A stretch of 64,000 nt of DNA from Alphaproteobacteria bacterium (GTDB lineage Bacteria > Pseudomonadota > Alphaproteobacteria > UBA828), in contig CBDCRW010000006.1 of NCBI GenBank assembly GCA_965221125.1, positions 544,001-608,000 of the forward strand, read 5' to 3'. Under the pieces are notes generated by a model. The model was not told where the DNA came from. It was given only the letters and a program-made list of their open reading frames with translations, and made no database searches. The translations under genes and the position numbers were made by a program. Shown here piece after piece: positions 1-64,000 of the stretch (the stretch's first letter is position 1; each line of letters starts with the position of its first letter).

Positions 1-1342
1 TGCCGATGCCGGTATCCAGCGCGAAGTCGTTGCCGATGGCGGCGACGCGGGTGAGCACGTCGGGACCGTTGCCGATGAGGCTCGCGCCCTTGAGCGGCGC
101 CGTCGTCCTGCCGTCCTCGATCAGGTAGGCCTCGGCGGCCGAGAACACGAACTTGCCGGACGTGATGTCCACCTGGCCGCCGCTGAAGTTCTTGGCGTAG
201 ATGCCCTTGCTCACCCGGCCGATGATCTCGTCGGGATCGTCGGCGCCGTCCAGCATGAAGGTGTTGGTCATGCGCGGCATGGGCGCATGGGCGAAGCTCT
301 CGCGCCGGCCGTTGCCGGTGGGCTCCATGCCCATGAGCCGCGCGTTCATGCGGTCCTGCAGGTAGCCGCGCAGGATGCCGTCCTCGATCAGCACGGTGCG
401 CCCGGTGGGCGTGCCCTCGTCGTCCACCGTGAGCGAGCCGCGGCGGTCGTCGATGGCGCCGTCGTCCACCACCGTCACCCCCGGCGAGGCCACGCGCTTG
501 CCGAGAAGGCCGGAGAAGGCGCTGGTCTTCTTGCGGTTGAAGTCGCCTTCGAGGCCGTGGCCGATGGCCTCGTGCAGCAGGATGCCGGGCCAGCCGGGGC
601 CGAGCACCACCGGCATCTCGCCGGCGGGTGTCGCGACGGATTCGAGGTTGACCAGCGCCTGGCGGAGCGCCTCGTCCACCTGCGCCTGCCAGCGCCCGGG
701 CGCGAGGAACTCGTCGTAGACCGCGCGCCCGCCCACGCCTTGCGAGCCGGTCTCCTGCCGCTCGCCCTCGCCCACCATGACGGAAACGTTGAGGCGGACG
801 AGCGGGCGCACGTCTGAGGCGCGGCTGCCGTCGGCGCGGACGATCTCCACCGCCTGCCAGGAGCCGAGCAGCGACGCCATCACCTGCCGCACCCTTGGCT
901 CCTTGGCTCTGGCGTACGCGTCGATCTCCGCCAGCAGCGCGACCTTGTCGTCGAAGGGTGTGCCGTCCAGCGGGTTGTCGTCCACGTAGAGCGAGCGGTT
1001 GGTGCGGGACGGCGCCGCCGCCATGGTGCCGCCGTGGCCGCTGCGGACCGCACGAACCGTGGCGGACGCCCGCTTGAGCGCGTCCTCGCCGAGCTCGCCG
1101 GCATGGGCGTACGCCGTCGTCTCGCCGGAGACCGCCCGCAGGCCGAAACCCTGGTGGGTATCGAAGCTCGCACTCTTGAGGCGGCCGTCGTCGAAGGAGA
1201 AGCTCTCGCTCTGGCGGTATTCGAGGAAGAGCTCGCCGTCGTCGGCGCCGTTTAGCGCGTCCGCGACGATCCCCTCCGTTCGCGGCCGGTCGAGCCCTGC
1301 GCGATTGAAGAAGATCTCGTCGGTGACGGCATCTCGGCTCAT
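1..1342 (-). CDS. tldD: Metalloprotease TldD (3' end runs off the window start)
   Basis: Minus-strand frame from ATG 1342 (MSRDAVTDEIFFNR) contains GWPGILLHEAIGHGLEGDFNRK, GNGRRESFAHAPMPRMTNT and GQVDITSGKF motifs; divergent from coxB as is common in Alphaproteobacteria. Missing from the ORF track because it has no stop in the window. Confidence 0.95.
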   Translation of the reverse strand, partial: MSRDAVTDEIFFNRAGLDRPRTEGIVADALNGADDGELFLEYRQSESFSFDDGRLKSASFDTHQGFGLRAVSGETTAYAHAGELGEDALKRASATVRAVRSGHGGTMAAAPSRTNRSLYVDDNPLDGTPFDDKVALLAEIDAYARAKEPRVRQVMASLLGSWQAVEIVRADGSRASDVRPLVRLNVSVMVGEGERQETGSQGVGGRAVYDEFLAPGRWQAQVDEALRQALVNLESVATPAGEMPVVLGPGWPGILLHEAIGHGLEGDFNRKKTSAFSGLLGKRVASPGVTVVDDGAIDDRRGSLTVDDEGTPTGRTVLIEDGILRGYLQDRMNARLMGMEPTGNGRRESFAHAPMPRMTNTFMLDGADDPDEIIGRVSKGIYAKNFSGGQVDITSGKFVFSAAEAYLIEDGRTTAPLKGASLIGNGPDVLTRVAAIGNDFALDTGIG

Positions 1343-1683
1343 CGGGCTCGTCCTTACGTTCTTGCGCGCCGTCGCGCGCGAGCGTTCGTTGCGCGCCGCT
1401 ACGCGCAGGCCTTCCGGGGCGGCCTCTACACAGACGCAGGCCGCACCATCCCGAAGAATTGGCGACGCATCGGCCCGCCGTCAATGCGGGGCTTCAAGAG
1501 GGCTTCAAAAACGGCGGGGTGCATGGTAGGACCCTCGCGTCTTGTATGCAGCGGACGGCGCGACAACGGCCGCGTCGTACGGCCGCGTGCGGAGTGACTT
1601 GGCTGCCGGAGGGCCACGCCTGCGATCCATGGGGTGGACCGGCGGTGATCGGGCGATTCCCGTCGAGCGGGTGGAGGAGTGTA

Positions 1684-2535
1684 GTGAGGCATCTCGCGAA
1701 ACTGGGCGCTTTGGGTGCCGGTCTCGCCGGCTTGGCTGGCGCCGCCGGAACGGCGCTGGCGCAGCAGCCGACGGACTGGGAGGTCGACTTTCAGACCGCC
1801 CTTTCGCCGTCGATGGAGCGCATCGTCGATTTCAACCTCATGGTGACGATCATCATCGTCATCATCACCGCCTTCGTGTTCGCCCTGATGGCGTGGATTG
1901 TGATCCGCTACAACAAGAAGCGGAACCCGGTACCCTCCAAGACCACCCACAACACCACGCTGGAGGTGATCTGGACCGTCGTGCCGGTGATCATCCTGCT
2001 CGTCATCGCGGTGCCCTCGTTCCGGCTCCTCTACTACACGGACCGGGTCGAGGAGGCCGACATGACGCTGAAGGCGATCGGCCACCAGTGGTACTGGTCC
2101 TACGAGTACCCGGACCACGGTGACTTCACCTTCGACGCCCTGATGCTGGAGGACGACGAGCTGGAGGAGGGTCAGCCCCGCCTGCTGGCGACCGACGAGG
2201 CGGTGGTGCTGCCGGTGGGCGCCAAGATCAGGCTGCTGACGACGGCCGACGACGTGATCCACTCCTGGGCCATCCCGGCGTTCGGCGTCAAGATGGATTC
2301 CGTGCCCGGCCGGGTCAACGAGACCTGGTTCCAGATCAACCGCGAGGGCATGTATTACGGGCAATGCTCGGAGCTCTGCGGCACGCTGCACGGCTTCATG
2401 CCGATCATGATCGAAGCGGTGTCGCAGGAGGAATTCGACGCCTGGGTGGAATTCGCGCGAGAAGAATTCGCCTCGGCGGACGATACGCCCACCGAGGTTG
2501 CATCGCTCGACGCCAGCGCGCCTCTGGCGCGCTGA
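1684..2535 (+). CDS. coxB: Cytochrome c oxidase subunit II
   Basis: GHQWYWSYEY, DVIHSW and CuA motif GQCSELCGTLHGFM; GTG 1684 follows GGAGGAG RBS; N-terminal signal peptide. Confidence 0.97.
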   Translation: MRHLAKLGALGAGLAGLAGAAGTALAQQPTDWEVDFQTALSPSMERIVDFNLMVTIIIVIITAFVFALMAWIVIRYNKKRNPVPSKTTHNTTLEVIWTVVPVIILLVIAVPSFRLLYYTDRVEEADMTLKAIGHQWYWSYEYPDHGDFTFDALMLEDDELEEGQPRLLATDEAVVLPVGAKIRLLTTADDVIHSWAIPAFGVKMDSVPGRVNETWFQINREGMYYGQCSELCGTLHGFMPIMIEAVSQEEFDAWVEFAREEFASADDTPTEVASLDASAPLAR

Positions 2536-2550
2536 GGAAGGAGAGAGGCC

Positions 2551-4149
2551 ATGGCGGACCACGCCCACGCCCACGCAGCGCACGATCACATGCCGCGGGG
2601 CATCACGCGGTGGCTCTACTCCACCAACCACAAAGACATCGGCACGATGTACATCGCCTTCGCGGTGGTGTTCGGCATCGTGGGCGCGGTGCTCTCCATC
2701 TTCATGCGGATGGAGCTGGCCGAGCCGGGGATGCAGATCTTTGCCGATTCCCACACGTTCAACGTCTTCGTGACCGGCCACGGGCTGATCATGGTGTTCT
2801 TCATGATCATGCCGGCATTCATCGGCGGCTTCGGCAACTGGTTCGTGCCGTTGATGATCGGCGCGCCGGACATGGCGTTCCCGCGCATGAACAACATCAG
2901 CTTCTGGCTGCTGGTGCCCTCCGGCGCACTGCTCGTGACCTCGATGTTCGTGGACGGAGGGCCCGGGCCGGGCGTCGGTGCGGGCTGGACGGTCTATGCG
3001 CCGCTATCCACCTCGGGCCATGCGGGCCCGGCCATGGATCTCGGCATCTTCGCGCTGCATCTGGCGGGCGCGTCGTCGATCCTCGGCGCCATCAATTTCA
3101 TCACCACCATCCTCAACATGCGCGCGCCGGGCATGACGATGCACAAGCTGCCGCTCTTCGTCTGGTCGGTGCTGGTGACCGCCTTCCTGCTGCTGCTCTC
3201 GCTGCCGGTACTGGCGGGCGCCATCACGATGCTGCTGACGGACCGGAACTTCGGCACCGCCTTCTTCGACGCGGCCGGGGGCGGCGATCCGATCCTCTAC
3301 CAGCATCTCTTCTGGTTCTTCGGGCACCCGGAGGTCTACATCCTGATCCTGCCGGCCTTCGGCATCGTGAGCCACATCGTCTCCACCTTCTCCAACAAGC
3401 CGGTCTTCGGCTACCTCGGCATGGCCTACGCCATGGTCGCCATCGGCTTCATCGGCTTCGTCGTGTGGGCGCACCACATGTTCACGGTGGGGATGGACGT
3501 CGACACGCGCGCCTACTTCATTGGCGCGACGATGGTCATCGCGGTGCCGACGGGCATCAAGATATTCAGCTGGATCGCCACCATGTGGGGCGGCTCCATC
3601 GAGTTCAAGACGCCGATGCTCTGGGCCTTCGGCTTCATCTTCCTGTTCACCGTGGGCGGCGTGACCGGGGTCGTGCTCGCCAATGCGGGCCTCGATAGCG
3701 CGCTCCACGATACCTACTACGTCGTCGGGCACTTCCACTACGTGCTCTCGCTCGGCGCCGTGTTCATGGCCTTCGGAGCGTTCTACTACTGGATCGGCAA
3801 GATGTGCGGTCGCCAGTACCCGGAGACGCTGGGCAAGATCCACTTCTGGATCACCTTCATCGGCGTGAACCTGACCTTCTTCCCGATGCACTTCTCGGGC
3901 GTCTCGGGCATGCCGAGGCGCATCCCCGACTACCCGGACGCGTACGCCGGGTGGAACATGATCTCGTCCATCGGCGCCTACATCTCGACGGTCGGGCTGA
4001 TCCTCTTCATCTACATCCTCATTTACACGCTCTTCTGGGGTAAGAAGTGCCCTGCCAACCCCTGGGGCGAGGGTGCGCGCACGCTGGAGTGGTCGGTGCC
4101 GTCGCCGGCGCCCTTCCACACCCACGAGGAGCTCCCCCGGGTCCGCTAG
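2551..4149 (+). CDS. coxA: Cytochrome c oxidase subunit I (A1-type, aa3)
   Basis: [35 protein letters not shown] motifs. Confidence 0.99.
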
Positions 4150-4170
4150 GACGGAGCGGGGACTGGCGCC

Positions 4171-5088
4171 ATGAGTGAGCCGGCGGCGAGGATAGCGGGC
4201 GCGGACGTCGCGGCGCCGGTCGCGCTCGCCGACGCGTTCGCGCTGCTGAAGCCCAGGGTGATGTCGCTGGTGGTCTTCACCGGCGCCGTCGGCCTCGTCA
4301 TCGCGCCCGGCGCCATCCATCCGTTGATTGCGGCGGTGGCGGTGCTCTGCATCGCCGTCGGCGCCGGCGGCTCTGCGGCCATCAACATGTGGTACGACCG
4401 CGACATCGACGCCGTGATGACCCGCACGCGCGCGAGGCCGGTCCCCGCCGGGCGGGTAGAGCCAGGTGCCGCCCTCGGCCTCGGCATCGTTCTCTCCGCC
4501 GGATCGACCGCGATGATGGGGATCGCCGTCAACTGGGTCGCGGCCGGCCTGCTCGCGTTTACGATCTTCTTCTACGTCGTGATCTACACGATGTGGCTGA
4601 AGCGGCGCACGCCGCAGAACATCGTGATCGGCGGCGCCGCCGGCGCCTTCCCGCCGATGATCGGCTGGGCGGCGGTGACCGGCGGGGTCGACCTCACCTC
4701 GCTCGCGCTGTTCGGGATCATCTTCCTCTGGACGCCGCCGCACTTCTGGGCGCTGGCGCTGGTGCGCTCGGAGGACTACGAGGCCGCCAACGTGCCGATG
4801 CTGCCCGTGGTCGCGGGCGATCGCAGCACGCGGCGCTGGATCGTGATCTATTCGCTGCTGCTGCTCCCCGTGAGCCTCGCGCCTTGCGCGACCGGGGCTT
4901 CCGGCGCGATCTACGGCATCGGCGCGCTGGTGGCGGGCCTCGTGCTCGCGGCCGGCGCCTTCCGCGTCCTCGTGGACCACAGCCCGGCTGCGGCGAAGCG
5001 CCTCTTCGGCACCTCGATCGTCTACCTCTTCGCGCTCTTCGCGCTCCTCCTCGTCGACCGCGCGTGGCCGGTCCCGCTCCTGCCATGA
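4171..5088 (+). CDS. cyoE: Protoheme IX farnesyltransferase (heme o synthase)
   Basis: [28 protein letters not shown] motifs; position in cox operon. Confidence 0.96.
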
Positions 5089-5219
5089 GGGACGAACTCG
5101 TGAAAGACCGAGAGACGGAGAAGCGGCGCAGGCTCCGCAACTTCGCGATCGGCGGCGCGCTGCTCGCGCTCGCGATCCTGTTCTACCTCATCACCATCGT
5201 CAGGATGGGGGGCGAGTAG
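5085..5219 (+). CDS. Small membrane protein of the cox operon (CoxF-like, 44 aa)
   Basis: ATG overlaps the cyoE stop (ATGA); basic N-terminus followed by one TM helix ([29 protein letters not shown]); conserved position before ctaG. Confidence 0.8.
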
Positions 5220-5220
5220 G

Positions 5221-5877
5221 ATGACGGCCGAAGCCCCCCGCACACCCGCCAAGGCCGCCAGCCGGCGGCGCATGGCGACCGCGCTCGTCCTGGGCGGTGT
5301 CGTCTGCGGCATGGTGGGACTCGCCTTCGGCGCGGTGCCGCTCTACCAGCTCTTTTGCCAGGTCACGGGCTTCGGCGGCACCACACAGGTGGCGGAGGAA
5401 GCGCCTGCGGAAATCGGCGAGCGGGTGGTCACCATCCGCTTCAACGCGGATACCGCGCGCGACCTGCCGTGGCGCTTCAAGCCCGAGCAGCGCGAGATGA
5501 CGGTGCGCGTCGGCGAGATGGCGATGGCCTTCTACAACGCCGTGAACCAGTCGGACCGTTCGCTCGTCGGCAGCTCGACCTTCAACGTGACGCCGGTGAA
5601 GGCCGGCGCCTACTTCAACAAGATCGAGTGCTTCTGCTTCGAGGAGCAGACGCTGGCGCCGGGCGAGCGTGCCGAATTCCCGGTGTCCTTCTTCGTCGAT
5701 CCCGACATCGTCGAGGATCGCCGGCTCGACGACGTAAGCACCATCACCTTGTCCTACACGTTCTTCGCACGCGGAGAGGGCGTGACCGAAGCCGCGCTGG
5801 CGCCCGGCGCGGCCGGCGACGCGACCCCCGACGCGGCGGGCCCCAGACCAGGGAGCGAGTCTAGTTATGGCGGATAG
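5221..5877 (+). CDS. ctaG: Cytochrome c oxidase assembly protein CtaG/Cox11
   Basis: AVPLYQLFCQVTGFGGT and YFNKIECFCF copper motif. Confidence 0.96.
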   Translation: MTAEAPRTPAKAASRRRMATALVLGGVVCGMVGLAFGAVPLYQLFCQVTGFGGTTQVAEEAPAEIGERVVTIRFNADTARDLPWRFKPEQREMTVRVGEMAMAFYNAVNQSDRSLVGSSTFNVTPVKAGAYFNKIECFCFEEQTLAPGERAEFPVSFFVDPDIVEDRRLDDVSTITLSYTFFARGEGVTEAALAPGAAGDATPDAAGPRPGSESSYGG

Positions 5878-6670
5878 CGCACACGGGACCGCGAACCACG
5901 AGTACCACATGGTGAAGCCGAGCCCGTGGCCGGTCATCGGCGCGCTGGGCGGCGGCGGGCTCGGGCTCGGCGGCGTGGTCATCTTCATGCACACCGGCCA
6001 GCTCTGGCTGATGACCATCGGCGGGATCGTGGTCATCCTCACCATGTACTTCTGGTGGCGCGACGTGATCCGCGAGGCGCTGGTCGAGAACGAGCACACG
6101 CAAGTCGTGCAGCGGGGATTGCGCTTCGGCATGGTGCTCTTCATCGCCTCCGAGGTGATGTTCTTCGCGGCCTTCTTCTGGGCGTTCTTCAACGCCTCGA
6201 TCATGCCGCCCGACGTGATCGCCAACACATGGCCGCCGCCGGGGGTCGAGACCATCCCGGCGTGGCGGCTGCCCTTCGTGAACACGCTGCTGCTGCTGAC
6301 CTCGGGCGCCACCGTGACCTGGGCGCACCACGCGCTCCGCCACGGCAACCAGCAACAGCTGGTCTACGGGCTCGCGCTCACCGTTGCGCTGGGCGTAGCC
6401 TTCATCGGCGTCCAGGGCTACGAGTACGCCCACGCGGCCTTCGGATTCCGCGATGGCATCTATCCCTCGACCTTCTTCATGGCGACGGGCTTCCACGGTT
6501 TCCACGTCACCGTCGGCGCCATTTTCCTCGCGGTCTGCCTCTACCGGGCGCTGAAGCGGCAGTTCAAGCCGGACCAGCACATCGGGCTCGAGGCCGCAGC
6601 GTGGTACTGGCACTTCGTCGACGTGGTGTGGCTGTTCCTGTTCATCTGGGTCTACTGGTGGGGCGGTTGA
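5867..6670 (+). CDS. coxC: Cytochrome c oxidase subunit III
   Basis: PSPWP, FIASEVMFF, TGFHGFHV, WYWHFVDVVW motifs. Confidence 0.98.
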   Translation: MADSAHGTANHEYHMVKPSPWPVIGALGGGGLGLGGVVIFMHTGQLWLMTIGGIVVILTMYFWWRDVIREALVENEHTQVVQRGLRFGMVLFIASEVMFFAAFFWAFFNASIMPPDVIANTWPPPGVETIPAWRLPFVNTLLLLTSGATVTWAHHALRHGNQQQLVYGLALTVALGVAFIGVQGYEYAHAAFGFRDGIYPSTFFMATGFHGFHVTVGAIFLAVCLYRALKRQFKPDQHIGLEAAAWYWHFVDVVWLFLFIWVYWWGG

Positions 6671-6680
6671 TCGGGACGGC

Positions 6681-7055
6681 ATGGCGGATGGGACCTACTA
6701 TCCGCCGGTCTCGGTCCTGAAGGCCGGCCTGCTCTTCCGCTGCCCGCGATGCGGACGCGGCAAGCTGTTCCGAGGCTACCTGCGGGTGGCCGAGCGCTGC
6801 GGCGCGTGCGCCTTCGAGCTCAAGCGGCATGACAGCGCCGACGGGCCTGCCGTCTTCGTCATGTTCATCGTCGGCGCCATCGTCGTGGCGCTTGCGTTCT
6901 GGCTGGAGTTCACCCATGCGCCGCCTTACTGGCTGCACGCGGTGCTCTGGCTGCCGGCGATCCTTGTCTTGAGCCTCATCCTGCTCAGGCCCGCCAAGGC
7001 GCTCCTGATCGCGCTTCAGTACAGGCACAGGGCGGCCGGCTTTGGCGAAGACTGA
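6681..7055 (+). CDS. DUF983 family membrane protein
   Basis: RCPRCGRGKLF...CGAC...DSADGPA zinc-ribbon motif plus two TM helices; usual position after coxC. Confidence 0.88.
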   Translation: MADGTYYPPVSVLKAGLLFRCPRCGRGKLFRGYLRVAERCGACAFELKRHDSADGPAVFVMFIVGAIVVALAFWLEFTHAPPYWLHAVLWLPAILVLSLILLRPAKALLIALQYRHRAAGFGED

Positions 7056-7071
7056 GGGCGCCCCGCGGCGG

Positions 7072-7800
7072 GTGAGCAACGCGCGCGCGCGGCGGCGGGC
7101 GACGTGGTTCGCGATCCCGGGCATCATCATCCTGCTCGCGCTGGGCTCCTGGCAGGTGCATCGCCTGATGTGGAAGACCGAGCTCAACGAGGAGCGCCGC
7201 GCCCAGTTCCAGGCGGAGGCGGTGATGCTGCCCGCCGAGGTCGGCGATCCCGCCTCCTTCGCCTACCGCCGGGTCTGGCTGGAGGGACGCTTCCGCCACG
7301 AGGCGGAGATGTTCCTCGCCGCCCGCACCTTCGACCGCCGGGTGGGCTACCAGATCATCACCCCGTTCGAGCGCACGGACGGCCCGGCGGTGCTGGTCAA
7401 CCGCGGCTGGGTGCCGCTCGAGAACAAGGCGCCGGAGACCCGCCTGGGCGGCCAGGTCCAGGGCACGTTCCGTCTCGAAGGCATCGTCGTGCCGGCCGGG
7501 CGGGCCGGGTGGTTCACGCCCGACAACGAGCCCGAGAACAACATCTGGTTCTGGACCGATACGGAAGCGCTCGCGGCGGAGGCGGGCATACCACCGCCCG
7601 CCTACCTGGTGGACGCCGGCCCCACGCCCAATCCCGGCGGCCTGCCGATCGGCGGCCAGACCAAGGTCGAGCTCCGCAGCGAGCACATGCAGTACATCGT
7701 GATCTGGTACGCGCTCGCCATCGGCCTTGCCGTGATCTACGTGATCTACATGCGCCGCAACCGGGGCCCGGATCAGAGCACGGACGAGAACGAGGCATGA
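7072..7800 (+). CDS. SURF1 family cytochrome oxidase biogenesis protein
   Basis: LGSWQVHRLMWK, VLVNRGWVP, HMQYIVIWY motifs; start uncertain (GTG 7072 or TTG 7042). Confidence 0.93.
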   Translation: MSNARARRRATWFAIPGIIILLALGSWQVHRLMWKTELNEERRAQFQAEAVMLPAEVGDPASFAYRRVWLEGRFRHEAEMFLAARTFDRRVGYQIITPFERTDGPAVLVNRGWVPLENKAPETRLGGQVQGTFRLEGIVVPAGRAGWFTPDNEPENNIWFWTDTEALAAEAGIPPPAYLVDAGPTPNPGGLPIGGQTKVELRSEHMQYIVIWYALAIGLAVIYVIYMRRNRGPDQSTDENEA

Positions 7801-9278
7801 GCGCCTACGCCGCGCTGGAGGCCCGCTTCCGCCGCCTCGGCCTGCTCGGCGGCGCGGCCGCGATGCTGCATTGGGACTGGGCGACGATGATGCCGCCCGG
7901 CGGCGCCGAGCCGCGCGCGGCCCAACTGGCCGAGCTCGCGCTGATCCGCCACGAGACGCTGACCGATTCCAGGCTTTGCGACCTGCTGAACGAAGCCGAG
8001 GGTGCGATCGACACGCTCGACGAGTGGCAGCGGGCCAACCTCGCCCGCATGTGGCGCCGCTGGCGCGAGGCGGCGGCGCTGCCGGGCGATCTGGTGCAGG
8101 CGCTGAGCGAGGCCTCGTCCCGCTGCGAGATGGTGTGGCGCGAGGCCCGGCCGGCGAACGACTTTGCGGCCTTCGCGGAGACTTTCGCGCCGCTGCTCGC
8201 CCTCGTCCGCGAGAAGGCCGCGGCGCTGGGCGGGGCGCTGGATTGCGCGCCCTACGACGGGCTGATCGAATCCTACGAGCCAGGGCTGCGCTCCGCCACC
8301 ATCGACCCGCTCTTCGACGATCTCGCGGACTTCCTCCCCGCGTTCCTCGGCCGCGTTCGGGAGAAGCAGGCCGGCTCGGAGGCGCTGCCGCCGGTGGGGG
8401 CGCCGGTGGCGGCGCAGCAGGCCCTTGCCAGGCGCCTGATGACGGCGCTCGGATTCGACTTCGACCACGGGCGCCTCGATATCAGCCTCCACCCCTTCTG
8501 CGGCGGCAGTGCGGGCGACATCCGCATAACCACCCGCTACGACGAGGCGGACGCGCTTTCCGGCCTCATGGGCGTGCTGCACGAGACCGGCCACGCGCTC
8601 TATGAGGCAAGCCTGCCCGAGGCGTGGCGGTATCAGCCGGTGGGGCAGGCGGGCGGCATGGCGCTGCACGAGAGCCAGTCGCTGCTGATCGAGATGCAGG
8701 CCTGCCGCAGCCGGCCCTTCATGCGCTTTCTCGCGCCGCTGCTCGGCGAGCATCTGAACGGCGGGGATTCTGCCGATGCGGAGGCGCTCTACCGCCGCGC
8801 GATCCGGGTCGAGCCCTGCTACATCAGGGTGGACGCCGACGAGGTGACCTACCCCGCCCACGTCATGCTGCGCTACCGGCTGGAGCGCGCCCTGATCGCC
8901 GGCGATCTCGGCGTGGACGAGATTCCCGGCGCCTGGGCCGAGATTCACGAGGCCCTGCTCGGGCTGAGACCTGAGAACGATACCCTCGGATGCCTGCAGG
9001 ACATCCACTGGTCGGTGGGCGAGATCGGCTACTTCCCGAGCTACACCATCGGCGCGCTCATGGCGGCGCAGTTCTTCAACGCCGCCGCGCGGGACGAGCC
9101 GGACGTCTGGCCCGCCATCGAGCGGGGCGACTTCGGGCCTCTTCTCGGCTGGCTCAGGGCCAACGTGCACGGCCTCGGGTCCCGCTACCAGGGCCCGGTG
9201 CTGCTCGAACGTGCGACCGGTGCGCCGCTCGGCACCGCCGTTTTCAAGGCCCACCTGCAGCGGCGCTATCTGGGCTGA
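7797..9278 (+). CDS. Carboxypeptidase M32 (Taq-type)
   Basis: HPFC, ITTRY, HETGHALYE (HExxH), HESQS, IRVDADEVTY, GCLQDIHW, GYFPSY motifs; ATGA overlap with SURF1. Confidence 0.95.
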   Translation: MSAYAALEARFRRLGLLGGAAAMLHWDWATMMPPGGAEPRAAQLAELALIRHETLTDSRLCDLLNEAEGAIDTLDEWQRANLARMWRRWREAAALPGDLVQALSEASSRCEMVWREARPANDFAAFAETFAPLLALVREKAAALGGALDCAPYDGLIESYEPGLRSATIDPLFDDLADFLPAFLGRVREKQAGSEALPPVGAPVAAQQALARRLMTALGFDFDHGRLDISLHPFCGGSAGDIRITTRYDEADALSGLMGVLHETGHALYEASLPEAWRYQPVGQAGGMALHESQSLLIEMQACRSRPFMRFLAPLLGEHLNGGDSADAEALYRRAIRVEPCYIRVDADEVTYPAHVMLRYRLERALIAGDLGVDEIPGAWAEIHEALLGLRPENDTLGCLQDIHWSVGEIGYFPSYTIGALMAAQFFNAAARDEPDVWPAIERGDFGPLLGWLRANVHGLGSRYQGPVLLERATGAPLGTAVFKAHLQRRYLG

Positions 9279-9314
9279 ATCCGGCTTTGCCGTGGCGGCA
9301 GTGGCCGCTGCGTG

Positions 9315-9344
9315 TTGACGCTCGCCGTGCAGGCGTTCTACTGT
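9315..9344 (+). promoter_or_regulatory. Putative sigma70 promoter for the DUF4164-zapA unit
   Basis: TTGACG (9315-9320), 18 nt spacer, TACTGT (9339-9344). Confidence 0.5.
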
Positions 9345-9408
9345 CTTGGCGCGGGCATCGGGGAGATAACTTTTTGCAGCCCGCCACGCGACTAACAACG
9401 CCTTCATC

Positions 9409-9720
9409 ATGTCGGAACTGAAGAGGGCGAGCGACCGGCTCGAGCAGGCGATCGAGCGGCTCGACAAGGCGCTCGCAAATGGCCGCCAATCGGCTGAAGA
9501 CGCGCACACGCTGGCGCTGGCAAGCACCGTCGCCACCGTCGAACGCGAACGCGATTCGCTGCGCGTCGACGTCGATGCGCTCAAGCTCGAGCGGGCGCAG
9601 CTTGCTCAGGCGCTCGCCGATGCGAGGGAGCGCCAGGCCGCCGCGCGCCAGGCCAACGAGGCGGTCGCCGAACGCCTCGATGACGCGATCGGCTCGCTGC
9701 GCGTGATCCTGGGAGTCTAG
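9409..9720 (+). CDS. Coiled-coil protein, DUF4164/ZapB-like
   Basis: Heptad-rich sequence ending RLDDAIGSLRVILG; conserved position upstream of zapA. Confidence 0.75.
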   Translation: MSELKRASDRLEQAIERLDKALANGRQSAEDAHTLALASTVATVERERDSLRVDVDALKLERAQLAQALADARERQAAARQANEAVAERLDDAIGSLRVILGV

Positions 9721-9728
9721 AAGGGGCC

Positions 9729-10082
9729 ATGGGCGAGGTCGCGGTCACCATCGGCGGGCGGCGCTATCCGGTCTCTTGCGACGACGGGCAGGAAGAGCAC
9801 GTCGCCAAGCTCGCGGCCTACGTCGACCGGCGCGCGCAAGAGCTTTCGGAGACGGTGGGCCGGGTCGGCGAGGTCCGGCTCCTGCTCATGGCCTGCCTCG
9901 TCATCGCCGACGAGCTGGCCGACGCCTACGACGAGCTCGACCGGCTGCAGTCGCACGCCAGGCTTGCCGAACGAAGAGCCCGCATCGATGCCGAAGCGGG
10001 GCTGGAGGGCCGGTTCGCGCCCATCGTCGACGCGCTGGCCGAACGCATCGAGAATATTGCCGGCACCCTAGAGAAAGACTAG
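9729..10082 (+). CDS. zapA: Cell division protein ZapA
   Basis: VTIGGRRYPVSCDDGQEEHV...RLLLMACLVIADEL matches alphaproteobacterial ZapA. Confidence 0.93.
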   Translation: MGEVAVTIGGRRYPVSCDDGQEEHVAKLAAYVDRRAQELSETVGRVGEVRLLLMACLVIADELADAYDELDRLQSHARLAERRARIDAEAGLEGRFAPIVDALAERIENIAGTLEKD

Positions 10083-10085
10083 ATT
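10057..10085 (+). promoter_or_regulatory. Putative sigma70 promoter of 6S RNA
   Basis: TTGCCG (10057-10062), 17 nt spacer, TAGATT (10080-10085, overlapping the zapA stop); predicts a start near 10092. Confidence 0.55.
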
Positions 10086-10091
10086 TCTCCT

Positions 10092-10255
10092 TGGACGGTT
10101 ACTGCCGGATTTGTCGCGCCGACTGTTTCCCGCGGTCAATTTTCGCTTCTCGGGAGCTGTCCCTGCCGGGGCTGCGGTCTCGGCAACACGGCGCCCACCT
10201 GGTCACATCGGCCTGGAGGAAGCTCTGGGTGCGACGGTTCAGGCGGGGCCGTCCA
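10092..10255 (+). ncRNA. ssrS: 6S RNA
   Basis: Lies between zapA and ygfA (canonical locus); 5' TGGACGG pairs with 3' CCGTCCA; contains CGGGAGCTGTCCCTGCCGGG and GCGCCCACCT, characteristic of alphaproteobacterial 6S. Confidence 0.88.
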
Positions 10256-10278
10256 TTTCCGTCTCACGAGGGCCGACC

Positions 10279-10878
10279 GTGTCTCACAGCGCCGCCATCC
10301 ACGATCGCAAGCAGGCGCTGCGCGAGTATGCGCTTGCGCGGCGGCGCTCTGCGCGGCGGACGGCGGGGCCGGGGGCCGGAGTGCGGGCCGCCAACCATTA
10401 CCTGGCTGCGGTCCCGACGCCAGCGGGCGCGGTCGTCTCCGGCTACTGGGCGATCCGGGACGAGATCGACGCCATGCCGCTCCTCGCGCGGCTCGTGGGC
10501 GCGGGCTTCGTTTGCTGCCTGCCGGCGGTGGCGGGCAAGGGCCAGGCGCTCCAGTTTCGCGTCTGGACGCCGGGGGCCGAACTCTCGCGGGGGCCGTTCC
10601 GCATTCCCGAGCCGGCGGAGGACGCCGTACCGTGCCGGCCGACCCACCTTCTGGTGCCGCTGCTCGCCTACGACCGCGATGGCTACCGGCTCGGATACGG
10701 CGGCGGCTACTACGACCGCTCGCTCAGGGCGCTGCGCCAGTCGCGCCCCATCGTCGCGGTGGGCATGGCCTATACGGAGCAGCTCGTGCCGGAGCTGCCC
10801 CGTGCCGAGCACGACGAGCCGCTCGACTGGATCGTCACCGAGCGGGGCGCCATGCCGATGACCGCGCGCGCGGCCTGA
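10279..10878 (+). CDS. ygfA: 5-formyltetrahydrofolate cyclo-ligase
   Basis: LLVPLLAYDRDGYRLGYGGGYYDR and HDEPLDWIVTE motifs; GTG start after 6S RNA. Confidence 0.93.
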   Translation: MSHSAAIHDRKQALREYALARRRSARRTAGPGAGVRAANHYLAAVPTPAGAVVSGYWAIRDEIDAMPLLARLVGAGFVCCLPAVAGKGQALQFRVWTPGAELSRGPFRIPEPAEDAVPCRPTHLLVPLLAYDRDGYRLGYGGGYYDRSLRALRQSRPIVAVGMAYTEQLVPELPRAEHDEPLDWIVTERGAMPMTARAA

Positions 10879-10904
10879 CCGCAAGCACCGGGCGAGGCTC
10901 GAAA

Positions 10905-11717
10905 ATGCGCATCCTCTTCTGCGGCGACGTCGTGGGCCGCCCCGGCCGCGATATCCTTGCCGAACGCCTGCCGCGCCTGCGCGAGGAGCTTGCCCTCGAT
11001 CTCGTGATCGTCAACGGCGAGAACGCCGCCGGCGGCTTCGGCATCACGCCGGAGATCTGCAAGGCCCTCTATCAGGTCGGCGCCGACGTGATCACGCTCG
11101 GCAATCACGCCTGGGATCAGCGCGGCACGGAGAGCTACATCGAGACCGACCGCCGGCTCGTCCGCGCCCGCAACTACCCGAGGGGCACGCCGGGAAGCGC
11201 CGGCGCGCTGCTCCACACGCAGGACGGCCGCACGGTCTTCGTCTTCCAGGTGCTGACCCAGCTCTTCATGGACCCTATCGGCGAGCCCTTCGCCTGTGTC
11301 GAGGAGACGCTGCAGGAGCACCGCCTCGGGCGGTCAGCGGACGCGATCGTGCTCGACATCCACGGCGAGGCGACGGCCGAGAAGCAGGCGCTGGCCTATC
11401 TCGCCGACGGCCGGGTCTCGCTGGCGGTGGGCACCCACACCCATGTGCCGACGGCCGACCAGCGCATCCTGCCCAAAGGGACGGCCTACATGTCGGACGT
11501 CGGCATGTGCGGCAGCTATGAGTCGATCATCGGCCTTGCGGTCGACGCGCCGCTCGCGCGCTTCACGCGGAAGCGCCCCGGCCCCCGAGCTGCGCCCGCT
11601 GGCGGCGAAGCGACCCTCTGCGCCGTCCTGGTCGAGACCGACGACGAGACTGGCCTCGCGCGCCACGTCGGCCTGCTCAGGCAGGGCGGCGTGCTCGAAG
11701 CCTGCTGGCCCGTGTGA
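10905..11717 (+). CDS. ymdB: TIGR00282/YmdB family metallophosphoesterase
   Basis: MRILFCGDVVGRPGR, NGENAAGGFG, ITLGNH, DIHGEATAEK, GTHTHVPTAD motifs. Confidence 0.93.
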   Translation: MRILFCGDVVGRPGRDILAERLPRLREELALDLVIVNGENAAGGFGITPEICKALYQVGADVITLGNHAWDQRGTESYIETDRRLVRARNYPRGTPGSAGALLHTQDGRTVFVFQVLTQLFMDPIGEPFACVEETLQEHRLGRSADAIVLDIHGEATAEKQALAYLADGRVSLAVGTHTHVPTADQRILPKGTAYMSDVGMCGSYESIIGLAVDAPLARFTRKRPGPRAAPAGGEATLCAVLVETDDETGLARHVGLLRQGGVLEACWPV

Positions 11718-11808
11718 CCACGCCGCCGGCCGCAGCCTGAGGACAAGCCGTGGCCGAGACGGCGGGCTCGTGTTTCAGCGGCAGGCTGCTCCGCGAACTT
11801 CCCTAGAA

Positions 11809-11823
11809 TACCAATATTTGGTA
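11809..11823. promoter_or_regulatory. Palindromic operator upstream of parDE
   Basis: TACCAA-TAT-TTGGTA inverted repeat in an AT-rich patch between TAGAAT and TACACT -10-like hexamers, 25 nt before parD. Confidence 0.6.
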
Positions 11824-11848
11824 CACTGGGTGCGAAAGGAGCGTCCAC

Positions 11849-12085
11849 ATGTCACGCAATACATCGGTGTCGCTGGGGGAGCACTTTGTGGGTTTCATCG
11901 ATGAGCGCATCGCGTCGGGCCGCTACAACTCGGCCAGCGACGTGATCCGCGCCGGATTGCGGTTGCTGGAAGAGCACGAGTCCAGGGTAGAGGCCCTGCG
12001 CGACGCCTTGATCGAGGGCGAGCGATCCGGCCCCGCTACGCCATTCGATTTCGACGCGTTCATCGACCGCAAGAAGTCCACCTGA
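11849..12085 (+). CDS. parD: Type II antitoxin, ParD family (RHH)
   Basis: RNTSVSLGEHF...SGRYNSASDVIRAGLRLLEE...EGERSG...FDFDAF. Confidence 0.93.
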   Translation: MSRNTSVSLGEHFVGFIDERIASGRYNSASDVIRAGLRLLEEHESRVEALRDALIEGERSGPATPFDFDAFIDRKKST

Positions 12086-12090
12086 GGGCT

Positions 12091-12381
12091 ATGCCCGGCT
12101 ATACGCTGTCGCCGGCAGCTCAGGGCGATCTGTCGGAGATTTGGGACTACACGGCGAAGCACTGGGGCGAAGCGCAGGCGGAGCGATATGCCCGCAGCAT
12201 TCAAGCGACGTGCGAAGGTCTGAGCGACGGCACTCTGGTCGGATTATCGGCCGAAGATATCCGGGCCGGATACCGGAAAATCGCCGCTGGCTCGCACGTC
12301 ATGTACTACCGCGAGCGAGAGGGTACCCTTGAGATCGTGCGCATCCTGCACCGGCGCATGGACGTTTCCCGGCACCTCTAG
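12091..12381 (+). CDS. parE: Type II toxin, ParE family
   Basis: YTLSPAAQGDLSEIWDYT...WGEAQAERY...IRAGYRK...GSHVMYY...IVRILHRRMD. Confidence 0.93.
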   Translation: MPGYTLSPAAQGDLSEIWDYTAKHWGEAQAERYARSIQATCEGLSDGTLVGLSAEDIRAGYRKIAAGSHVMYYREREGTLEIVRILHRRMDVSRHL

Positions 12382-12383
12382 CC

Positions 12384-13472
12384 CTAGCTCGCCTGGCGCA
12401 GGGGCTCGGATTGGGCGGCGAAGTGGGGGGCCACGTCGCGGGCGAAGCGCTCCCACATCTCGTGACGATAGGCGCGCGGCATGCCGTAGGTCGCGTTCTG
12501 CAGGATGAAGTGGTTGAAGCCGAGGTCGACGTAGGCCTGCAGCTTCTCACACACGGTCTCGGCGCGGCCGACGAGCTGGAGGTCGAGCCACGGGCCCAGA
12601 TTGTCCGGATTGGTGAGCTTCTTGGAGGTCGCCATGAACTTGCTGAAGGCCTTGAACTCCTTCAGTTCCTTCCAGGGGTCGGCGTCGGCCTCGTAGTGCT
12701 CCACCACCTTCACGAAGTAGCGCGAGAGATGCTCCTTGGCGAGGGCGTCCGCCTCTTCGTCGGTGTCCGCGAGGACCGCGTGGATCAGGATCGGGCGGGT
12801 GACGTCGGTGGAGCCGCCCCGCGCCAGTGTTTCCTCGTTCCAGCGCGCGAAGTCGTTGCTGTGGAAGTGCATGGGGAAGTTCGAGACCCGGATCATGGGG
12901 AGGTCGAGCTGGGCCATGATGCCGGCGCTCTCCGGGCTGCTGGTCGCGCCATAGAGGTTCACCCTCTCGAGGACGGCCTTGGGCCGGAGTTCGATCGGCC
13001 GCTCGATGTCGAAGAATTCGCCCCTGTATGTGAAGGTCCCGCCCGTGAGCGCCTTGCCGATGACCTCGCGGCACTCGCGGAAGCGCGCGCGGGTGTCGGT
13101 CATGGAAACGCCGAAGGCGTCGTACTCGAGCCGCGCGAGGCCGCGCCCGAAGCCGATGTGGAGATTGCCCCGGCTCATCTGGCTTAGCATGGCGATCTCG
13201 CCGGCGAGCCTGAGCGGGCTGTACCAGGGCAGGACCAGAACGCAGGTCCCGAGGTCCATGTCGGGGTAGCGGCCTGCGAGATGGGAGAGCATCACAGTCG
13301 GGCTCGGTGTCGGGAAGTAGTCCGAGAAGTGGTGCTCGATCACCCAGAATGCGTCGTAACCGAGTGCGGCGACGCGATCCGCGTCCACCAGGGCCTCGAC
13401 GTACTGGTCCGCGTCCGACGCGCCGGGCTCGCCCACCGCCGAAATGACCGTTCCGAACTTGATCTCGCTCAT
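12384..13472 (-). CDS. LLM class (luciferase-like) flavin-dependent oxidoreductase
   Basis: GYDAFWVIEHHFS, VLVLPWYSPLRLAGEIAMLSQMSRG...GFGRG...EYDAFG; ATG 13472 follows GAGGAG RBS. Confidence 0.9.
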   Translation of the reverse strand: MSEIKFGTVISAVGEPGASDADQYVEALVDADRVAALGYDAFWVIEHHFSDYFPTPSPTVMLSHLAGRYPDMDLGTCVLVLPWYSPLRLAGEIAMLSQMSRGNLHIGFGRGLARLEYDAFGVSMTDTRARFRECREVIGKALTGGTFTYRGEFFDIERPIELRPKAVLERVNLYGATSSPESAGIMAQLDLPMIRVSNFPMHFHSNDFARWNEETLARGGSTDVTRPILIHAVLADTDEEADALAKEHLSRYFVKVVEHYEADADPWKELKEFKAFSKFMATSKKLTNPDNLGPWLDLQLVGRAETVCEKLQAYVDLGFNHFILQNATYGMPRAYRHEMWERFARDVAPHFAAQSEPLRQAS

Positions 13473-13535
13473 GGCTCCTCGTCCCTGCCGGCGCCCCAAC
13501 TCGATTACGGCAATCCTAACCGCAGGCCGAAAAGA

Positions 13536-13551
13536 AAACAAACGTTTGGTT
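13536..13551. promoter_or_regulatory. Palindromic operator candidate upstream of the LLM gene
   Basis: AAACAAACGTTTGGTT with perfect core CAAACGTTTG (13539-13548) in an AT-rich intergenic patch. Confidence 0.5.
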
Positions 13552-13630
13552 GGGATCGGGGGCGGTGTGCTCACACGGTCGTGCCCGTTAGCGGTGGCGC
13601 CATTCGCCCTCCGCCCCTATAACCCGGCCC

Positions 13631-14452
13631 ATGACGGGGCTTTCCTTCACCAAGATGCACGGGCTCGGCAACGACTTCGTGGTGTTCGACGCGCGACAGA
13701 CACCGCTCGCGCTCGATGGCGCGCGCGTGCGCGCCATTGCGGACAGACGCGCCGGCGTCGGCTGCGACCAGGTGGTGGCCCTGGAGGCCCCGCGCAACGG
13801 CGGGACGGACGCCTATCTCAGGTTCTGGAACCAGGACGGCGGCGAGGTCGCGGCGTGCGGCAACGGCACCCGCTGCGCGGCCCGGCTGCTGCTGGACGAG
13901 AGCGCACGAACCAGCGTGGTTCTGGAGACCGGCGCCGGACGGCTCGCCGCGCAGGAGGCCGGCGGGGGGCAGGTGCGCGTCGACATGGGGCCGGCGCGGC
14001 TCGACTGGCGCGAGATCCCCTTGGCCCGCGCCACGGACACGCTCCACGTCGCAGTCGGCGCAGGGCCGCTCGGCGACGCGGTCGCGGTCAACATGGGCAA
14101 CCCGCACGCGGTGTTCTTCGTGGACGAGGCGGATGCCGTACCCCTTGAAGCGCTGGGCCCCGGCCTGGAGACCGATCCGCTCTTCCCCGAGCACGCGAAC
14201 ATCGGCGTCGCCCAGCGGCTCGCGGACGACCGCCTGCGGCTGCGGGTATGGGAGCGGGGCGCGGGCCTCACCAATGCCTGCGGCACCGGCGCCTGCGCCG
14301 CAGCGGTCGCCGGCGCACGGCGGGGCCTTACGGGCCGCGGCGTCACGGTCGTGCTCGACGGGGGGGAGCTGGAAATCCTTTGGCGGGACGACGGCCATGT
14401 CGAGATGACCGGGCCCACCGCCGCGAGCTTTTCGGGCGTGCTGCCGGCATGA
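13631..14452 (+). CDS. dapF: Diaminopimelate epimerase
   Basis: FTKMHGLGNDF, ACGNGTRC, NMGNPHAV, VWERGAGLTNACGTGACA motifs. Confidence 0.97.
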   Translation: MTGLSFTKMHGLGNDFVVFDARQTPLALDGARVRAIADRRAGVGCDQVVALEAPRNGGTDAYLRFWNQDGGEVAACGNGTRCAARLLLDESARTSVVLETGAGRLAAQEAGGGQVRVDMGPARLDWREIPLARATDTLHVAVGAGPLGDAVAVNMGNPHAVFFVDEADAVPLEALGPGLETDPLFPEHANIGVAQRLADDRLRLRVWERGAGLTNACGTGACAAAVAGARRGLTGRGVTVVLDGGELEILWRDDGHVEMTGPTAASFSGVLPA

Positions 14453-15696
14453 GCGGGCTCGACGTCATCACCTTCGGCTGCCGGCTCAACGCCTACGAGT
14501 CGGAGGTCATGCGCGCCCGCGCCCGCGCTGCCGGCCTGACCGAGGGCGTCATCGTCAACACCTGCGCGGTGACGGGCGAGGCCGAGCGCCAGGCGCGACA
14601 GGCGATCCGCCGCGCGAGACGGCAGAACCCGGCGGCGACGATCATCGCCACCGGCTGCGCCGCCCAGCTCGACCCGGAGCGCTACGCCGCGATGCCGGAG
14701 GTCGACCGGGTCATCGGCAACCGGGAGAAGCTCACGTTGGAGGGGCTCGCGCCCGACGCGGGCGAACGCATCGCGGTCGGCGACATCATGGCGGTGCGCG
14801 AGACCGCGGGCCATCTGCTCGCGGGCTACGAGGCCCGTTCGCGCGCCTTCGTGCAGGTGCAGAACGGCTGCGATCACCGCTGCACCTTCTGCATCATCCC
14901 CTTCGCCAGGGGCCCGAGCCGGAGCGTGCCGCTCGGCGCCATCGCGGCCGAGGTGCGCGCGCTCGTCGCCAACGGTCACAACGAGGTGGTGCTGAGCGGC
15001 GTCGATCTCGGCCATTACGGCGCCGATCTGCCGGGCCGGCCACCGCTCGGCGAGGCGGTGCGCCGCCTGCTCCAGGCCGTGCCGGAGCTGCCGCGGCTCA
15101 GACTCTCCTCCATCGACCCGGTGGAGATCGACCCCGCGCTGGAGCGGCTCTTTGCCGACGAGCCGCGCCTCATGCCGCACCTGCACCTCAGCCTGCAGGC
15201 GGGCGACGACATGGTGCTCAAGCGGATGAAGCGCCGCCACTGCCGCGCCGACGTGCTTGCCCTCTGCCGGAGGCTGCGCGCGCTCAGGCCGGGGATCGCC
15301 TTTGGCGCCGACCTGATCGCGGGCTTCCCCACCGAGACACAGGCGATGTACGAGAACACGCGGCGCCTGATCGAGGAGGCCGGCCTGGTCTGGCTCCACG
15401 TCTTCCCCTATTCGCCCCGCCCCGGCACGCCGGCGGCGCGCATGCCGCAGGTGGCGGGGCCCGAGCGCCGCGCCCGCGCTGCGGAACTCCGTGCAGCGGC
15501 GGAGGGTCCGCGACGGCGCTTTCTGGACGGGCGCATCGGTGGTGAGAGCCAGGTCTTGTTGGAGAAGCCGGACAGCGGGCGCGACGAGTGCTTCGCCGAG
15601 GTCGACTTCGACCGCCCGGCGGGAGAGCCCGGCGCCCTGGTTCAGGCGCGCATCAGCGGAGTGGCAGGCGAGCGCCTGATCGGGACCGCCGCCTGA
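14449..15696 (+). CDS. mtaB: tRNA t6A37 methylthiotransferase MtaB
   Basis: TFGCRLNAYESE, VNTCAVT, radical SAM motif QNGCDHRCTFC; dapF-mtaB-ftsY synteny; ATGA overlap. Confidence 0.93.
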   Translation: MSGLDVITFGCRLNAYESEVMRARARAAGLTEGVIVNTCAVTGEAERQARQAIRRARRQNPAATIIATGCAAQLDPERYAAMPEVDRVIGNREKLTLEGLAPDAGERIAVGDIMAVRETAGHLLAGYEARSRAFVQVQNGCDHRCTFCIIPFARGPSRSVPLGAIAAEVRALVANGHNEVVLSGVDLGHYGADLPGRPPLGEAVRRLLQAVPELPRLRLSSIDPVEIDPALERLFADEPRLMPHLHLSLQAGDDMVLKRMKRRHCRADVLALCRRLRALRPGIAFGADLIAGFPTETQAMYENTRRLIEEAGLVWLHVFPYSPRPGTPAARMPQVAGPERRARAAELRAAAEGPRRRFLDGRIGGESQVLLEKPDSGRDECFAEVDFDRPAGEPGALVQARISGVAGERLIGTAA

Positions 15697-16637
15697 TGGC
15701 AAGTGAAGGCGGGGCCGGGCGCGGCCTGCTTGCGCGGCTCAAGGCAGGGCTGCGGCGGACCTCGAACAGCCTCACCGGCGGCATCGGCGCGATCTTCACC
15801 GGCCGCCAGTTGGACGACGCGGCCCTCGAGGAGCTGGAAGAGGTGCTCATCGCCGGCGACCTCGGCGCGGCGACGGCAGCCGAGCTCACAGCCGCGCTCG
15901 CCGAGCAGCGCTTCGGCAAGGAAGTCACCGCCGGCGAGGTGCGCCAAGCGCTCGCCGACCAGATCGCCGATCTTCTCGCGCCGGTCGAAGGGACACTTGC
16001 GATCGACGGCGACGCGAAGCCCCACGTGATCCTCGTGGCGGGCGTCAACGGCACGGGCAAGACCACCACCATCGGCAAGCTCGCCCAGCGCCTGGGCGGC
16101 GAGGGGAAGCGCGTCATGCTGGTGGCGGGCGACACCTTTCGCGCCGCCGCCGTGGAGCAGTTAGAAATCTGGGGCGAACGCGCCAGCGCGCCCGTGGTGG
16201 CGCGGACGGACGGCGGCGACCCCGCGGGCCTCGCCTTCGATGCGCTGGAGCGCGCCAGGGCCGAAGGCATCGACGTGCTTCTCATCGACACCGCCGGCCG
16301 GCTGCAGAACAAGGCGCACCTCATGGCCGAGCTGCAGAAGATCGACCGCGTGCTCAAAAAACTCGATCCGAACGCGCCGCACAGCCGCCTCCTGGTGCTC
16401 GACGCGACCACCGGCCAGAACGCGCTCAACCAGGTCGATGTCTTTCGCGAGGCCATCGCCGTCGACGGCCTGGTGATGACGAAGCTCGACGGCACGGCAA
16501 AGGGCGGCGTTCTGGTGGCGCTGGCACGGCGCTTCGGCGTGCCGGTGGTGGCAATCGGCATCGGCGAGGGGATCGACGACCTGCGCCCCTTCGAGGCCCG
16601 CGCCTTCGCCACCGCCCTGATGGGTCTCGACGAGTAG
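15696..16637 (+). CDS. ftsY: Signal recognition particle receptor FtsY
   Basis: GVNGTGKTTTIGK, DTFRAAA, DTAGRLQN, TKLDGTAKGG motifs; TGATG overlap. Confidence 0.97.
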   Translation: MASEGGAGRGLLARLKAGLRRTSNSLTGGIGAIFTGRQLDDAALEELEEVLIAGDLGAATAAELTAALAEQRFGKEVTAGEVRQALADQIADLLAPVEGTLAIDGDAKPHVILVAGVNGTGKTTTIGKLAQRLGGEGKRVMLVAGDTFRAAAVEQLEIWGERASAPVVARTDGGDPAGLAFDALERARAEGIDVLLIDTAGRLQNKAHLMAELQKIDRVLKKLDPNAPHSRLLVLDATTGQNALNQVDVFREAIAVDGLVMTKLDGTAKGGVLVALARRFGVPVVAIGIGEGIDDLRPFEARAFATALMGLDE

Positions 16638-16644
16638 ACGGAGT

Positions 16645-17217
16645 TCAGCGGCGGGCGGCGATGCCCGGCCGGTAGTCGCCGACGTCGCCGGCGGGGTTGG
16701 TGAACGGCGCAAACTCGCCGCTCTCCGGCGCTTCCGCATGGTGGCGCAGCGCCCAGGTGACGGAGGGGAACGCGAGCGAATCCCAGGGGATCTCTTCTCG
16801 AGTGAAGAGCGCGGCCTCCAGGCTCTCGAACCCCGGCGCGATCTCGGGCCGCGCAAGGTGCGCCCGGTAGAAGAGCTGCACCAGGCTGATGCGGGGGATC
16901 GTGTAGACCGCGAGCAGCGCTCCGATCACGATATCGGCGCCGGCTTCCTCCTCGGCCTCGCGCCGCGCGCCCTCGGCCGGATCCTCGTGCAGCTCCAGGA
17001 ACCCCGCAGGCAGGGTCCAGAAGCCGGCCTGCGGCTCGATCGCGCGGCGGCAGAGGAGGATGCGCCCGTCCCATGTCGCGACCGAGCCCACGACGATCTT
17101 CGGATTCTCGTAACGGATGAAACCGCACGTGTCGCAGACCAGGCGCGGCCTGTCGTCGCCTTCCGGCACCTTGCGCACGATCGGGCCGCCGCTGTTGGGA
17201 TAGCGCCCCATGACCAT
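16645..17217 (-). CDS. NUDIX hydrolase
   Basis: PEGDDRPRLVCDTCGFIRYENPKIVVG, WTLPAGFLELHE...GARREAEEEAG Nudix box; start at 17217 or 17211. Confidence 0.9.
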   Translation of the reverse strand: MVMGRYPNSGGPIVRKVPEGDDRPRLVCDTCGFIRYENPKIVVGSVATWDGRILLCRRAIEPQAGFWTLPAGFLELHEDPAEGARREAEEEAGADIVIGALLAVYTIPRISLVQLFYRAHLARPEIAPGFESLEAALFTREEIPWDSLAFPSVTWALRHHAEAPESGEFAPFTNPAGDVGDYRPGIAARR

Positions 17218-17436
17218 GCGAGTATGAGGCGCGCGCTCGCCGCGAGTCCAGCGGCCCGGTCGCCAGCCGGGGAGCGAACGCCTCATCCGCCTACCTGCCG
17301 AGCGACACGATGTCGTGATTGGCGATACCCGATGCCGCGACTCATGTTATGCCCTACTGGCGTGGCACAGCGCTGGCGGCCGACGGTGCGCGACGGGCAC
17401 AGGGACCCGGCGCAGCCATCAGGAGGAGGTGGACCC

Positions 17437-19296
17437 GTGAGACTCAGCAGAAGACGCTTCGTTCAGGCCTCAGGCCTAGCCGCCGCGTCGTCGATGGCGC
17501 CGCTCCCGCCCCTGATCGGAGCCGCGACGGCGGAGGAGGCACCCCACGGTCTCTCGCTCTTCGGAGATCTGAAGTACGGCCCCGACTTCGCCCACTTCGA
17601 CTACGTGGACCCCGCCGCGCCCAAGGGCGGGCTGCTGCACCTCGCCACGGTCGACACCTACAGCACGCTCAATCCCTTCACGCTGAAGGGCCAGAGCGTG
17701 GCGGGCGCGGGGCTGCCCTTCGAGAGCCTGCTCGAAGGCTCGGCGGACGAGGCCGATGCGGCCTACGGGCTGATCGCCCAGGGCGTTTCCCTTGCGCCTG
17801 ATCGCCGTAGCGTGCGCTTCCTCCTCAGGCCGGAGGCGCGCTGGCACGACGGCACGCCGATCACGGCACGCGACGTGGCATTTTCGTTTGAAATTCTCAC
17901 GACCGAGGGCCATCCCGCTTACGCCAACCAGCTTGCCGGCGTGGACCGGGTCGAGACCGCCGGCGACCACGACGTCACCTTTCATCTCGCCGACCCCGAC
18001 AACCGCAAGCTGCCGCTGATCGTGGGCGGCATGTCGATCGTCTCCGAGGCCTATTTCAAGGACCGTACGTTCGGAGAGACGACGATGGACCCGCCGCTCG
18101 GCAGCGGCCCCTATCGCATCGCCAAGGTCGATCCGGGCCGCTCGATCACCTACGAGCGCGTCCCGGACCATTGGGGCGCTCACCTGCCGCTCAACGTGGG
18201 GCGCTACAATTTCGGCACCATCGTCTACGACTACTACCGCGACCGCACGGTGCTAGTGGAGGCGCTGAAGGCAGGCGAGTACGACCTGCACGAGGAGTTC
18301 ACGTCGAAGGTGTGGGCGACGCAGTACGACATTCCCGCCGTCGAGGAAGGCTGGCTCGTCAAGGACGTGCTGAAGGACAACACCCCGTCCGGCGTGCAGG
18401 CCTTCTTCTTCAACACGCGGCTCCCCAAGTTCCAGGACCGGCGCGTGCGCGAGGCCTTCGCCTTCGCCTTCGATTTCGAGTGGCTCAACAAGAACCAGTT
18501 CTACGGGCTCTACGAGCGCATGGCGAGCTACTTCGAGAACTCGGAGCTGGCGGCCCGCGGCCTACCGTCGGAGGCCGAGCTCGCTCTGCTCGAGCCCCAT
18601 CGGGGCGCGATCCCCGAGGAGGTCTTCACCACCCCGTTCGTGCCGCCCGCGACCGACGGCTCGGGCAACAACCGGCGCAACCTGCGCGCCGCGCGCACGC
18701 TCCTGGAGGAGGCTGGCTGGATCACGCGGGACGGCGCGCTGGTCAACGAGGCCACCGGCGAGCCGATGACCGTCGAGTTCCTCTATTTCGAGCCCACCTT
18801 CGAGCGCATCTATGCGGTCTTCGCCCGCAGCCTGGAGCGCCTCGGCGTGGGCGTGACGCTCCGCCTCGTCGATGGCGCGCAGTACGAGGAACGGCTCAAG
18901 ACGCACGACTTCGAGATCACGACGATCCGCTTCGTCTTCAGCCTCTCGCCGGGCGTCGAGCTCAACTCCTACTTCGCGAGTGCCACCGTGGACCAGGTCG
19001 GCTCGTTCAACATCCCCGGCATCAAGGACCCGGTGGTCGATGCACTGATCGCCGACGTCGCCGCCGCCACCGACCGCGACTCCCTCATCGCCGCCGCCCG
19101 CGCGCTCGACCGCGTCCTGCTCTGGGGCCACTACATGGTCCCCCAGTGGTATAAGGGGGCGCACCACCTCGTCTACTGGAACAAGTTCGCCCGGCCCGCC
19201 GTCAAGCCCCGCTACGCGCGGGGCATCATCGACACATGGTGGGTCGATGAGGAGAAGGACGACGCCTTGAGGGCCTACCGCGAAGGCGCGGCGTGA
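17437..19296 (+). CDS. yejA: ABC peptide transporter substrate-binding protein, YejA/microcin C family
   Basis: Tat signal SRRRFV; HGLSLFGDLKY...FAHFDYVDPAAPKGG, PPLGSGPY, ALDRVLLWGHY; GTG start after GGAGG. Confidence 0.92.
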   Translation: MRLSRRRFVQASGLAAASSMAPLPPLIGAATAEEAPHGLSLFGDLKYGPDFAHFDYVDPAAPKGGLLHLATVDTYSTLNPFTLKGQSVAGAGLPFESLLEGSADEADAAYGLIAQGVSLAPDRRSVRFLLRPEARWHDGTPITARDVAFSFEILTTEGHPAYANQLAGVDRVETAGDHDVTFHLADPDNRKLPLIVGGMSIVSEAYFKDRTFGETTMDPPLGSGPYRIAKVDPGRSITYERVPDHWGAHLPLNVGRYNFGTIVYDYYRDRTVLVEALKAGEYDLHEEFTSKVWATQYDIPAVEEGWLVKDVLKDNTPSGVQAFFFNTRLPKFQDRRVREAFAFAFDFEWLNKNQFYGLYERMASYFENSELAARGLPSEAELALLEPHRGAIPEEVFTTPFVPPATDGSGNNRRNLRAARTLLEEAGWITRDGALVNEATGEPMTVEFLYFEPTFERIYAVFARSLERLGVGVTLRLVDGAQYEERLKTHDFEITTIRFVFSLSPGVELNSYFASATVDQVGSFNIPGIKDPVVDALIADVAAATDRDSLIAAARALDRVLLWGHYMVPQWYKGAHHLVYWNKFARPAVKPRYARGIIDTWWVDEEKDDALRAYREGAA

Positions 19297-19389
19297 GGGG
19301 CGGCATCATCCCTGCCTTGCGGGCCGGTTCCGCCGCAGACGGGGTGCCAGTGGAGAGTCCGGGCTAGCGCCGCAAACACCGCGACAGCC

Positions 19390-20499
19390 ATGTTTGCCTA
19401 TATCGTCCGCCGCCTGCTGCTGATCGTGCCGACGCTGTTCGCGATCATGGTGATCAACTTCGCGATCATCCAGATCGCGCCGGGCGGGCCGGTGGAGCAG
19501 GCGATCGCGGAGCTCACCGGCTCGGCCGTGGGCGCGACGGCGCGCATCTCCGGCGCGGGCCCCGGCGAGGTGGGCACCGAGGGGCAGTTCGACATCTCGC
19601 AGCGCACCGACACGAGCAAGTATCGGGGCGCGCGCGGCCTCGACCCCGAGCTGATCGAGCGGCTGGAGAAGGAATACGGCTTCGACAAGCCGCCGCTGGA
19701 GCGCTTCCTCCACATGATGGGGCAGTACGTGCGCTTCGACTTCGGGACCAGCTTCTTCCGCGACGACCGCGTGGTCGACCTGGTCCTGGACAAGCTGCCG
19801 GTCTCGATCTCGCTCGGGCTCTGGACCACGCTGCTGGCGTATCTGATCTCGATTCCCCTGGGTATCGCCAAGGCGGTGCGCGACGGCCAGCGCTTCGACG
19901 TCTGGACCAGCGGCGTCATTATCGTGGGCTACGCGATCCCGAACTTCATCTTCGCGATCCTGCTGATCGTGCTCTTCGCCGGCGGCAGCTACCTGGACTG
20001 GTTCCCGCTGCGTGGGCTCGTCTCCAACGACTTCGGCGAGCTCTCGCTGCTGGGCCAGATCGAGGACTATTTCTGGCATCTCGCGCTGCCGATCCTGGCG
20101 ATGGCGGTGAGCGGCTTCGCCACCACCACGATGCTGACCAAGAACTCCTTCCTGGATCAGATCAGCCAGCACTACGTCATCACCGCGCGCGCCAAGGGGC
20201 TGACGGAGCGCCGCGTGCTCTACGGCCACGTCTTCCGCAACGCCATGCTGATCGTGATCGCAGGCCTGCCCGGCGCATTCATCGGGATTCTCTTCACCGG
20301 CGTGCTGCTGATCGAGGTCATCTTCTCGCTCGACGGGCTGGGGCTCCTGGGTTTCGAATCCCTGCTCAAGCGGGACTATCCCATCATCTTCGGCACGCTC
20401 TTCTTCTTCACCCTGCTCGGGCTCGTCGTGAACCTGATCGGCGATCTCATGTACGTGATCATCGACCCCCGCATCGATTTCGAGACGCGGGAGGTGTGA
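19390..20499 (+). CDS. yejB: ABC permease YejB
   Basis: [39 protein letters not shown] motifs. Confidence 0.95.
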
Positions 20500-20502
20500 G
20501 CG

Positions 20503-21531
20503 GTGGCGCTCTCCCCCATCACACGGCGGCGCTTCTACAACTTCCGCGCCAACCGGCGGGGCTACATCTCGTTCTGGATCTTCCTGGCGCTCCTCCTCGC
20601 CACGCTGTTCGCGGAGTTCATCGCCAACGACAAGCCCATCGTGCTCAGCTACGACGGCGACCTCCACTTCCCGATCTTCTTCGCCTACGCGGAGACCGAG
20701 TTCGGCGGGGACTTCGAGACCGAGGCGGACTACCGCGACCCCTTCGTCGCCGAGCTGATCGAAGAGAAAGGCTGGATGGTCTGGCCGCTCATTCCCTACA
20801 GCTACCGGACCATCAACTACGACCTGCCGGTGCCCGCGCCCGCGCCGCCGTCCGGCGACAACTGGCTCGGCACCGACGACCAGGGGCGGGACGTGCTCGC
20901 CCGCGTGATCTACGGCTTCCGATTATCGGTCCTCTTCGGGCTGATCCTCACCGTTGCCGCTTCGGTTATCGGCATCGCCGCGGCGGCGGTCCAGGGCTTC
21001 TTCGGCGGCTGGATCGATCTCGCCTTCCAGCGCTTCATCGAGGTCTGGTCGGGTCTGCCGCAGCTCTTCATCCTGATCATCCTCTCCAGCATCATCGAGC
21101 CCAACTTCTGGGTCCTGCTGGTGATCCTGCTGCTGTTCAGCTGGATGGCGCTGGTGGGCGTGGTCCGCGCCGAGTTCCTGCGCGTGCGCAACTTCGACTA
21201 CATCCGCGCGGCGCGGGCGCTCGGCGTCGGCAACACGGCGATCATCTTCCGCCACGGGCTGCCCAACGCGATGGTCTCGGCCGTCACCTTCCTGCCCTTC
21301 ATCCTGGTGGGCTCGATCACCTCGCTCACCTCCCTCGACTTCCTGGGCTTCGGCCTGCCGCCGGGCGAGCCCTCGCTGGGCGAGCTGCTGCGCCAGGGCA
21401 AGGCCAACCTGCAGGCGCCGTGGCTCGGCATCGTGAGCTTCGTGGTGCTCGCGCTCATGCTGAGCCTGCTCATCTTCATCGGGGAAGCCGTGCGCGATGC
21501 CTTCGACCCGCGCAAGCTGGTCGGCCGGTGA
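20503..21531 (+). CDS. yejE: ABC permease YejE
   Basis: FRANRRGY, AEFIANDKP, LGTDDQGRDV, GEAVRDAFDP motifs. Confidence 0.94.
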   Translation: MALSPITRRRFYNFRANRRGYISFWIFLALLLATLFAEFIANDKPIVLSYDGDLHFPIFFAYAETEFGGDFETEADYRDPFVAELIEEKGWMVWPLIPYSYRTINYDLPVPAPAPPSGDNWLGTDDQGRDVLARVIYGFRLSVLFGLILTVAASVIGIAAAAVQGFFGGWIDLAFQRFIEVWSGLPQLFILIILSSIIEPNFWVLLVILLLFSWMALVGVVRAEFLRVRNFDYIRAARALGVGNTAIIFRHGLPNAMVSAVTFLPFILVGSITSLTSLDFLGFGLPPGEPSLGELLRQGKANLQAPWLGIVSFVVLALMLSLLIFIGEAVRDAFDPRKLVGR

Positions 21532-21568
21532 GCGGGCGCGGCGAAAAGCGGCCGGTGAGGCGGGGCGC

Positions 21569-23191
<1,623 letters not shown>

Positions 23192-23209
23192 GCGGGCGGG
23201 CCAGGCGGA

Positions 23210-23587
23210 CTACGCGAGCGCGAACGTCAGGCCTTCGCTCTCGAACAGACGAAAGTCCCGTTCGTTGGTAGTGGCGATGGGCGCGTTCTCGGCAATCGCC
23301 GTCGCTGCAATCGTGCAGTCCACGAACAACCTTCGCCGTCGCCCCGACAGATTGTACAGGTGTGCGGCAATCTCGGCGTGCGCGGGTGTAAAGTCTATGT
23401 GACGGTTGATGATGTCGGTGGCGAACTCCAATTCGGACGGCTCGACAGGTCCGCAGAGGAACTCCATCCAGGCGACCGAGCTGACTACCAGAGTCTTGTC
23501 GGCGTCGAGCCATATGCGCAGGGCACGGTTCTCGGACGTTCCGGATATGAACCCCCGTATCAGAAAGCTCGTATCAAGATGGATCAT
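23210..23587 (-). CDS. vapC: PIN-domain toxin, VapC family
   Basis: MIHLDTSFLI...SSVAWMEFLCGP...VDCTIAATAI...ATTNERDF, carrying the PIN acidic tetrad. Confidence 0.88.
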   Translation of the reverse strand: MIHLDTSFLIRGFISGTSENRALRIWLDADKTLVVSSVAWMEFLCGPVEPSELEFATDIINRHIDFTPAHAEIAAHLYNLSGRRRRLFVDCTIAATAIAENAPIATTNERDFRLFESEGLTFALA

Positions 23588-23867
23588 CGAGGGCGGCAAA
23601 CCGTTCGCCTGAGTATGCGTCGCGTGTGGCCCGGACCTCGCGCTCCCAGGCCGCGAAATCAACGCCCCGCGCCTTCATTGAGGCTTGCAGCTTGTCCAGG
23701 GCAGCCAGCCTCTCTCCCGCGCGCGGGGTCGTTTCCCGTGCCGCGGCGCGGATGGCGCGGCGCACCACCTCGGTCTTCGACACGTCCCAGCGCCGTGCGA
23801 GCGACTCCAGTGTGCGCACTGTCTCGACATCGAGCGAATACGTCGACTTGATCTTGGGTATGGCCAT
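23574..23867 (-). CDS. CopG/RHH antitoxin (VapB-like)
   Basis: KSTYSLDVETVRTLESLARRWDVSKTEVVRRAI RHH motif; overlaps the PIN gene by 14 nt. Confidence 0.85.
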   Translation of the reverse strand: MAIPKIKSTYSLDVETVRTLESLARRWDVSKTEVVRRAIRAAARETTPRAGERLAALDKLQASMKARGVDFAAWEREVRATRDAYSGERFAALDDPS

Positions 23868-23901
23868 ATCTCAATGTATGGCCATACTGCGTTCAGGTCA
23901 A
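23859..23901 (-). promoter_or_regulatory. vapBC promoter with twin palindromic operators
   Basis: Minus-strand TTGACC (23901-23896), 17 nt spacer, TACATT (23878-23873); palindromes TATGGCCATA (23859-23868) and GTATGGCCATAC (23876-23887). Confidence 0.7.
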
Positions 23902-23911
23902 GCCCGTGCCT

Positions 23912-25096
23912 TCACGCCTCCGCGAAATAGCGCTCCAGGACGCCAAGATAAATGTCCGCCAGGCGGTCGATCGCGTCCACGGGCACGCATTCGTCGGTCC
24001 GGTGCATGGTTCGGCTGAGCAGGCCGAACTCGGCGACGGGGCAGTGATCCTTGATGAAGCGCGCGTCCGACGTGCCGCCGGTGGTGCTGAGGGCGGGCGT
24101 CCTGCCCGTCACGGCGGCGACGGAGTCTGCGATGATCGTGCTGAGCCGGCCCGGCGGGGTCAGGAACGCCTCGCCCGAGACTTCGGTCGCAAGCTCGTAG
24201 GGCTCGCCGGTGGCATCGAGGCAGGCGCGGATGGCGCGCTCGAGGCTGGCCCCGGTGTGGCGGTCGTTGAAGCGGACGTTGAAGCGCGCCGCTGCGGCGC
24301 CAGGAATCACGTTCGTCGCCTCGTTGCCGACATCGATCGTGGTGAGCTCCAGCCGGCTCGGCTGAAAGTGCTCGGTCCCCTCGTCGAGCGTCAGCGCGAG
24401 CAGGGCATTCAGCAGCGCGATGAGGCGGGGCAGCGGGTTGTCCGCCAGCAGGGGATAGGCGACGTGCCCCTGCCGACCCGCGACCCGGAGCGTGCCGTTC
24501 AGGCTGCCGCGCCGGCCGATCTTCACCATCTCGCCGAGCTCTTCCGGGTTGGTGGGCTCGCCCACCAGGCAGACATCGAGCGTCTCGCCCTCTGCGCCGA
24601 GCCAGTCGAGCACCTTGCGCGTGCCGTTGACCGCCGGCCCTTCCTCGTCGCCGGTAATCAGCAGGCTGATGGAGCCTGCGCCGGCGCGAGCGGCATCGAG
24701 CCGCGCCACGGCAGCGACGAAGGCGGCGATGGCGCCCTTCATGTCGGAGGCTCCCCGCCCGTAGAGGATGCCGTCCTCGACCTGCGCCGCAAAGGGCTCG
24801 TGGGTCCAGGCCGCGCGCTCGCCAGTCGGCACCACGTCGGTGTGGCCGGCGAAGCAGAAGTTGGGCCGGCCCTCGCCCCGCCGCGCGTAGAGGTTGTCGA
24901 CCGTTGCGGTCCCCGGCTCCTCGAAGGGGAGGCGATGGCAGGTGAAGCCGAGGGTCTCGAGCGCCTCCTGCAGCACGTCAAGCGCCCCGCCGTCCGCCGG
25001 CGTCACGCTCTCGCAGCGGATCAGCGCCTGGGCAAGCCCCAGTGGATGCGCGAGCGTCTTGGCGCTCGCCGATCCGTCCCGGCCCTCGTCGCTCAA
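23912..25096 (-). CDS. dapE: Succinyl-diaminopimelate desuccinylase
   Basis: [44 protein letters not shown] motifs; TTG start overlaps the dapD stop. Confidence 0.96.
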
Positions 25097-25938
25097 TTGC
25101 GGAGCAGCTCGTTGATCGAGGTCTTGGCCCGCGTGCCCGCGTCCACTCGCTTGACGATCACCGCGCAATAGAGGCTGGGGCCGGGAGAGCCGTCGGGCAG
25201 CGGCCGGCCCGGCAGCGAGCCCGGCACCACCACCGCGTAGGAGGGGATGCGCCCGCGATGGACCTCGCCGGTCTCGCGGTCGATGACCCGGGTGGACGCG
25301 CCCACGTAGACGCCCATTGCAAGCACCGCGCCCTGCTCGACGATGACGCCTTCGGCCACCTCGCTGCGGGCGCCGACGAAGCAGTCGTCCTCGATGATCA
25401 CCGGGTTCGCCTGGAGCGGCTCAAGCACGCCGCCGATGCCCGCGCCGCCGGAGATGTGGCAGTTCTTGCCGATCTGCGCGCAGCTCCCCACCGTGGCCCA
25501 GGTGTCGATCATGGTGCCGCTGTCCACGTAGGCGCCGATGTTCACGAACGAGGGCATCAGCACCACGCCTGGCGCGACGTAGGCCGAGCGCCGCACGATG
25601 GCGCTGGGCACCGCGCGGAAGCCGGCTTCCCGGAAGCGCGCCTCGTCCCAGCCGGCGAACTTGGACGGCACCTTGTCGTACCAGCGCGTATCGGCCCCAG
25701 GTCCGCCCGGAATCGTCTCCATGTCCTGCAGGCGGAAGGAGAGCAGCACCGCCTTCTTGAGCCACTGGTTGACGATCCAGCCGTCGCCCTGCTTCTCGGC
25801 AACGCGCGCTTTCCCGGAATCGAGCAGGGCGAGCGCGGCCTCCACCGCTTCCGCCGCGGCGCCGCCGGTCTTGGGCGAGAGCGTCTCGCGCGCCTCCCAG
25901 GCGGCTTCCACCGCGCGCTCCAGGTCTCCCATATTCAC
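25093..25938 (-). CDS. dapD: Tetrahydrodipicolinate N-succinyltransferase
   Basis: [43 protein letters not shown] motifs. Confidence 0.98.
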
Positions 25939-25976
25939 TGGCTTCTCCCTTGCTCCACGCTGCGCTCGCCGGTCCC

Positions 25977-26684
25977 TTACGCCGCCGCCGGCGCGAAGAG
26001 CGCGGCGAGCCAGGCGGGAAGATCGTCGGTCACGTAGTCGGGTTCCATGTCGTCGGCGCCGGATGACGCCCAGGCGCTGTCGTTGCGCACCCAGACGGTG
26101 GCCATGCCGCGCGCTGCGGCCGGCGCCAGGTTGCGCAGGATGTCCTCGAAGAAGATGGCGCGCGCGGGGTCTACGTCGTGAACGTCCGCGAGCCGGTCAT
26201 AGGCTTCGGGGAAGGGCTTGGGCACCCAGTCGGCCGCCTCGATATCGTAGATCTCGCTGAAGTGGTGGCCGATGCCGAGCCGCGCCATCACGCGCTCAGC
26301 ATAGGGCGCATCGGCGTTGGTGAAGACCAGCTTGCGGCCGGGAAGCCGCGCCAGCGCCGCCTCCAGCGTGTCGCTCCGCGCGATCGGCGAGAGATCGATG
26401 TCGTGCACGTAGTCGAGAAATGGCGCGGGGTCCATGTCGTGCTTGAGCATGAGGCCGCGCAGCGTCGTGCCGTATTCGCGGAAGTAGCCCTTCTGCAGCC
26501 TGTGGGCCTCCGCGCGGTCGACATCGAAGGCGGTTGCGATGTAGTCGCCGATGCGCTGGCTCACCTGGTCGAAGAGGTGCGAGCTCGACGGATAGAGGGT
26601 GTTGTCGAGGTCGAAAATCCAGGTCTCTATGTGCGCGAGGTCGGCGCCCGTGGGCGCGCTCCGGACGCCTTCGGTCAGTTGCAT
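25977..26684 (-). CDS. Pyrimidine 5'-nucleotidase (HAD family)
   Basis: [33 protein letters not shown] motifs; commonly found upstream of dapD. Confidence 0.9.
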
Positions 26685-27193
26685 TGGCCGTTGGAGCCCT
26701 CCGCACAGACCTTGTTGCCGTCGATCCAGCGCGCGCCGCTGAGGTCCGCCTTGAGAAAATCCGTGCCATCCAGCCGGGCGCCGGTGAAGTCGGCGCCGCG
26801 CAAGTCGGCGCGGAAGAAGCGGGCACGGCGGAGGTCGGCGCCCTCGAACACGGCGCCGGAGAGGTCGGACTTGGTGAAATCGGTGCCGATCAGGCGCGCG
26901 CCGTACCAGTGCGTCTCCACCAGGGTCGCATCGGTGAACTTGGCGCGCCGCGCGTCGACGCCCGAGAAGTCGGCCCGGGTCAGGTCCGAGCGCGCGAAGA
27001 ACCCGTCGCGGAGCGTCGCTCCGGCCAGATCGACATCGACGAAGTTGCGGTTGTCGAGCAGGCAGCGCCGCCAGTCGACGCCCGGCTGCGGTGTGTCGGT
27101 GCAGGCGGCATGCACCGCGGGCGCCGCGAGCGCAAGCATCGCCCCGACCAGCCCCGCCGCTACGACGCCCCTTCGTCTGCTATTGCCGAGCAC
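26675..27193 (-). CDS. Exported pentapeptide-repeat protein
   Basis: Signal-like N-terminus, ACTD..PGVDWRRC, A(D/N)LXX repeats, C-terminal [16 protein letters not shown]; start uncertain (27193 or 27139). Confidence 0.85.
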   Translation of the reverse strand: MLGNSRRRGVVAAGLVGAMLALAAPAVHAACTDTPQPGVDWRRCLLDNRNFVDVDLAGATLRDGFFARSDLTRADFSGVDARRAKFTDATLVETHWYGARLIGTDFTKSDLSGAVFEGADLRRARFFRADLRGADFTGARLDGTDFLKADLSGARWIDGNKVCAEGSNGQCN

Positions 27194-27219
27194 TGCCTGG
27201 ATGTATCCCGATGCGCCGC

Positions 27220-27444
27220 TCAGTCGCCCTTCGGGCCCCGTCTGCCGCCGCCCTCGGGCTCGTCGGCGTCCTGATCGAGACGCTTGCCGTCCAGCACGGC
27301 ATCGCCGCGCGTCCCTTCGGCCTGCGTCACCCGCTTCTCCGTCTTGGTGCGCCCCGACCGCGCGCGGTTGGCCGCGCGCTTCTGCGCTTTCTCGGCCCGT
27401 TCGCGCTTCTTGCGAAACTGATTGAGGTTGACGACATCGCCCAT
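27220..27444 (-). CDS. DUF4169 family protein
   Basis: MGDVVNLNQFRKKRERAEK...AANRARSGRTKTEK. Confidence 0.85.
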   Translation of the reverse strand: MGDVVNLNQFRKKRERAEKAQKRAANRARSGRTKTEKRVTQAEGTRGDAVLDGKRLDQDADEPEGGGRRGPKGD

Positions 27445-27628
27445 GACCAAAGGCCTTTCGGTACGTCGGCAAACGTGGTCTAAGAAACGCGGGGCCTCCC
27501 ATCCGATCCGACCCGTTCGATCGAGAGGCAAGCCTAGACGAAATGAATCGGGCTGTTAACCGGAGTCGACCGGGGCGCCGCCGTTTGAGTCGGGCGCGCG
27601 TCTTCCCCGCTTCGAGGCATGGCCGACG

Positions 27629-30600
27629 GTGAAGTTCGTTTACGCGTTTCTCATCCTTCTGGCTCTCCTCGTCGCTGCGCTCTTCCTCGTGCCGATGCTC
27701 CTCGATTGGGAGCAGTACAAGCCCGAGATCGCGGAGCGCCTGGAGGCCATCACGGGTCGTGACGTCGCGATCGACGGCCCTCTCGCGGTCACCATCCTGC
27801 CGACGCCCACGATCGAGGCCAGCGACCTTCGCATCGCCAACGCGTCGGGGGCGGCCGCTCCCGACATGGCACGGATCGGCTCGCTCGAACTCAAGCTCGC
27901 GTTGGGGCCGCTGCTCGGCGGCGACATCGCCGTCACCAGCCTCGAGATGGTGGACCCTGTGATCGAGCTGCAGCGCCTCGCCGGCGGCCGCCCCAACTGG
28001 CTCCCCGAGGGCGCGCCCGGCCAAGGGACGGACCGGGCGGGCGCGAGCGACGCGGAGGCAGCTGACGCTGAGACAGCGGAGGCGGGGCTGACCAGGATCG
28101 ATTCCGCGACCGTCACGAACGGCACGATCGTCTATCGCCATGCGCCCGGCGCGCCGCCGGAGCGGATCGAGGGGATCGATGCTGCGCTTTCCGCCCGCTC
28201 GCTGGAGGGACCCTACCGGGGAGAGGGCACGCTCGCCGTGCGCGGCAGGTCGATCGCGTTCCAGTTCGCGACGGCCACGGTTCGCGACGACCGCACCGTG
28301 CCGGTCTCGTTCGAGGCAACCTTCGAGGCTGAGCGGGGGAGCGCCCTGTTCGAAGGCACCCTCAAGGGCCTCGACGGGACACCTGCGTTCGACGGCAGCG
28401 TGAAGGCCGGGGCGTCCGACTTCGGCGCCTTGCTGAATGCGCTCGCCGTGGATCTCGGGTCGCTGCCCGCCGCGCCGCTCGCCAGCGCGTTCTCTGCCAA
28501 GGGCAAGCTCAGCCTGAGCGCGGATGCCGTCGCCGCGAGCGAGCTGCAGGTGCGGCTCGGCGAGAGCCAGGCGACGGGTGCGGCCTCGTGGGAAGGCGGC
28601 GACCTGCCGCGGCTGGATTCCGAGATCGACCTCAACCGCATCGACCTGGATCGGTTCCTGCCGGATGCCGGCGAGCCGGAGCCCGCCGGTGCGACTGCTG
28701 GCTCGACCGCTGCGGGGCAGCCCGGCGATGCGGCTGCGCTGGCCTCCCTGCAGACGATTACGGACGATATCCGCCACGCAATTCCCGCGGACATGGACGC
28801 CGACCTCGACCTCACGATCGATGCCCTTACCTGGCGCGCGGGCGTCATTCGTCAGGCCACGGCGCATCTTGCGCTCGCCGACGGCGTGGTTACCCTCGGT
28901 CCGGCCTCGGCGCTGCTGCCGGGCGGCGCCAAGGTCGACCTCGTCGGCCGGCTGAGAACCGCCGGCGACGACCCGTGGATGCAGGGCGTCGCCGAGGTCG
29001 CGGCCGAGGACCTGCGCGCCATCCTCTCCTGGCTCGGCGTCGATGTCGGCGCAGTCCCGGCGGACCGGCTGCGCCGCCTCAGCGCGGTCGCCGATCTCTC
29101 CGCCAGCGGAGACCGGATAGCGGCACGCAACCTCGACATCAGGGTCGATACGACTCGGATCGCCGGCGACGCGTCGGTCGTGACCGGCGAGAGAGCGCTG
29201 GTCGACGCGACCCTCGATGTCGATGCAGTCAACGTGGACGCTTACCTTCCTGTCGATAGTGCCGAGCCGTCAGACAAAACCGCCCCCACGCAGGCGGCCG
29301 GGACCGACGGGGCGGACGATGCACCGTCGGAGGTGGCACAGGCGACGCTGGATCGCGCGGGCAACGATCTCCGGACCGTACTCGACGAGATCGACGCCGA
29401 TGTTGCGCTCAGCGTCGATGCGCTCACTTACGGCGGCATTCGCCTGGCCGGGCTTGAGCTCGATGCCGCCCTCGACGACGGCGACGTTACCGTGCGCCGT
29501 GCGGCGGTCGACGACGCCGCGGGCGCGAGCGTCTCGATCACGGGCGTGACGCGCGCGGTCGCAACGGAGCCGCGCTTCGATCTCGCGGTCGAAGGCGCGG
29601 CAGATTCACTCGAAGGCGTGGCCGCGCTCCTCGACATCGACCCCGACATTCGCACCGAGGCGTTCGGCAAGGCCGCGCTGAGCGGCACGCTTGCGGGCGA
29701 CGAGGAGACGCTGTCGCTCGATCTCACCCTGAACACCGGCTCTGCGGCGGTCTCGCTCGCCGGCAACGTCGACCGGCCGTTCGACGCGCCCGCCGCCGCG
29801 CTGGCGCTCCGGCTCCACGCGGCCGAGGCCGCCTCCTTCGCGCGCTCCGCCGGGCTCACGCCGCCGCCCATCGTCACGCGGCTCGGCGAACTCAAGGTGG
29901 ACGGAGGAATCGGCGGCGATCTCGACTCCGTGGCGCTCAATCTGATCGCCGAGACGGCCGGCGCGACCGTTCTGGTGGGCGGCAAGGTCACGAACCCTCT
30001 CGCGTCGCCGGAATACGCGCTTGATGTGGACATCGCCCACCTGCAGACCGGGACCCTGCTCGAGACCCTGGTCGGCGACGTGGCGAGAGGCGCTGACCTC
30101 GGCGCGCTGCGGATCGGCGGGAAGGTCTCCGGCGACCGGACGGCGGTCAATTTCGTTGATATCGACGCGACGGTCGGCGAGAGCACCCTGGCCGGCGCGG
30201 TCTCCCTGCGCCTCGATCAGGAACCACCGGAATTCACCGCCGACCTTCAAGGCGGCGTGCTCGACCTCGCGTGGTTGGGCGGCGGCCTTGTGGCGTCCGG
30301 CGAGACGGAAGACGACGTGTTGCGTCTGACGAGCGCCGGCGGCGCAGACGAGGATGCGCGGAGACCCGCGCGCTGGTCGGACGAGACCATCGACCTCGCG
30401 GCTCTCGATCGGCTCTCCGGCACGCTCGCGCTCGACGCCGAGGCCCTCGCGCTCGGCGCCCACCGTATCGAGCAGGCCAGCGTCGATCTCGCCGCAGCCG
30501 ACGGGACGCTGACGCTGCGCTCCCTCACGGGCCGGCTCTTCGACGGCACACTGCAAGCCGACGGCAGCCTCACGGGCGGGCCGGCGCCGGGCGGGCAAGT

Positions 30601-31690
30601 GGCGTTTGAGGTCGTCGATGCGGACATGGAGGATTTCTTGGGCGCGGTCGCGGGCCTCGATACGGTCTCGGGCCGCGTCGAGGCCGACGGGTACTTCACC
30701 CTGCGCGGGGATACCGAGCGCGCGATGGTTCAAAGCCTCGCGGGCCGCGTTGCGCTCACGTCCAGCAGCGGGAGCATTGCCGGCGTGGACGTGCCGGCGA
30801 TCAGCCGCCAGATCGACGCGCTCTCCCAGATCGGCGCGCTCGACGATATCCCGAGCTTCATTGAGCGGACGGAGCAGGGCCTCTCCAGCGGGCAGACGGC
30901 GATCCGCTCCCTTGAAGGCGCCGTGCGGGTTCAGGACGGCAAGGCGCGCATCGACGGCCTCAAGGTGGTGGCGGACGGCGGCGTCGGCGATATCAGCGGC
31001 ACCGCCGACCTGCCCGCGTGGCAGCTGGATCTCACGGCGCTGTTCCGGCTAACCGAGCACGCGGATGCACCGCCGGTCGGCATGCGCCTCGAAGGGCCGA
31101 TCGATGCGCCCGAGCGCCGCTACGTGATCGAGGACATGCAGGCATATTTGGTCAAGCTCGGGCTTCTCTCGCTCGCCGGTGCGCCGGACATGCCCAGGAT
31201 CACGCTTCGCAAGGGCGCCAAGGCGGAGCCCGGAACCGAGATGGACAAGCTGCTACGCAACGTGCTCGGCGATCCCGACGAGGCGGAGGACGCCGCGCCG
31301 GCGCAAGAGCCGGTGGAGCCGGAGGAGCGGGCGGAAGACGGCGCGCCGCCCGGCCCAGCCGACACCCGCGAAGAGGACGGGGAGGGAAGCGCCGCGCCCT
31401 CACCCGGCGACAGGCCGGCCGATGGATCGGAGGATGCCGAGACGGTGTTGGCGCCCCTGGATCCTCGGGTGGGCATAGAGCCAGTCGAGGCCGGGCCGAC
31501 GGAAGAGGCCGAGGCGGCGCCGGAGACTGGCGAAGAAGGACCGGACGTGTCACCGCCGGGCGAGGCGGCCCCGTCCGATGCGTCCGTGCCCGAAGAGCTC
31601 GTACCCGAGCCCCCTTCGGCCCCGGAGCGCTACCGGAACGAGAGTCTCCGGGACCTGGTCGACGATCTGCTGAAGTCGCTCGAAGAATAG
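27629..31690 (+). CDS. AsmA family protein (1353 aa)
   Basis: N-terminal TM anchor, DWEQYKPEI...TGRDVAIDGPL...LPTP; repeated beta-rich segments; acidic Pro/Glu-rich C-terminal tail. Confidence 0.88.
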   Translation: MKFVYAFLILLALLVAALFLVPMLLDWEQYKPEIAERLEAITGRDVAIDGPLAVTILPTPTIEASDLRIANASGAAAPDMARIGSLELKLALGPLLGGDIAVTSLEMVDPVIELQRLAGGRPNWLPEGAPGQGTDRAGASDAEAADAETAEAGLTRIDSATVTNGTIVYRHAPGAPPERIEGIDAALSARSLEGPYRGEGTLAVRGRSIAFQFATATVRDDRTVPVSFEATFEAERGSALFEGTLKGLDGTPAFDGSVKAGASDFGALLNALAVDLGSLPAAPLASAFSAKGKLSLSADAVAASELQVRLGESQATGAASWEGGDLPRLDSEIDLNRIDLDRFLPDAGEPEPAGATAGSTAAGQPGDAAALASLQTITDDIRHAIPADMDADLDLTIDALTWRAGVIRQATAHLALADGVVTLGPASALLPGGAKVDLVGRLRTAGDDPWMQGVAEVAAEDLRAILSWLGVDVGAVPADRLRRLSAVADLSASGDRIAARNLDIRVDTTRIAGDASVVTGERALVDATLDVDAVNVDAYLPVDSAEPSDKTAPTQAAGTDGADDAPSEVAQATLDRAGNDLRTVLDEIDADVALSVDALTYGGIRLAGLELDAALDDGDVTVRRAAVDDAAGASVSITGVTRAVATEPRFDLAVEGAADSLEGVAALLDIDPDIRTEAFGKAALSGTLAGDEETLSLDLTLNTGSAAVSLAGNVDRPFDAPAAALALRLHAAEAASFARSAGLTPPPIVTRLGELKVDGGIGGDLDSVALNLIAETAGATVLVGGKVTNPLASPEYALDVDIAHLQTGTLLETLVGDVARGADLGALRIGGKVSGDRTAVNFVDIDATVGESTLAGAVSLRLDQEPPEFTADLQGGVLDLAWLGGGLVASGETEDDVLRLTSAGGADEDARRPARWSDETIDLAALDRLSGTLALDAEALALGAHRIEQASVDLAAADGTLTLRSLTGRLFDGTLQADGSLTGGPAPGGQVAFEVVDADMEDFLGAVAGLDTVSGRVEADGYFTLRGDTERAMVQSLAGRVALTSSSGSIAGVDVPAISRQIDALSQIGALDDIPSFIERTEQGLSSGQTAIRSLEGAVRVQDGKARIDGLKVVADGGVGDISGTADLPAWQLDLTALFRLTEHADAPPVGMRLEGPIDAPERRYVIEDMQAYLVKLGLLSLAGAPDMPRITLRKGAKAEPGTEMDKLLRNVLGDPDEAEDAAPAQEPVEPEERAEDGAPPGPADTREEDGEGSAAPSPGDRPADGSEDAETVLAPLDPRVGIEPVEAGPTEEAEAAPETGEEGPDVSPPGEAAPSDASVPEELVPEPPSAPERYRNESLRDLVDDLLKSLEE

Positions 31691-31699
31691 AAGCGGCTT

Positions 31700-31730
31700 G
31701 GGCCGGCGCCCCGGTCAGGAACGCCGGCCC
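31700..31730. terminator. Hairpin between convergent asmA and degP
   Basis: GGGCCGGCG / CGCCGGCCC 9-bp inverted repeat; no U-tract. Confidence 0.4.
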
Positions 31731-31739
31731 CGCCCGCCC

Positions 31740-33263
31740 TCACGACGTGGCAAAGGGAAGAGCGACGAAGTGCTCGCGCCCGTCACGGCTCATGAGGAGC
31801 AGGACGGCATCGCGCCCGTCGCCCTGAGCGGCCTCGATACGCGCGTTCACGTCCGCCACCGAGCCGACGGGCTCGTTGCCCACGGTGACGATCACGTCGC
31901 CGGGGCGCAGACCCTTGCGATGCGCGGCGCTCCCCGGCGCAACGCCGGCAACGGCCACGGAGCCCGAGCCGGCGTCTTCCGCAGCGTTGTCGCCCGTGTC
32001 CGCATCGATGTTCTCGAGGCGGAGGCCGAAGGTGTCGAGGCGGCCCGCCTCGTCCATATCGCCCATCTCCGCACTGGTCTCGACGGGTGGAGCCGCGTTG
32101 GCGATCGCCGCCGTGACCTCCACGGTCTCGCCATCACGCCAGACGGTGAGCGCGGCAGAGGTGCCCGCGTCGATGGCGGAAATCATCCGGGTCAACGCCC
32201 GCGTGTCTTCGACGGAGGCCTGATCCACGGCGATGATGACGTCGCCGGTCTCCAGCCCCGCCAGAGCGGCCGGGCTCTCCGGCTGCACGTGGGCGATGAT
32301 CGCGCCCTCCGCGCTCTCCAGCCCGAGGCTCGCCGCAATGTCTTCGGTGACCGGCTGGATGTGGACACCGAGCCATCCGCGCATGACGCGGCCGTGGGTC
32401 TTGAGGTCGTCCACGACGAGCTTGGCCGTCGCGGCCGGGATCGCGAAGCCGATGCCGACGTTGCCGCCGGTGGGAGAAACGATCGACGTGTTCACCCCGA
32501 TGACCTCGCCGTGCAGGTTGACGGCAGGGCCGCCAGAGTTACCGCGATTGATCGGCGCGTCGATCTGCAGGTGGTCCAGGTAGGGGTTGGGGCCGGTGCC
32601 GCGCCCGCGCGCGGAGACGATGCCGAAGGTCGCGGTCTTGCCGACGCCGAAGGGATTGCCGACGGCGACCACCCAGTCGCCGACGCGGGTGCTGTCGTCG
32701 GCGGCGAAGGGCACGGTCGGCAGCGGCTCCTCGCTGTCTACCCGGAGCAGCGCAAGGTCGGTCCGCGTATCCTGGCCGACGATCTCGGCATCGAGCCGGC
32801 TGCCGTCGTCGAGAATCACGGTCACGGTCTCGGCATTATCGATCACGTGATTGCTGGTCACGATGTAACCCTCGGCGTCGACGATGAAGCCGGAGCCGAT
32901 GCCGCCGCTCGGCATCAATGAGCCGGGACCGAAGTCCGGCGTAAAGCCGAAGCGCTCCGCAAAATCCTCGCCGAAGAAGCGCTTGAAGTGCTCCGGCACG
33001 CGCGGGCCCTGCCCGTGCTGGGCGGTGAACGACGGGCGGGCCTTGTGCATGACCTCGATCGAGACCACAGCCGGGCTCACCGCCTCCACCACGCCGGCGA
33101 GGCTGGGCGTCGCCAGCACGTGATCGACCGTCGCAGGCGGTGTGACCGCCGTGGCCGTCTTGAGCGACGTGGCCAGGCCGCCGCCGGCCACTGCGATCAT
33201 GCCGAGGCCCGCCAGGGCCGCGACGATGACCATTCGTTTGCGTTGCGCCGATAGCGTGCTCAT
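31740..33263 (-). CDS. degP: Do/DegP (HtrA) serine endoprotease with two PDZ domains
   Basis: GSGFIV, TSNHVI, TDLALL, QIDAPINRGNSGGP, RGWLGV motifs. Confidence 0.95.
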   Translation of the reverse strand: MSTLSAQRKRMVIVAALAGLGMIAVAGGGLATSLKTATAVTPPATVDHVLATPSLAGVVEAVSPAVVSIEVMHKARPSFTAQHGQGPRVPEHFKRFFGEDFAERFGFTPDFGPGSLMPSGGIGSGFIVDAEGYIVTSNHVIDNAETVTVILDDGSRLDAEIVGQDTRTDLALLRVDSEEPLPTVPFAADDSTRVGDWVVAVGNPFGVGKTATFGIVSARGRGTGPNPYLDHLQIDAPINRGNSGGPAVNLHGEVIGVNTSIVSPTGGNVGIGFAIPAATAKLVVDDLKTHGRVMRGWLGVHIQPVTEDIAASLGLESAEGAIIAHVQPESPAALAGLETGDVIIAVDQASVEDTRALTRMISAIDAGTSAALTVWRDGETVEVTAAIANAAPPVETSAEMGDMDEAGRLDTFGLRLENIDADTGDNAAEDAGSGSVAVAGVAPGSAAHRKGLRPGDVIVTVGNEPVGSVADVNARIEAAQGDGRDAVLLLMSRDGREHFVALPFATS

Positions 33264-33369
33264 CGTTTCCTCACTTGCCGTTGCCGTGTTTCGCAGCGGC
33301 CGAAGGCGGGCCGCAGCCCTTCTATGGCAGGGCAAGCTGTCACCACGATGGACGCTTGGTTAACTCTTC

Positions 33370-33395
33370 GTCATGATTCGGGGGTCATGATTCGG
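33370..33395. repeat. Tandem 12-bp direct repeat in the degP/DUF1499 divergent region
   Basis: GTCATGATTCGG at 33370-33381 and 33384-33395; each copy contains GANTC. Confidence 0.7.
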
Positions 33396-33788
33396 TTCGG
33401 GTATTCGGCGCTGAAGCGGGGTCCTTCGGCGGTGGGCGACCGGCTCCGGCCCTGCTCACTCTGGAACAACTGCGTCTGTAGTGAAGAGGGCGCCGCACCC
33501 CGGCACCGCATCGAGCCCTTTGCCGCGCCCGTCGACCCGGAGGCCGTCTTCGCTCGGCTGAAGACCCTGGTGGCGGCCATGGAGCGGACAACCGTGATCG
33601 ACGAAACGGACGAATACCTGTACGCGGTCTGCCGCTGGTTGTTCGGCTTCGCCGATGACCTCGAATGCCGCCTGCACGCTGCAGAAGGCGTGATCCACGT
33701 GCGCTCTCACGCGCGTTTGGGCGTTTTCGACCACCACGTGAACCGAAAGCGCGTCGAGGCGCTGCGTCAGAAACTCCGGAGCGCGTGA
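33387..33788 (+). CDS. DUF1499 family protein
   Basis: RLRPCSLWNNCVCS, LFGFADDLE, IHVRSHARLGVFDHHVNRKRVE resemble DUF1499 motifs. Confidence 0.8.
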   Translation: MIRFGYSALKRGPSAVGDRLRPCSLWNNCVCSEEGAAPRHRIEPFAAPVDPEAVFARLKTLVAAMERTTVIDETDEYLYAVCRWLFGFADDLECRLHAAEGVIHVRSHARLGVFDHHVNRKRVEALRQKLRSA

Positions 33789-33815
33789 GCCGCGCAACCC
33801 GTCCGCGCGGCCCGC

Positions 33816-35201
33816 TCAGACGGCCGGTGCCGGAAAGGTCACGGTCACGCGAAGGCCGCCCAACGGGCTCTCGTCGAGCACGAGCGTGACCCGGTGCAGG
33901 GTGGCGACGCCTGCGACAAGGCTGAGCCCGAGGCCGCTGCCGCCGCCGGTGCGGCTCGCGTCGAGGCGGACGAAGCGTTGCAGCACGCGCTCCCGCTCCT
34001 CCGGCGGGATTCCGGGGCCCGAATCCTCGACCGTGAGCCGCACCCCGCCTCCGTCATCGGGCGCGAGGCTCACCCCGATCCGGCCCTCGGGCGTGTGGGC
34101 GAGCGCGTTGTCGAGCAGGTTGGCGACGAGCTGGGAGAGGAATTCGGCGTGGCCGGACACGGGCTGCGTCTCGTCCAGCGTGGACTCGATGGCGAGACCC
34201 TTCTGCTCGGCGAGCGGGGCATAGAGCTCGACCATGTCTGCGACGATGGCGCCGAGGTCCACGGGCACCAGGGCGATGCCGGCCTTGCCCGATTCGGCGC
34301 GGGCAATTTCCATCAGAGTGGCGAAGGTGCGCAGGATGGCGTCGGTCTCCGCGATGGCGCGTTCGAGGGCGGCGCGGCGGCCGTGCTCGTCCGCCGGGCC
34401 CTCGCTGAGCGCCAGCTCCAGCCGCGATTTCAGCCGCGTCAGCGGGCTGCGCAGATCGTGCGCGACGCTGTCGGTCACCGTGCGCAGGCCCGTCATCAGC
34501 GTCTCGATCTCGTCCAGCATCTCGTTCACGGTGATGGAGAGGCGGTCGAACTCGTCGCCCACGCCCGTGACCGGCATGCGCCGCGAGAGATCGCCGCGCA
34601 CGATGCGCTGGCCGGTCTCGCGCACGGCATCGACCCGGCGCAGCATGCGGCGGCTCATGACGAGGCCGCCGAGGAGACCCAGGACGAGCGTGATCCCGAG
34701 CGCGCCGCCGAGAGATTCCAGGATCACTCCTTCGAACACCGCCCTGCCGCGGGGGTCGCGGCCGACGAGCAGCCGGAAGCCGCCGGGCAGCACGAAGGTG
34801 CGGGCGCGGATGGTGCCGCCAGCGTCCTCGTCGTCCGCCCGCCGCGCCGAGACCTCGACCCAGCCGTCCTCCGCGCCGGCGGCCTCGCGCGGCCATGCGC
34901 TGAGGTTGCCGGCGAGCCGCCGCAGTCCGGGATCGGCGAGTAGGTAGACGCTGTCCGGATCGCCGTAGGGGCCGCTTCGCTCCTCGATGACGGCGACCAG
35001 CTGGCGCATGCCCCGCGCCCGGTACTGCTCGGCGAGGCCGCGAACCTCGGCCTCGATGGTGTCCGAGGTCTGACTGTCGATGACTCGCACGGTCGTCCAG
35101 TAGATGAAGGCGAGCAGCACCAAGACCGAGGCGCCGAAGAGGGCGACGTAGAGAAGCGAAAGCCGGAACGTCGACGTCCGGAGCAGTCTAGTCGCCGGCA
35201 C
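33816..35201 (-). CDS. HAMP-domain sensor histidine kinase
   Basis: Two TM helices, HAMP domain, H-box VAHDLRSPLTRL, N-box NLLDNA, G-boxes DSGPGI and GSGLGL. Confidence 0.94.
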   Translation of the reverse strand: MPATRLLRTSTFRLSLLYVALFGASVLVLLAFIYWTTVRVIDSQTSDTIEAEVRGLAEQYRARGMRQLVAVIEERSGPYGDPDSVYLLADPGLRRLAGNLSAWPREAAGAEDGWVEVSARRADDEDAGGTIRARTFVLPGGFRLLVGRDPRGRAVFEGVILESLGGALGITLVLGLLGGLVMSRRMLRRVDAVRETGQRIVRGDLSRRMPVTGVGDEFDRLSITVNEMLDEIETLMTGLRTVTDSVAHDLRSPLTRLKSRLELALSEGPADEHGRRAALERAIAETDAILRTFATLMEIARAESGKAGIALVPVDLGAIVADMVELYAPLAEQKGLAIESTLDETQPVSGHAEFLSQLVANLLDNALAHTPEGRIGVSLAPDDGGGVRLTVEDSGPGIPPEERERVLQRFVRLDASRTGGGSGLGLSLVAGVATLHRVTLVLDESPLGGLRVTVTFPAPAV

Positions 35202-35892
35202 GTCCCGCTTCCTCGCGCGAGGGCGCACGAAAGCAGTACCCCACGCCGCGCACGGTGTGGATCAGGGGCGCCTCGAAGCCCTTGTCGATCTTGCCGCGGA
35301 GCCGGCTCACGTGAACGTCGATCACGTTGGTCTGCGGGTCGAAGTGATAGCCCCAGACGTGCTCCAGCAGCATCGTGCGGGTGACGACTTGGCCGGCGTG
35401 GCGCATGAGGTACGCGAGCAGGGTGAACTCGCGCGGTTGCAGGGCGATCTCGCGGCCCGCGCGCCGCACCACCCGGGCCAGCAGGTCCATCTCGAGATCG
35501 GCAAGGCTGAGGCGCGTCTCGCCGGCGGCGTCGCCTGCGCGCCGCGTCAGCGCCTCGAGCCGCGCCATGAGCTCGGAGAAGGCGAAGGGCTTGGTCAGGT
35601 AGTCGTCGCCGCCGGCCCTCAGCCCTTCGACCCGGTCGTCCACCTGGGCGAGCGCGCTCAGGATGAGCACCGGCGTGCGCCGCCCCTTGCGCCGCAGCGT
35701 CTCGATCAGCGCGAGACCGTCGAGGCCCGGCAGCATGCGGTCGACCACGAGGGCGTCGAAGCGGTTGTCGAGCGCGAGCGCGAGCCCGTCCGCCCCGTCG
35801 TGGACGAGCTCGACCACATGGCCGCTCTCGCTCAGGCCCTTCTCGAGGTAGCGGGCGGCCTCCACGTCGTCTTCGACGACCAGCACGTGCAT
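35188..35892 (-). CDS. OmpR-family response regulator
   Basis: VLVVEDD, DRMLPG, GGDDYLTKPF, QTNVIDVHVSRLR, TVRGVGY motifs. Confidence 0.96.
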   Translation of the reverse strand: MHVLVVEDDVEAARYLEKGLSESGHVVELVHDGADGLALALDNRFDALVVDRMLPGLDGLALIETLRRKGRRTPVLILSALAQVDDRVEGLRAGGDDYLTKPFAFSELMARLEALTRRAGDAAGETRLSLADLEMDLLARVVRRAGREIALQPREFTLLAYLMRHAGQVVTRTMLLEHVWGYHFDPQTNVIDVHVSRLRGKIDKGFEAPLIHTVRGVGYCFRAPSREEAGRAGD

Positions 35893-36311
35893 GGTTGCAA
35901 CCTTGGCAGGCCGCGCGCTGCGATCAAGGGCCTCGCAGCACCCTCAACACATTGTGTGCCGCGCGGCACTTCGGCTGCTGGCCTTGAATGGACCATCGAC
36001 CGTGCCCGCCTTGCCGCGATGCCAGCGCAACAGATCGCCCGCTGCCCGGAAGCGGCAAGTCCGGCTCGTCGAAACACGACAGAAAATCCTGCGCCGTCAA
36101 CGCGCCAAGCCCAACCTCGTGACCCAACTCAAAGTCCAGACGAGACCCAGACACCCAAATCCCCCCACTCTCACCCACAAGGTGAAACCCCCCGAACCCA
36201 TAACCCGAAGAAGCAAGACGTCAATCCCAGGACACAACAGGATCCACTCTGGGAATGAGGGCGGGACGTGCTCCTTGCGCGGGCGGGCCGGCGGGATACT
36301 CTGCAGGGACC

Positions 36312-36995
36312 ATGAAGAAGGCCCACGTCACCGCGTTCTTCGAGCGTCTCGCCGCGCACATCGAGGCGCCGACCACCGAGCTCGAGTACCGGAACCCCTA
36401 TACGCTCCTGGTTGCTGTGGTTCTGTCCGCGCAGGCGACCGACAAGGGCGTCAACAAGGCGACTAGGGCTCTCTTCGCCGAGGTCGAGACGCCGGCCGCG
36501 ATGGTTGCGCTCGGCGAGGCGCGGCTCAAGGAGCACATCAAGACCATCGGCCTCTTCAACATGAAGGCCAAGAACGTGATCGCGCTCAGCAAGGCGCTGG
36601 TGGACGAGCACGGCGGCGCGGTGCCGAACGACCGGACGGCGCTGGAGGCGCTCCCCGGGGTCGGCCGCAAGACCGCGAACGTGGTGCTCAACACGGTCTT
36701 CGGCGAGCCCACCATCGCGGTGGACACTCACATCTTCCGGCTCGCGAACCGGAGCGGGCTTGCGCCCGGAAAGACGCCGCGCCAGGTGGAGGATGGACTC
36801 AACCGCGTCGTGCCCCAGCGCTTCAAGCAGCACGCGCACCACTGGCTGATCCTGCACGGCCGCTACGTCTGCAAGGCGCGCACGCCAGATTGCCCAGCCT
36901 GCGTGGTGCACGATCTCTGCCGCTACAAGGGTAAGACGACAGCGGAGGCTGCCCCGCCATCACGGAGCAAAGGCAAGAAGGCTAAATCGGCTTAG
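36312..36995 (+). CDS. nth: Endonuclease III
   Basis: VAVVLSAQATD, LPGVGRKTANVV, AVDTH, [4Fe-4S] motif CKARTPDCPACVVHDLC. Confidence 0.97.
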   Translation: MKKAHVTAFFERLAAHIEAPTTELEYRNPYTLLVAVVLSAQATDKGVNKATRALFAEVETPAAMVALGEARLKEHIKTIGLFNMKAKNVIALSKALVDEHGGAVPNDRTALEALPGVGRKTANVVLNTVFGEPTIAVDTHIFRLANRSGLAPGKTPRQVEDGLNRVVPQRFKQHAHHWLILHGRYVCKARTPDCPACVVHDLCRYKGKTTAEAAPPSRSKGKKAKSA

Positions 36996-37019
36996 GTTGA
37001 GGCGGCTGCGGCGGGCGGC

Positions 37020-37613
37020 TTAGTCCCCCTGCGACGCCGCCTGCGCTTCTTCTTCGGGCGCGGCCAGCGCGACCGGCTGCAAATCGGCCTCGCGATCCGC
37101 CGGATCGTACTCGGACTTCCCTTCCATGCGACCGCCGCGCTCGATCTCGAGCTGGCCGTAGCGGACGGTTCCCGAAACGCGGCCGGAGGCCCGGATGAAG
37201 AGCCGCCTCTTCACCTTGAGCTCGCCCTCGAACAGCCCGGCGATATCGGCGCTGTCCACCGTCACGGTGCCCTTGAAGACGCCGCCCTTCACGATCTCGA
37301 GCAGGCGTCCGTCCGGCATCGAGGCTTCAACGGTTCCCTCGACGGTGAGCCGCTCGCAATCGAGGACGGTGCCGCCGCTGATGGTGGTCTCGCGCCCGAC
37401 GGTGAGCCGCTTGGGATCGCTCTCCACCCGGCCCGGTGCATCGGCCGGCGCGGGATCAGGCGCGCCGCGCGGCACGTCAGGGTGGAAGACGACGGTCTTG
37501 CTCGGCACCCCGCGCCGCGTCGCTTCGACGACAACGGTCGGCGCGACACGCTCATCGCCGCCCTCTTGGCTCCGACCTTCCTCTTCCTGGTCTCCGCCCT
37601 TGCGCCGGAACAT
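37020..37613 (-). CDS. Bactofilin (polymer-forming cytoskeletal protein)
   Basis: LTVGRETTISGG..DCERLTVEGTVE...GRVSGTVRYGQLEIERGG beta-helix pattern. Confidence 0.88.
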   Translation of the reverse strand: MFRRKGGDQEEEGRSQEGGDERVAPTVVVEATRRGVPSKTVVFHPDVPRGAPDPAPADAPGRVESDPKRLTVGRETTISGGTVLDCERLTVEGTVEASMPDGRLLEIVKGGVFKGTVTVDSADIAGLFEGELKVKRRLFIRASGRVSGTVRYGQLEIERGGRMEGKSEYDPADREADLQPVALAAPEEEAQAASQGD

Positions 37614-37835
37614 CTTTCCCTCCGCCCTCTGATTGCGGAACTGCTGGCGGTGCTGGCTGGTTCAGGACCAATCCCAGACAGTAGAGCGAGACCCTCGCCC
37701 ACGCAAACGAATTAGGGTCCCTCCCGCTGGATCGCTGGTGCGCCCCGTGCCACCATGACCCGCCCTCGGCGCCGGTTTCCGCCGGTGCGGGCGCAAGGGG
37801 CGGCAGGATTCTTCCACACGTCGCGGGATGGCGGC

Positions 37836-38600
37836 ATGGCAGCTGAGCGCCAGCGGTCCGGCGAGCGCATCGCCAAGCGAATCGCGCGCGCCGGGCTCTG
37901 CTCCCGCCGCGACGCGGAGCGGCTGATCGCCGCCGGCCGTGTGGCGCTCGGCGGCAAGGTCGTGCGGGACCCGGCGATCAACGTCGATGAGGCGAGCGTT
38001 ATCACCGTGGACGGCGCGCCGCTCCCGGCCGCGACGCCGACCCGGCTCTGGCGCTATCACAAGCCGACCGGCCTCATCACCAGCCACCGGGATCCGCAAG
38101 GGCGGCCGACCGTGTTCGAGAAGGTGACGGAGCGGCTCGGCTACGTGGTCTCGGTCGGTCGGCTCGATTTCAACTCCGAGGGGTTGTTGCTCCTGACGAA
38201 CGACGGGGCGCTTGCGCGGGAGCTGGAGCACCCATCGCGCGGCTGGCGGCGGCGCTACCGAGCCCGGGTGCGGGGTGAGCCCGACGAGGACGCGCTCGCC
38301 GCCCTGGAACGAGGCATTACCGTCGACGGCGTCCGCTACGGGCCGATCCAGGCGCAGCTCGACCGGCAGAACCGGCAGAATGCGTGGCTTACGCTCTCGC
38401 TCACCGAGGGGCGCTACCGCGAGATCCGCATCGTGCTCGCACATCTCGGCCTCTCCGTGAACCGGCTGATCCGCACGGCCTACGGGCCGTTCCAGCTCGG
38501 CGGGCTTGCGCGCGGGGAGATCACCGAGATACCGCCCCGCGTGCTGCGCGAGCAGCTCGGCGGCAAGCGGCGTTCGTCCGGTGCGGATCGTCGGCGGTAG
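37836..38600 (+). CDS. rluB: rRNA pseudouridine synthase, RluB-like
   Basis: S4 domain RIAKRIARAGLCSRRDAE; catalytic VGRLDFNSEGLLLLTNDG. Confidence 0.9.
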   Translation: MAAERQRSGERIAKRIARAGLCSRRDAERLIAAGRVALGGKVVRDPAINVDEASVITVDGAPLPAATPTRLWRYHKPTGLITSHRDPQGRPTVFEKVTERLGYVVSVGRLDFNSEGLLLLTNDGALARELEHPSRGWRRRYRARVRGEPDEDALAALERGITVDGVRYGPIQAQLDRQNRQNAWLTLSLTEGRYREIRIVLAHLGLSVNRLIRTAYGPFQLGGLARGEITEIPPRVLREQLGGKRRSSGADRRR

Positions 38601-39144
38601 CCTGCGCGGCCGGCGCCTGCGCGCGCCGGCGGGCGTGCGGGTGCGGCCCACGGCCGAGCGGGTGCGCGAGGCGCTGTTCGATATCCTGCTGCATGGCGGG
38701 ATGCCGAAGCCGCTGGAGGGCGCCCGGGTGATCGATCTCTTCGCCGGCACCGGCGCGCTCGGCCTGGAGGCGCTCTCCCGCGGCGCGGCACATCTCACCG
38801 CCGTTGAAAGCGAGGCCGACGTGCGGGGCGTGCTGCGCGCCAATATCGAGGTCCTGGGCTGCACGGACCGGGCCACGGTCATCGCCGGTGACGCGACCCA
38901 GCTCTCCCAGGCCCTAGCGGCCTGCGATCTCGCGCTCCTCGACCCGCCGTGGCGCGCGGGCCTGGCCGTGCCGGCGCTGGGCGCGCTGGCGGGCGGCGGT
39001 TGGCTCGCCGAGGGTGCGACGGTCGTCGTCGAGCACGGCGCGGACGACCCCTTCGAGCCGCCGCCCCGGCTCATGCTGCGCAACAGCCGCCGCTATGGCA
39101 GGACCGCGCTGACGTTCCTCACGCCGGCGGCCGTGCGAACCTAA
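38581..39144 (+). CDS. rsmD: 16S rRNA m2G966 methyltransferase RsmD
   Basis: RIVGGSLRGRRL, RPTAERVREALF, DLFAGTGALGLEALSRGA, LDPPW motifs. Confidence 0.93.
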   Translation: MRIVGGSLRGRRLRAPAGVRVRPTAERVREALFDILLHGGMPKPLEGARVIDLFAGTGALGLEALSRGAAHLTAVESEADVRGVLRANIEVLGCTDRATVIAGDATQLSQALAACDLALLDPPWRAGLAVPALGALAGGGWLAEGATVVVEHGADDPFEPPPRLMLRNSRRYGRTALTFLTPAAVRT

Positions 39145-41048
39145 CCTTCCGCACCGCCGCCGTAGCCGAGCGGGCGGACGGCCTCGGCGATCTCGCCCAG
39201 GATCGCCGGGTCGTCGATGGTGGCCGGGGTCTTGTACGCCTCGCCGTCGGCGATCTTCGCAATGGTGCCCCGCAAAATCTTGCCCGAGCGGGTCTTGGGC
39301 AGGCGGTCCACCACCACCGCCTGCTTGAAGGCGGCGACCGGGCCGATGCTCTCGCGCACCATGCGCACCAGCTCCACGACGATCTCGTCGGGCGGCCGGT
39401 TGACGCCGGCCTTCAGCACGACGAAGCCCAGCGGGAGCTGCCCCTTCAGCGTGTCCGCCACACCGACGACGGCGCATTCCGCCACGTCCTGGTGCGCGGC
39501 CAGCACCTCTTCCATGGCGCCGGTGGAGAGCCGGTGGCCTGCGACGTTGATGATGTCGTCGGTGCGGCTCATGATCCAGAGATAGCCGTCCTCGTCGAGC
39601 ACGCCGGCATCGCCGGTCAGGTAGTAGCCGGGGAAGCGCGTGAAGTAGGCCTCCTCGAAGCGCTTGTCGTTGTTCCAGAGCGTCGGCGTGAAGCCCGGCG
39701 GCAACGGCTGCTTGACCACGATGGAGCCGATGCTGCCGGCCGGCACCTGCTCGCCCGCCTCGTCCACCACCTCGATGCGATAGCCCGGCACCGCCTTGGT
39801 GGGCGAGCCGGGCTTGACCGGCAGCGCGCCGAGGCCCGTGCAGTTGGCGCCCATGGGCCAGCCGGACTCGGTCTGCCACCAGTGGTCGTAGACCGGGCGC
39901 TGCAGGCTCTGCTCGGCCCAGGCGAGGGTGTCGGGGTCGGTCCGCTCGCCGGCGAGGAAGAGCGTGTCGAAGCAGGAGATGTCGTAGTCCGCGAGGAGGG
40001 CCGCATCCGGGTCGTCGCGCTTGATCGCGCGGAATGCCGTGGGCGCGGTGAACATGGCGCTCACCCCGTGCTGCGCGATCACCCGCCAGTAGGCGCCGGC
40101 ATCGGGCGTGCCGACGGGCTTGCCCTCATAGAGGATCGAGGGGCAGCCGTAGATGAGGGGCGCGTAGACGATGTAGGAGTGGCCGACCACCCAGCCGATG
40201 TCCGACGCCGCCCACCACACCTGGCCGGGTGAGCGGCCGTAGACGCCGTTCATGGTCCAGTGCAGCGCCACGAGATGCCCGCCGTTGTCACGGACGATGC
40301 CCTTGGGATCGCCCGTGGTGCCGGAGGTGTAGAGGATGTAGAGCGGGTCGGTCGCAGCGACGGGGACGCAGTCCACCGCCTCTGCCGCGGCCATCACGTC
40401 TGCCCAGGTCTCGTCGCGCCCGGCGGTGAGCGGCGCCTCGAGTTCGGGCCTTTGCACGACGATGCAGCGCTCGGGCTTGTGGCTCGCGCGCTCGATCGCT
40501 TCGTCCAGCAGCGGCTTGTAGGCGATGACGCGGTTGACCTCGATGCCGCAGGAGCCGGAGACGATGAGCTTGGGCTTGGCGTCGTCGATCCTGGTCGCCA
40601 GCTCGTTCGCCGCAAAGCCGCCGAACACCACGGAGTGAACGGCACCGATGCGCGCGCAGCCCAGCATCGCGACGGCGGCCTCCGGAATCATCGGCAGGTA
40701 AAGAACCACGCGGTCGCCCCGGCCGACGCCGCGCGCGGCAAGCGCGCCGGCGAAGCGCGCAGCGAGGTCCTGCAGCTCGGCATAGGTGAAGCTCGTCACG
40801 GTATCGGTAACGGGGCTGTCGTAGATCAGCGCCGTCTGTTCGCCCCGCCCCGCGTCCACGTGGCGATCCAGCGCGTTGTGGCAGGTGTTGACCTCCGCGC
40901 CGGGGAACCAGCGGAAGAAGGGCGCGTGCGAGCCGTCGAAGACGCGGTCCCACCGCTTTACCCAGTCGATGCCCTCGGCCGCCTCGGCCCAGAAGGCCTC
41001 GGGGTCTGCGAGCGAGCGGGAATAGGTCTCATCGTAGCGGCTCGTCAT
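39141..41048 (-). CDS. prpE: Propionyl-CoA synthetase
   Basis: YILYTSGTTGDPKGIVRDNGGH, DHWWQTE, INVAGHRLSTG, PKTRSGKILR, PATIDDP motifs. Confidence 0.92.
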   Translation of the reverse strand: MTSRYDETYSRSLADPEAFWAEAAEGIDWVKRWDRVFDGSHAPFFRWFPGAEVNTCHNALDRHVDAGRGEQTALIYDSPVTDTVTSFTYAELQDLAARFAGALAARGVGRGDRVVLYLPMIPEAAVAMLGCARIGAVHSVVFGGFAANELATRIDDAKPKLIVSGSCGIEVNRVIAYKPLLDEAIERASHKPERCIVVQRPELEAPLTAGRDETWADVMAAAEAVDCVPVAATDPLYILYTSGTTGDPKGIVRDNGGHLVALHWTMNGVYGRSPGQVWWAASDIGWVVGHSYIVYAPLIYGCPSILYEGKPVGTPDAGAYWRVIAQHGVSAMFTAPTAFRAIKRDDPDAALLADYDISCFDTLFLAGERTDPDTLAWAEQSLQRPVYDHWWQTESGWPMGANCTGLGALPVKPGSPTKAVPGYRIEVVDEAGEQVPAGSIGSIVVKQPLPPGFTPTLWNNDKRFEEAYFTRFPGYYLTGDAGVLDEDGYLWIMSRTDDIINVAGHRLSTGAMEEVLAAHQDVAECAVVGVADTLKGQLPLGFVVLKAGVNRPPDEIVVELVRMVRESIGPVAAFKQAVVVDRLPKTRSGKILRGTIAKIADGEAYKTPATIDDPAILGEIAEAVRPLGYGGGAEG

Positions 41049-41163
41049 GGGGCGGATCCCGGTCGGTGATGGCGCCGCCGATATTGGCGCGCGCTCGCGG
41101 GCCGGGCAAGCGGCTGTGCCGGGTGGCGGCTCTCTCCGAATGCGCCCAGGCGAAGGCCGCCGA

Positions 41164-41430
41164 TCACCGCGTTCTCCGGCGGTAGGCTTCGCGGCGGTGG
41201 GCGGCGCGCAGGACGAGCACGACCAGATCCTGCTCCCGCACCTCGTAGATCAGCCGGTAGTCGCCGACCCGGATGCGCCTGAGCCCCCGCAGCTCCCCCT
41301 TGAGCGCGCTGCCCGCGAACGGGTTCTCGGCCAGCCGGTCGATGGCCGCGATGAGGCGCTCCCGGTCGGACCTCTCGATGCGCTGCAACTCCCGTGCTGC
41401 GCTCTCCTTAATCCGTATCGCGCAGCGCAT
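41164..41430 (-). CDS. relE: Type II toxin, RelE/StbE family
   Basis: SAARELQRI...IDRLAENP...LKGELRGLRRIRVGDYRLIYEV...HRREAYR. Confidence 0.9.
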   Translation of the reverse strand: MRCAIRIKESAARELQRIERSDRERLIAAIDRLAENPFAGSALKGELRGLRRIRVGDYRLIYEVREQDLVVLVLRAAHRREAYRRRTR

Positions 41431-41629
41431 GGCGAACCCGATCCCAGTCCAGCACCCGATCGCTCGGATCGCGGAGGCGTTCCACGGCGACCGAGAGGTC
41501 GTCGAAATCCTCCAGGTAGCGTTCGACGGCCTGTCGAATGACCTCGGCCCGGCTGCGCCGGAGCTTGGCGGCCGCCTCGTCCAGGGCTTCGACGAGTCCG
41601 TCCGGCAGGCGTGCTGTGACTTGACTCAT
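41408..41629 (-). CDS. CopG/RHH antitoxin (RelB-like)
   Basis: MSQVTARLPDGLVEALDEAAAKLRRSRAEVIRQAVERYLEDFDDL; overlaps relE. Confidence 0.87.
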   Translation of the reverse strand: MSQVTARLPDGLVEALDEAAAKLRRSRAEVIRQAVERYLEDFDDLSVAVERLRDPSDRVLDWDRVRHALRDTD

Positions 41630-41646
41630 GCTCCACTCCGATGTCT

Positions 41647-41683
41647 TTTGACTTAGAATAATGTCAAATGATGTCATACTCAA
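41647..41683 (-). promoter_or_regulatory. relBE promoter and operator
   Basis: Minus-strand TTGAGT (41683-41678), 17 nt spacer, TATTCT (41660-41655); inverted repeat TTTGAC-N10-GTCAAA (41647-41668) straddles the -10. Confidence 0.6.
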
Positions 41684-41853
41684 ACGCCGCCGGCGCAGGT
41701 GCGGTTCGCCGTTCCGATGCGGCATCGCCGGAATGCGTGGGTGCGCCCGGATGCCAAAGTCGCGTTCCACGCCCAAGCCCGAACGCCTTGTCTTGGGCCG
41801 GCAATGCTGTACCGTTCGGCCGCCCCCTGTGACGATGCCGGGACAGTCCGGTC

Positions 41854-43317
41854 ATGGCCAGCCCGTCCGCCCTCGCCGCCTCCATCGAAGCGCTCGGCCT
41901 GAGCCGGGTCGCCTGTATCGGCGACCTGATGCTCGACCGCTTCGTCTACGGGCGGGTCGAGCGCACCTCGCCTGAGGCGCCGGTGCCGATCCTGCGCACC
42001 GATCGCGACGACCACATGCTGGGCGGCGCCGGCAACGTGGTGCGCAATCTCGTCTCGCTCGGTGCGCAGGCGACGCTGCTCTCGGTGATTGGCGACGACG
42101 AGGTGGGGCGCCGGCTCACCGGCATGGTCGGACGCGAGGAGCGGGTGGAGCCGCACCTGCTGGTCGAGCGGGGCCGGCCTTCCACAGAGAAGACCCGCTT
42201 CGTCGCCGGCGGCCAGCAGCTCCTGCGCACGGATTCGGAGACGACCGAGGCGATCTCGCAGCGCTCCGCCGAGAGCCTGCTCGGTCTTGCCCGGGATGCC
42301 TTCGCCGCCTGCGACGTGGTCGTGCTCTCCGATTACGCCAAGGGCGTGCTCACTCCCGACCTGGTGCGGCAGTTGATCGAGGCGGCCCGGAGCGCCGGCC
42401 GGCCGGTGGTGGTCGATCCCAAGGGCCGCGACTTCGGCCGCTACGCTGGCGCCACGGTGCTGACGCCCAACCGCGCCGAGCTCGGGCTCGCTGCGGGGGA
42501 GAGCGTGACGACCGAGGAGGCCGTCGTCGCCGCCTGCCGCAGCCTCATCGCCCGCCACCGCCTCGGCGCGATCCTGGTCACGCGCAGCCGCGACGGGATG
42601 ACGATCGTCTCGGCCGACGGCCGCGTTGCCCATCTCGCAGCGGAGGCGCGAGAGGTGTTCGACGTCTCCGGCGCCGGCGACACGGTGGTGGCGACCCTTG
42701 CCGCAGCGCTCGGCCAGGGCGCGGACCTCATCGCCGCCGCCCAGCTCGCGAACGCGGCCGCCGGCGTCGCGGTCGGCAAGGCAGGCACGGCGGCGGTGCA
42801 TGCCGCGGACCTGCTCCGCGCGGTGCGGGCGGGCGACCTCTCGGCCTCGGAAGCCAAGATCATGCCGCTCGGTGCGGCGCTGGAAGCGGCCGCCGGATGG
42901 CGCGCACGGGGGCAGCGCATCGGCTTCACCAACGGTTGCTTCGACCTGCTTCATCCGGGCCACATCTCGCTGCTGCGCCAGGCGCGCGAGGCGACGGACC
43001 GGCTCGTCGTCGGCCTCAACAGCGATGCCTCGGTGCGCGGGCTCAAGGGCGAGGGGCGCCCGGTGCAGGGCGAGGCGGCGCGGGCGCAGGTGCTCGCCTC
43101 GCTGGAGACGGTCGATCTGGTCGTCATCTTCGCCGAGGACACGCCGGTGCGCCTGATCGAGGCGCTGCGCCCCGATTGCCTGGTCAAGGGCTCCGACTAC
43201 ACCATCGACGAGGTGGTGGGCGCGGACATCGTGAAGGGCTACGGCGGCACCGTGCTGATCGCCGAGAACGAGCCCGGCTACAGCACGACGGGCACCATCA
43301 GGCGCCTGCGGGGGTGA
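41854..43317 (+). CDS. hldE: Bifunctional heptose-7-phosphate kinase / heptose-1-phosphate adenylyltransferase
   Basis: [29 protein letters not shown] in the kinase half; [13 protein letters not shown] and GLNSDASV in the adenylyltransferase half. Confidence 0.96.
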
Positions 43318-43335
43318 ACGGCTCCGACGTGGCGG

Positions 43336-45630
43336 TCAGACGCTGTCGGCGGGCTGAACGAAGCGGTCGATGATCTTCTTGGTGCCGGCCTTCTCGAAGG
43401 CGATCTCGAGCTTGTCGCCGTCGACCGAGCGAATGCGCCCGTAGCCGAACTTCTGGTGGAAGACGCGCTCGCCGGGCGCGTATCCGCCGGACGGCGCTTT
43501 GCCGGCGGCAGGCATGGGCGTCGCGTCGATGACTGGCGGCGTGCGCCGGCTGCGGTATGGCGCGTGCTCGGACATGAGGCGCCGCGCGGAGGCGGCCCCG
43601 CCGTGGCCCCGGTAGAGCCCGCCCGGCGCGGGCTGCATGGCGGTCTCTTCGGCGAGCGTCACGTGATCCTGCGCCAATTCTGCGACGAAGCGCGACGGGA
43701 TCGCGCTCACCCACTGGCCGTGCCGGTGCCGGTTGGCTGCGAAGAGGACGTGCGCGCGGCGCCGCGCGCGGGTGAGCCCGACGTAAGCCAGGCGGCGCTC
43801 CTCCTCCAGGCCGGCGGCGCCGGATTCGTCGAGCGCGAGCTGGTGCGGGAACAGCCCTTCCTCCCACCCCGGCAGGAACACGGTGTCGAACTCCAGGCCC
43901 TTGGCGCCGTGGAGCGTCATGATGTTGACCATCTCTTCCGCGCCGTCGCCTTCACGATCCATGACCAGGCTCACGTGGTCCAGGAAGGCGGCGAGGTCCT
44001 CGAACTCGGTGAGCGCGTCGACCAGCTCCTTCAGGTTCTCGAGCCGGCCGGGTGCGGCGGGCGAGCGGTCCTTTTGCCACATCTCGGTGTAGCCGGACTC
44101 GTCGAGCATCCTGCCCACGATGTCGGCGTGGGGCGTCCCGGAGAGGGCGGCGCGCCAGCCACGGAACTGCCCGACCAGCCGGCTGAGTGCGGTACGGGCC
44201 TGCGGCCTCAACTCGTCGGTCTCGATCAGCCGCTCCGCCGCGCGGCAGAGGGAGATGCCGTCAGCGCGCGCGAGCTGGTGCACGGGGCGCAGCGAGGCCT
44301 CTCCCAGGCTGCGCTTCGGCAGGTTCACGATGCGCTCGAAGGCGAGGTCGTCGTCCGGGCGCACCATGACGCGGATGTAGGCCACGGCGTCCCGGATCTC
44401 CTGGCGCTCGTAGAAGCGCAGGCCGCCGATCACGCGGTAGGGCAGGCCGATGGCGAGGAAGCGTTCCTCGAACGCGCGGGTCTGGAAGCCGGCGCGGACG
44501 AGAATGGCGATGCGGTTGAGGCTCTCGCCGTCGCGCTGCAGCGCCTCGATGGTATCGCCCACGCTGCGGGCTTCCTCGTCGCCGTCCCAGCTCTCGTTGA
44601 TACGGACCTTCTCGCCGTCCTCACCCTCGGTCCAGAGCGTCTTGCCGAGGCGGCCGGCATTGTGGGCGATCAGGCCCGAGGCGGCGGCGAGGATGTGCCC
44701 GGTGGAGCGGTAGTTGCGCTCCAGCCTGATCACCTGCGCGCCGGGGAAATCCTGCTCGAAGCGAAGGATGTTGCCGACCTCCGCGCCCCGCCAGCCGTAG
44801 ATCGACTGATCGTCGTCGCCGACGCAGCAGATACTGTGATGGGTCTGCGCCAGCAGCCTGAGCCAGAGGTACTGGGCGACGTTGGTGTCCTGATACTCGT
44901 CCACCAGCAGGTAGCGGAAGCGCTGCTGGTAGTCGGCGAGCACGTCGCCATGCCTGGTGAAGAGGGTCAGGTTGTGCAGCAGGAGGTCGCCGAAATCGGC
45001 GGCGTTCACGGTGCGCAGCCGCTCCTGATAGGCCGCGTAGAGGGTGGGCGCGCGCCCGTTGGCGTAGTCGGCGCCGTCCGCGCCCGCCACCCTGTCGACG
45101 GTGAGCCCCCGGTCCTTCCAGCGCTGGATGATGACCGAGAGGGTGCGCGCCGGCCAGCGCTTCTCGTCGATGTCGGCCGCCTGGATGATCTGCTTCAGAA
45201 GGCGGACCTGGTCGTCGGTGTCGAGGATGGTGAAGTCCGGTTTCAGCCCGGCGAGCTCGGCGTGGCGGCGCAGGATGCGCGCCGCGATGGCGTGGAAGGT
45301 GCCGAGCCAGAGGCCGGCGGCGGAGCGGCCGATCAGGCGCTCCACGCGGCCGATCATTTCGCGCGCGGCCTTGTTGGTGAAGGTGACGGCGAGCACCTGG
45401 CCGGGGCGGGCGCGGCCGGTGGCGAGAATGTGGGCAAGCCGCGTGGTGAGCACGCGTGTCTTGCCGGTGCCGGCGCCGGCCAGCACGAGCAGGGGGCCGT
45501 CGAGCGCTTCCGCCGCCTGGCGCTGCTCCGGGTTCAGGCCGTCGAGATAGGCCGACGGGGGCATCGGCACCGGCGGGCGGGCATCGGGCCCGGCGGTCGG
45601 GCCGGGCGCGGGATCGAAAAGCTCGTTCAT
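43336..45630 (-). CDS. uvrD: ATP-dependent DNA helicase UvrD/PcrA
   Basis: AGAGTGKT, VDEYQDTN, GDDDQSIYGWRGA, TLHGAKGLEF, EEERRLAYVGLTRA motifs; C-terminal Tudor-like RVFHQKFGYG. Confidence 0.96.
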   Translation of the reverse strand: MNELFDPAPGPTAGPDARPPVPMPPSAYLDGLNPEQRQAAEALDGPLLVLAGAGTGKTRVLTTRLAHILATGRARPGQVLAVTFTNKAAREMIGRVERLIGRSAAGLWLGTFHAIAARILRRHAELAGLKPDFTILDTDDQVRLLKQIIQAADIDEKRWPARTLSVIIQRWKDRGLTVDRVAGADGADYANGRAPTLYAAYQERLRTVNAADFGDLLLHNLTLFTRHGDVLADYQQRFRYLLVDEYQDTNVAQYLWLRLLAQTHHSICCVGDDDQSIYGWRGAEVGNILRFEQDFPGAQVIRLERNYRSTGHILAAASGLIAHNAGRLGKTLWTEGEDGEKVRINESWDGDEEARSVGDTIEALQRDGESLNRIAILVRAGFQTRAFEERFLAIGLPYRVIGGLRFYERQEIRDAVAYIRVMVRPDDDLAFERIVNLPKRSLGEASLRPVHQLARADGISLCRAAERLIETDELRPQARTALSRLVGQFRGWRAALSGTPHADIVGRMLDESGYTEMWQKDRSPAAPGRLENLKELVDALTEFEDLAAFLDHVSLVMDREGDGAEEMVNIMTLHGAKGLEFDTVFLPGWEEGLFPHQLALDESGAAGLEEERRLAYVGLTRARRRAHVLFAANRHRHGQWVSAIPSRFVAELAQDHVTLAEETAMQPAPGGLYRGHGGAASARRLMSEHAPYRSRRTPPVIDATPMPAAGKAPSGGYAPGERVFHQKFGYGRIRSVDGDKLEIAFEKAGTKKIIDRFVQPADSV

Positions 45631-45697
45631 GGGCCACGGTGCGGGAGGATTCGCCCACTATAGCACGGGCGCGGCACGTCTTGCCCGGCCGGGACCC

Positions 45698-46348
45698 TCA
45701 GGCGTCGGCGTCCTTCGTGCGATCGCAGCGCATGCCGAGGCTGTAGCGCTCCACCGTGATGCCGTCGAGGAAGTGGAAGGGCCGGTGCCTGGCCCCGCCG
45801 AAGCCCGGCGCCCGCATCAGGATGCCGTCGCCGGGCCCGGCTTCGAGCACGCGCTTATCCGCGCCGCCGCGGTCGGCGCAGAGACCGAAGCGGCCATCGC
45901 CGCTCAGCTGGACGATCACCACCAGACCGACGTAGCGCACGTGGTCGCGGTGCGGCGTGATGCCGCGCGCGCCGGGCGGGTAGCGCTGCAGGACCAGGTC
46001 GTTGAGGGGCAGCGTCTCCAGTGGCGGCGCGTCCATCGCGGTGAGCGCGTCCGCGACCAGCCGTTCGACGGCTTGCGTGAGCCGCCAGAGCGGGTGCGGC
46101 TCCGGGATCGAGAGGCAGATATCGAAATCCTGGTAGACGGCACGCTCTCCCTCCCCGATGACGGGCTTCGCGCTGCGGAAGGAGAGATCGCCGCCGGATT
46201 CGATGAAGGGCCGGCAGTCCGCACGCGCCAGCAGGGGCAGGACCGCAGCGTCCTCGCGCGCCACGCGATCAAGGGCGGCAGCCATCGCGCCGGGGCCCGC
46301 GCGAAGCGCCGGCAGCGCGGCACGATCGCTGCTCACCACAGCCTCCAC
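45698..46348 (-). CDS. AlkB-like 2OG-Fe(II) dioxygenase
   Basis: NDLVLQRY...ITPHRD (HxD)...GDGILM...RPFH...RYSLGMR (RxxxxxR) pattern. Confidence 0.7.
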   Translation of the reverse strand: MEAVVSSDRAALPALRAGPGAMAAALDRVAREDAAVLPLLARADCRPFIESGGDLSFRSAKPVIGEGERAVYQDFDICLSIPEPHPLWRLTQAVERLVADALTAMDAPPLETLPLNDLVLQRYPPGARGITPHRDHVRYVGLVVIVQLSGDGRFGLCADRGGADKRVLEAGPGDGILMRAPGFGGARHRPFHFLDGITVERYSLGMRCDRTKDADA

Positions 46349-46364
46349 CTCGTCAGCGGACCGG

Positions 46365-46691
46365 TCAGTCGCCGATGGGCGGCGAGCATGGCGCGGGGTT
46401 CATCACCATCACGTCTTGCTCCTGGATCGCGTCCAGCGCCCAGACCGACTGGATGAAGGCCTGCCAGTCAGGATCCGCCGTCATCGCCGCCCGGCGCGTC
46501 TCGCGATCCGCCAGGCTCTCGTAGGCCCAGATCAGGACGATCCGGTTCAGCCGGCCGATCTCCGAGACATAGAGGCCGACGAAGCGGCCGAGATGGCGCT
46601 TCTGAATGGGGAGGCCTTCCGTCTGGTACTTCTTCAGCCAGCCGTCCACCGTGCCGGGGCGGAATGTGTAGGTCCGGTGCTCGACGATCAT
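46365..46691 (-). CDS. NIPSNAP family protein
   Basis: MIVEHRTYTFRPG...SEIGRLNRIVLIWAYESLADRETRRAAM..DPDWQAF...PAPCSP; ATGA overlap with the GMC gene. Confidence 0.92.
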   Translation of the reverse strand: MIVEHRTYTFRPGTVDGWLKKYQTEGLPIQKRHLGRFVGLYVSEIGRLNRIVLIWAYESLADRETRRAAMTADPDWQAFIQSVWALDAIQEQDVMVMNPAPCSPPIGD

Positions 46692-48346
46692 TGCGGGACT
46701 CCTTCCGATGGTGCGTGCGCTTCGTCGCTGCCGGCGACGAACTGGGCGGCCTTCTCGCCGATCATGATGGCCGGCGCGTTGGTGTTGCCGCTCGTGATGA
46801 CGGGCATGACGGAGGCATCGGCGACCCTGAGCCCGGCGATGCCGTGGACCGCGAGCCTCGCGTCCACCACCGCCATCGGGTCGGTGCCCATGCGGCAGGT
46901 GCCGACAGGGTGGAAGGTCGTCATCGCGTTGGCGCGGAGCCAGGCCGTGAGCTCGGCGTCGCTCTGCAGCGCATCGCCCGGCGCAAGCTCGCGCCCGCGA
47001 TAGGCGGCGAAGGCCGGCTGCGCGATCACCTCGCGCACCATGCGGATGCCGGCCACGGTCGTGCGGCAGTCGGCCTCGTCCTCCAGGTAGTTGGGCTGGA
47101 TCAGCGCCGGCGCGGCGGGATCGGCGGAGCGGAGCCCGATCCAGCCCCGGCTCTCGGGCACGATGGGGCCGACGCGCAGGGTGAAGCCGTGGGTCTCCTC
47201 CAGCGGGGTCTTCCTGAGCGGATTGGGGATGTGGAGGTTCGCCGTGCTCTCCAGCGCGGGCATGAAGTGTACCTGGATGTCCGGCGCCAGCAGGTCCGGC
47301 CGGGTCTTGAGGAAGGCCCCCGCCTCGTAGGGGAAGGTGGTGGCGATGCCGCGGCCAAACAGCAACCCAGCCGCCACCGAGCGGACCATCCTGTCGACCC
47401 GAAGCTCGCGGTAGAGGGTGATCGGCTCGGTGCAGGTGTAGGCGATGACGCAGTCCACGTGGTCCTGGAGGTTGCGGCCGACGCCGGGGAGCTCGTGGAT
47501 CACCGGGATGCCGTGCCGCTTCAGCTCGTCGCCCGGCCCGATCCCGGAGAGCATGAGGAGCTGCGGCGTGTTGACCGTGCCGCCGCAGAGGATGACCTCG
47601 CGCGCCGCATGGACGGTGCGCGCACCGGCCCCCTCTGCCACCTCGACGCCGGTCGCGCGGCCGCCCTCGACCACGACGCGGCGCACGAGGCAGCCGGTGA
47701 GGATCGTCAGGTTGCGCCGGTGCCGGACCGGGCGCAGGAAGGCGACGGACGTGGAGCAGCGCCTGCCCCGCCTGATGGTGAAGTCGTAGCGCCCGAAACC
47801 TTCCTGCTCCGCCCCGTTGAAGTCGTCGTTGACGGGCCAGCCGGCCTGGGCGCCCGCCTCGAGGAAGGTGTCGAACAGCGGATTGGTCCCGCGCGCACGA
47901 CATACCGTGAGCGCGCCGCCGGTCCCGTGATAGGCATCGTCGCGCTCGACATGCCCTTCAGAGCGACGGAAGGCCGGCAGCACGTCGTCGTAGGACCAGC
48001 CGGCAAGACCCATCTGCGCCCAGCGGTCGTAGTCGTGGCGGTTGCCACGCACATAGACCATGCCGTTGATGGTGGACGAGCCGCCGAGCACCTTGCCGCG
48101 CGGCCAGTAGAGCGAGCGGCCGCCCAGGCCCGGCACCGGCTCGGTGTGGTAGCGCCAGTTGTAGATGCCGGAGTGGAAGAGCCTGCCCATCAGCATGGGG
48201 AGCTGGAAGAGCGGATTGCGGTCCCTGCCGCCGGCCTCGATGAGGAGGACGGAACACCCGGAATCGGCGGACAGCCTGTTGGCGAGCACGCATCCCGCCG
48301 AGCCCGCGCCAACGATGACGTAATCGCAGGAGCGCGCGCGCGGCAT
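46688..48346 (-). CDS. GMC family FAD oxidoreductase (choline dehydrogenase-like)
   Basis: DYVIVGAGSAG, RGKVLGGSSTINGM, GVGRNLQDH, FHPVGTCRMG, SGNTNAP (His/Asn pair); substrate unknown. Confidence 0.93.
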   Translation of the reverse strand: MPRARSCDYVIVGAGSAGCVLANRLSADSGCSVLLIEAGGRDRNPLFQLPMLMGRLFHSGIYNWRYHTEPVPGLGGRSLYWPRGKVLGGSSTINGMVYVRGNRHDYDRWAQMGLAGWSYDDVLPAFRRSEGHVERDDAYHGTGGALTVCRARGTNPLFDTFLEAGAQAGWPVNDDFNGAEQEGFGRYDFTIRRGRRCSTSVAFLRPVRHRRNLTILTGCLVRRVVVEGGRATGVEVAEGAGARTVHAAREVILCGGTVNTPQLLMLSGIGPGDELKRHGIPVIHELPGVGRNLQDHVDCVIAYTCTEPITLYRELRVDRMVRSVAAGLLFGRGIATTFPYEAGAFLKTRPDLLAPDIQVHFMPALESTANLHIPNPLRKTPLEETHGFTLRVGPIVPESRGWIGLRSADPAAPALIQPNYLEDEADCRTTVAGIRMVREVIAQPAFAAYRGRELAPGDALQSDAELTAWLRANAMTTFHPVGTCRMGTDPMAVVDARLAVHGIAGLRVADASVMPVITSGNTNAPAIMIGEKAAQFVAGSDEAHAPSEGVPQ

Positions 48347-48349
48347 CGC

Positions 48350-49204
48350 CTACCAGTCCACCGCCACCGCGCCCATCGCCCCGAGTCGCCGGTTGCAGAG
48401 CATGAACGGATTCTCCAATGCGAGGAACGCGTCGGCCTCGGCCGGGTGCGGACGCAGGATGACGCGCTCTGCGGTGGCCGCATCCGATGCGCCCAGGCCT
48501 GCCACGGCCAGGGTCTCCGCCGCCGCATCGCCGAAGCCCATGAGGACGACCGGCGTTCCCCGCCCGGCCAGATGCTCGATCACCCGGATCATCAGGGGGC
48601 GCCAGAGCGGCAGGTGGCCCCTCCGCTGGTGGGTATCGACCGCGCGCTGGAAGCGCGAGAGCGAGAGCGACGAATTGAGCAGCAGCACGCCGGACGCGAC
48701 CCAGCGGTCGGCCAGCGCTTCGGGTGCCTCCAGGTCGACCGCGCCGGCTTCGATGGCGGCGAGCGTCGCCGGCCAGTCGGCGAAGCGCCGGGCATACCGG
48801 GCTTCGCCGGTGCGCGCGGCGATGATCGCCTGGATGAAGGCGCGGACGCTGGGCGAGAACATCTTGTCGAGCTCCCGCCACTGCGCGACGTTGCCGGCCT
48901 CGAAGGCCCGGCCGGTGGCGAAGGCTGGGCAGGGATAGGGGTCCTGGCCCAGGATCACGCAGCGCACGTCCTCCGGCGCGATTCCGTCGAAGGCGCGGAG
49001 CATGTGGGTGCCCGCCGGCGCGCCGGGAAAGACGGCGCCGCGCCGGGCTGGGAAGATCGGCTCCCAGGGCTCGATCTCGAGCGTGGGGTCCACGTCCCCG
49101 TAGGCCAACGCAACGCCTCGGACGACGTCGCGCCAGGCAGGCTCGACATCCTCCTGCCAGCCTCGCAGCGTGTCCCTCAGCGCCGATCTCAATCGCTTCG
49201 CCAT
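48350..49204 (-). CDS. Family-1 uracil-DNA glycosylase-like protein (divergent)
   Basis: VILGQDPYP, ATGRAF, SPS, GVLLLNSSL, PHP motifs align with UNG; HPSPLS is replaced by HPAEAD. Confidence 0.82.
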   Translation of the reverse strand: MAKRLRSALRDTLRGWQEDVEPAWRDVVRGVALAYGDVDPTLEIEPWEPIFPARRGAVFPGAPAGTHMLRAFDGIAPEDVRCVILGQDPYPCPAFATGRAFEAGNVAQWRELDKMFSPSVRAFIQAIIAARTGEARYARRFADWPATLAAIEAGAVDLEAPEALADRWVASGVLLLNSSLSLSRFQRAVDTHQRRGHLPLWRPLMIRVIEHLAGRGTPVVLMGFGDAAAETLAVAGLGASDAATAERVILRPHPAEADAFLALENPFMLCNRRLGAMGAVAVDW

Positions 49205-49223
49205 GGCGCCAGCTTGTCCCTCG

Positions 49224-49298
49224 GCTCACGAGAAAACCAGACGTGCGCGTCACGTTTTCTTGGAGCGTAGTGCGTTTCCTCTTCACACGGAAACGCAC
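49224..49298. repeat. Tandem double inverted-repeat element
   Basis: AGAAAAC..GACG-TGCG-CGTC..GTTTTCT (49231-49260), then GTGCGTTTCC-N9-GGAAACGCAC (49270-49298). Confidence 0.65.
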
Positions 49299-49367
49299 CA
49301 GGATTTTATCGCTCACGGCAGCTGGCCGTCTTGCGATTCCGCGCGCCTGCCGGCGCGACGGGAGGGA

Positions 49368-50267
49368 TCAGGCGGCGAAGCGGACCAGCGCCTCCTGCAG
49401 GTGCTCCGCCATGGCCCGCGCAGCCAGCGTCGGCAGGCGGTCCGACGGCGCGATCAGGCTCAGCCGCAGGCGGGACAGCCGCTCGTCCGCGAGCGGCACC
49501 GCGACCAGGCGCCCGCTGGCCAGCTCCTCCGTGAATCCCATGCGCGTGTAGAACGCGACGCCCGCGCCCTGAAGCAGGAGGTGCTTCAGCGCAGCCAGCG
49601 TGTTGGAGATCACGGCCGGCTCGTGCGCGCGCTTGAAGGCGTCCATCTCGGGGCCGAAGAAGGCCTGCATCGAGCTCGAGCTGTCCTGATAGAGCAGCCG
49701 GCTCGTGCCGCAGTCATCTAGCGTCAGCGCGGATCGCGCCGCCAGCGCGTGGTCCGGGCGCATGATGGCGTGCATCGGGCAGGGAATGTCGTGTACCACC
49801 GTGATGCCGCCTTGCCGCGTCGGCGAGAAGGTGAGCCCGAGATCAGCGTTGCCCTGGCCGATGGAGTGCATGATCTCCATGGGATCGCAGGCCACGACCC
49901 GGATCTGCACCGCCGGATGGTCGGCGATGAAGCGCCCGGCCGCGTCGGGCAGAAAGTGAACGGTCAGGCTGTCCAGGGTGGCGATGGTCACGACGCCGCT
50001 GAGCACGCCGCGCAGCTGGTCGATCTCGCCCCGCAGCCGGGTGAAGTCGTGCAGCGTCGCCTGCGCGTGGCGCAGCACGAGGCGCCCGGCATCGGTGAGC
50101 CGCATGCCATCGGGTCGCCGTTCGAACAGCGGCGTGCCGAAGTAGTCCTCGATCTTAAGGATCTGCCGGTTGACGGCGGAGGGCGAAATGTGGAGGCGCT
50201 CCGACGCGCGGCGGATCGATCCGTCCTCCGCCACCGCCTCGAAGTAGCGCAGCACCGCCGCGTGCAT
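49368..50267 (-). CDS. LysR family transcriptional regulator
   Basis: LRYFEAVAEDGSIRRASERLHISPSAVNRQI...LFER...LTDAG HTH; 299 aa. Confidence 0.96.
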   Translation of the reverse strand: MHAAVLRYFEAVAEDGSIRRASERLHISPSAVNRQILKIEDYFGTPLFERRPDGMRLTDAGRLVLRHAQATLHDFTRLRGEIDQLRGVLSGVVTIATLDSLTVHFLPDAAGRFIADHPAVQIRVVACDPMEIMHSIGQGNADLGLTFSPTRQGGITVVHDIPCPMHAIMRPDHALAARSALTLDDCGTSRLLYQDSSSSMQAFFGPEMDAFKRAHEPAVISNTLAALKHLLLQGAGVAFYTRMGFTEELASGRLVAVPLADERLSRLRLSLIAPSDRLPTLAARAMAEHLQEALVRFAA

Positions 50268-50273
50268 CCGCTC

Positions 50274-50606
50274 TCAGCCTCCGTCCGGCCTCCACGCCGC
50301 GACGGCGGGGTGATCCCGCTCGGTGCGGAAGGCCGGGCTCAGGCCGCCGGGCTGGCCCCAGCCGGTGACCGATGCGCCGAAGAACTCGGCGTTGATGGCG
50401 ACGAAGCCTGCGGACTTCCGGGGCAGGTCGTCTTCGTACCAGATGGCCTCGACCGGACAGACCGAGACGCAGAGCGCGCAGTTCACGCACTCGTCGGGCT
50501 GGATGTAGTACATCCGCCCGCCCTCGTAGATGCAGTCGACGGGGCAGACGTCGGTGCAGACGCCGTCCTTCACGTCGATGCAGGTCTCGGCGATGACGTA
50601 GGTCAT
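50274..50606 (-). CDS. fdxA: 7Fe ([3Fe-4S]/[4Fe-4S]) ferredoxin
   Basis: MTYVIAETCIDVKDGVCTDVCPVDCIYEG...DECVNCALCVSVCPVEAI; ATGA overlap with the hydratase. Confidence 0.92.
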   Translation of the reverse strand: MTYVIAETCIDVKDGVCTDVCPVDCIYEGGRMYYIQPDECVNCALCVSVCPVEAIWYEDDLPRKSAGFVAINAEFFGASVTGWGQPGGLSPAFRTERDHPAVAAWRPDGG

Positions 50607-51370
50607 CGGCCCGACCATGCCGGTGCGCGCTTCTCCCGGAAGGCGGCGACGCCTTCCTCCGCATCCCGGCTCTGCAGCGCATCCACGAGGCTAGGCAGGC
50701 AGGCGTTGCGGGCCTCCGCGACCGTGAGGTGCGCGGTGTCGTGGACGGAGCGCTTGATCGCCTTGAGGCTGAGCGGGGCGCAGGCGACGATGTCCCGGAC
50801 CCAGGCATCGACCGCGTCGTCCAGCGTCCCCTCCTGCACGACCTCGTTGACGAGGCCGAGGCCCAGGGCCTTCGCCGCGTCGATGCGCCGGCCGGTGAGC
50901 AGCATGCCCATGGCGAGCGCGCGCGGAATCCGGCGGGGCAGCGTCACCATGCCGTCGAGCGGCAGGCGGCCGACGCGGGGCTCCGGCAGGCCGAACGACG
51001 CGCCCTCGGCAGCGATCGCGAGATCGCAGCCCAGCACCATCTCGAAGCCGCCGCCGAGCGCGAGCCCGTTCACCCGGGCGACGACGGGCACGGAGAGGCG
51101 GCCGCCGAGCGCGATGCCACCGAAGCCGTGATCGCCGGTGGCGGCCCAGTAGGCCAGCCCGTCGGGGCCGTCCTCCTTCATGTCCGCGCCGGCGCAGAAG
51201 GCGCGGCCCGCGCCGGTGAGCACGACGCAGCGCACGCGCGCGTCCCGGTCGATCTCCGCCCAGATCCTGCCCAGCGCCGCGTCGGTCGCGGAATCGACGG
51301 CGTTCAGCCGCTCCGGCCGGTTCAGCGTAACCCGGGCGATGCCGTCCGTGACGCTGAAGTCCACGCTCAC
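50603..51370 (-). CDS. Enoyl-CoA hydratase (crotonase family)
   Basis: LNRPERLNA, AFCAGADM, GGGFEM, FGLPEPRVG; both catalytic Glu present. Confidence 0.94.
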   Translation of the reverse strand: MSVDFSVTDGIARVTLNRPERLNAVDSATDAALGRIWAEIDRDARVRCVVLTGAGRAFCAGADMKEDGPDGLAYWAATGDHGFGGIALGGRLSVPVVARVNGLALGGGFEMVLGCDLAIAAEGASFGLPEPRVGRLPLDGMVTLPRRIPRALAMGMLLTGRRIDAAKALGLGLVNEVVQEGTLDDAVDAWVRDIVACAPLSLKAIKRSVHDTAHLTVAEARNACLPSLVDALQSRDAEEGVAAFREKRAPAWSGR

Positions 51371-52551
51371 GCCGCGCACCCGTCTTCGGCCGCCACCTCC
51401 GCCAGCACCTCGTTGGTGTGCTCACCGAGCGTGGGCGGCGCGCGGCGCACCGCGAACGGCGCGGCCGACATGTCGATGGGCGAGGCCACGAGACGCACCG
51501 GCCCGCCGGCGGTCGGCGCCAGCTCGACGATCAGGCGGTTGCAGGCGGTCTGCGGGTCCTCGAGGGCGGCCTGGAGCGATTTCACGGGCGCGCACAGGAT
51601 GTCGACCTCGCCGAGGCGCTCCAGCCAGTGGTCCGTCGCGTTGCCGGCGAAGCTCTCGCGGAAGATCGCCTGAAGCTGGGGCCGGTGGGCCTGCTGCTGC
51701 TCCAGCGTGGCGTACCTGGCATCAGCGGAGAGGTCGCCGATGGCGAGCGCCCGGCAGATGTCGCGGAGCGGGTTCTCCTTGAAGGCGCCGACCATGACGA
51801 TGGCGCCGTCGCTGGTCTCGAACACGCCGGAGAGCGGCATGGCGGCCCAGTTGAGCTCGCGGCCCCGCATCATCCACATCGCCGCCTCCTGCATCTGCAT
51901 CGCCAGCATGGAGTTGTAGAGCGAGACCGCCACCTGCTGCCCCTCGCCGGTCCGCTGGCGCTGGAGCAACGCGAGCAGGATCCCCTGTACCAGGTGCATG
52001 CCCGCGGCGTAGTCGGCGAGCGTGGTGGGATAGATGGAGAGCGGCAGCGCCGGGTCCGCGCGGCGGTGCATGGCGCCGCTCATGGCCTGGGCGAGCACGT
52101 CCTGGCCGCCCTTGTGGACGTAGGGGCCGTCGAGGCCGAAGCCGGTGCCGACGGCGTAGACGATGCGCCGGTTGATGCGGCGGAGCTCGTCGTAGCCGAG
52201 GCCCATGCGCTCCATGACGCCGGGGCGGAAGTTGTTCACGACCACGTCCACCGTCTCCACCAGCCGCAGCACGGCCGCCTTGTCGGCGTCGGACTTGAGG
52301 TTGAGGGTGACGCTGCGCTTGTTGCGGTTGAGGCTCGAGAACACCGGGTTGTTGCCGCCGTCCGGGTCCTCGCCGACGCTCCAACGCGAGATGTCGCCCA
52401 GCCCGGCGCGTTCGATCTTGATCACGTCGGCGCCGTAGTCGCCCAGCATCTGCGTGCAGCACGGGCCCATCATCACCTGCGTGAAGTCGAGGACGCGCAC
52501 GCCGTCGAGCGGCAGCGGGCCGCCGCCGGCTGCGCCTGCATTCGCTGCCAT
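51367..52551 (-). CDS. Class III CoA-transferase (CaiB/BaiF family)
   Basis: PLDGVRVLDF, GADVIKIE, NRNKRS, NFRPG, LAD (catalytic Asp), PPTLGEHT motifs; TGATG overlap. Confidence 0.95.
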   Translation of the reverse strand: MAANAGAAGGGPLPLDGVRVLDFTQVMMGPCCTQMLGDYGADVIKIERAGLGDISRWSVGEDPDGGNNPVFSSLNRNKRSVTLNLKSDADKAAVLRLVETVDVVVNNFRPGVMERMGLGYDELRRINRRIVYAVGTGFGLDGPYVHKGGQDVLAQAMSGAMHRRADPALPLSIYPTTLADYAAGMHLVQGILLALLQRQRTGEGQQVAVSLYNSMLAMQMQEAAMWMMRGRELNWAAMPLSGVFETSDGAIVMVGAFKENPLRDICRALAIGDLSADARYATLEQQQAHRPQLQAIFRESFAGNATDHWLERLGEVDILCAPVKSLQAALEDPQTACNRLIVELAPTAGGPVRLVASPIDMSAAPFAVRRAPPTLGEHTNEVLAEVAAEDGCAA

Positions 52552-53912
52552 CAGGCGGCCTCCGTCACGTGCGCATTGGCGGCCGGCCGGTCGCCAGGGT
52601 CGGCCCCTTGGGCGCGCATCTGCCGCTGGATGCCGCGCACGTCCACGTCGCGCACCAGGATGCCGCCGTCGAGGGCCTGGGCGGCGGCGATGCCGGCGGC
52701 CTCGCCCATGGCCATGCAGGGCGGGATCTCGCGGCTGATCTTCTGGGCCTGCGGGGTCGCCGAGTAGTGCCGGCCCGCGACCAGCAGCTGGTCGACGCCC
52801 ACCGGCAGGATCGCGCGGTAGGGGGTGTAGTAGTCGCGGCCGCGGCAGACGCTGTCGTGGAAGTGCACGCGGTCCTTCACGTCCCGCTTGGTGACCACGT
52901 ATTCGCCTTTGAGCAGCCGGGTCTGGCGCACGCCGGTCTGCGGCGCGAAGTCCACGAAGTACGCCTGCTCGAAGCCCGGCAGGTTCTCGCGGGCAAACTC
53001 GAGCAGCCCCTGCATGCGCCGCCGGCCCTCGAACTCGGCGGCCGTCAGATCGGCGACCTTCATGCCGTCGAACCCGGTCATGTGCGGGCAGTTGCACCAG
53101 ACGATGCCGGGCAGCGGCGTCTTGAGCCACCAGTGCTGCCAGCTGCCGCCGATCAGGCGCTTGGCCTGGCGGTCGAGCGCCGCGAAGCGCTCGGGCTCCT
53201 CGCGCTCGAAGCGCTCCGCCGCCTCGGTATCCACGCCGCCGATGCGGGAGACCGTGGTGACGATGTAGGCGCCGTCCTCGTAAGCCGCGCCGGCGCTGGC
53301 CGCCACATCGAGATCGCCCGTGGCATCGATGACCGCACGCGCCCGGATGGCCTGCGCGCCCTCCTTGGTCTCGACGATGACGCCGGCGGCGCGGCCGTCC
53401 TCCACGATGGCGGACTGGAACCAGCTGTGCAGGCGCAGGCGGACGCCGGCCTCCCGCACCATGTCGAGCGAGGCCTGCTTGAAGCCGTCCGGGTCGAAGG
53501 CGGCGGCGAAGATGATGGGATGCGGCTTCGACTGGGTGTGGAAGTCGAAGAGACCCCAGCGCCGCCACTTGCGCCACATCTCCTGGGTCGCGCGGACGGC
53601 CGGGTCGCGATCGGCCTCGGGCGGGTAGACGCAGAGCCCCTTGGCGTGCATCCGCTCGATGATCTCCATCGCAAGCCCGCGCACGGAGACCTCGGTGTCG
53701 TTGTGCATGTCGTCGAGCACCAGCACCATGCCGCCGGACGCGAGGCCGCCGAGGTAGGGGTAGCGCTCCACGAGCACGGCGTCCGCGCCGTTCCGCGCCG
53801 CGGAGACCGCCGCGGCGATGCCGGCGGGGCCGCCGCCCACGACCACCACGTCGGCATCGGCGACCACCGGCACGTGGGCTTCGGGGCGGATCAAGATTTC
53901 GGGCGATGACAT
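52551..53912 (-). CDS. FAD-dependent oxidoreductase (FAD_oxidored/PF12831-like)
   Basis: DVVVVGGGPAG, LGGLASGG, IDATGDLD, GVRQTR, TPYRAILP...LLVAGR, CMAMGEAAG motifs. Confidence 0.9.
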   Translation of the reverse strand: MSSPEILIRPEAHVPVVADADVVVVGGGPAGIAAAVSAARNGADAVLVERYPYLGGLASGGMVLVLDDMHNDTEVSVRGLAMEIIERMHAKGLCVYPPEADRDPAVRATQEMWRKWRRWGLFDFHTQSKPHPIIFAAAFDPDGFKQASLDMVREAGVRLRLHSWFQSAIVEDGRAAGVIVETKEGAQAIRARAVIDATGDLDVAASAGAAYEDGAYIVTTVSRIGGVDTEAAERFEREEPERFAALDRQAKRLIGGSWQHWWLKTPLPGIVWCNCPHMTGFDGMKVADLTAAEFEGRRRMQGLLEFARENLPGFEQAYFVDFAPQTGVRQTRLLKGEYVVTKRDVKDRVHFHDSVCRGRDYYTPYRAILPVGVDQLLVAGRHYSATPQAQKISREIPPCMAMGEAAGIAAAQALDGGILVRDVDVRGIQRQMRAQGADPGDRPAANAHVTEAA

Positions 53913-53943
53913 GCAATTGCCTCCGGGTGTGGGCGCGACGGGA

Positions 53944-54783
53944 TCAGTAGACCGCGCCCGGCTTCCACTTCAGGACCTGGCGTTCGACGAGGGACGTGGT
54001 CACGAAGAACGCGACTGCGAGGCCGGCGCCCAGGATGACCGTGGCGTAGAGCAGCGGGGCGCGGAAGTTGTAGGTGGCCTCGATGATGAGGGAGCCGAGG
54101 CCGTAGTTGGAGCCTATCCACTCGCCCACGATGGCGCCGATGACGCAGGTGGTTGACGCGATCTTCAACGCCGCGAAGAGGAAGGGCAGCGAGCTCTGCA
54201 GCCTGATCTTGAACAGGACCTCGCGGTCGTTGGCCGACAGCACGCGCATCAGCTCCAGCATCTGCGGGCTCACCGCCTTCAGTCCCCGCACCATGTTGAC
54301 GAGGGTCGGGAAGAAGCAGATCAGGGCCGCGATGACGATCTTGGGCTCGTAGCCGTTGCCCAGCATCAGCACCAGGATGGGAGCGATCGCGATGATCGGG
54401 ATCGTGTTGATGAACACCGCGATGGGATAGAACGCGCGCTCCGCCAGCCCGCTGTGCACGAACCAGACCGCGAGAAGCACCGCGATGGTGTTGCCCAGCA
54501 CGAAGCCGCATACCGCCTCCAGCAGGGTCGGCAGGAAATTGATCCAGAGGATGTGGCCCTGGTTCGCGAACACCTGCAGGACCTGCCACGGGCTCGGCGC
54601 GATGTAGGTCGGGATTTCGAACCCGGTGACGATGAGGTGCCAGACGACCACCATGCCGACGGCGGCGATGACGGCCGGCGCGCGGCGGAAGCGCCGGCGC
54701 ATCTTCGTTCGATCCAGACGCTTGGCCCCGGCCGCAGCGGCCTGCGGCTTGGCGGCTTTGGCGCCCACCTCCGTGGACGTCAT
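53944..54783 (-). CDS. NitT/TauT-type ABC permease
   Basis: YIAPSP, IPIIAIAP, CFFPTLVN, GAIVGEWIG..GLG motifs. Confidence 0.93.
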   Translation of the reverse strand: MTSTEVGAKAAKPQAAAAGAKRLDRTKMRRRFRRAPAVIAAVGMVVVWHLIVTGFEIPTYIAPSPWQVLQVFANQGHILWINFLPTLLEAVCGFVLGNTIAVLLAVWFVHSGLAERAFYPIAVFINTIPIIAIAPILVLMLGNGYEPKIVIAALICFFPTLVNMVRGLKAVSPQMLELMRVLSANDREVLFKIRLQSSLPFLFAALKIASTTCVIGAIVGEWIGSNYGLGSLIIEATYNFRAPLLYATVILGAGLAVAFFVTTSLVERQVLKWKPGAVY

Positions 54784-55595
54784 CGCGGCACATCCAGGAG
54801 GCCGCGCAGGTGCGCCGTGACCTGCACGAACTCGAGCGTGTCGCGCATGCCGAGGACGCGGGGCGAATCGAAGGAGATGTCCAGGTATTCGCGGACGCGG
54901 CCCGGCTGGGCCGAGAGCACCAGGCACTTCTGGCCGAGGAACGCGGCTTCCGGCACCGAGTGCGTCACGAACATGATCGTGGTGCCGGTCGTCTTCCAGA
55001 TGCGCAACAGCTCCTCGTTGAGGTTGTCGCGCTTGATCTCGTCGAGCGCGCCGAAGGGCTCGTCCATCAGCAGCACGCGGGGGCGGCAGACGAGCGCCCG
55101 GGCGATGGAGACGCGCTGGCGCATCCCGCCGGAAAGCTCGTGGGGGAGCGCGTCCTCGCGCCCTTCGAGGCCCACCAGCGCCAGCAGCTCCTCCGGCTCC
55201 GCGTGCTGCTCCACGCCGCCGCCGCGACGGCCGACTTCCAGCGGCAGCCGCACGTTGTCGATCGCGCTCCGCCAGGGCAGCAGCGTCGCATCCTGAAAGA
55301 CGAAGGCGAAATCGCGCGCGCGGCGTGCCTCCTCCGGCGTGCGGCCGAAGACGCGGATGTCGCCGCCCGAGAGCGGCACCAGATCGGCGATGGCGCGCAG
55401 CAGCGTGGACTTGCCGCAGCCGGACGGGCCCAGCATGGTGACGAAGCCGCCCTCGGGCACGCTGAAGCCCACCCTCTCCAGGGCGGTGACGCTGCCGGTC
55501 TCCGTCTCGAAACGGACGACCAGGTCGTTCACCGAGATCGCCGTGGCGGCGGCGCTTACCGTCTCCGCCCCCGCCACGGCAGCGGCTTGCGTCAT
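54780..55595 (-). CDS. NitT/TauT-type ABC ATP-binding protein
   Basis: GPSGCGKST, VFQDATLLPWR, LSGGMRQR, DEPFGALD motifs. Confidence 0.95.
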   Translation of the reverse strand: MTQAAAVAGAETVSAAATAISVNDLVVRFETETGSVTALERVGFSVPEGGFVTMLGPSGCGKSTLLRAIADLVPLSGGDIRVFGRTPEEARRARDFAFVFQDATLLPWRSAIDNVRLPLEVGRRGGGVEQHAEPEELLALVGLEGREDALPHELSGGMRQRVSIARALVCRPRVLLMDEPFGALDEIKRDNLNEELLRIWKTTGTTIMFVTHSVPEAAFLGQKCLVLSAQPGRVREYLDISFDSPRVLGMRDTLEFVQVTAHLRGLLDVPR

Positions 55596-56638
55596 CCGAC
55601 CTCTTTCCTCACGGCCTCCGTGGCGGAAAGGATATCCAGAGTCATCACGTCGTCTACGGTCGGCGTCGGACCCTGGAACTGCTCAAGCTCGGCGTAGGAG
55701 TCGATCTGGGCCTGCCAGTTGGCCGGGTTCATGGCCGCCCAGCCCTCGGCCGCCGTGACGTCGTTGAACGCGAAGCCCAGCACCAGGCCGGACGCCTCCA
55801 GCTCGCTCGCGCGGTCCAGGTTCTGGTACTCGGCGACGAGGTGGTCGACGCCCGCCTCGGGGTTCTTGCGCGCCTCGCCCCAGCCGCGGGCGGAGCCGGT
55901 GAGGAAGCGGGCCAGCACGTCCGCGTGCTCCGCCAGCATCTCGTCGGTGGCGTAGTAGACGTTGGCGTAGAGCTGGATGCCGGCGTCCCACAGCATCATG
56001 TCGACGCGGTCCTCGCCGAGCACCTTCAGCGCGTTGGTGTTGGTCATCCAGCCGGTCACCGCTGCGGCCTGGCCGGTCATCACCTGGTTCATGTCGCTGC
56101 CCATCTTGACGATCTCGACCTGGTCCTCGGCGATGCCGTTCTTGGCCAGCAGCGCGCGGAGCAGGATCACCGCCGTCGGCTGCGTCGCGATGGTCTTGCC
56201 GATCATGTCCTGCGGCGTGTTGATGGGATTGCTGCCGAGCGAGAAGTAGGTGAAGGGGTGCTTCTGGTAGCCGGCCGCAAACGCCTTGACCGGGATGCCG
56301 GCGGAGCGCGCCAGCATCAGCGACGGGCTGGAGGAGAGATGGCCGACCCCGGCCCGGCCGGCGGCGACCGAGGCGACGCCGTCCACGCCCGGCCCACCCG
56401 GCGTGACCTCAAGCTCGATGCCGAGCTCCTCGTAGATTCCCGTGCGCTTGGCCACGATCTCGCCCATGATGCCGTTGCTGGCGAGCCAGCCGAGCTGCAT
56501 GTTGACCTTCGCCGCATCGGCGCCGAGGGCCTCGACGCTGACGAGGGACGACACGGCTGCGACGCCGCCGAGCGCTGCACCGCCCTTGAGAATCTGGCGG
56601 CGGCTCAATTGGGCATGTGGGTGCCGGTGCTGAGTCAT
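55592..56638 (-). CDS. ABC substrate-binding protein, NMT1/THI5-like (Tat-exported)
   Basis: Tat signal SRRQILKGG; QLGWL..., GIELEVTPGGPG, PQDMIGKTI motifs typical of NMT1/THI5-type binding proteins. Confidence 0.85.
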   Translation of the reverse strand: MTQHRHPHAQLSRRQILKGGAALGGVAAVSSLVSVEALGADAAKVNMQLGWLASNGIMGEIVAKRTGIYEELGIELEVTPGGPGVDGVASVAAGRAGVGHLSSSPSLMLARSAGIPVKAFAAGYQKHPFTYFSLGSNPINTPQDMIGKTIATQPTAVILLRALLAKNGIAEDQVEIVKMGSDMNQVMTGQAAAVTGWMTNTNALKVLGEDRVDMMLWDAGIQLYANVYYATDEMLAEHADVLARFLTGSARGWGEARKNPEAGVDHLVAEYQNLDRASELEASGLVLGFAFNDVTAAEGWAAMNPANWQAQIDSYAELEQFQGPTPTVDDVMTLDILSATEAVRKEVG

Positions 56639-56836
56639 GGTCTTTCCTCCCAGGTGGTTGTCAGGCTGGCGGCGGACGGTGCGGCCCGCGCGCCGCAGGC
56701 GTGCCGGGGCTGCGGGAGGCGTGGCGGTGCGATGCGAACCATCATCCCACTCGGCTCATCCCGAAATCCTCCCGTCGTCGGGTGCAACGGTAGCCAGCCT
56801 GCCCGTTCGAGGGAATTGCTAAATTCTGCCCCATGT

Positions 56837-56853
56837 GTTGCTCGATTTGCAAC
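56837..56853. promoter_or_regulatory. LysR-type binding site candidate
   Basis: GTTGC-N7-GCAAC dyad containing T-N11-A, in the AT-rich divergent intergenic region. Confidence 0.55.
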
Positions 56854-56948
56854 GCAACGCGCGCAAAGAATCGCGCCATAATTGTGGCGAACGGAACATG
56901 GCGCGGCCCGCCTGCGGCACCGGCCGGGCGGCACCAGGGGGAGCGATC

Positions 56949-57956
56949 ATGACTGAGGCAAGAGCGGATCGCGCGCATGTGGCGGCGTTCGACGAAGTGC
57001 CGCAGATCGACATCGGGCCGCTGTTTCGGGGCGACGAGCGGGCGCGGCGGGGCGTGGGCGATGCGGTGCGCGATGCCTGCCGCGACGTGGGCTTCTTCTA
57101 CATCCGCAACCACGGCATTGCGCAGGCGACCATCGACGATCTGTTCGCGCAGATGGCGCGCTTCTTCGCCCTGCCGGAGGACGCGAAGCGCGAAATCCAC
57201 GCGAGCAAGTCGCGGTGCTTCCGCGGCTACTCCGGGCTCTTCGAGGAGCGGCACGACGCTGCGACCGACTACTACGAGCCGCACGAGGTGATCGACTTCG
57301 GCCGCGAGAACCAGCCCGACGACCCGCCGGAATGCGCGGCGAGCCTGCTCTACGGCCCCAACCTCTGGCCATCGGAGCCGCCGGCGCTGCGCCGGGCAGT
57401 GGAGGCCTACTACGCGGCCATGGTCGAGGTCTCGAACGCGCTGCTCCGCGCCTTCGCGCTCGCCCTGGCGTTGCCGGAGGCGTACTTCCTCGACAAGTTC
57501 GACCGTGCCGCAGGCGCGCTCAGGCTCCTGCACTACCCGCCGCAGGCTCCGGACGAGAGACGGCTCGGCGTCGGCGCGCATACCGACTACGAGATGTTCA
57601 CGATCCTGGCGCAGGAGGCCACGCCCGGCCTCCAGGTCCTGAACGGCGCGGGCGCCTGGATCGACGTTCCGCCGGTCGCGGGCACCTTCGTGGTCAATAT
57701 CGGCGACCTCATGGCGCGCTGGACCAACGACCGTTTCACCTCGAACATCCACCGCGCCGCCAACCGCACCGCCCGCCACCGCTACTCCATCCCCTTCTTC
57801 ATGGGGGCCAACGTCGACACCGAGATCCGCTGCCTCGCGAGCTGCACCGGGCCGGACGAGCCGCCAAGGTATCCGCCGGTGCTGGCGGGCGCGCATATCG
57901 AGGCCCGGCTGCTCGAGCTGCAGCACGCCCTGGTGGAGGCCAAGAGCGCGGACTGA
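56949..57956 (+). CDS. IPNS-family 2OG-Fe(II) oxygenase
   Basis: VPQIDI, ACRDVGFFYIRNHG, LRLLHYPP, AHTD (HxD), VNIGDLM, HR, RYSIPFF motifs. Confidence 0.93.
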   Translation: MTEARADRAHVAAFDEVPQIDIGPLFRGDERARRGVGDAVRDACRDVGFFYIRNHGIAQATIDDLFAQMARFFALPEDAKREIHASKSRCFRGYSGLFEERHDAATDYYEPHEVIDFGRENQPDDPPECAASLLYGPNLWPSEPPALRRAVEAYYAAMVEVSNALLRAFALALALPEAYFLDKFDRAAGALRLLHYPPQAPDERRLGVGAHTDYEMFTILAQEATPGLQVLNGAGAWIDVPPVAGTFVVNIGDLMARWTNDRFTSNIHRAANRTARHRYSIPFFMGANVDTEIRCLASCTGPDEPPRYPPVLAGAHIEARLLELQHALVEAKSAD

Positions 57957-58007
57957 GACCGTTCCGCGTCAGCGACAGCCCTGCGGCAGCGGGATACCGT
58001 TGTTTCA

Positions 58008-58037
58008 TTGACACCGCCCGCTCCCACGGTTTCAAAT
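58008..58037 (+). promoter_or_regulatory. Putative sigma70 promoter of the PotD-type ABC operon
   Basis: Perfect TTGACA (58008-58013), 18 nt spacer, TCAAAT (58032-58037). Confidence 0.5.
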
Positions 58038-58228
58038 GGTCGCGACCCCGTGCCCGAATTACTGGACACGCGTGTCAGGAGTGAGGGGCCGCTGTCGGGT
58101 ATCGGCGAGGTCGTCTCGCGCCGGATGGCGCCGACGGCGATCCTCACCGCCCGGCCAGACGGCCGCCCCGTTTCGCAGGAGGGCGCAACGCGCAGCCATT
58201 CGACCACCGACGCGGCAAGGAGGCTCCG

Positions 58229-59398
58229 ATGAGAGACAGCGACAAGCGGAAGAAATCCGATCGTACCGGGTTCAAGATCAACCGGCGGACCCTGTTGAAG
58301 GGAGGCGCGGCGGCCGCAGGTGTCGCGGCGGCCGGCTCGCTCACGATTTTCTCGCGCACGGCGCGCGCCGCCGACACGCTGCGGGTGCTGTGCTGGCCGG
58401 GCTACGAAGAGAAGAACGTGATCCAGGAGTTCGAGGACACGCACGGCGTCAAGGTCGAGTTCAAGATCTACATCGGCGGCGAGCAGATGCTCCAGTTCTT
58501 CAACCAGACGCCGCGCGGGACCTACGACAACGTGCTGGCGGACGCCGAGTACATCCGCAAGCTCGCGGCCATCGACGCGATCGAGCCCTACAACCCGGGC
58601 GAGGTCACCGAGCTCGCCAACTACCACCCGAAGTTCAACGACATGCACCAGGTGCAGGCCGGCGACGGCATGGTCTGGGGCACGCCGACGCGCTTCAGCT
58701 TCTACGCCATCTCCTACAACTCGGACCACATGAGCTTCGAGGAGAGCGGCGACTGGAACTCGCTGTTCCTGCCCAAGTTCCAGGGCAAGATCGGCATCTT
58801 CGACTGGTACCTGCCGAACATGGGCAACGCGAGCCTCGCGGTGCATCCCAACAAGGAGAACCCCTACGACCTGACCGACGACCAGCTCGGCGCGGTCCGC
58901 GACTGGCTGCTGAAGCTCAGGCCCCAGGTCAACATGTTCGGCTCCAGCGCCCAGCCCATCGTGCAGGCGATGATCAACGGCGACGTCGTCGCAGGGATGA
59001 TCGGCGACCTCGACATCGACCTGAAGCTCGCCGGCTACACCAACATGGAATCGACGATCCCGGTGCAGGGCGGCATCCGCTGGCAGGAAGTGGCCACCAT
59101 GTGCAAGCAGAGCGAGAACAAGGAGCTCGCGCTGGAGTGGATCAAGTACATGAGCCAGGCCCACGTGCAGGCCAAGCTGGCCTACACCAAGGCGTTCAAG
59201 GCCCGTGGCCCCAATCTCAAGATCGCCGAGCACTGGGACGATGAGCAGAACCAGCTCATGGGCTACTATCCCGATCCCAACAACTCCAGCCAGATGTGGG
59301 TGGAGACGCTGATCGACCGCAGCGTCGGCCGCGATCTTCCCGTGCAGCAGGACGAGAAGGCTTGGATCGATATCTTCAACGAGTTCAAGACGGGCTAG
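58229..59398 (+). CDS. ABC substrate-binding protein, PotD/PotF-like (Tat-exported)
   Basis: Tat signal NRRTLLKGG; LRVLCWPGY, FEDTHGVKV, NKELALEWIKYM motifs; followed by potABC-like genes. Confidence 0.85.
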   Translation: MRDSDKRKKSDRTGFKINRRTLLKGGAAAAGVAAAGSLTIFSRTARAADTLRVLCWPGYEEKNVIQEFEDTHGVKVEFKIYIGGEQMLQFFNQTPRGTYDNVLADAEYIRKLAAIDAIEPYNPGEVTELANYHPKFNDMHQVQAGDGMVWGTPTRFSFYAISYNSDHMSFEESGDWNSLFLPKFQGKIGIFDWYLPNMGNASLAVHPNKENPYDLTDDQLGAVRDWLLKLRPQVNMFGSSAQPIVQAMINGDVVAGMIGDLDIDLKLAGYTNMESTIPVQGGIRWQEVATMCKQSENKELALEWIKYMSQAHVQAKLAYTKAFKARGPNLKIAEHWDDEQNQLMGYYPDPNNSSQMWVETLIDRSVGRDLPVQQDEKAWIDIFNEFKTG

Positions 59399-59421
59399 AT
59401 CGCCGCAGCCCGTCGTGCACC

Positions 59422-59463
59422 GAGCGGGCGGCGCGCCGCCGCGGCGGCGCGTCGGCCCCGCTC
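59422..59463. other. Long GC hairpin between the binding-protein and ATPase genes
   Basis: GAGCGGG-CGGCGCGCCGCC / GGCGGCGCGTCG..CCCGCTC inverted repeat; probable mRNA-stabilising stem. Confidence 0.5.
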
Positions 59464-59493
59464 CGCACCCGCTCCGCGCGAGCCTGACGAGCG

Positions 59494-60627
59494 ATGGCGC
59501 ATGAAGCAGGGAGCGCGGTAGCGGGCGGCGCGGTCGCCGACCTCGAGGTGCGCGGCATCGCCAAGCGCTTCGGCTCGGTGGTCGCCATCGAGCGTGTCGA
59601 CATCGACGTCCAGCGCGGCGAGTTCGTCGCCATCATGGGGCCGAGCGGCTGCGGCAAGACAACGCTGCTCCGCATCATCGCAGGGCTGGAGAGGGCGGAC
59701 GCAGGCACGCTGCTGCTGCGCGGCGACGACATCGGCGACGTGCCGGTGCACAAGCGCAGCACCCGGCTTATCTGGCAGGACTACTCGCTCTTCCCCTTCC
59801 TCAACGTCCGCAAGAACATCGAGTTCGGGCTGACGCTCAAGCGCCACGACAAGAAGGAGGTGCGGCGGAAGGTCGAAGCCGTGGCGGAGCAGGTTCACCT
59901 GACCCCTCTGCTCGCGCGCCGCATCGGCCAGTTGAGCGGCGGCGAGAAGCAGCGGGTCGCCATCGCCCGGGCGCTCGTCACCGAGCCGGAGATCCTGCTT
60001 CTCGACGAGCCGCTCAGCTCGCTCGACGCGCACCTGCGGATCAAGGTGCAGAGCGAGCTCACGGTGCTGCAGCGCGAGCTCGGAATCTCCTTCATCTACG
60101 TCACCCACAACCAGAGCGAAGCCTTCGCCATGGCGGACCGGGTGGTGGTCATGAACAAGGGCGTCGTCGAGCAGGTCGGTCGGCCGGCCGAGATCTACAA
60201 TCGGCCGGAAACCCACTTCGTCGCCGAGTTCGTGGGCGCGAACAACATTTTCGAGGGCCGGCTCTCGGAGGTGGCGGGCGGCGCGGTGGTCGTCGACTGC
60301 AGCCACGGCGCGGTCCGCATCGCCGGGCACGGGAGCGATCTAGAGCGGGGTGCTGCTGTCGAACTGGTGGTGCAGGCGGACAAGCTGCGCCGCCGCCAGG
60401 ACGGCGACGATGGCCGGAACACGATCCGGGCGGTCCTGAAGGGCCGCGAGTTCACCGGCTCGCAAGTGATCTACTACCTGGAGACCGCGCAGGGCGTCGA
60501 GGTCAAGATGGTCCTGCAGGAGCCCTTCACCGAGGGCGAAGGGACCGAGATCAACTCCGAGATGGAGCTTTGCTGGGCGCCCGAGGACACCGTCATCCTC
60601 GGGCACCGGGATGCGGACCAGCCGTGA
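59494..60627 (+). CDS. PotA-like ABC ATP-binding protein
   Basis: GPSGCGKTT, LSGGEKQR, LLDEPLSSLD motifs; C-terminal TOBE domain. Confidence 0.93.
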   Translation: MAHEAGSAVAGGAVADLEVRGIAKRFGSVVAIERVDIDVQRGEFVAIMGPSGCGKTTLLRIIAGLERADAGTLLLRGDDIGDVPVHKRSTRLIWQDYSLFPFLNVRKNIEFGLTLKRHDKKEVRRKVEAVAEQVHLTPLLARRIGQLSGGEKQRVAIARALVTEPEILLLDEPLSSLDAHLRIKVQSELTVLQRELGISFIYVTHNQSEAFAMADRVVVMNKGVVEQVGRPAEIYNRPETHFVAEFVGANNIFEGRLSEVAGGAVVVDCSHGAVRIAGHGSDLERGAAVELVVQADKLRRRQDGDDGRNTIRAVLKGREFTGSQVIYYLETAQGVEVKMVLQEPFTEGEGTEINSEMELCWAPEDTVILGHRDADQP

Positions 60628-60666
60628 GCCGGGCTCGCGCAGCGCCCCGCCGGTGACGAGGGCCCC

Positions 60667-61575
60667 GTGACCGACGGCAGCGTGATTCCCCCGTCCAACA
60701 GGAGCCCGCTCAAGCTCGCCTTCCTCGCGCCACCGGCCGGCTACTACGCGATCTTCTTCATCGCGCCCCTGGCCTTCCTCGTCGTTCTCGGCTTCTGGAT
60801 CGTGCGCGACTACCAGATCGTCGCCGAGTTCTCGGTCGGCAACTACGTCGACATCTTCTCCCAGTTCTTCAGCCGCTCGCGCTTCGGCTGGGCGCTGATC
60901 CAGTCGGTCTACATCGCGGTGACCACCAGCGTGTTCGCCGTGATCTTCTGCTACTTCCTGGCGATGGGGATCGTCTTCTGCGTGCCTGAGCGCTATCAGC
61001 GGCTCTTCCTCGTGCTCGCGATCCTGCCGTTCTGGAGCAGCTACATCCTGCGGCTTTTCGCCTGGCAGCTGATCCTGGCGCAGAAGGGGGTGCTCAACTA
61101 CGTCCTCGGCGGGCTCGGCCTCGACGATCCCCTGATCATCACGAACACGCAGATCGGCACGCGCATCGGCCTGATCCACTACCTCTCGCCGATCCTGATC
61201 ATCATCCTCTACATCACGCTCATCAACGTGAACCGGAACCTGATCGAGGCGGCGCGCGAGCTGGGCGCCACGCGCCTGCAGGCGTTCTGGCGCGTCATCG
61301 TGCCGCTCAGCCGGCTCGGACTGACGTTCGCCTTCGGCTTCGGCGTGATCGTGAGCTTCGGCGACGTGCTTTCCGGCCTGCTCGTCGGCGGCGGGATCGG
61401 GCAGTCCTTCCTCGGCTCGTATCCGCTCTACTCCAACATGATCATGGCCGACTACAACAGCTACACCAACCTGCCCCGCACGGCCGCGCTAGCGACGGTC
61501 ATGGTCGTCATCATGGTGGTGATGCTGGTGGTCGCCTACCGCATGGCCGACCACGCCAGAGAGCGGCTGGCCTGA
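60667..61575 (+). CDS. PotB-like ABC permease
   Basis: ILPFWSSYILR and EAARELGA (EAA loop); multiple TM helices. Confidence 0.9.
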   Translation: MTDGSVIPPSNRSPLKLAFLAPPAGYYAIFFIAPLAFLVVLGFWIVRDYQIVAEFSVGNYVDIFSQFFSRSRFGWALIQSVYIAVTTSVFAVIFCYFLAMGIVFCVPERYQRLFLVLAILPFWSSYILRLFAWQLILAQKGVLNYVLGGLGLDDPLIITNTQIGTRIGLIHYLSPILIIILYITLINVNRNLIEAARELGATRLQAFWRVIVPLSRLGLTFAFGFGVIVSFGDVLSGLLVGGGIGQSFLGSYPLYSNMIMADYNSYTNLPRTAALATVMVVIMVVMLVVAYRMADHARERLA

Positions 61576-61577
61576 CG

Positions 61578-62396
61578 ATGGGCCGGTTCAACCTCTACGT
61601 CCGCGACAACGGCTACCGCATCGCAGGGCGGGTCTACCTCTTTCTCGGCTTCATCTTCCTGCTGCTGCCGATCGCCTTCCTGATCCTCTTCTCGTTCCAG
61701 AAGAACGTCTATTCTTCGCTCCCGCTCCAGGGCTGGTCCATGCAGTGGTACGACAAGCTGGTCGACGACGGCGTCCTCTTCGATGCGCTGCTGAACAGCC
61801 TCTACGTCTCGCCCATCGCGGCGACGGCGGCCTCGATCATCGGCTTCCTCGCGGCCTATGCGATCAACCGCTTCGTCTTTCCCGGCCGCCTGCTGATGGC
61901 GACGATCCTGATCCTGCCGATCCTGATACCGCCGCTGATCCTGGGCGTCTCGCTGCTGGGCCTGCTGTCGCGCCTCGGGCTGCACGGCCAGCTCTACAGC
62001 ATCATCATCGCGCACACGCTGCTGCTGACCGCGCCCGCCATGGCGATCATCCAGCTTCGCCTCGCCCAGATGCCGCCCGCGCTGGAGGAGGCCGCCTGGG
62101 ACCTCGGCGCGAACGAGCTTCAGACCGTCTGGCGCGTGGTGCTGCCCTGGGCGCTGCCCGGCATCGCCGGCGGCTGGCTGCTGGCGTTCACCTTCTCGTT
62201 CGACGAGTTCATCATCGCCTGGTTCGTCTCGGGCTTCGACCAGACGCTGCCGGTCGCCGTCTACAACGTGATGATCGCCTCGCACGACCCCTCGCTGAAC
62301 GCGATCGGGACGATCGTGTTCGGCCTGCTGCTGCTGGCCCTGCTCGGGGCCGAGCTGCTGATCATTCCGCTCTTCATGAGGCGCCGCACCGCCTGA
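61578..62396 (+). CDS. PotC-like ABC permease
   Basis: SMQWY, LEEAAWDLGA, FTFSFDEF, TLPV motifs. Confidence 0.92.
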   Translation: MGRFNLYVRDNGYRIAGRVYLFLGFIFLLLPIAFLILFSFQKNVYSSLPLQGWSMQWYDKLVDDGVLFDALLNSLYVSPIAATAASIIGFLAAYAINRFVFPGRLLMATILILPILIPPLILGVSLLGLLSRLGLHGQLYSIIIAHTLLLTAPAMAIIQLRLAQMPPALEEAAWDLGANELQTVWRVVLPWALPGIAGGWLLAFTFSFDEFIIAWFVSGFDQTLPVAVYNVMIASHDPSLNAIGTIVFGLLLLALLGAELLIIPLFMRRRTA

Positions 62397-62426
62397 GCGC
62401 GCCGCGGGCCAGGGAAGGAACGTGCC

Positions 62427-62942
62427 ATGGACAAGACGGACTACATGCAGCGCGCCATCGACCTCGCGCGCGAGAAGATGAACGAGGGCACCGGCTACTG
62501 GCCGTACGGCTGCGTCATCGTCAAGGACGGCGAGATCGTGGGCGAGGGCTGCAACGACATGGGTTTCTCGCTGGATCCCACGGGCCACGGCGAGATCGTG
62601 GCTCTCCGCGACGCCTGCAAGCGGCTCGGCACCATGGACCTCACCGGCTGCGAGCTCTACACCAGTTGCGAGCCCTGTTCGCTCTGCTCCAGCGCGATCT
62701 GGCTGACGAACATCGCCAAGGTCTATTACGGCGCCTCGCTGGAGGATTGCCGCGGACACGGCTCGGACTTCGACCCGCTGCGCCGCGACGTCGCCAAGCC
62801 GATCCACGAGCGGAGCATCCCGGCCGAGCGCGTCCTCGGCGAGCAGGGGAGCGCCCTGCTGGCGGAGTGGGCTGAAATGATCAGGACCGATCCGGCGATG
62901 CAGGAGCAGCGCAGCCGGGCCGCCCCCATCGGCGAGCGCTAG
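62427..62942 (+). CDS. Zinc-dependent nucleobase/nucleoside deaminase (GuaD/TadA-like fold)
   Basis: DPTGHGEIVALRDAC...LYTSCEPCSLC (HxE...PCxxC). Confidence 0.9.
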   Translation: MDKTDYMQRAIDLAREKMNEGTGYWPYGCVIVKDGEIVGEGCNDMGFSLDPTGHGEIVALRDACKRLGTMDLTGCELYTSCEPCSLCSSAIWLTNIAKVYYGASLEDCRGHGSDFDPLRRDVAKPIHERSIPAERVLGEQGSALLAEWAEMIRTDPAMQEQRSRAAPIGER

Positions 62943-62986
62943 GCGGGGTCGGGCGGGCGTCGCGGACGAGCGGCCGGAGGGCGATC

Positions 62987-63400
62987 ATGAGCCTCGATGC
63001 CTTGCGCAATCTGACCGACATCGGCCTCTTCGTCTCGGACCTGGAGCGCGCTATTGCGTTCTACGGCGAGACGATGGGCTTCGCGCTCAAGCGCCGCGAC
63101 ATCGGCTTCGCCGAGTTCTACACCAACGGCGTGGGCCTCGCGCTCTGGGAGGTCTCGGACGTGACGCAGGCGCTCGAACTGGAGAAGACGCCGCGGCAGG
63201 GTCTATCCGTCATGGTGGCGGTTCGCGTGGAGACGGCGGACGCCGTGGACGCGCTCCACGACGCGCTGGCGGCCAAGGGCGTGACCATCGTCCAGGCGCC
63301 GACCACCCACGCCTGGAACGCACGCACCACCTACTTCAGCGACCCGGACGGCAACCTCTGGGAGATCTACGCCTGGGTCGACGCCCCGCGAACGGTCTGA
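62987..63400 (+). CDS. VOC/glyoxalase family protein
   Basis: IGLFVSDLERAIAFY...W..RTTYFSDPDGNLWEI motifs. Confidence 0.92.
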   Translation: MSLDALRNLTDIGLFVSDLERAIAFYGETMGFALKRRDIGFAEFYTNGVGLALWEVSDVTQALELEKTPRQGLSVMVAVRVETADAVDALHDALAAKGVTIVQAPTTHAWNARTTYFSDPDGNLWEIYAWVDAPRTV

Positions 63401-63419
63401 GCGTGGTCAGGCGCGCCGA

Positions 63420-63448
63420 TTGGCCGCCGGTGGCCGCGGCCCTATAGT
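63420..63448 (+). promoter_or_regulatory. Putative sigma70 promoter of the PfkB kinase
   Basis: TTGGCC (63420-63425), 17 nt spacer, TATAGT (63443-63448). Confidence 0.55.
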
Positions 63449-63494
63449 CCCGCCGCCGCCGCGCACGCGGCAGACGTTCCGGGAGGAGGTGCGG

Positions 63495-64000
63495 ATGGGG
63501 TCGCTGGATGTCGTCGGGATCGGCAACGCAATCGTGGACGTGGTGGCCGAAGCCGACGACGCACTGCTCGCCGAAGAAGGCATGCCCAAGGGCTCGATGA
63601 CCCTGGTCGACGCCGCGCGCGCCGACACGCTCCGCGCCCGCATGGGGCCTGCGGTCGAGGTCTCCGGCGGCTCGGCGGCCAACACCATGGTGGGCGTGGC
63701 AAGGCTCGGCGGCGCGGCCGGCTACGTCGGCAAGGTGCGGGACGACGCGGCGGGCGGGGTGTTCCGCCGCGACATCCAGGAGGCGGGCGTCGCCTTCGCG
63801 ACGCCGGCGGCGGATGGCGCCGCGACCGCTCGCTGCCTGATCTTCGTCACCCCCGATGCCCAGCGCACGATGGGCACTCATCTCGGCGCCTGCGTCGAGC
63901 TCGGCCCCGCCGACATCGATCCGGATTTCATCGCGCGCGCCCGGCTGCTCTACATGGAGGGCTATCTCTGGGATCCGCCGGCGGCCAAGGAGGCCTTCCG
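63495..64000 (+). CDS. PfkB family adenosine kinase (runs off the window end)
   Basis: MGSLDVVGIGNAIVDV...KGSMTLVD...SGGSAANT...TPDAQRTM...YMEGYLWD; GGAGG RBS. Confidence 0.9.
   Translation, partial: MGSLDVVGIGNAIVDVVAEADDALLAEEGMPKGSMTLVDAARADTLRARMGPAVEVSGGSAANTMVGVARLGGAAGYVGKVRDDAAGGVFRRDIQEAGVAFATPAADGAATARCLIFVTPDAQRTMGTHLGACVELGPADIDPDFIARARLLYMEGYLWDPPAAKEAF

Follow-up and report, generated by a model that had tools for sequence, protein, structure and literature searches.

The window analysed here, a 64,000-nucleotide stretch of DNA from a sponge-associated alphaproteobacterium, contains 19 genes between uvrD and a PfkB kinase, and raises the question of whether these serve one pathway or were assembled from parts with separate histories. 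The ORF listing, together with Pfam and NCBIfam scans, places 12 genes on the minus strand (modules M1, M2 and M3) and seven on the plus strand (M4), in the order given in Table 1; the two divergent arms are as described in an earlier, sequence-only reading, which took them for a single pathway acting on modified nucleobases or nucleosides. On a modest balance of probability, we consider the region to be a lineage-specific mosaic of four modules, whose joint theme appears to be the scavenging of nucleosides of the pyrimidine type and of aminated N-heterocycles.

Table 1. Features of the uvrD-PfkB interval (window positions)
Feature	Module	Position	Strand	Basis or remark
uvrD		43336-45630	-	left border of 19-gene interval
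Divergent AlkB-like 2OG-Fe(II) dioxygenase, 216 aa	M1	45698..46348	-	PF13532 in homologues, invariant residues
NIPSNAP-domain protein, 108 aa	M2	46365..46691	-	Pfam PF07978 E 1.7e-30
GMC flavoprotein oxidoreductase, choline-dehydrogenase-like	M2	46688..48346	-	Pfam GMC_oxred_N/C
UDG-like protein, 284 aa, family-1 UNG-like fold	M2	48350..49204	-	weak ung matches, fold model
LysR-family regulator	M3	49368..50267	-	Pfam HTH_1 + LysR_substrate
7Fe (FdxA-type) ferredoxin	M3	50274..50618	-	NCBIfam NF045480 134 bits, cut-off 125
Crotonase-family enoyl-CoA hydratase	M3	50603..51379	-	Pfam ECH_1 1.2e-54
Class III (CaiB/BaiF) CoA-transferase	M3	51367..52551	-	Pfam CoA_transf_3 1.3e-110
PF12831 FAD-dependent oxidoreductase, module signature enzyme	M3	52551..53912	-	Pfam 2.5e-86
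ABC permease (NitT/TauT type), start approximate	M3	53944..54783	-	Pfam BPD_transp_1
ABC ATPase	M3	54780..55595	-	Pfam ABC_tran
NMT1/THI5-type periplasmic binding protein, TAT signal	M3	55592..56638	-	Pfam NMT1 5.3e-45, TAT_signal
Divergent M3/M4 intergenic region		56639..56948		T-N11-A-like palindrome at 56838-56852, read from sequence
DIOX_N/2OG-Fe(II) oxygenase, PaIPNS-like clade	M4	56949..57956	+	Pfam DIOX_N/2OG-FeII
PotD-like binding protein, TAT signal	M4	58229..59398	+	Pfam SBP_bac_8
PotA-like ATPase	M4	59494-60627	+	Pfam, NCBIfam
PotB-like permease	M4	60667-61575	+	Pfam, NCBIfam
PotC-like permease	M4	61578-62396	+	Pfam, NCBIfam
CDA-fold Zn deaminase, guanine-deaminase-like	M4	62427..62942	+	Pfam dCMP_cyt_deam_1
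VOC (glyoxalase/bleomycin-resistance fold) protein	M4	62987..63400	+	Pfam Glyoxalase 7.7e-21
PfkB kinase		from 63420/63495	+	right border of 19-gene interval

The accessory character of the interval is borne out by the complete genome G048, from the same family, in which these genes are scattered (uvrD at 1.27 Mb, the AlkB-like gene at 1.31, PfkB at 1.05, the UDG-like operon at 1.61 and the PotD-like module at 3.23) and the flavoprotein was not found. The supposedly AT-rich centre is so only in relative terms, GC being 0.674 at 56639-56948 and 0.565 at 56740-56900, where the window as a whole has 0.694. A promoter consensus scan gave one site where 0.9 are expected by chance, with no significant match in 56639-56948; the sole site (63420-63448) precedes the likely PfkB start, and the separate promoters proposed for uvrD and PfkB gain no support. 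NCBIfam curated cut-offs are reached by the GMC enzyme with its subfamily model, the ferredoxin and a neighbouring cytosine deaminase (see below), and by no other enzyme.

The M2 trio of the window is a cut-down copy, with three enzymes only, of a widespread nucleoside-importer operon. In a survey of 66 metagenome loci with a UDG-like gene, each count including only loci with enough flank, GMC comes directly after the UDG-like gene in 41 of 42 and NIPSNAP after GMC in 35 of 39; a TetR regulator occurs in 45 of 49, and the importer is represented by a Bmp binding protein (34/35), a double ATPase (30/30) and a permease (26/27). The usual order is a divergent RutR-like TetR, then the UDG-like, GMC and NIPSNAP genes and the Bmp nucleoside-type ABC importer. 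This TetR has a YcdC/RutR C-terminal domain (8.9e-43), with RutR as its best NCBIfam match. The only enough-flank locus without the Bmp binding protein, L115, is a contig from a metagenome and belongs to the same clade as the window; TetR is missing there too. Downstream of these operons lie a hydrolase resembling the pyrimidine nucleosidase RihA (16 loci), a TRZ/ATZ-type amidohydrolase (17 loci) and, at L171, a pyrimidine nucleoside phosphorylase; a VOC protein stands at the operon end in eight metagenome loci and in L191. In the window, the UDG-like gene lies 3 nt upstream of GMC, whose stop is overlapped by the NIPSNAP ATG (ATGA; start read from the sequence). The GMC enzyme, previously likened to oxidases of hydroxymethyl-heteroaromatics, has choline dehydrogenase as its nearest relative: it scores 677 bits with NF002550 (cut-off 605), and among solved structures it comes closest to BetA (9lq0, 1.5e-138) and to chloramphenicol oxidase (8b7s).

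M3 is likewise a widespread module, of eight genes. Homologues of its flavoprotein at least 72% identical are found across Alpha- and Gammaproteobacteria, and six core genes are co-located in 73 of 80 flavoprotein loci. Counted singly, the CoA-transferase is found in 79 of these loci, the crotonase in 78, the permease (median orthologue length 279 aa) and ATPase in 76 each, the NMT1 binding protein in 74, LysR in 67 (35 of these at 50% identity or more) and the ferredoxin in 66. The flavoprotein model (pLDDT 94) has no close solved relative (Foldseek TM at most 0.56); its nearest folds, among them FixC, geranylgeranyl reductase, fumarate reductase and urocanate reductase, do not set one flavoenzyme class apart from many others, and at the top of the VIA matches FixC from EtfABCX, at Z 21.9, is level with a geranylgeranyl-reductase-like protein at Z 21.4. 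The best solved relatives of the CoA-transferase are SUGCT (9br6, 8e-58) and formyl-CoA transferases. The crotonase falls below the NCBIfam equivalog cut-offs for DpgD (254/400) and CaiD; both catalytic Glu are present, in GGGFE and LPEP, which we take to be the motifs that carry them. For the NMT1 protein, solved relatives are distant only (4nmy, 1e-13; the formylaminopyrimidine binder ThiY, 3ix1, 8e-12).

M4 is rare, with PotD-like orthologues (at least 52% identity) in four of 400 other Alphaproteobacteria genomes; solved relatives of the binding protein are distant (PotD/PotF, about 1e-15). The order of the PotA/B/C-like genes is identical in G048, G111 and G353, the CDA-fold deaminase adjoins the importer in three of the four other genomes and VOC homologues do so in G111 and G353. 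This deaminase has B. subtilis guanine deaminase as its best solved relative (1tiy, 8.4e-32), with HGE and PCSLC in the alignment. Beside M4 in G111 is a cytosine deaminase (779 bits, NCBI cut-off 438), and a homologue 63% identical to it is also beside M4 in G353. The 2OG oxygenase, which had been compared with thymine-7-hydroxylase, resembles the uncharacterised PaIPNS clade (9ovh, 7.7e-61; 6jyv, 4e-43) more closely than it does thymine dioxygenase (6e-35). The 9ovh protein is an ancestral reconstruction that is akin to PaIPNS and has no known substrate (PMC12329707). The oxygenase gene is missing from the close relative L115, and the enzyme is a dispensable part of M4.

A theme of N-heterocycle and nucleoside scavenging is supported by the RutR-like, Bmp and RihA-like context of M2, by the adjacency of M3 to M2 and by the cytosine deaminase beside relatives of M4. 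The same parts could, with a probability that we consider low, be functionally unrelated neighbours, M3 running a carnitine-like CoA cycle for a non-heterocyclic organic acid or onium compound, M4 importing a polyamine-like amine, and adjacency to a nucleoside operon reflecting incidental clustering of accessory catabolic genes. The cai/fix system comprises a CoA-transferase, a crotonase, the FixC flavoprotein and a ferredoxin, a set that M3 resembles; M3 also stands alone at most of the 80 loci, and the transporter parts score best with taurine/sulfonate and polyamine/aminoethylphosphonate models. However, the scores lie far under the curated cut-offs (CaiB 115/413, CaiD 174/500, PotD 63.5/582 bits, TauA 29/490), and M4 is associated with deaminases of the CDA-fold, CodA-like and TRZ/ATZ types. 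Moreover, the commonest extra neighbour of M3, in 43 of 80 loci, is a TRZ/ATZ/8-oxoguanine-deaminase-type amidohydrolase, which points to an amidine or amino-heterocycle. M2, too, adjoins M3 in at least four different architectures, two cultured rhizobia among them: in the window's clade (L001, L115); in L158, L159 and L174, which are one population (98% DNA identity); in Allomesorhizobium camelthorni (L190); in Rhizobium sp. P40RR-XXII (L191), with 17 genes in one orientation; in Mesorhizobium alhagi, spread over two contigs; and in L137, with the gene order LysR | UDG-like, NMT1. Such junctions are a minority, in four of 80 flavoprotein loci and in three of the 19 UDG-like loci whose upstream flank reaches 7.5 kb or more, the latter three representing two lineages.

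That all 19 genes form one co-selected island, encoding one pathway for a nucleobase or nucleoside that bears methyl, hydroxymethyl or other substituents, is quite improbable. The two arms lie side by side in the window, in L115 (without the 2OG gene) and, decayed, in L024, yet these belong to a single clade with flavoprotein identity of at least 86%. Of the 80 flavoprotein loci, 79 lack plus-arm genes, and the one exception, L024, has fragments of them next to the flavoprotein; L001 is the only one of the 80 with the trio, M1 and uvrD. Within a sample of 401 Alphaproteobacteria, the window's own genome included, the flavoprotein is found in 12, the PotD-like orthologue in five and the UDG-like protein in three. 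Despite this rarity G048 carries both M2 and M4, but 1.6 Mb apart and without M3; M4 occurs without M3 in three of the four other genomes (G048, G111 and G353), the flavoprotein being absent genome-wide at E<=1e-20. Rhizobium freirei, conversely, has M3 and no UDG-like gene. An indirect link between the arms is provided by VOC proteins and one amidohydrolase group, which recur beside different modules: the latter stands at an M2 operon end (L143), flanks M3 in L066 (79% identical) and adjoins the M4 deaminase in G111 (53-55%). These surveys show that the modules are inherited separately, that M2 and M3 were joined repeatedly and that accessory genes are common to modules. The neighbourhood counts come close to what the sequence-only reading had itself named as refuting a two-armed unit, namely arms that never co-occur in other genomes; its theme of N-heterocycle or nucleoside import and breakdown holds up by gene context, but its single pathway does not.

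In the mosaic that we favour, a nucleoside or base would be imported and would lose its amino groups to the CDA-fold enzyme or, elsewhere, to deaminases of the amidohydrolase type. With its uracil-pocket residues kept, the UDG-like protein may bind or cleave a uracil N1-glycoside, which the GMC enzyme would oxidise at a primary alcohol. The carboxylate product could then be converted to a CoA thioester, to be reduced or desaturated at a C=C bond by the ferredoxin-linked flavoprotein and subsequently hydrated by the crotonase. All five carrier genomes tested contain a dihydropyrimidinase/hydantoinase over cut-off, so the cluster does not have to stand in for an absent pyrimidine route. Taken together, the modules have the look of an undescribed system for the uptake and degradation of nucleosides and related nitrogen-ring compounds.

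It is very doubtful that the UDG-like and AlkB-like proteins are instead ordinary DNA-repair enzymes that neighbour uvrD, or that share regulation with pyrimidine catabolism to deal with uracil in DNA, with no small-molecule role. On its strand, M1 follows NIPSNAP after 16 nt and is itself followed, after 67 nt, by uvrD as the next gene. Its earlier assignment as a second 2OG-Fe(II) enzyme finds no backing in a Pfam scan of the protein itself (no match at E<=1), but it does in its relatives: PF13532 (AlkB type) is carried by those at 52-54% identity among 299 homologues and by eight of 23 aligned family members; across the alignment H133, D135, H192, R201 and R207, the AlkB triad and Arg pair, are invariant. 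Similarly, the UDG assignment is weak by sequence-family score (Pfam UDG E 0.037; NCBIfam ung 64.6 bits, cut-off 185.75) but is upheld by the fold model (pLDDT 74.7), whose listed matches are all UNGs (TM 0.42-0.65). The best PDB sequence match is the active DNA glycosylase of Nitratifractor salsuginis (UNG, 5x3g, 4.7e-11), so that DNA may still be a substrate, and D88, Y90, N177 and H253, the catalytic residues of family-1 UNG, are invariant. Against a repair role, adjacency of uvrD and the AlkB-like gene to the trio is confined to the window's clade (L001, L115; one of the 66 metagenome loci), and G048, G222 and G351 show none up to 1.5 kb from their AlkB-like gene; three PF03167 genes over cut-off are already present in the genome; and the UDG-like gene is the first of an importer operon, 3-9 nt from GMC, in the 41 of 42 loci above. 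An enzyme with a DNA-repair fold seems, rather, to have been recruited to metabolism. GQDPY, LLLN and HP are invariant in 23 of 23 UDG-like sequences, whereas HPSPLS, the Leu loop of canonical UNG, is replaced in this family by HPA(E/A)AD.

ORF listing and family scans place 19 genes between uvrD and the PfkB kinase gene (window G+C content, 69%), which bears out the gene inventory of the sequence-only reading. The divergent region between the two arms, described there as AT-rich, is so only mildly, with a GC fraction of 0.674 overall and 0.565 in its inner 160 nt. A palindromic TTGC-N7-GCAA sequence of the T-N11-A type, picked out by eye at 56838-56852 in this intergenic region, is a candidate LysR box. 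Promoter and terminator matches across the region were not above chance; the sole sigma-70-like match lies at 63420-63448, after the end of the VOC gene and ahead of the likely start of the PfkB gene (Met ~63495). The plus arm ends with this gene (357 aa), beyond which the genes lie on the opposite strand (locus L099). The closest database records are Alphaproteobacteria/Rhodospirillales MAGs, and the runs holding related DNA are labelled as sponge metagenome, with no RNA run listed among them.

Genes of the uvrD-PfkB region, in order of position (nt of the window)
Feature	Position	Strand	Arrangement or basis
uvrD	43336-45630	-	ORF listing and family scans
216-aa protein	45698-46348	-	16 nt beyond NIPSNAP
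NIPSNAP	ATG at 46691	-	ATG overlaps GMC stop
UDG-like protein	48350-49204	-	163-nt gap after LysR; followed by GMC oxidoreductase, NIPSNAP
LysR	49368-50267	-	after 7Fe ferredoxin
PF12831 flavoprotein	52551-53912	-	after permease; followed by class III CoA-transferase, crotonase, 7Fe ferredoxin
NMT1 binding protein with TAT signal	55592-56638	-	nearest the divergent region; followed by ATPase, permease
DIOX_N/2OG-FeII oxygenase	56949-57956	+	first plus-arm gene
PotD-like binding protein with TAT signal, PotA/B/C-like subunits, CDA-fold deaminase, VOC		+	after the oxygenase

The minus-arm NMT1-type importer and the flavoprotein/CoA genes that follow it form a widespread unit of their own. Relatives of the flavoprotein number in the thousands, at least 552 of them in a one-genome-per-species collection. 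The best 120 share 72% identity or more and derive from Alpha- and Gammaproteobacteria, a distribution that rules out the actinobacterial origin suggested by an FdxA_Actino match. The best 80 flavoprotein loci of these 552 or more relatives were surveyed with 10-kb flanks in a tblastn matrix. Matches were obtained to the CoA-transferase in 79/80 loci, the crotonase in 78/80, the permease and the ATPase each in 76/80, the NMT1 protein in 74/80, LysR in 67/80 and the ferredoxin in 66/80, with all six core genes of the module jointly present in 73. The commonest additional neighbour is a TRZ/ATZ/8-oxoguanine-deaminase-type amidohydrolase (43/80 loci), of which the window's genome has no orthologue (best match 29% identity); a DHDPS-family protein is nearby in 14/80. 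Within the same flanks, the uvrD, AlkB-like, NIPSNAP and UDG-like genes occur only in L001, a locus that is 97% identical and hence of the same species, and plus-arm genes occur only in L024. Excluded from the latter count are PotA-column matches of ~27-47% identity, which fall mostly on the module's own ATPase gene, and weak PotB/PotC-like matches that accompany them in L004, L029, L031, L049 and L077.

The plus arm is another separate unit. Orthologues of its PotD-like binding protein (≥52% identity) were found, among 401 Alphaproteobacteria genomes, in the window's own genome and in G048, G369, G111 and G353, a count that leaves out five genomes with a best match of only 30-35% identity. 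G048 carries the 2OG oxygenase, PotDABC and CDA-fold genes in the same order as the window; G111 has VOC, PotDABC, CDA-fold and 2OG oxygenase genes together with three amidohydrolases, and G353 has CDA-fold, PotDABC and VOC genes together with one. The flavoprotein is absent at E≤1e-20 from G048, G111 and G353, whose completeness is 99% or higher. In G369 the PotD-like gene stands on a 7.4-kb contig without other plus-arm genes, and the flavoprotein is on a different contig. Besides the window, two loci join the arms. The first, L024 (86% flavoprotein identity), retains partial 2OG and PotD matches and a PotC-like stretch at 4563-6908, with neither PotA nor PotB, and its plus arm appears to be decaying. 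In the second, L115, a metagenome contig of the window clade at about 96% protein identity, the PotD-like gene is separated from the NMT1 gene by just 573 nt (2050-2622); L115 lacks the 2OG oxygenase gene, which is dispensable in this close relative. The two arms thus travel together only in the window's clade, and the proposal that they constitute one co-inherited island is not upheld.

The UDG-like, GMC and NIPSNAP genes have a third distribution: elsewhere, this trio heads a conserved operon of nucleoside type. Database relatives of the UDG-like family number 914, and the protein is found in 3/401 Alphaproteobacteria genomes, with a second copy in the window's genome on another contig. In this second copy and in genomes G048 and G247, a divergent TetR gene with a YcdC/RutR C-terminal domain precedes the trio, and after the trio come genes for a Bmp/PnrA binding protein, a double ABC ATPase and BPD_transp_2 permeases; the binding protein was assigned with Pfam in G048 and with tblastn in the loci surveyed later. 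Of 71 loci from a metagenome scan, the 66 with a UDG-like gene at 44-88% identity were counted; L180 and L182-L185, with no UDG-like match or one of ≤33% identity, were left out. Taking as denominators the loci with flank long enough for each neighbour, TetR is present in 45/49, GMC in 41/42, NIPSNAP in 35/39, the Bmp binding protein in 34/35, the double ATPase in 30/30 and the permease in 26/27. The sole long locus lacking the Bmp importer is L115, of the window clade, which also lacks TetR. Because the full operon elsewhere carries both TetR and the Bmp importer, the copy in the window is a truncated one. Farther downstream, 16 loci have a RihA-like pyrimidine nucleosidase, 17 a second TRZ/ATZ-type amidohydrolase, here termed AH-B, and 8 a VOC protein; L171 has a pyrimidine nucleoside phosphorylase. 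The second copy in the window's genome (L105; contig 5, 74000-93999) is a complete operon with TetR, double ATPase and permease genes, its UDG-like, GMC and NIPSNAP proteins being 74%, 83% and 93% identical to those of the window. It is adjoined by an IS110-family transposase, a 159-aa fragment of the AtzD/TrzD (barbiturase/cyanuric acid hydrolase) family and a TrwC-type relaxase, which suggests a mobile-element setting. Besides the two UDG-like copies, contigs 5 and 7 of this genome (L111-L113) hold three further PF03167 UDG-superfamily genes over the Pfam cut-off.

The locus is thus a mosaic, in which the arms were inherited independently, the UDG-like operon and the flavoprotein module have been joined repeatedly, and the modules share accessory genes. 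The order in the window clade is flavoprotein module, LysR and then trio. In L158, L159 and L174, which represent one population (98% DNA identity), the flavoprotein module is followed by an amidohydrolase, ferredoxin (-), TetR (-) and the full UDG-like operon. Allomesorhizobium camelthorni and Rhizobium sp. P40RR-XXII possess a supercluster of 18 and 17 genes, respectively, which begins with TetR and then UDG-like, GMC, NIPSNAP, Bmp, ATPase, permease, VOC (optional), RihA-like and AH-B genes, and continues with NMT1, ATPase, permease, flavoprotein, CoA-transferase, crotonase and LysR; in Mesorhizobium alhagi the same pieces are spread over two contigs. The short contig L137 (768-3407) has LysR (-), the UDG-like gene and then an NMT1-type binding protein, a third way of tying the UDG-like gene to an NMT1 rather than a Bmp importer. 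Of the 80 flavoprotein loci, the UDG-like operon lies beside the module in four when operon tails are included, not in one, the 10-kb flanks having hidden the trio in L060 and L073. The sharing of accessory genes is exemplified by AH-B: the copy at the end of the UDG-like operon in L143 is 79% identical to that beside the flavoprotein module in M. alhagi and 53-55% identical to that beside the plus-arm deaminase in G111. An Amidohydro_3 gene beside the G111 plus-arm genes is a cytosine deaminase by the NCBI cut-off (779 vs 438 bits), and its counterpart in G353 is 63% identical to it. Against a tight linkage, G048 has the UDG-like operon and plus-arm genes without the flavoprotein module, R. 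freirei has the flavoprotein module without a UDG-like gene, and the two lie 260-650 kb apart in G247 and the L044 genome.

The UDG-like protein retains much of the family-1 active site. Its AF2 model (pLDDT 74.7) gives Foldseek matches that are, among those listed, all family-1 UNGs (TMt 0.51-0.65, E down to 1.2e-6), and both the best sequence match (4.7e-11) and the best fold matches (5x3g/5x3h) are to the unconventional UNG of Nitratifractor salsuginis. The GQDPYP and LLLN motifs and the His-Pro of motif B are invariant in 23/23 aligned family members; we take GQDPY to supply the water-activating Asp and the Tyr gate, and the LLLN Asn to recognise uracil. Canonical UNG has HPSPLS as motif B, with a DNA-intercalating Leu. 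In the UDG-like family this motif is HPA(E/A)AD, with no PLS, and the HPSPLS Leu loop is lost. The protein also falls under curated thresholds (TIGR00628, 64.6 vs 185.75 bits; PF03167, 14.5 vs 24.3 bits). The neighbouring 216-aa protein itself has no Pfam match at E≤1, and 8/23 aligned members of its family match PF13532 (best E 3.3e-6). H133, D135, H192, R201 and R207 are invariant in the 23 members and presumably represent the HxD...H iron triad and the Arg pair for 2OG of the AlkB type; on these residues, the family is predicted to be AlkB-like. A DNA-repair cluster of UDG-like, AlkB-like and uvrD genes was rejected as a conserved unit by the neighbourhoods found elsewhere.

The flavoprotein model has a pLDDT of 94, and the protein has no close solved relative: a PDB sequence search matched only its N-terminal Rossmann part, and the fold comparisons by Foldseek and VIA ended in broad ties between flavoenzymes, the top VIA rows being FixC of EtfABCX, a geranylgeranyl-reductase-like protein, fumarate reductase and urocanate reductase. 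The ESM Atlas returned only 'FAD-dependent oxidoreductase' clusters. With fold matches tied in this way, the assignment of a function from structure was set aside. The tied neighbours are largely C=C-reducing enzymes, some of which have ferredoxin-type partners. The CoA-transferase is nearest to SUGCT and formyl-CoA transferases, and the crotonase keeps GGGFE and FGLPEP, in which we take both catalytic Glu residues to lie from the motifs of the rat enzyme rather than from an alignment. The GMC enzyme is nearest to choline dehydrogenase and chloramphenicol primary-alcohol oxidase. In the plus arm, the nearest solved relative of the CDA-fold deaminase is the guanine deaminase of Bacillus subtilis (1tiy, 8.4e-32, residues 4-138), and by its zinc site and closest similarity the enzyme would be classed as guanine-deaminase-like. 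The binding protein is below the equivalog cut-offs for PotD (63.5/582 bits) and PotF (52.9/636 bits), solved examples of which match it only at ~1e-15. The likeness of the plus-arm oxygenase to thymine-7-hydroxylase fared less well: thymine dioxygenase (5c3p, 6.2e-35) is not its closest characterised relative, ranking behind PaIPNS-like 9ovh (8e-61), 6jyv (4e-43), SpoC, TropC and TraH. The source for 9ovh presents this protein as an ancestral reconstruction that is closely related to the uncharacterised PaIPNS and has essentially no activity in ethylene-forming reactions (PMC12329707).

The genes that accompany these modules elsewhere, namely RutR-like TetR, Bmp, RihA-like nucleosidase, pyrimidine nucleoside phosphorylase and cytosine deaminase, place them in a context of nucleoside and pyrimidine metabolism. 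The modules would act in scavenging pyrimidine-type nucleosides and aminated heterocycles, with the UDG-like protein handling a uracil N1-glycoside alongside a GMC enzyme that oxidises a primary alcohol, and the flavoprotein module processing a carboxylate as its CoA ester by a ferredoxin-linked C=C redox step and hydration. One role considered for the cluster was to make up for pyrimidine routes that are missing. None of five carrier genomes has RutA over its cut-off, but D-hydantoinase/dihydropyrimidinase is over its own in 5/5 (the window's genome, G048, G247, G401 and G403), at one to four loci each, and such a role is therefore not supported; these loci fit a rich cyclic-amide metabolism in these bacteria and favour modified or unusual substrates over plain uracil.

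It is tentatively proposed, with a rather low probability, that the trio and the flavoprotein/ferredoxin/CoA-transferase/hydratase set together make up an undescribed route of pyrimidine-nucleoside catabolism, for which a UDG-fold enzyme has been recruited to act on a free small molecule. The substrate of this enzyme could be a uracil N1-glycoside with a GMC-oxidised 5'-hydroxymethyl, or uracil itself, and an acid derived from the ring or the sugar would be converted to a CoA thioester and processed by the flavoprotein acting as a ferredoxin-dependent ene-reductase-like enzyme. If correct, the UDG superfamily would gain its first metabolic role away from DNA, and pyrimidine/nucleoside breakdown a further route beside the reductive, oxidative and Rut routes. 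Free modified nucleosides have been shown to be substrates of 2OG dioxygenases from another family, PHYHD1/FJS (PMC12709175), which is a precedent for repair-type oxygenases in nucleoside turnover, not evidence on this locus. Should the context-based reading hold, a DNA-repair fold would have a second life in small-molecule metabolism, and widespread unnamed enzymes would belong to nucleoside/N-heterocycle scavenging, with a part in how sponge symbionts, marine Rhodobacterales and rhizobia recycle nitrogen and carbon. The presence of the complete supercluster in the cultured strains Allomesorhizobium camelthorni CCNWXJ 40-4 and Rhizobium sp. P40RR-XXII, and probably Mesorhizobium alhagi CCNWXJ12-2, makes the proposal directly testable.

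Catabolic nucleoside/N-heterocycle clusters are a kind already known; what is new here is two uncharacterised enzyme sets and, possibly, the first metabolic use of the UDG fold. A description of either set was not found in the literature searched, the scope of which lay outside subscription journals. With the Nitratifractor UNG, the UDG-like protein has in common the fold, the GQDPY Asp and Tyr, the LLLN Asn and the His-Pro of motif B, but it is ~55 residues longer, with an insertion, and its Leu-loop motif is changed. Its gene heads a nucleoside-importer operon with GMC and NIPSNAP genes; no UDG is known to us in such a context, and the literature searched yielded no paper on one. In the plus arm, the oxygenase shares the DIOX_N/2OG-FeII architecture of thymine-7-hydroxylase (5c3p) of fungal thymidine salvage, but is closer to PaIPNS-like proteins and is encoded by a gene that a close relative dispenses with. 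The deaminase shares the HxE and PCxxC zinc motifs of B. subtilis GuaD (1tiy/1wkq; HGE and PCSLC in the alignment), but its C-terminal 30 residues are unaligned, and its gene accompanies a PotD-like importer and, among relatives, cytosine deaminase and TRZ/ATZ-type hydrolase genes as well.

The flavoprotein module can be compared with the cai/fix carnitine system of E. coli (CaiB, CaiD and FixCX). Both have a class III CoA-transferase, a crotonase and a FixC-like flavoprotein with a ferredoxin partner. However, the module is below the cut-offs for CaiB (NF002914, 115/413 bits) and CaiD (NF002936, 174/500 bits), the locus has no CaiA, CaiC, CaiT or FixAB, the importer is of the NMT1 type and a deaminase-type amidohydrolase is a frequent partner. 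Best matches would lead sponge-symbiont studies to read such genes as taurine transport and carnitine metabolism, an annotation that finds no support in the curated cut-offs. The TetR of the full UDG-like operon has the YcdC/RutR C-terminal domain, and a pyrimidine theme is common to it and the RutR regulon and Rut pathway of E. coli. Nevertheless, this TetR scores 152 bits against an equivalog cut-off of 368, none of the operon's enzymes is a Rut enzyme and the window's copy is without TetR. With Bmp/PnrA importers that accompany RihA hydrolases, the full operon shares the PF02608 protein, double ATPase, BPD_transp_2 permeases and often a RihA-like gene. It differs from known nucleoside operons in three conserved enzymes that have no counterpart there, and whereas the window's copy has lost the importer, the complete second copy (L105) lies on another contig of the same genome.
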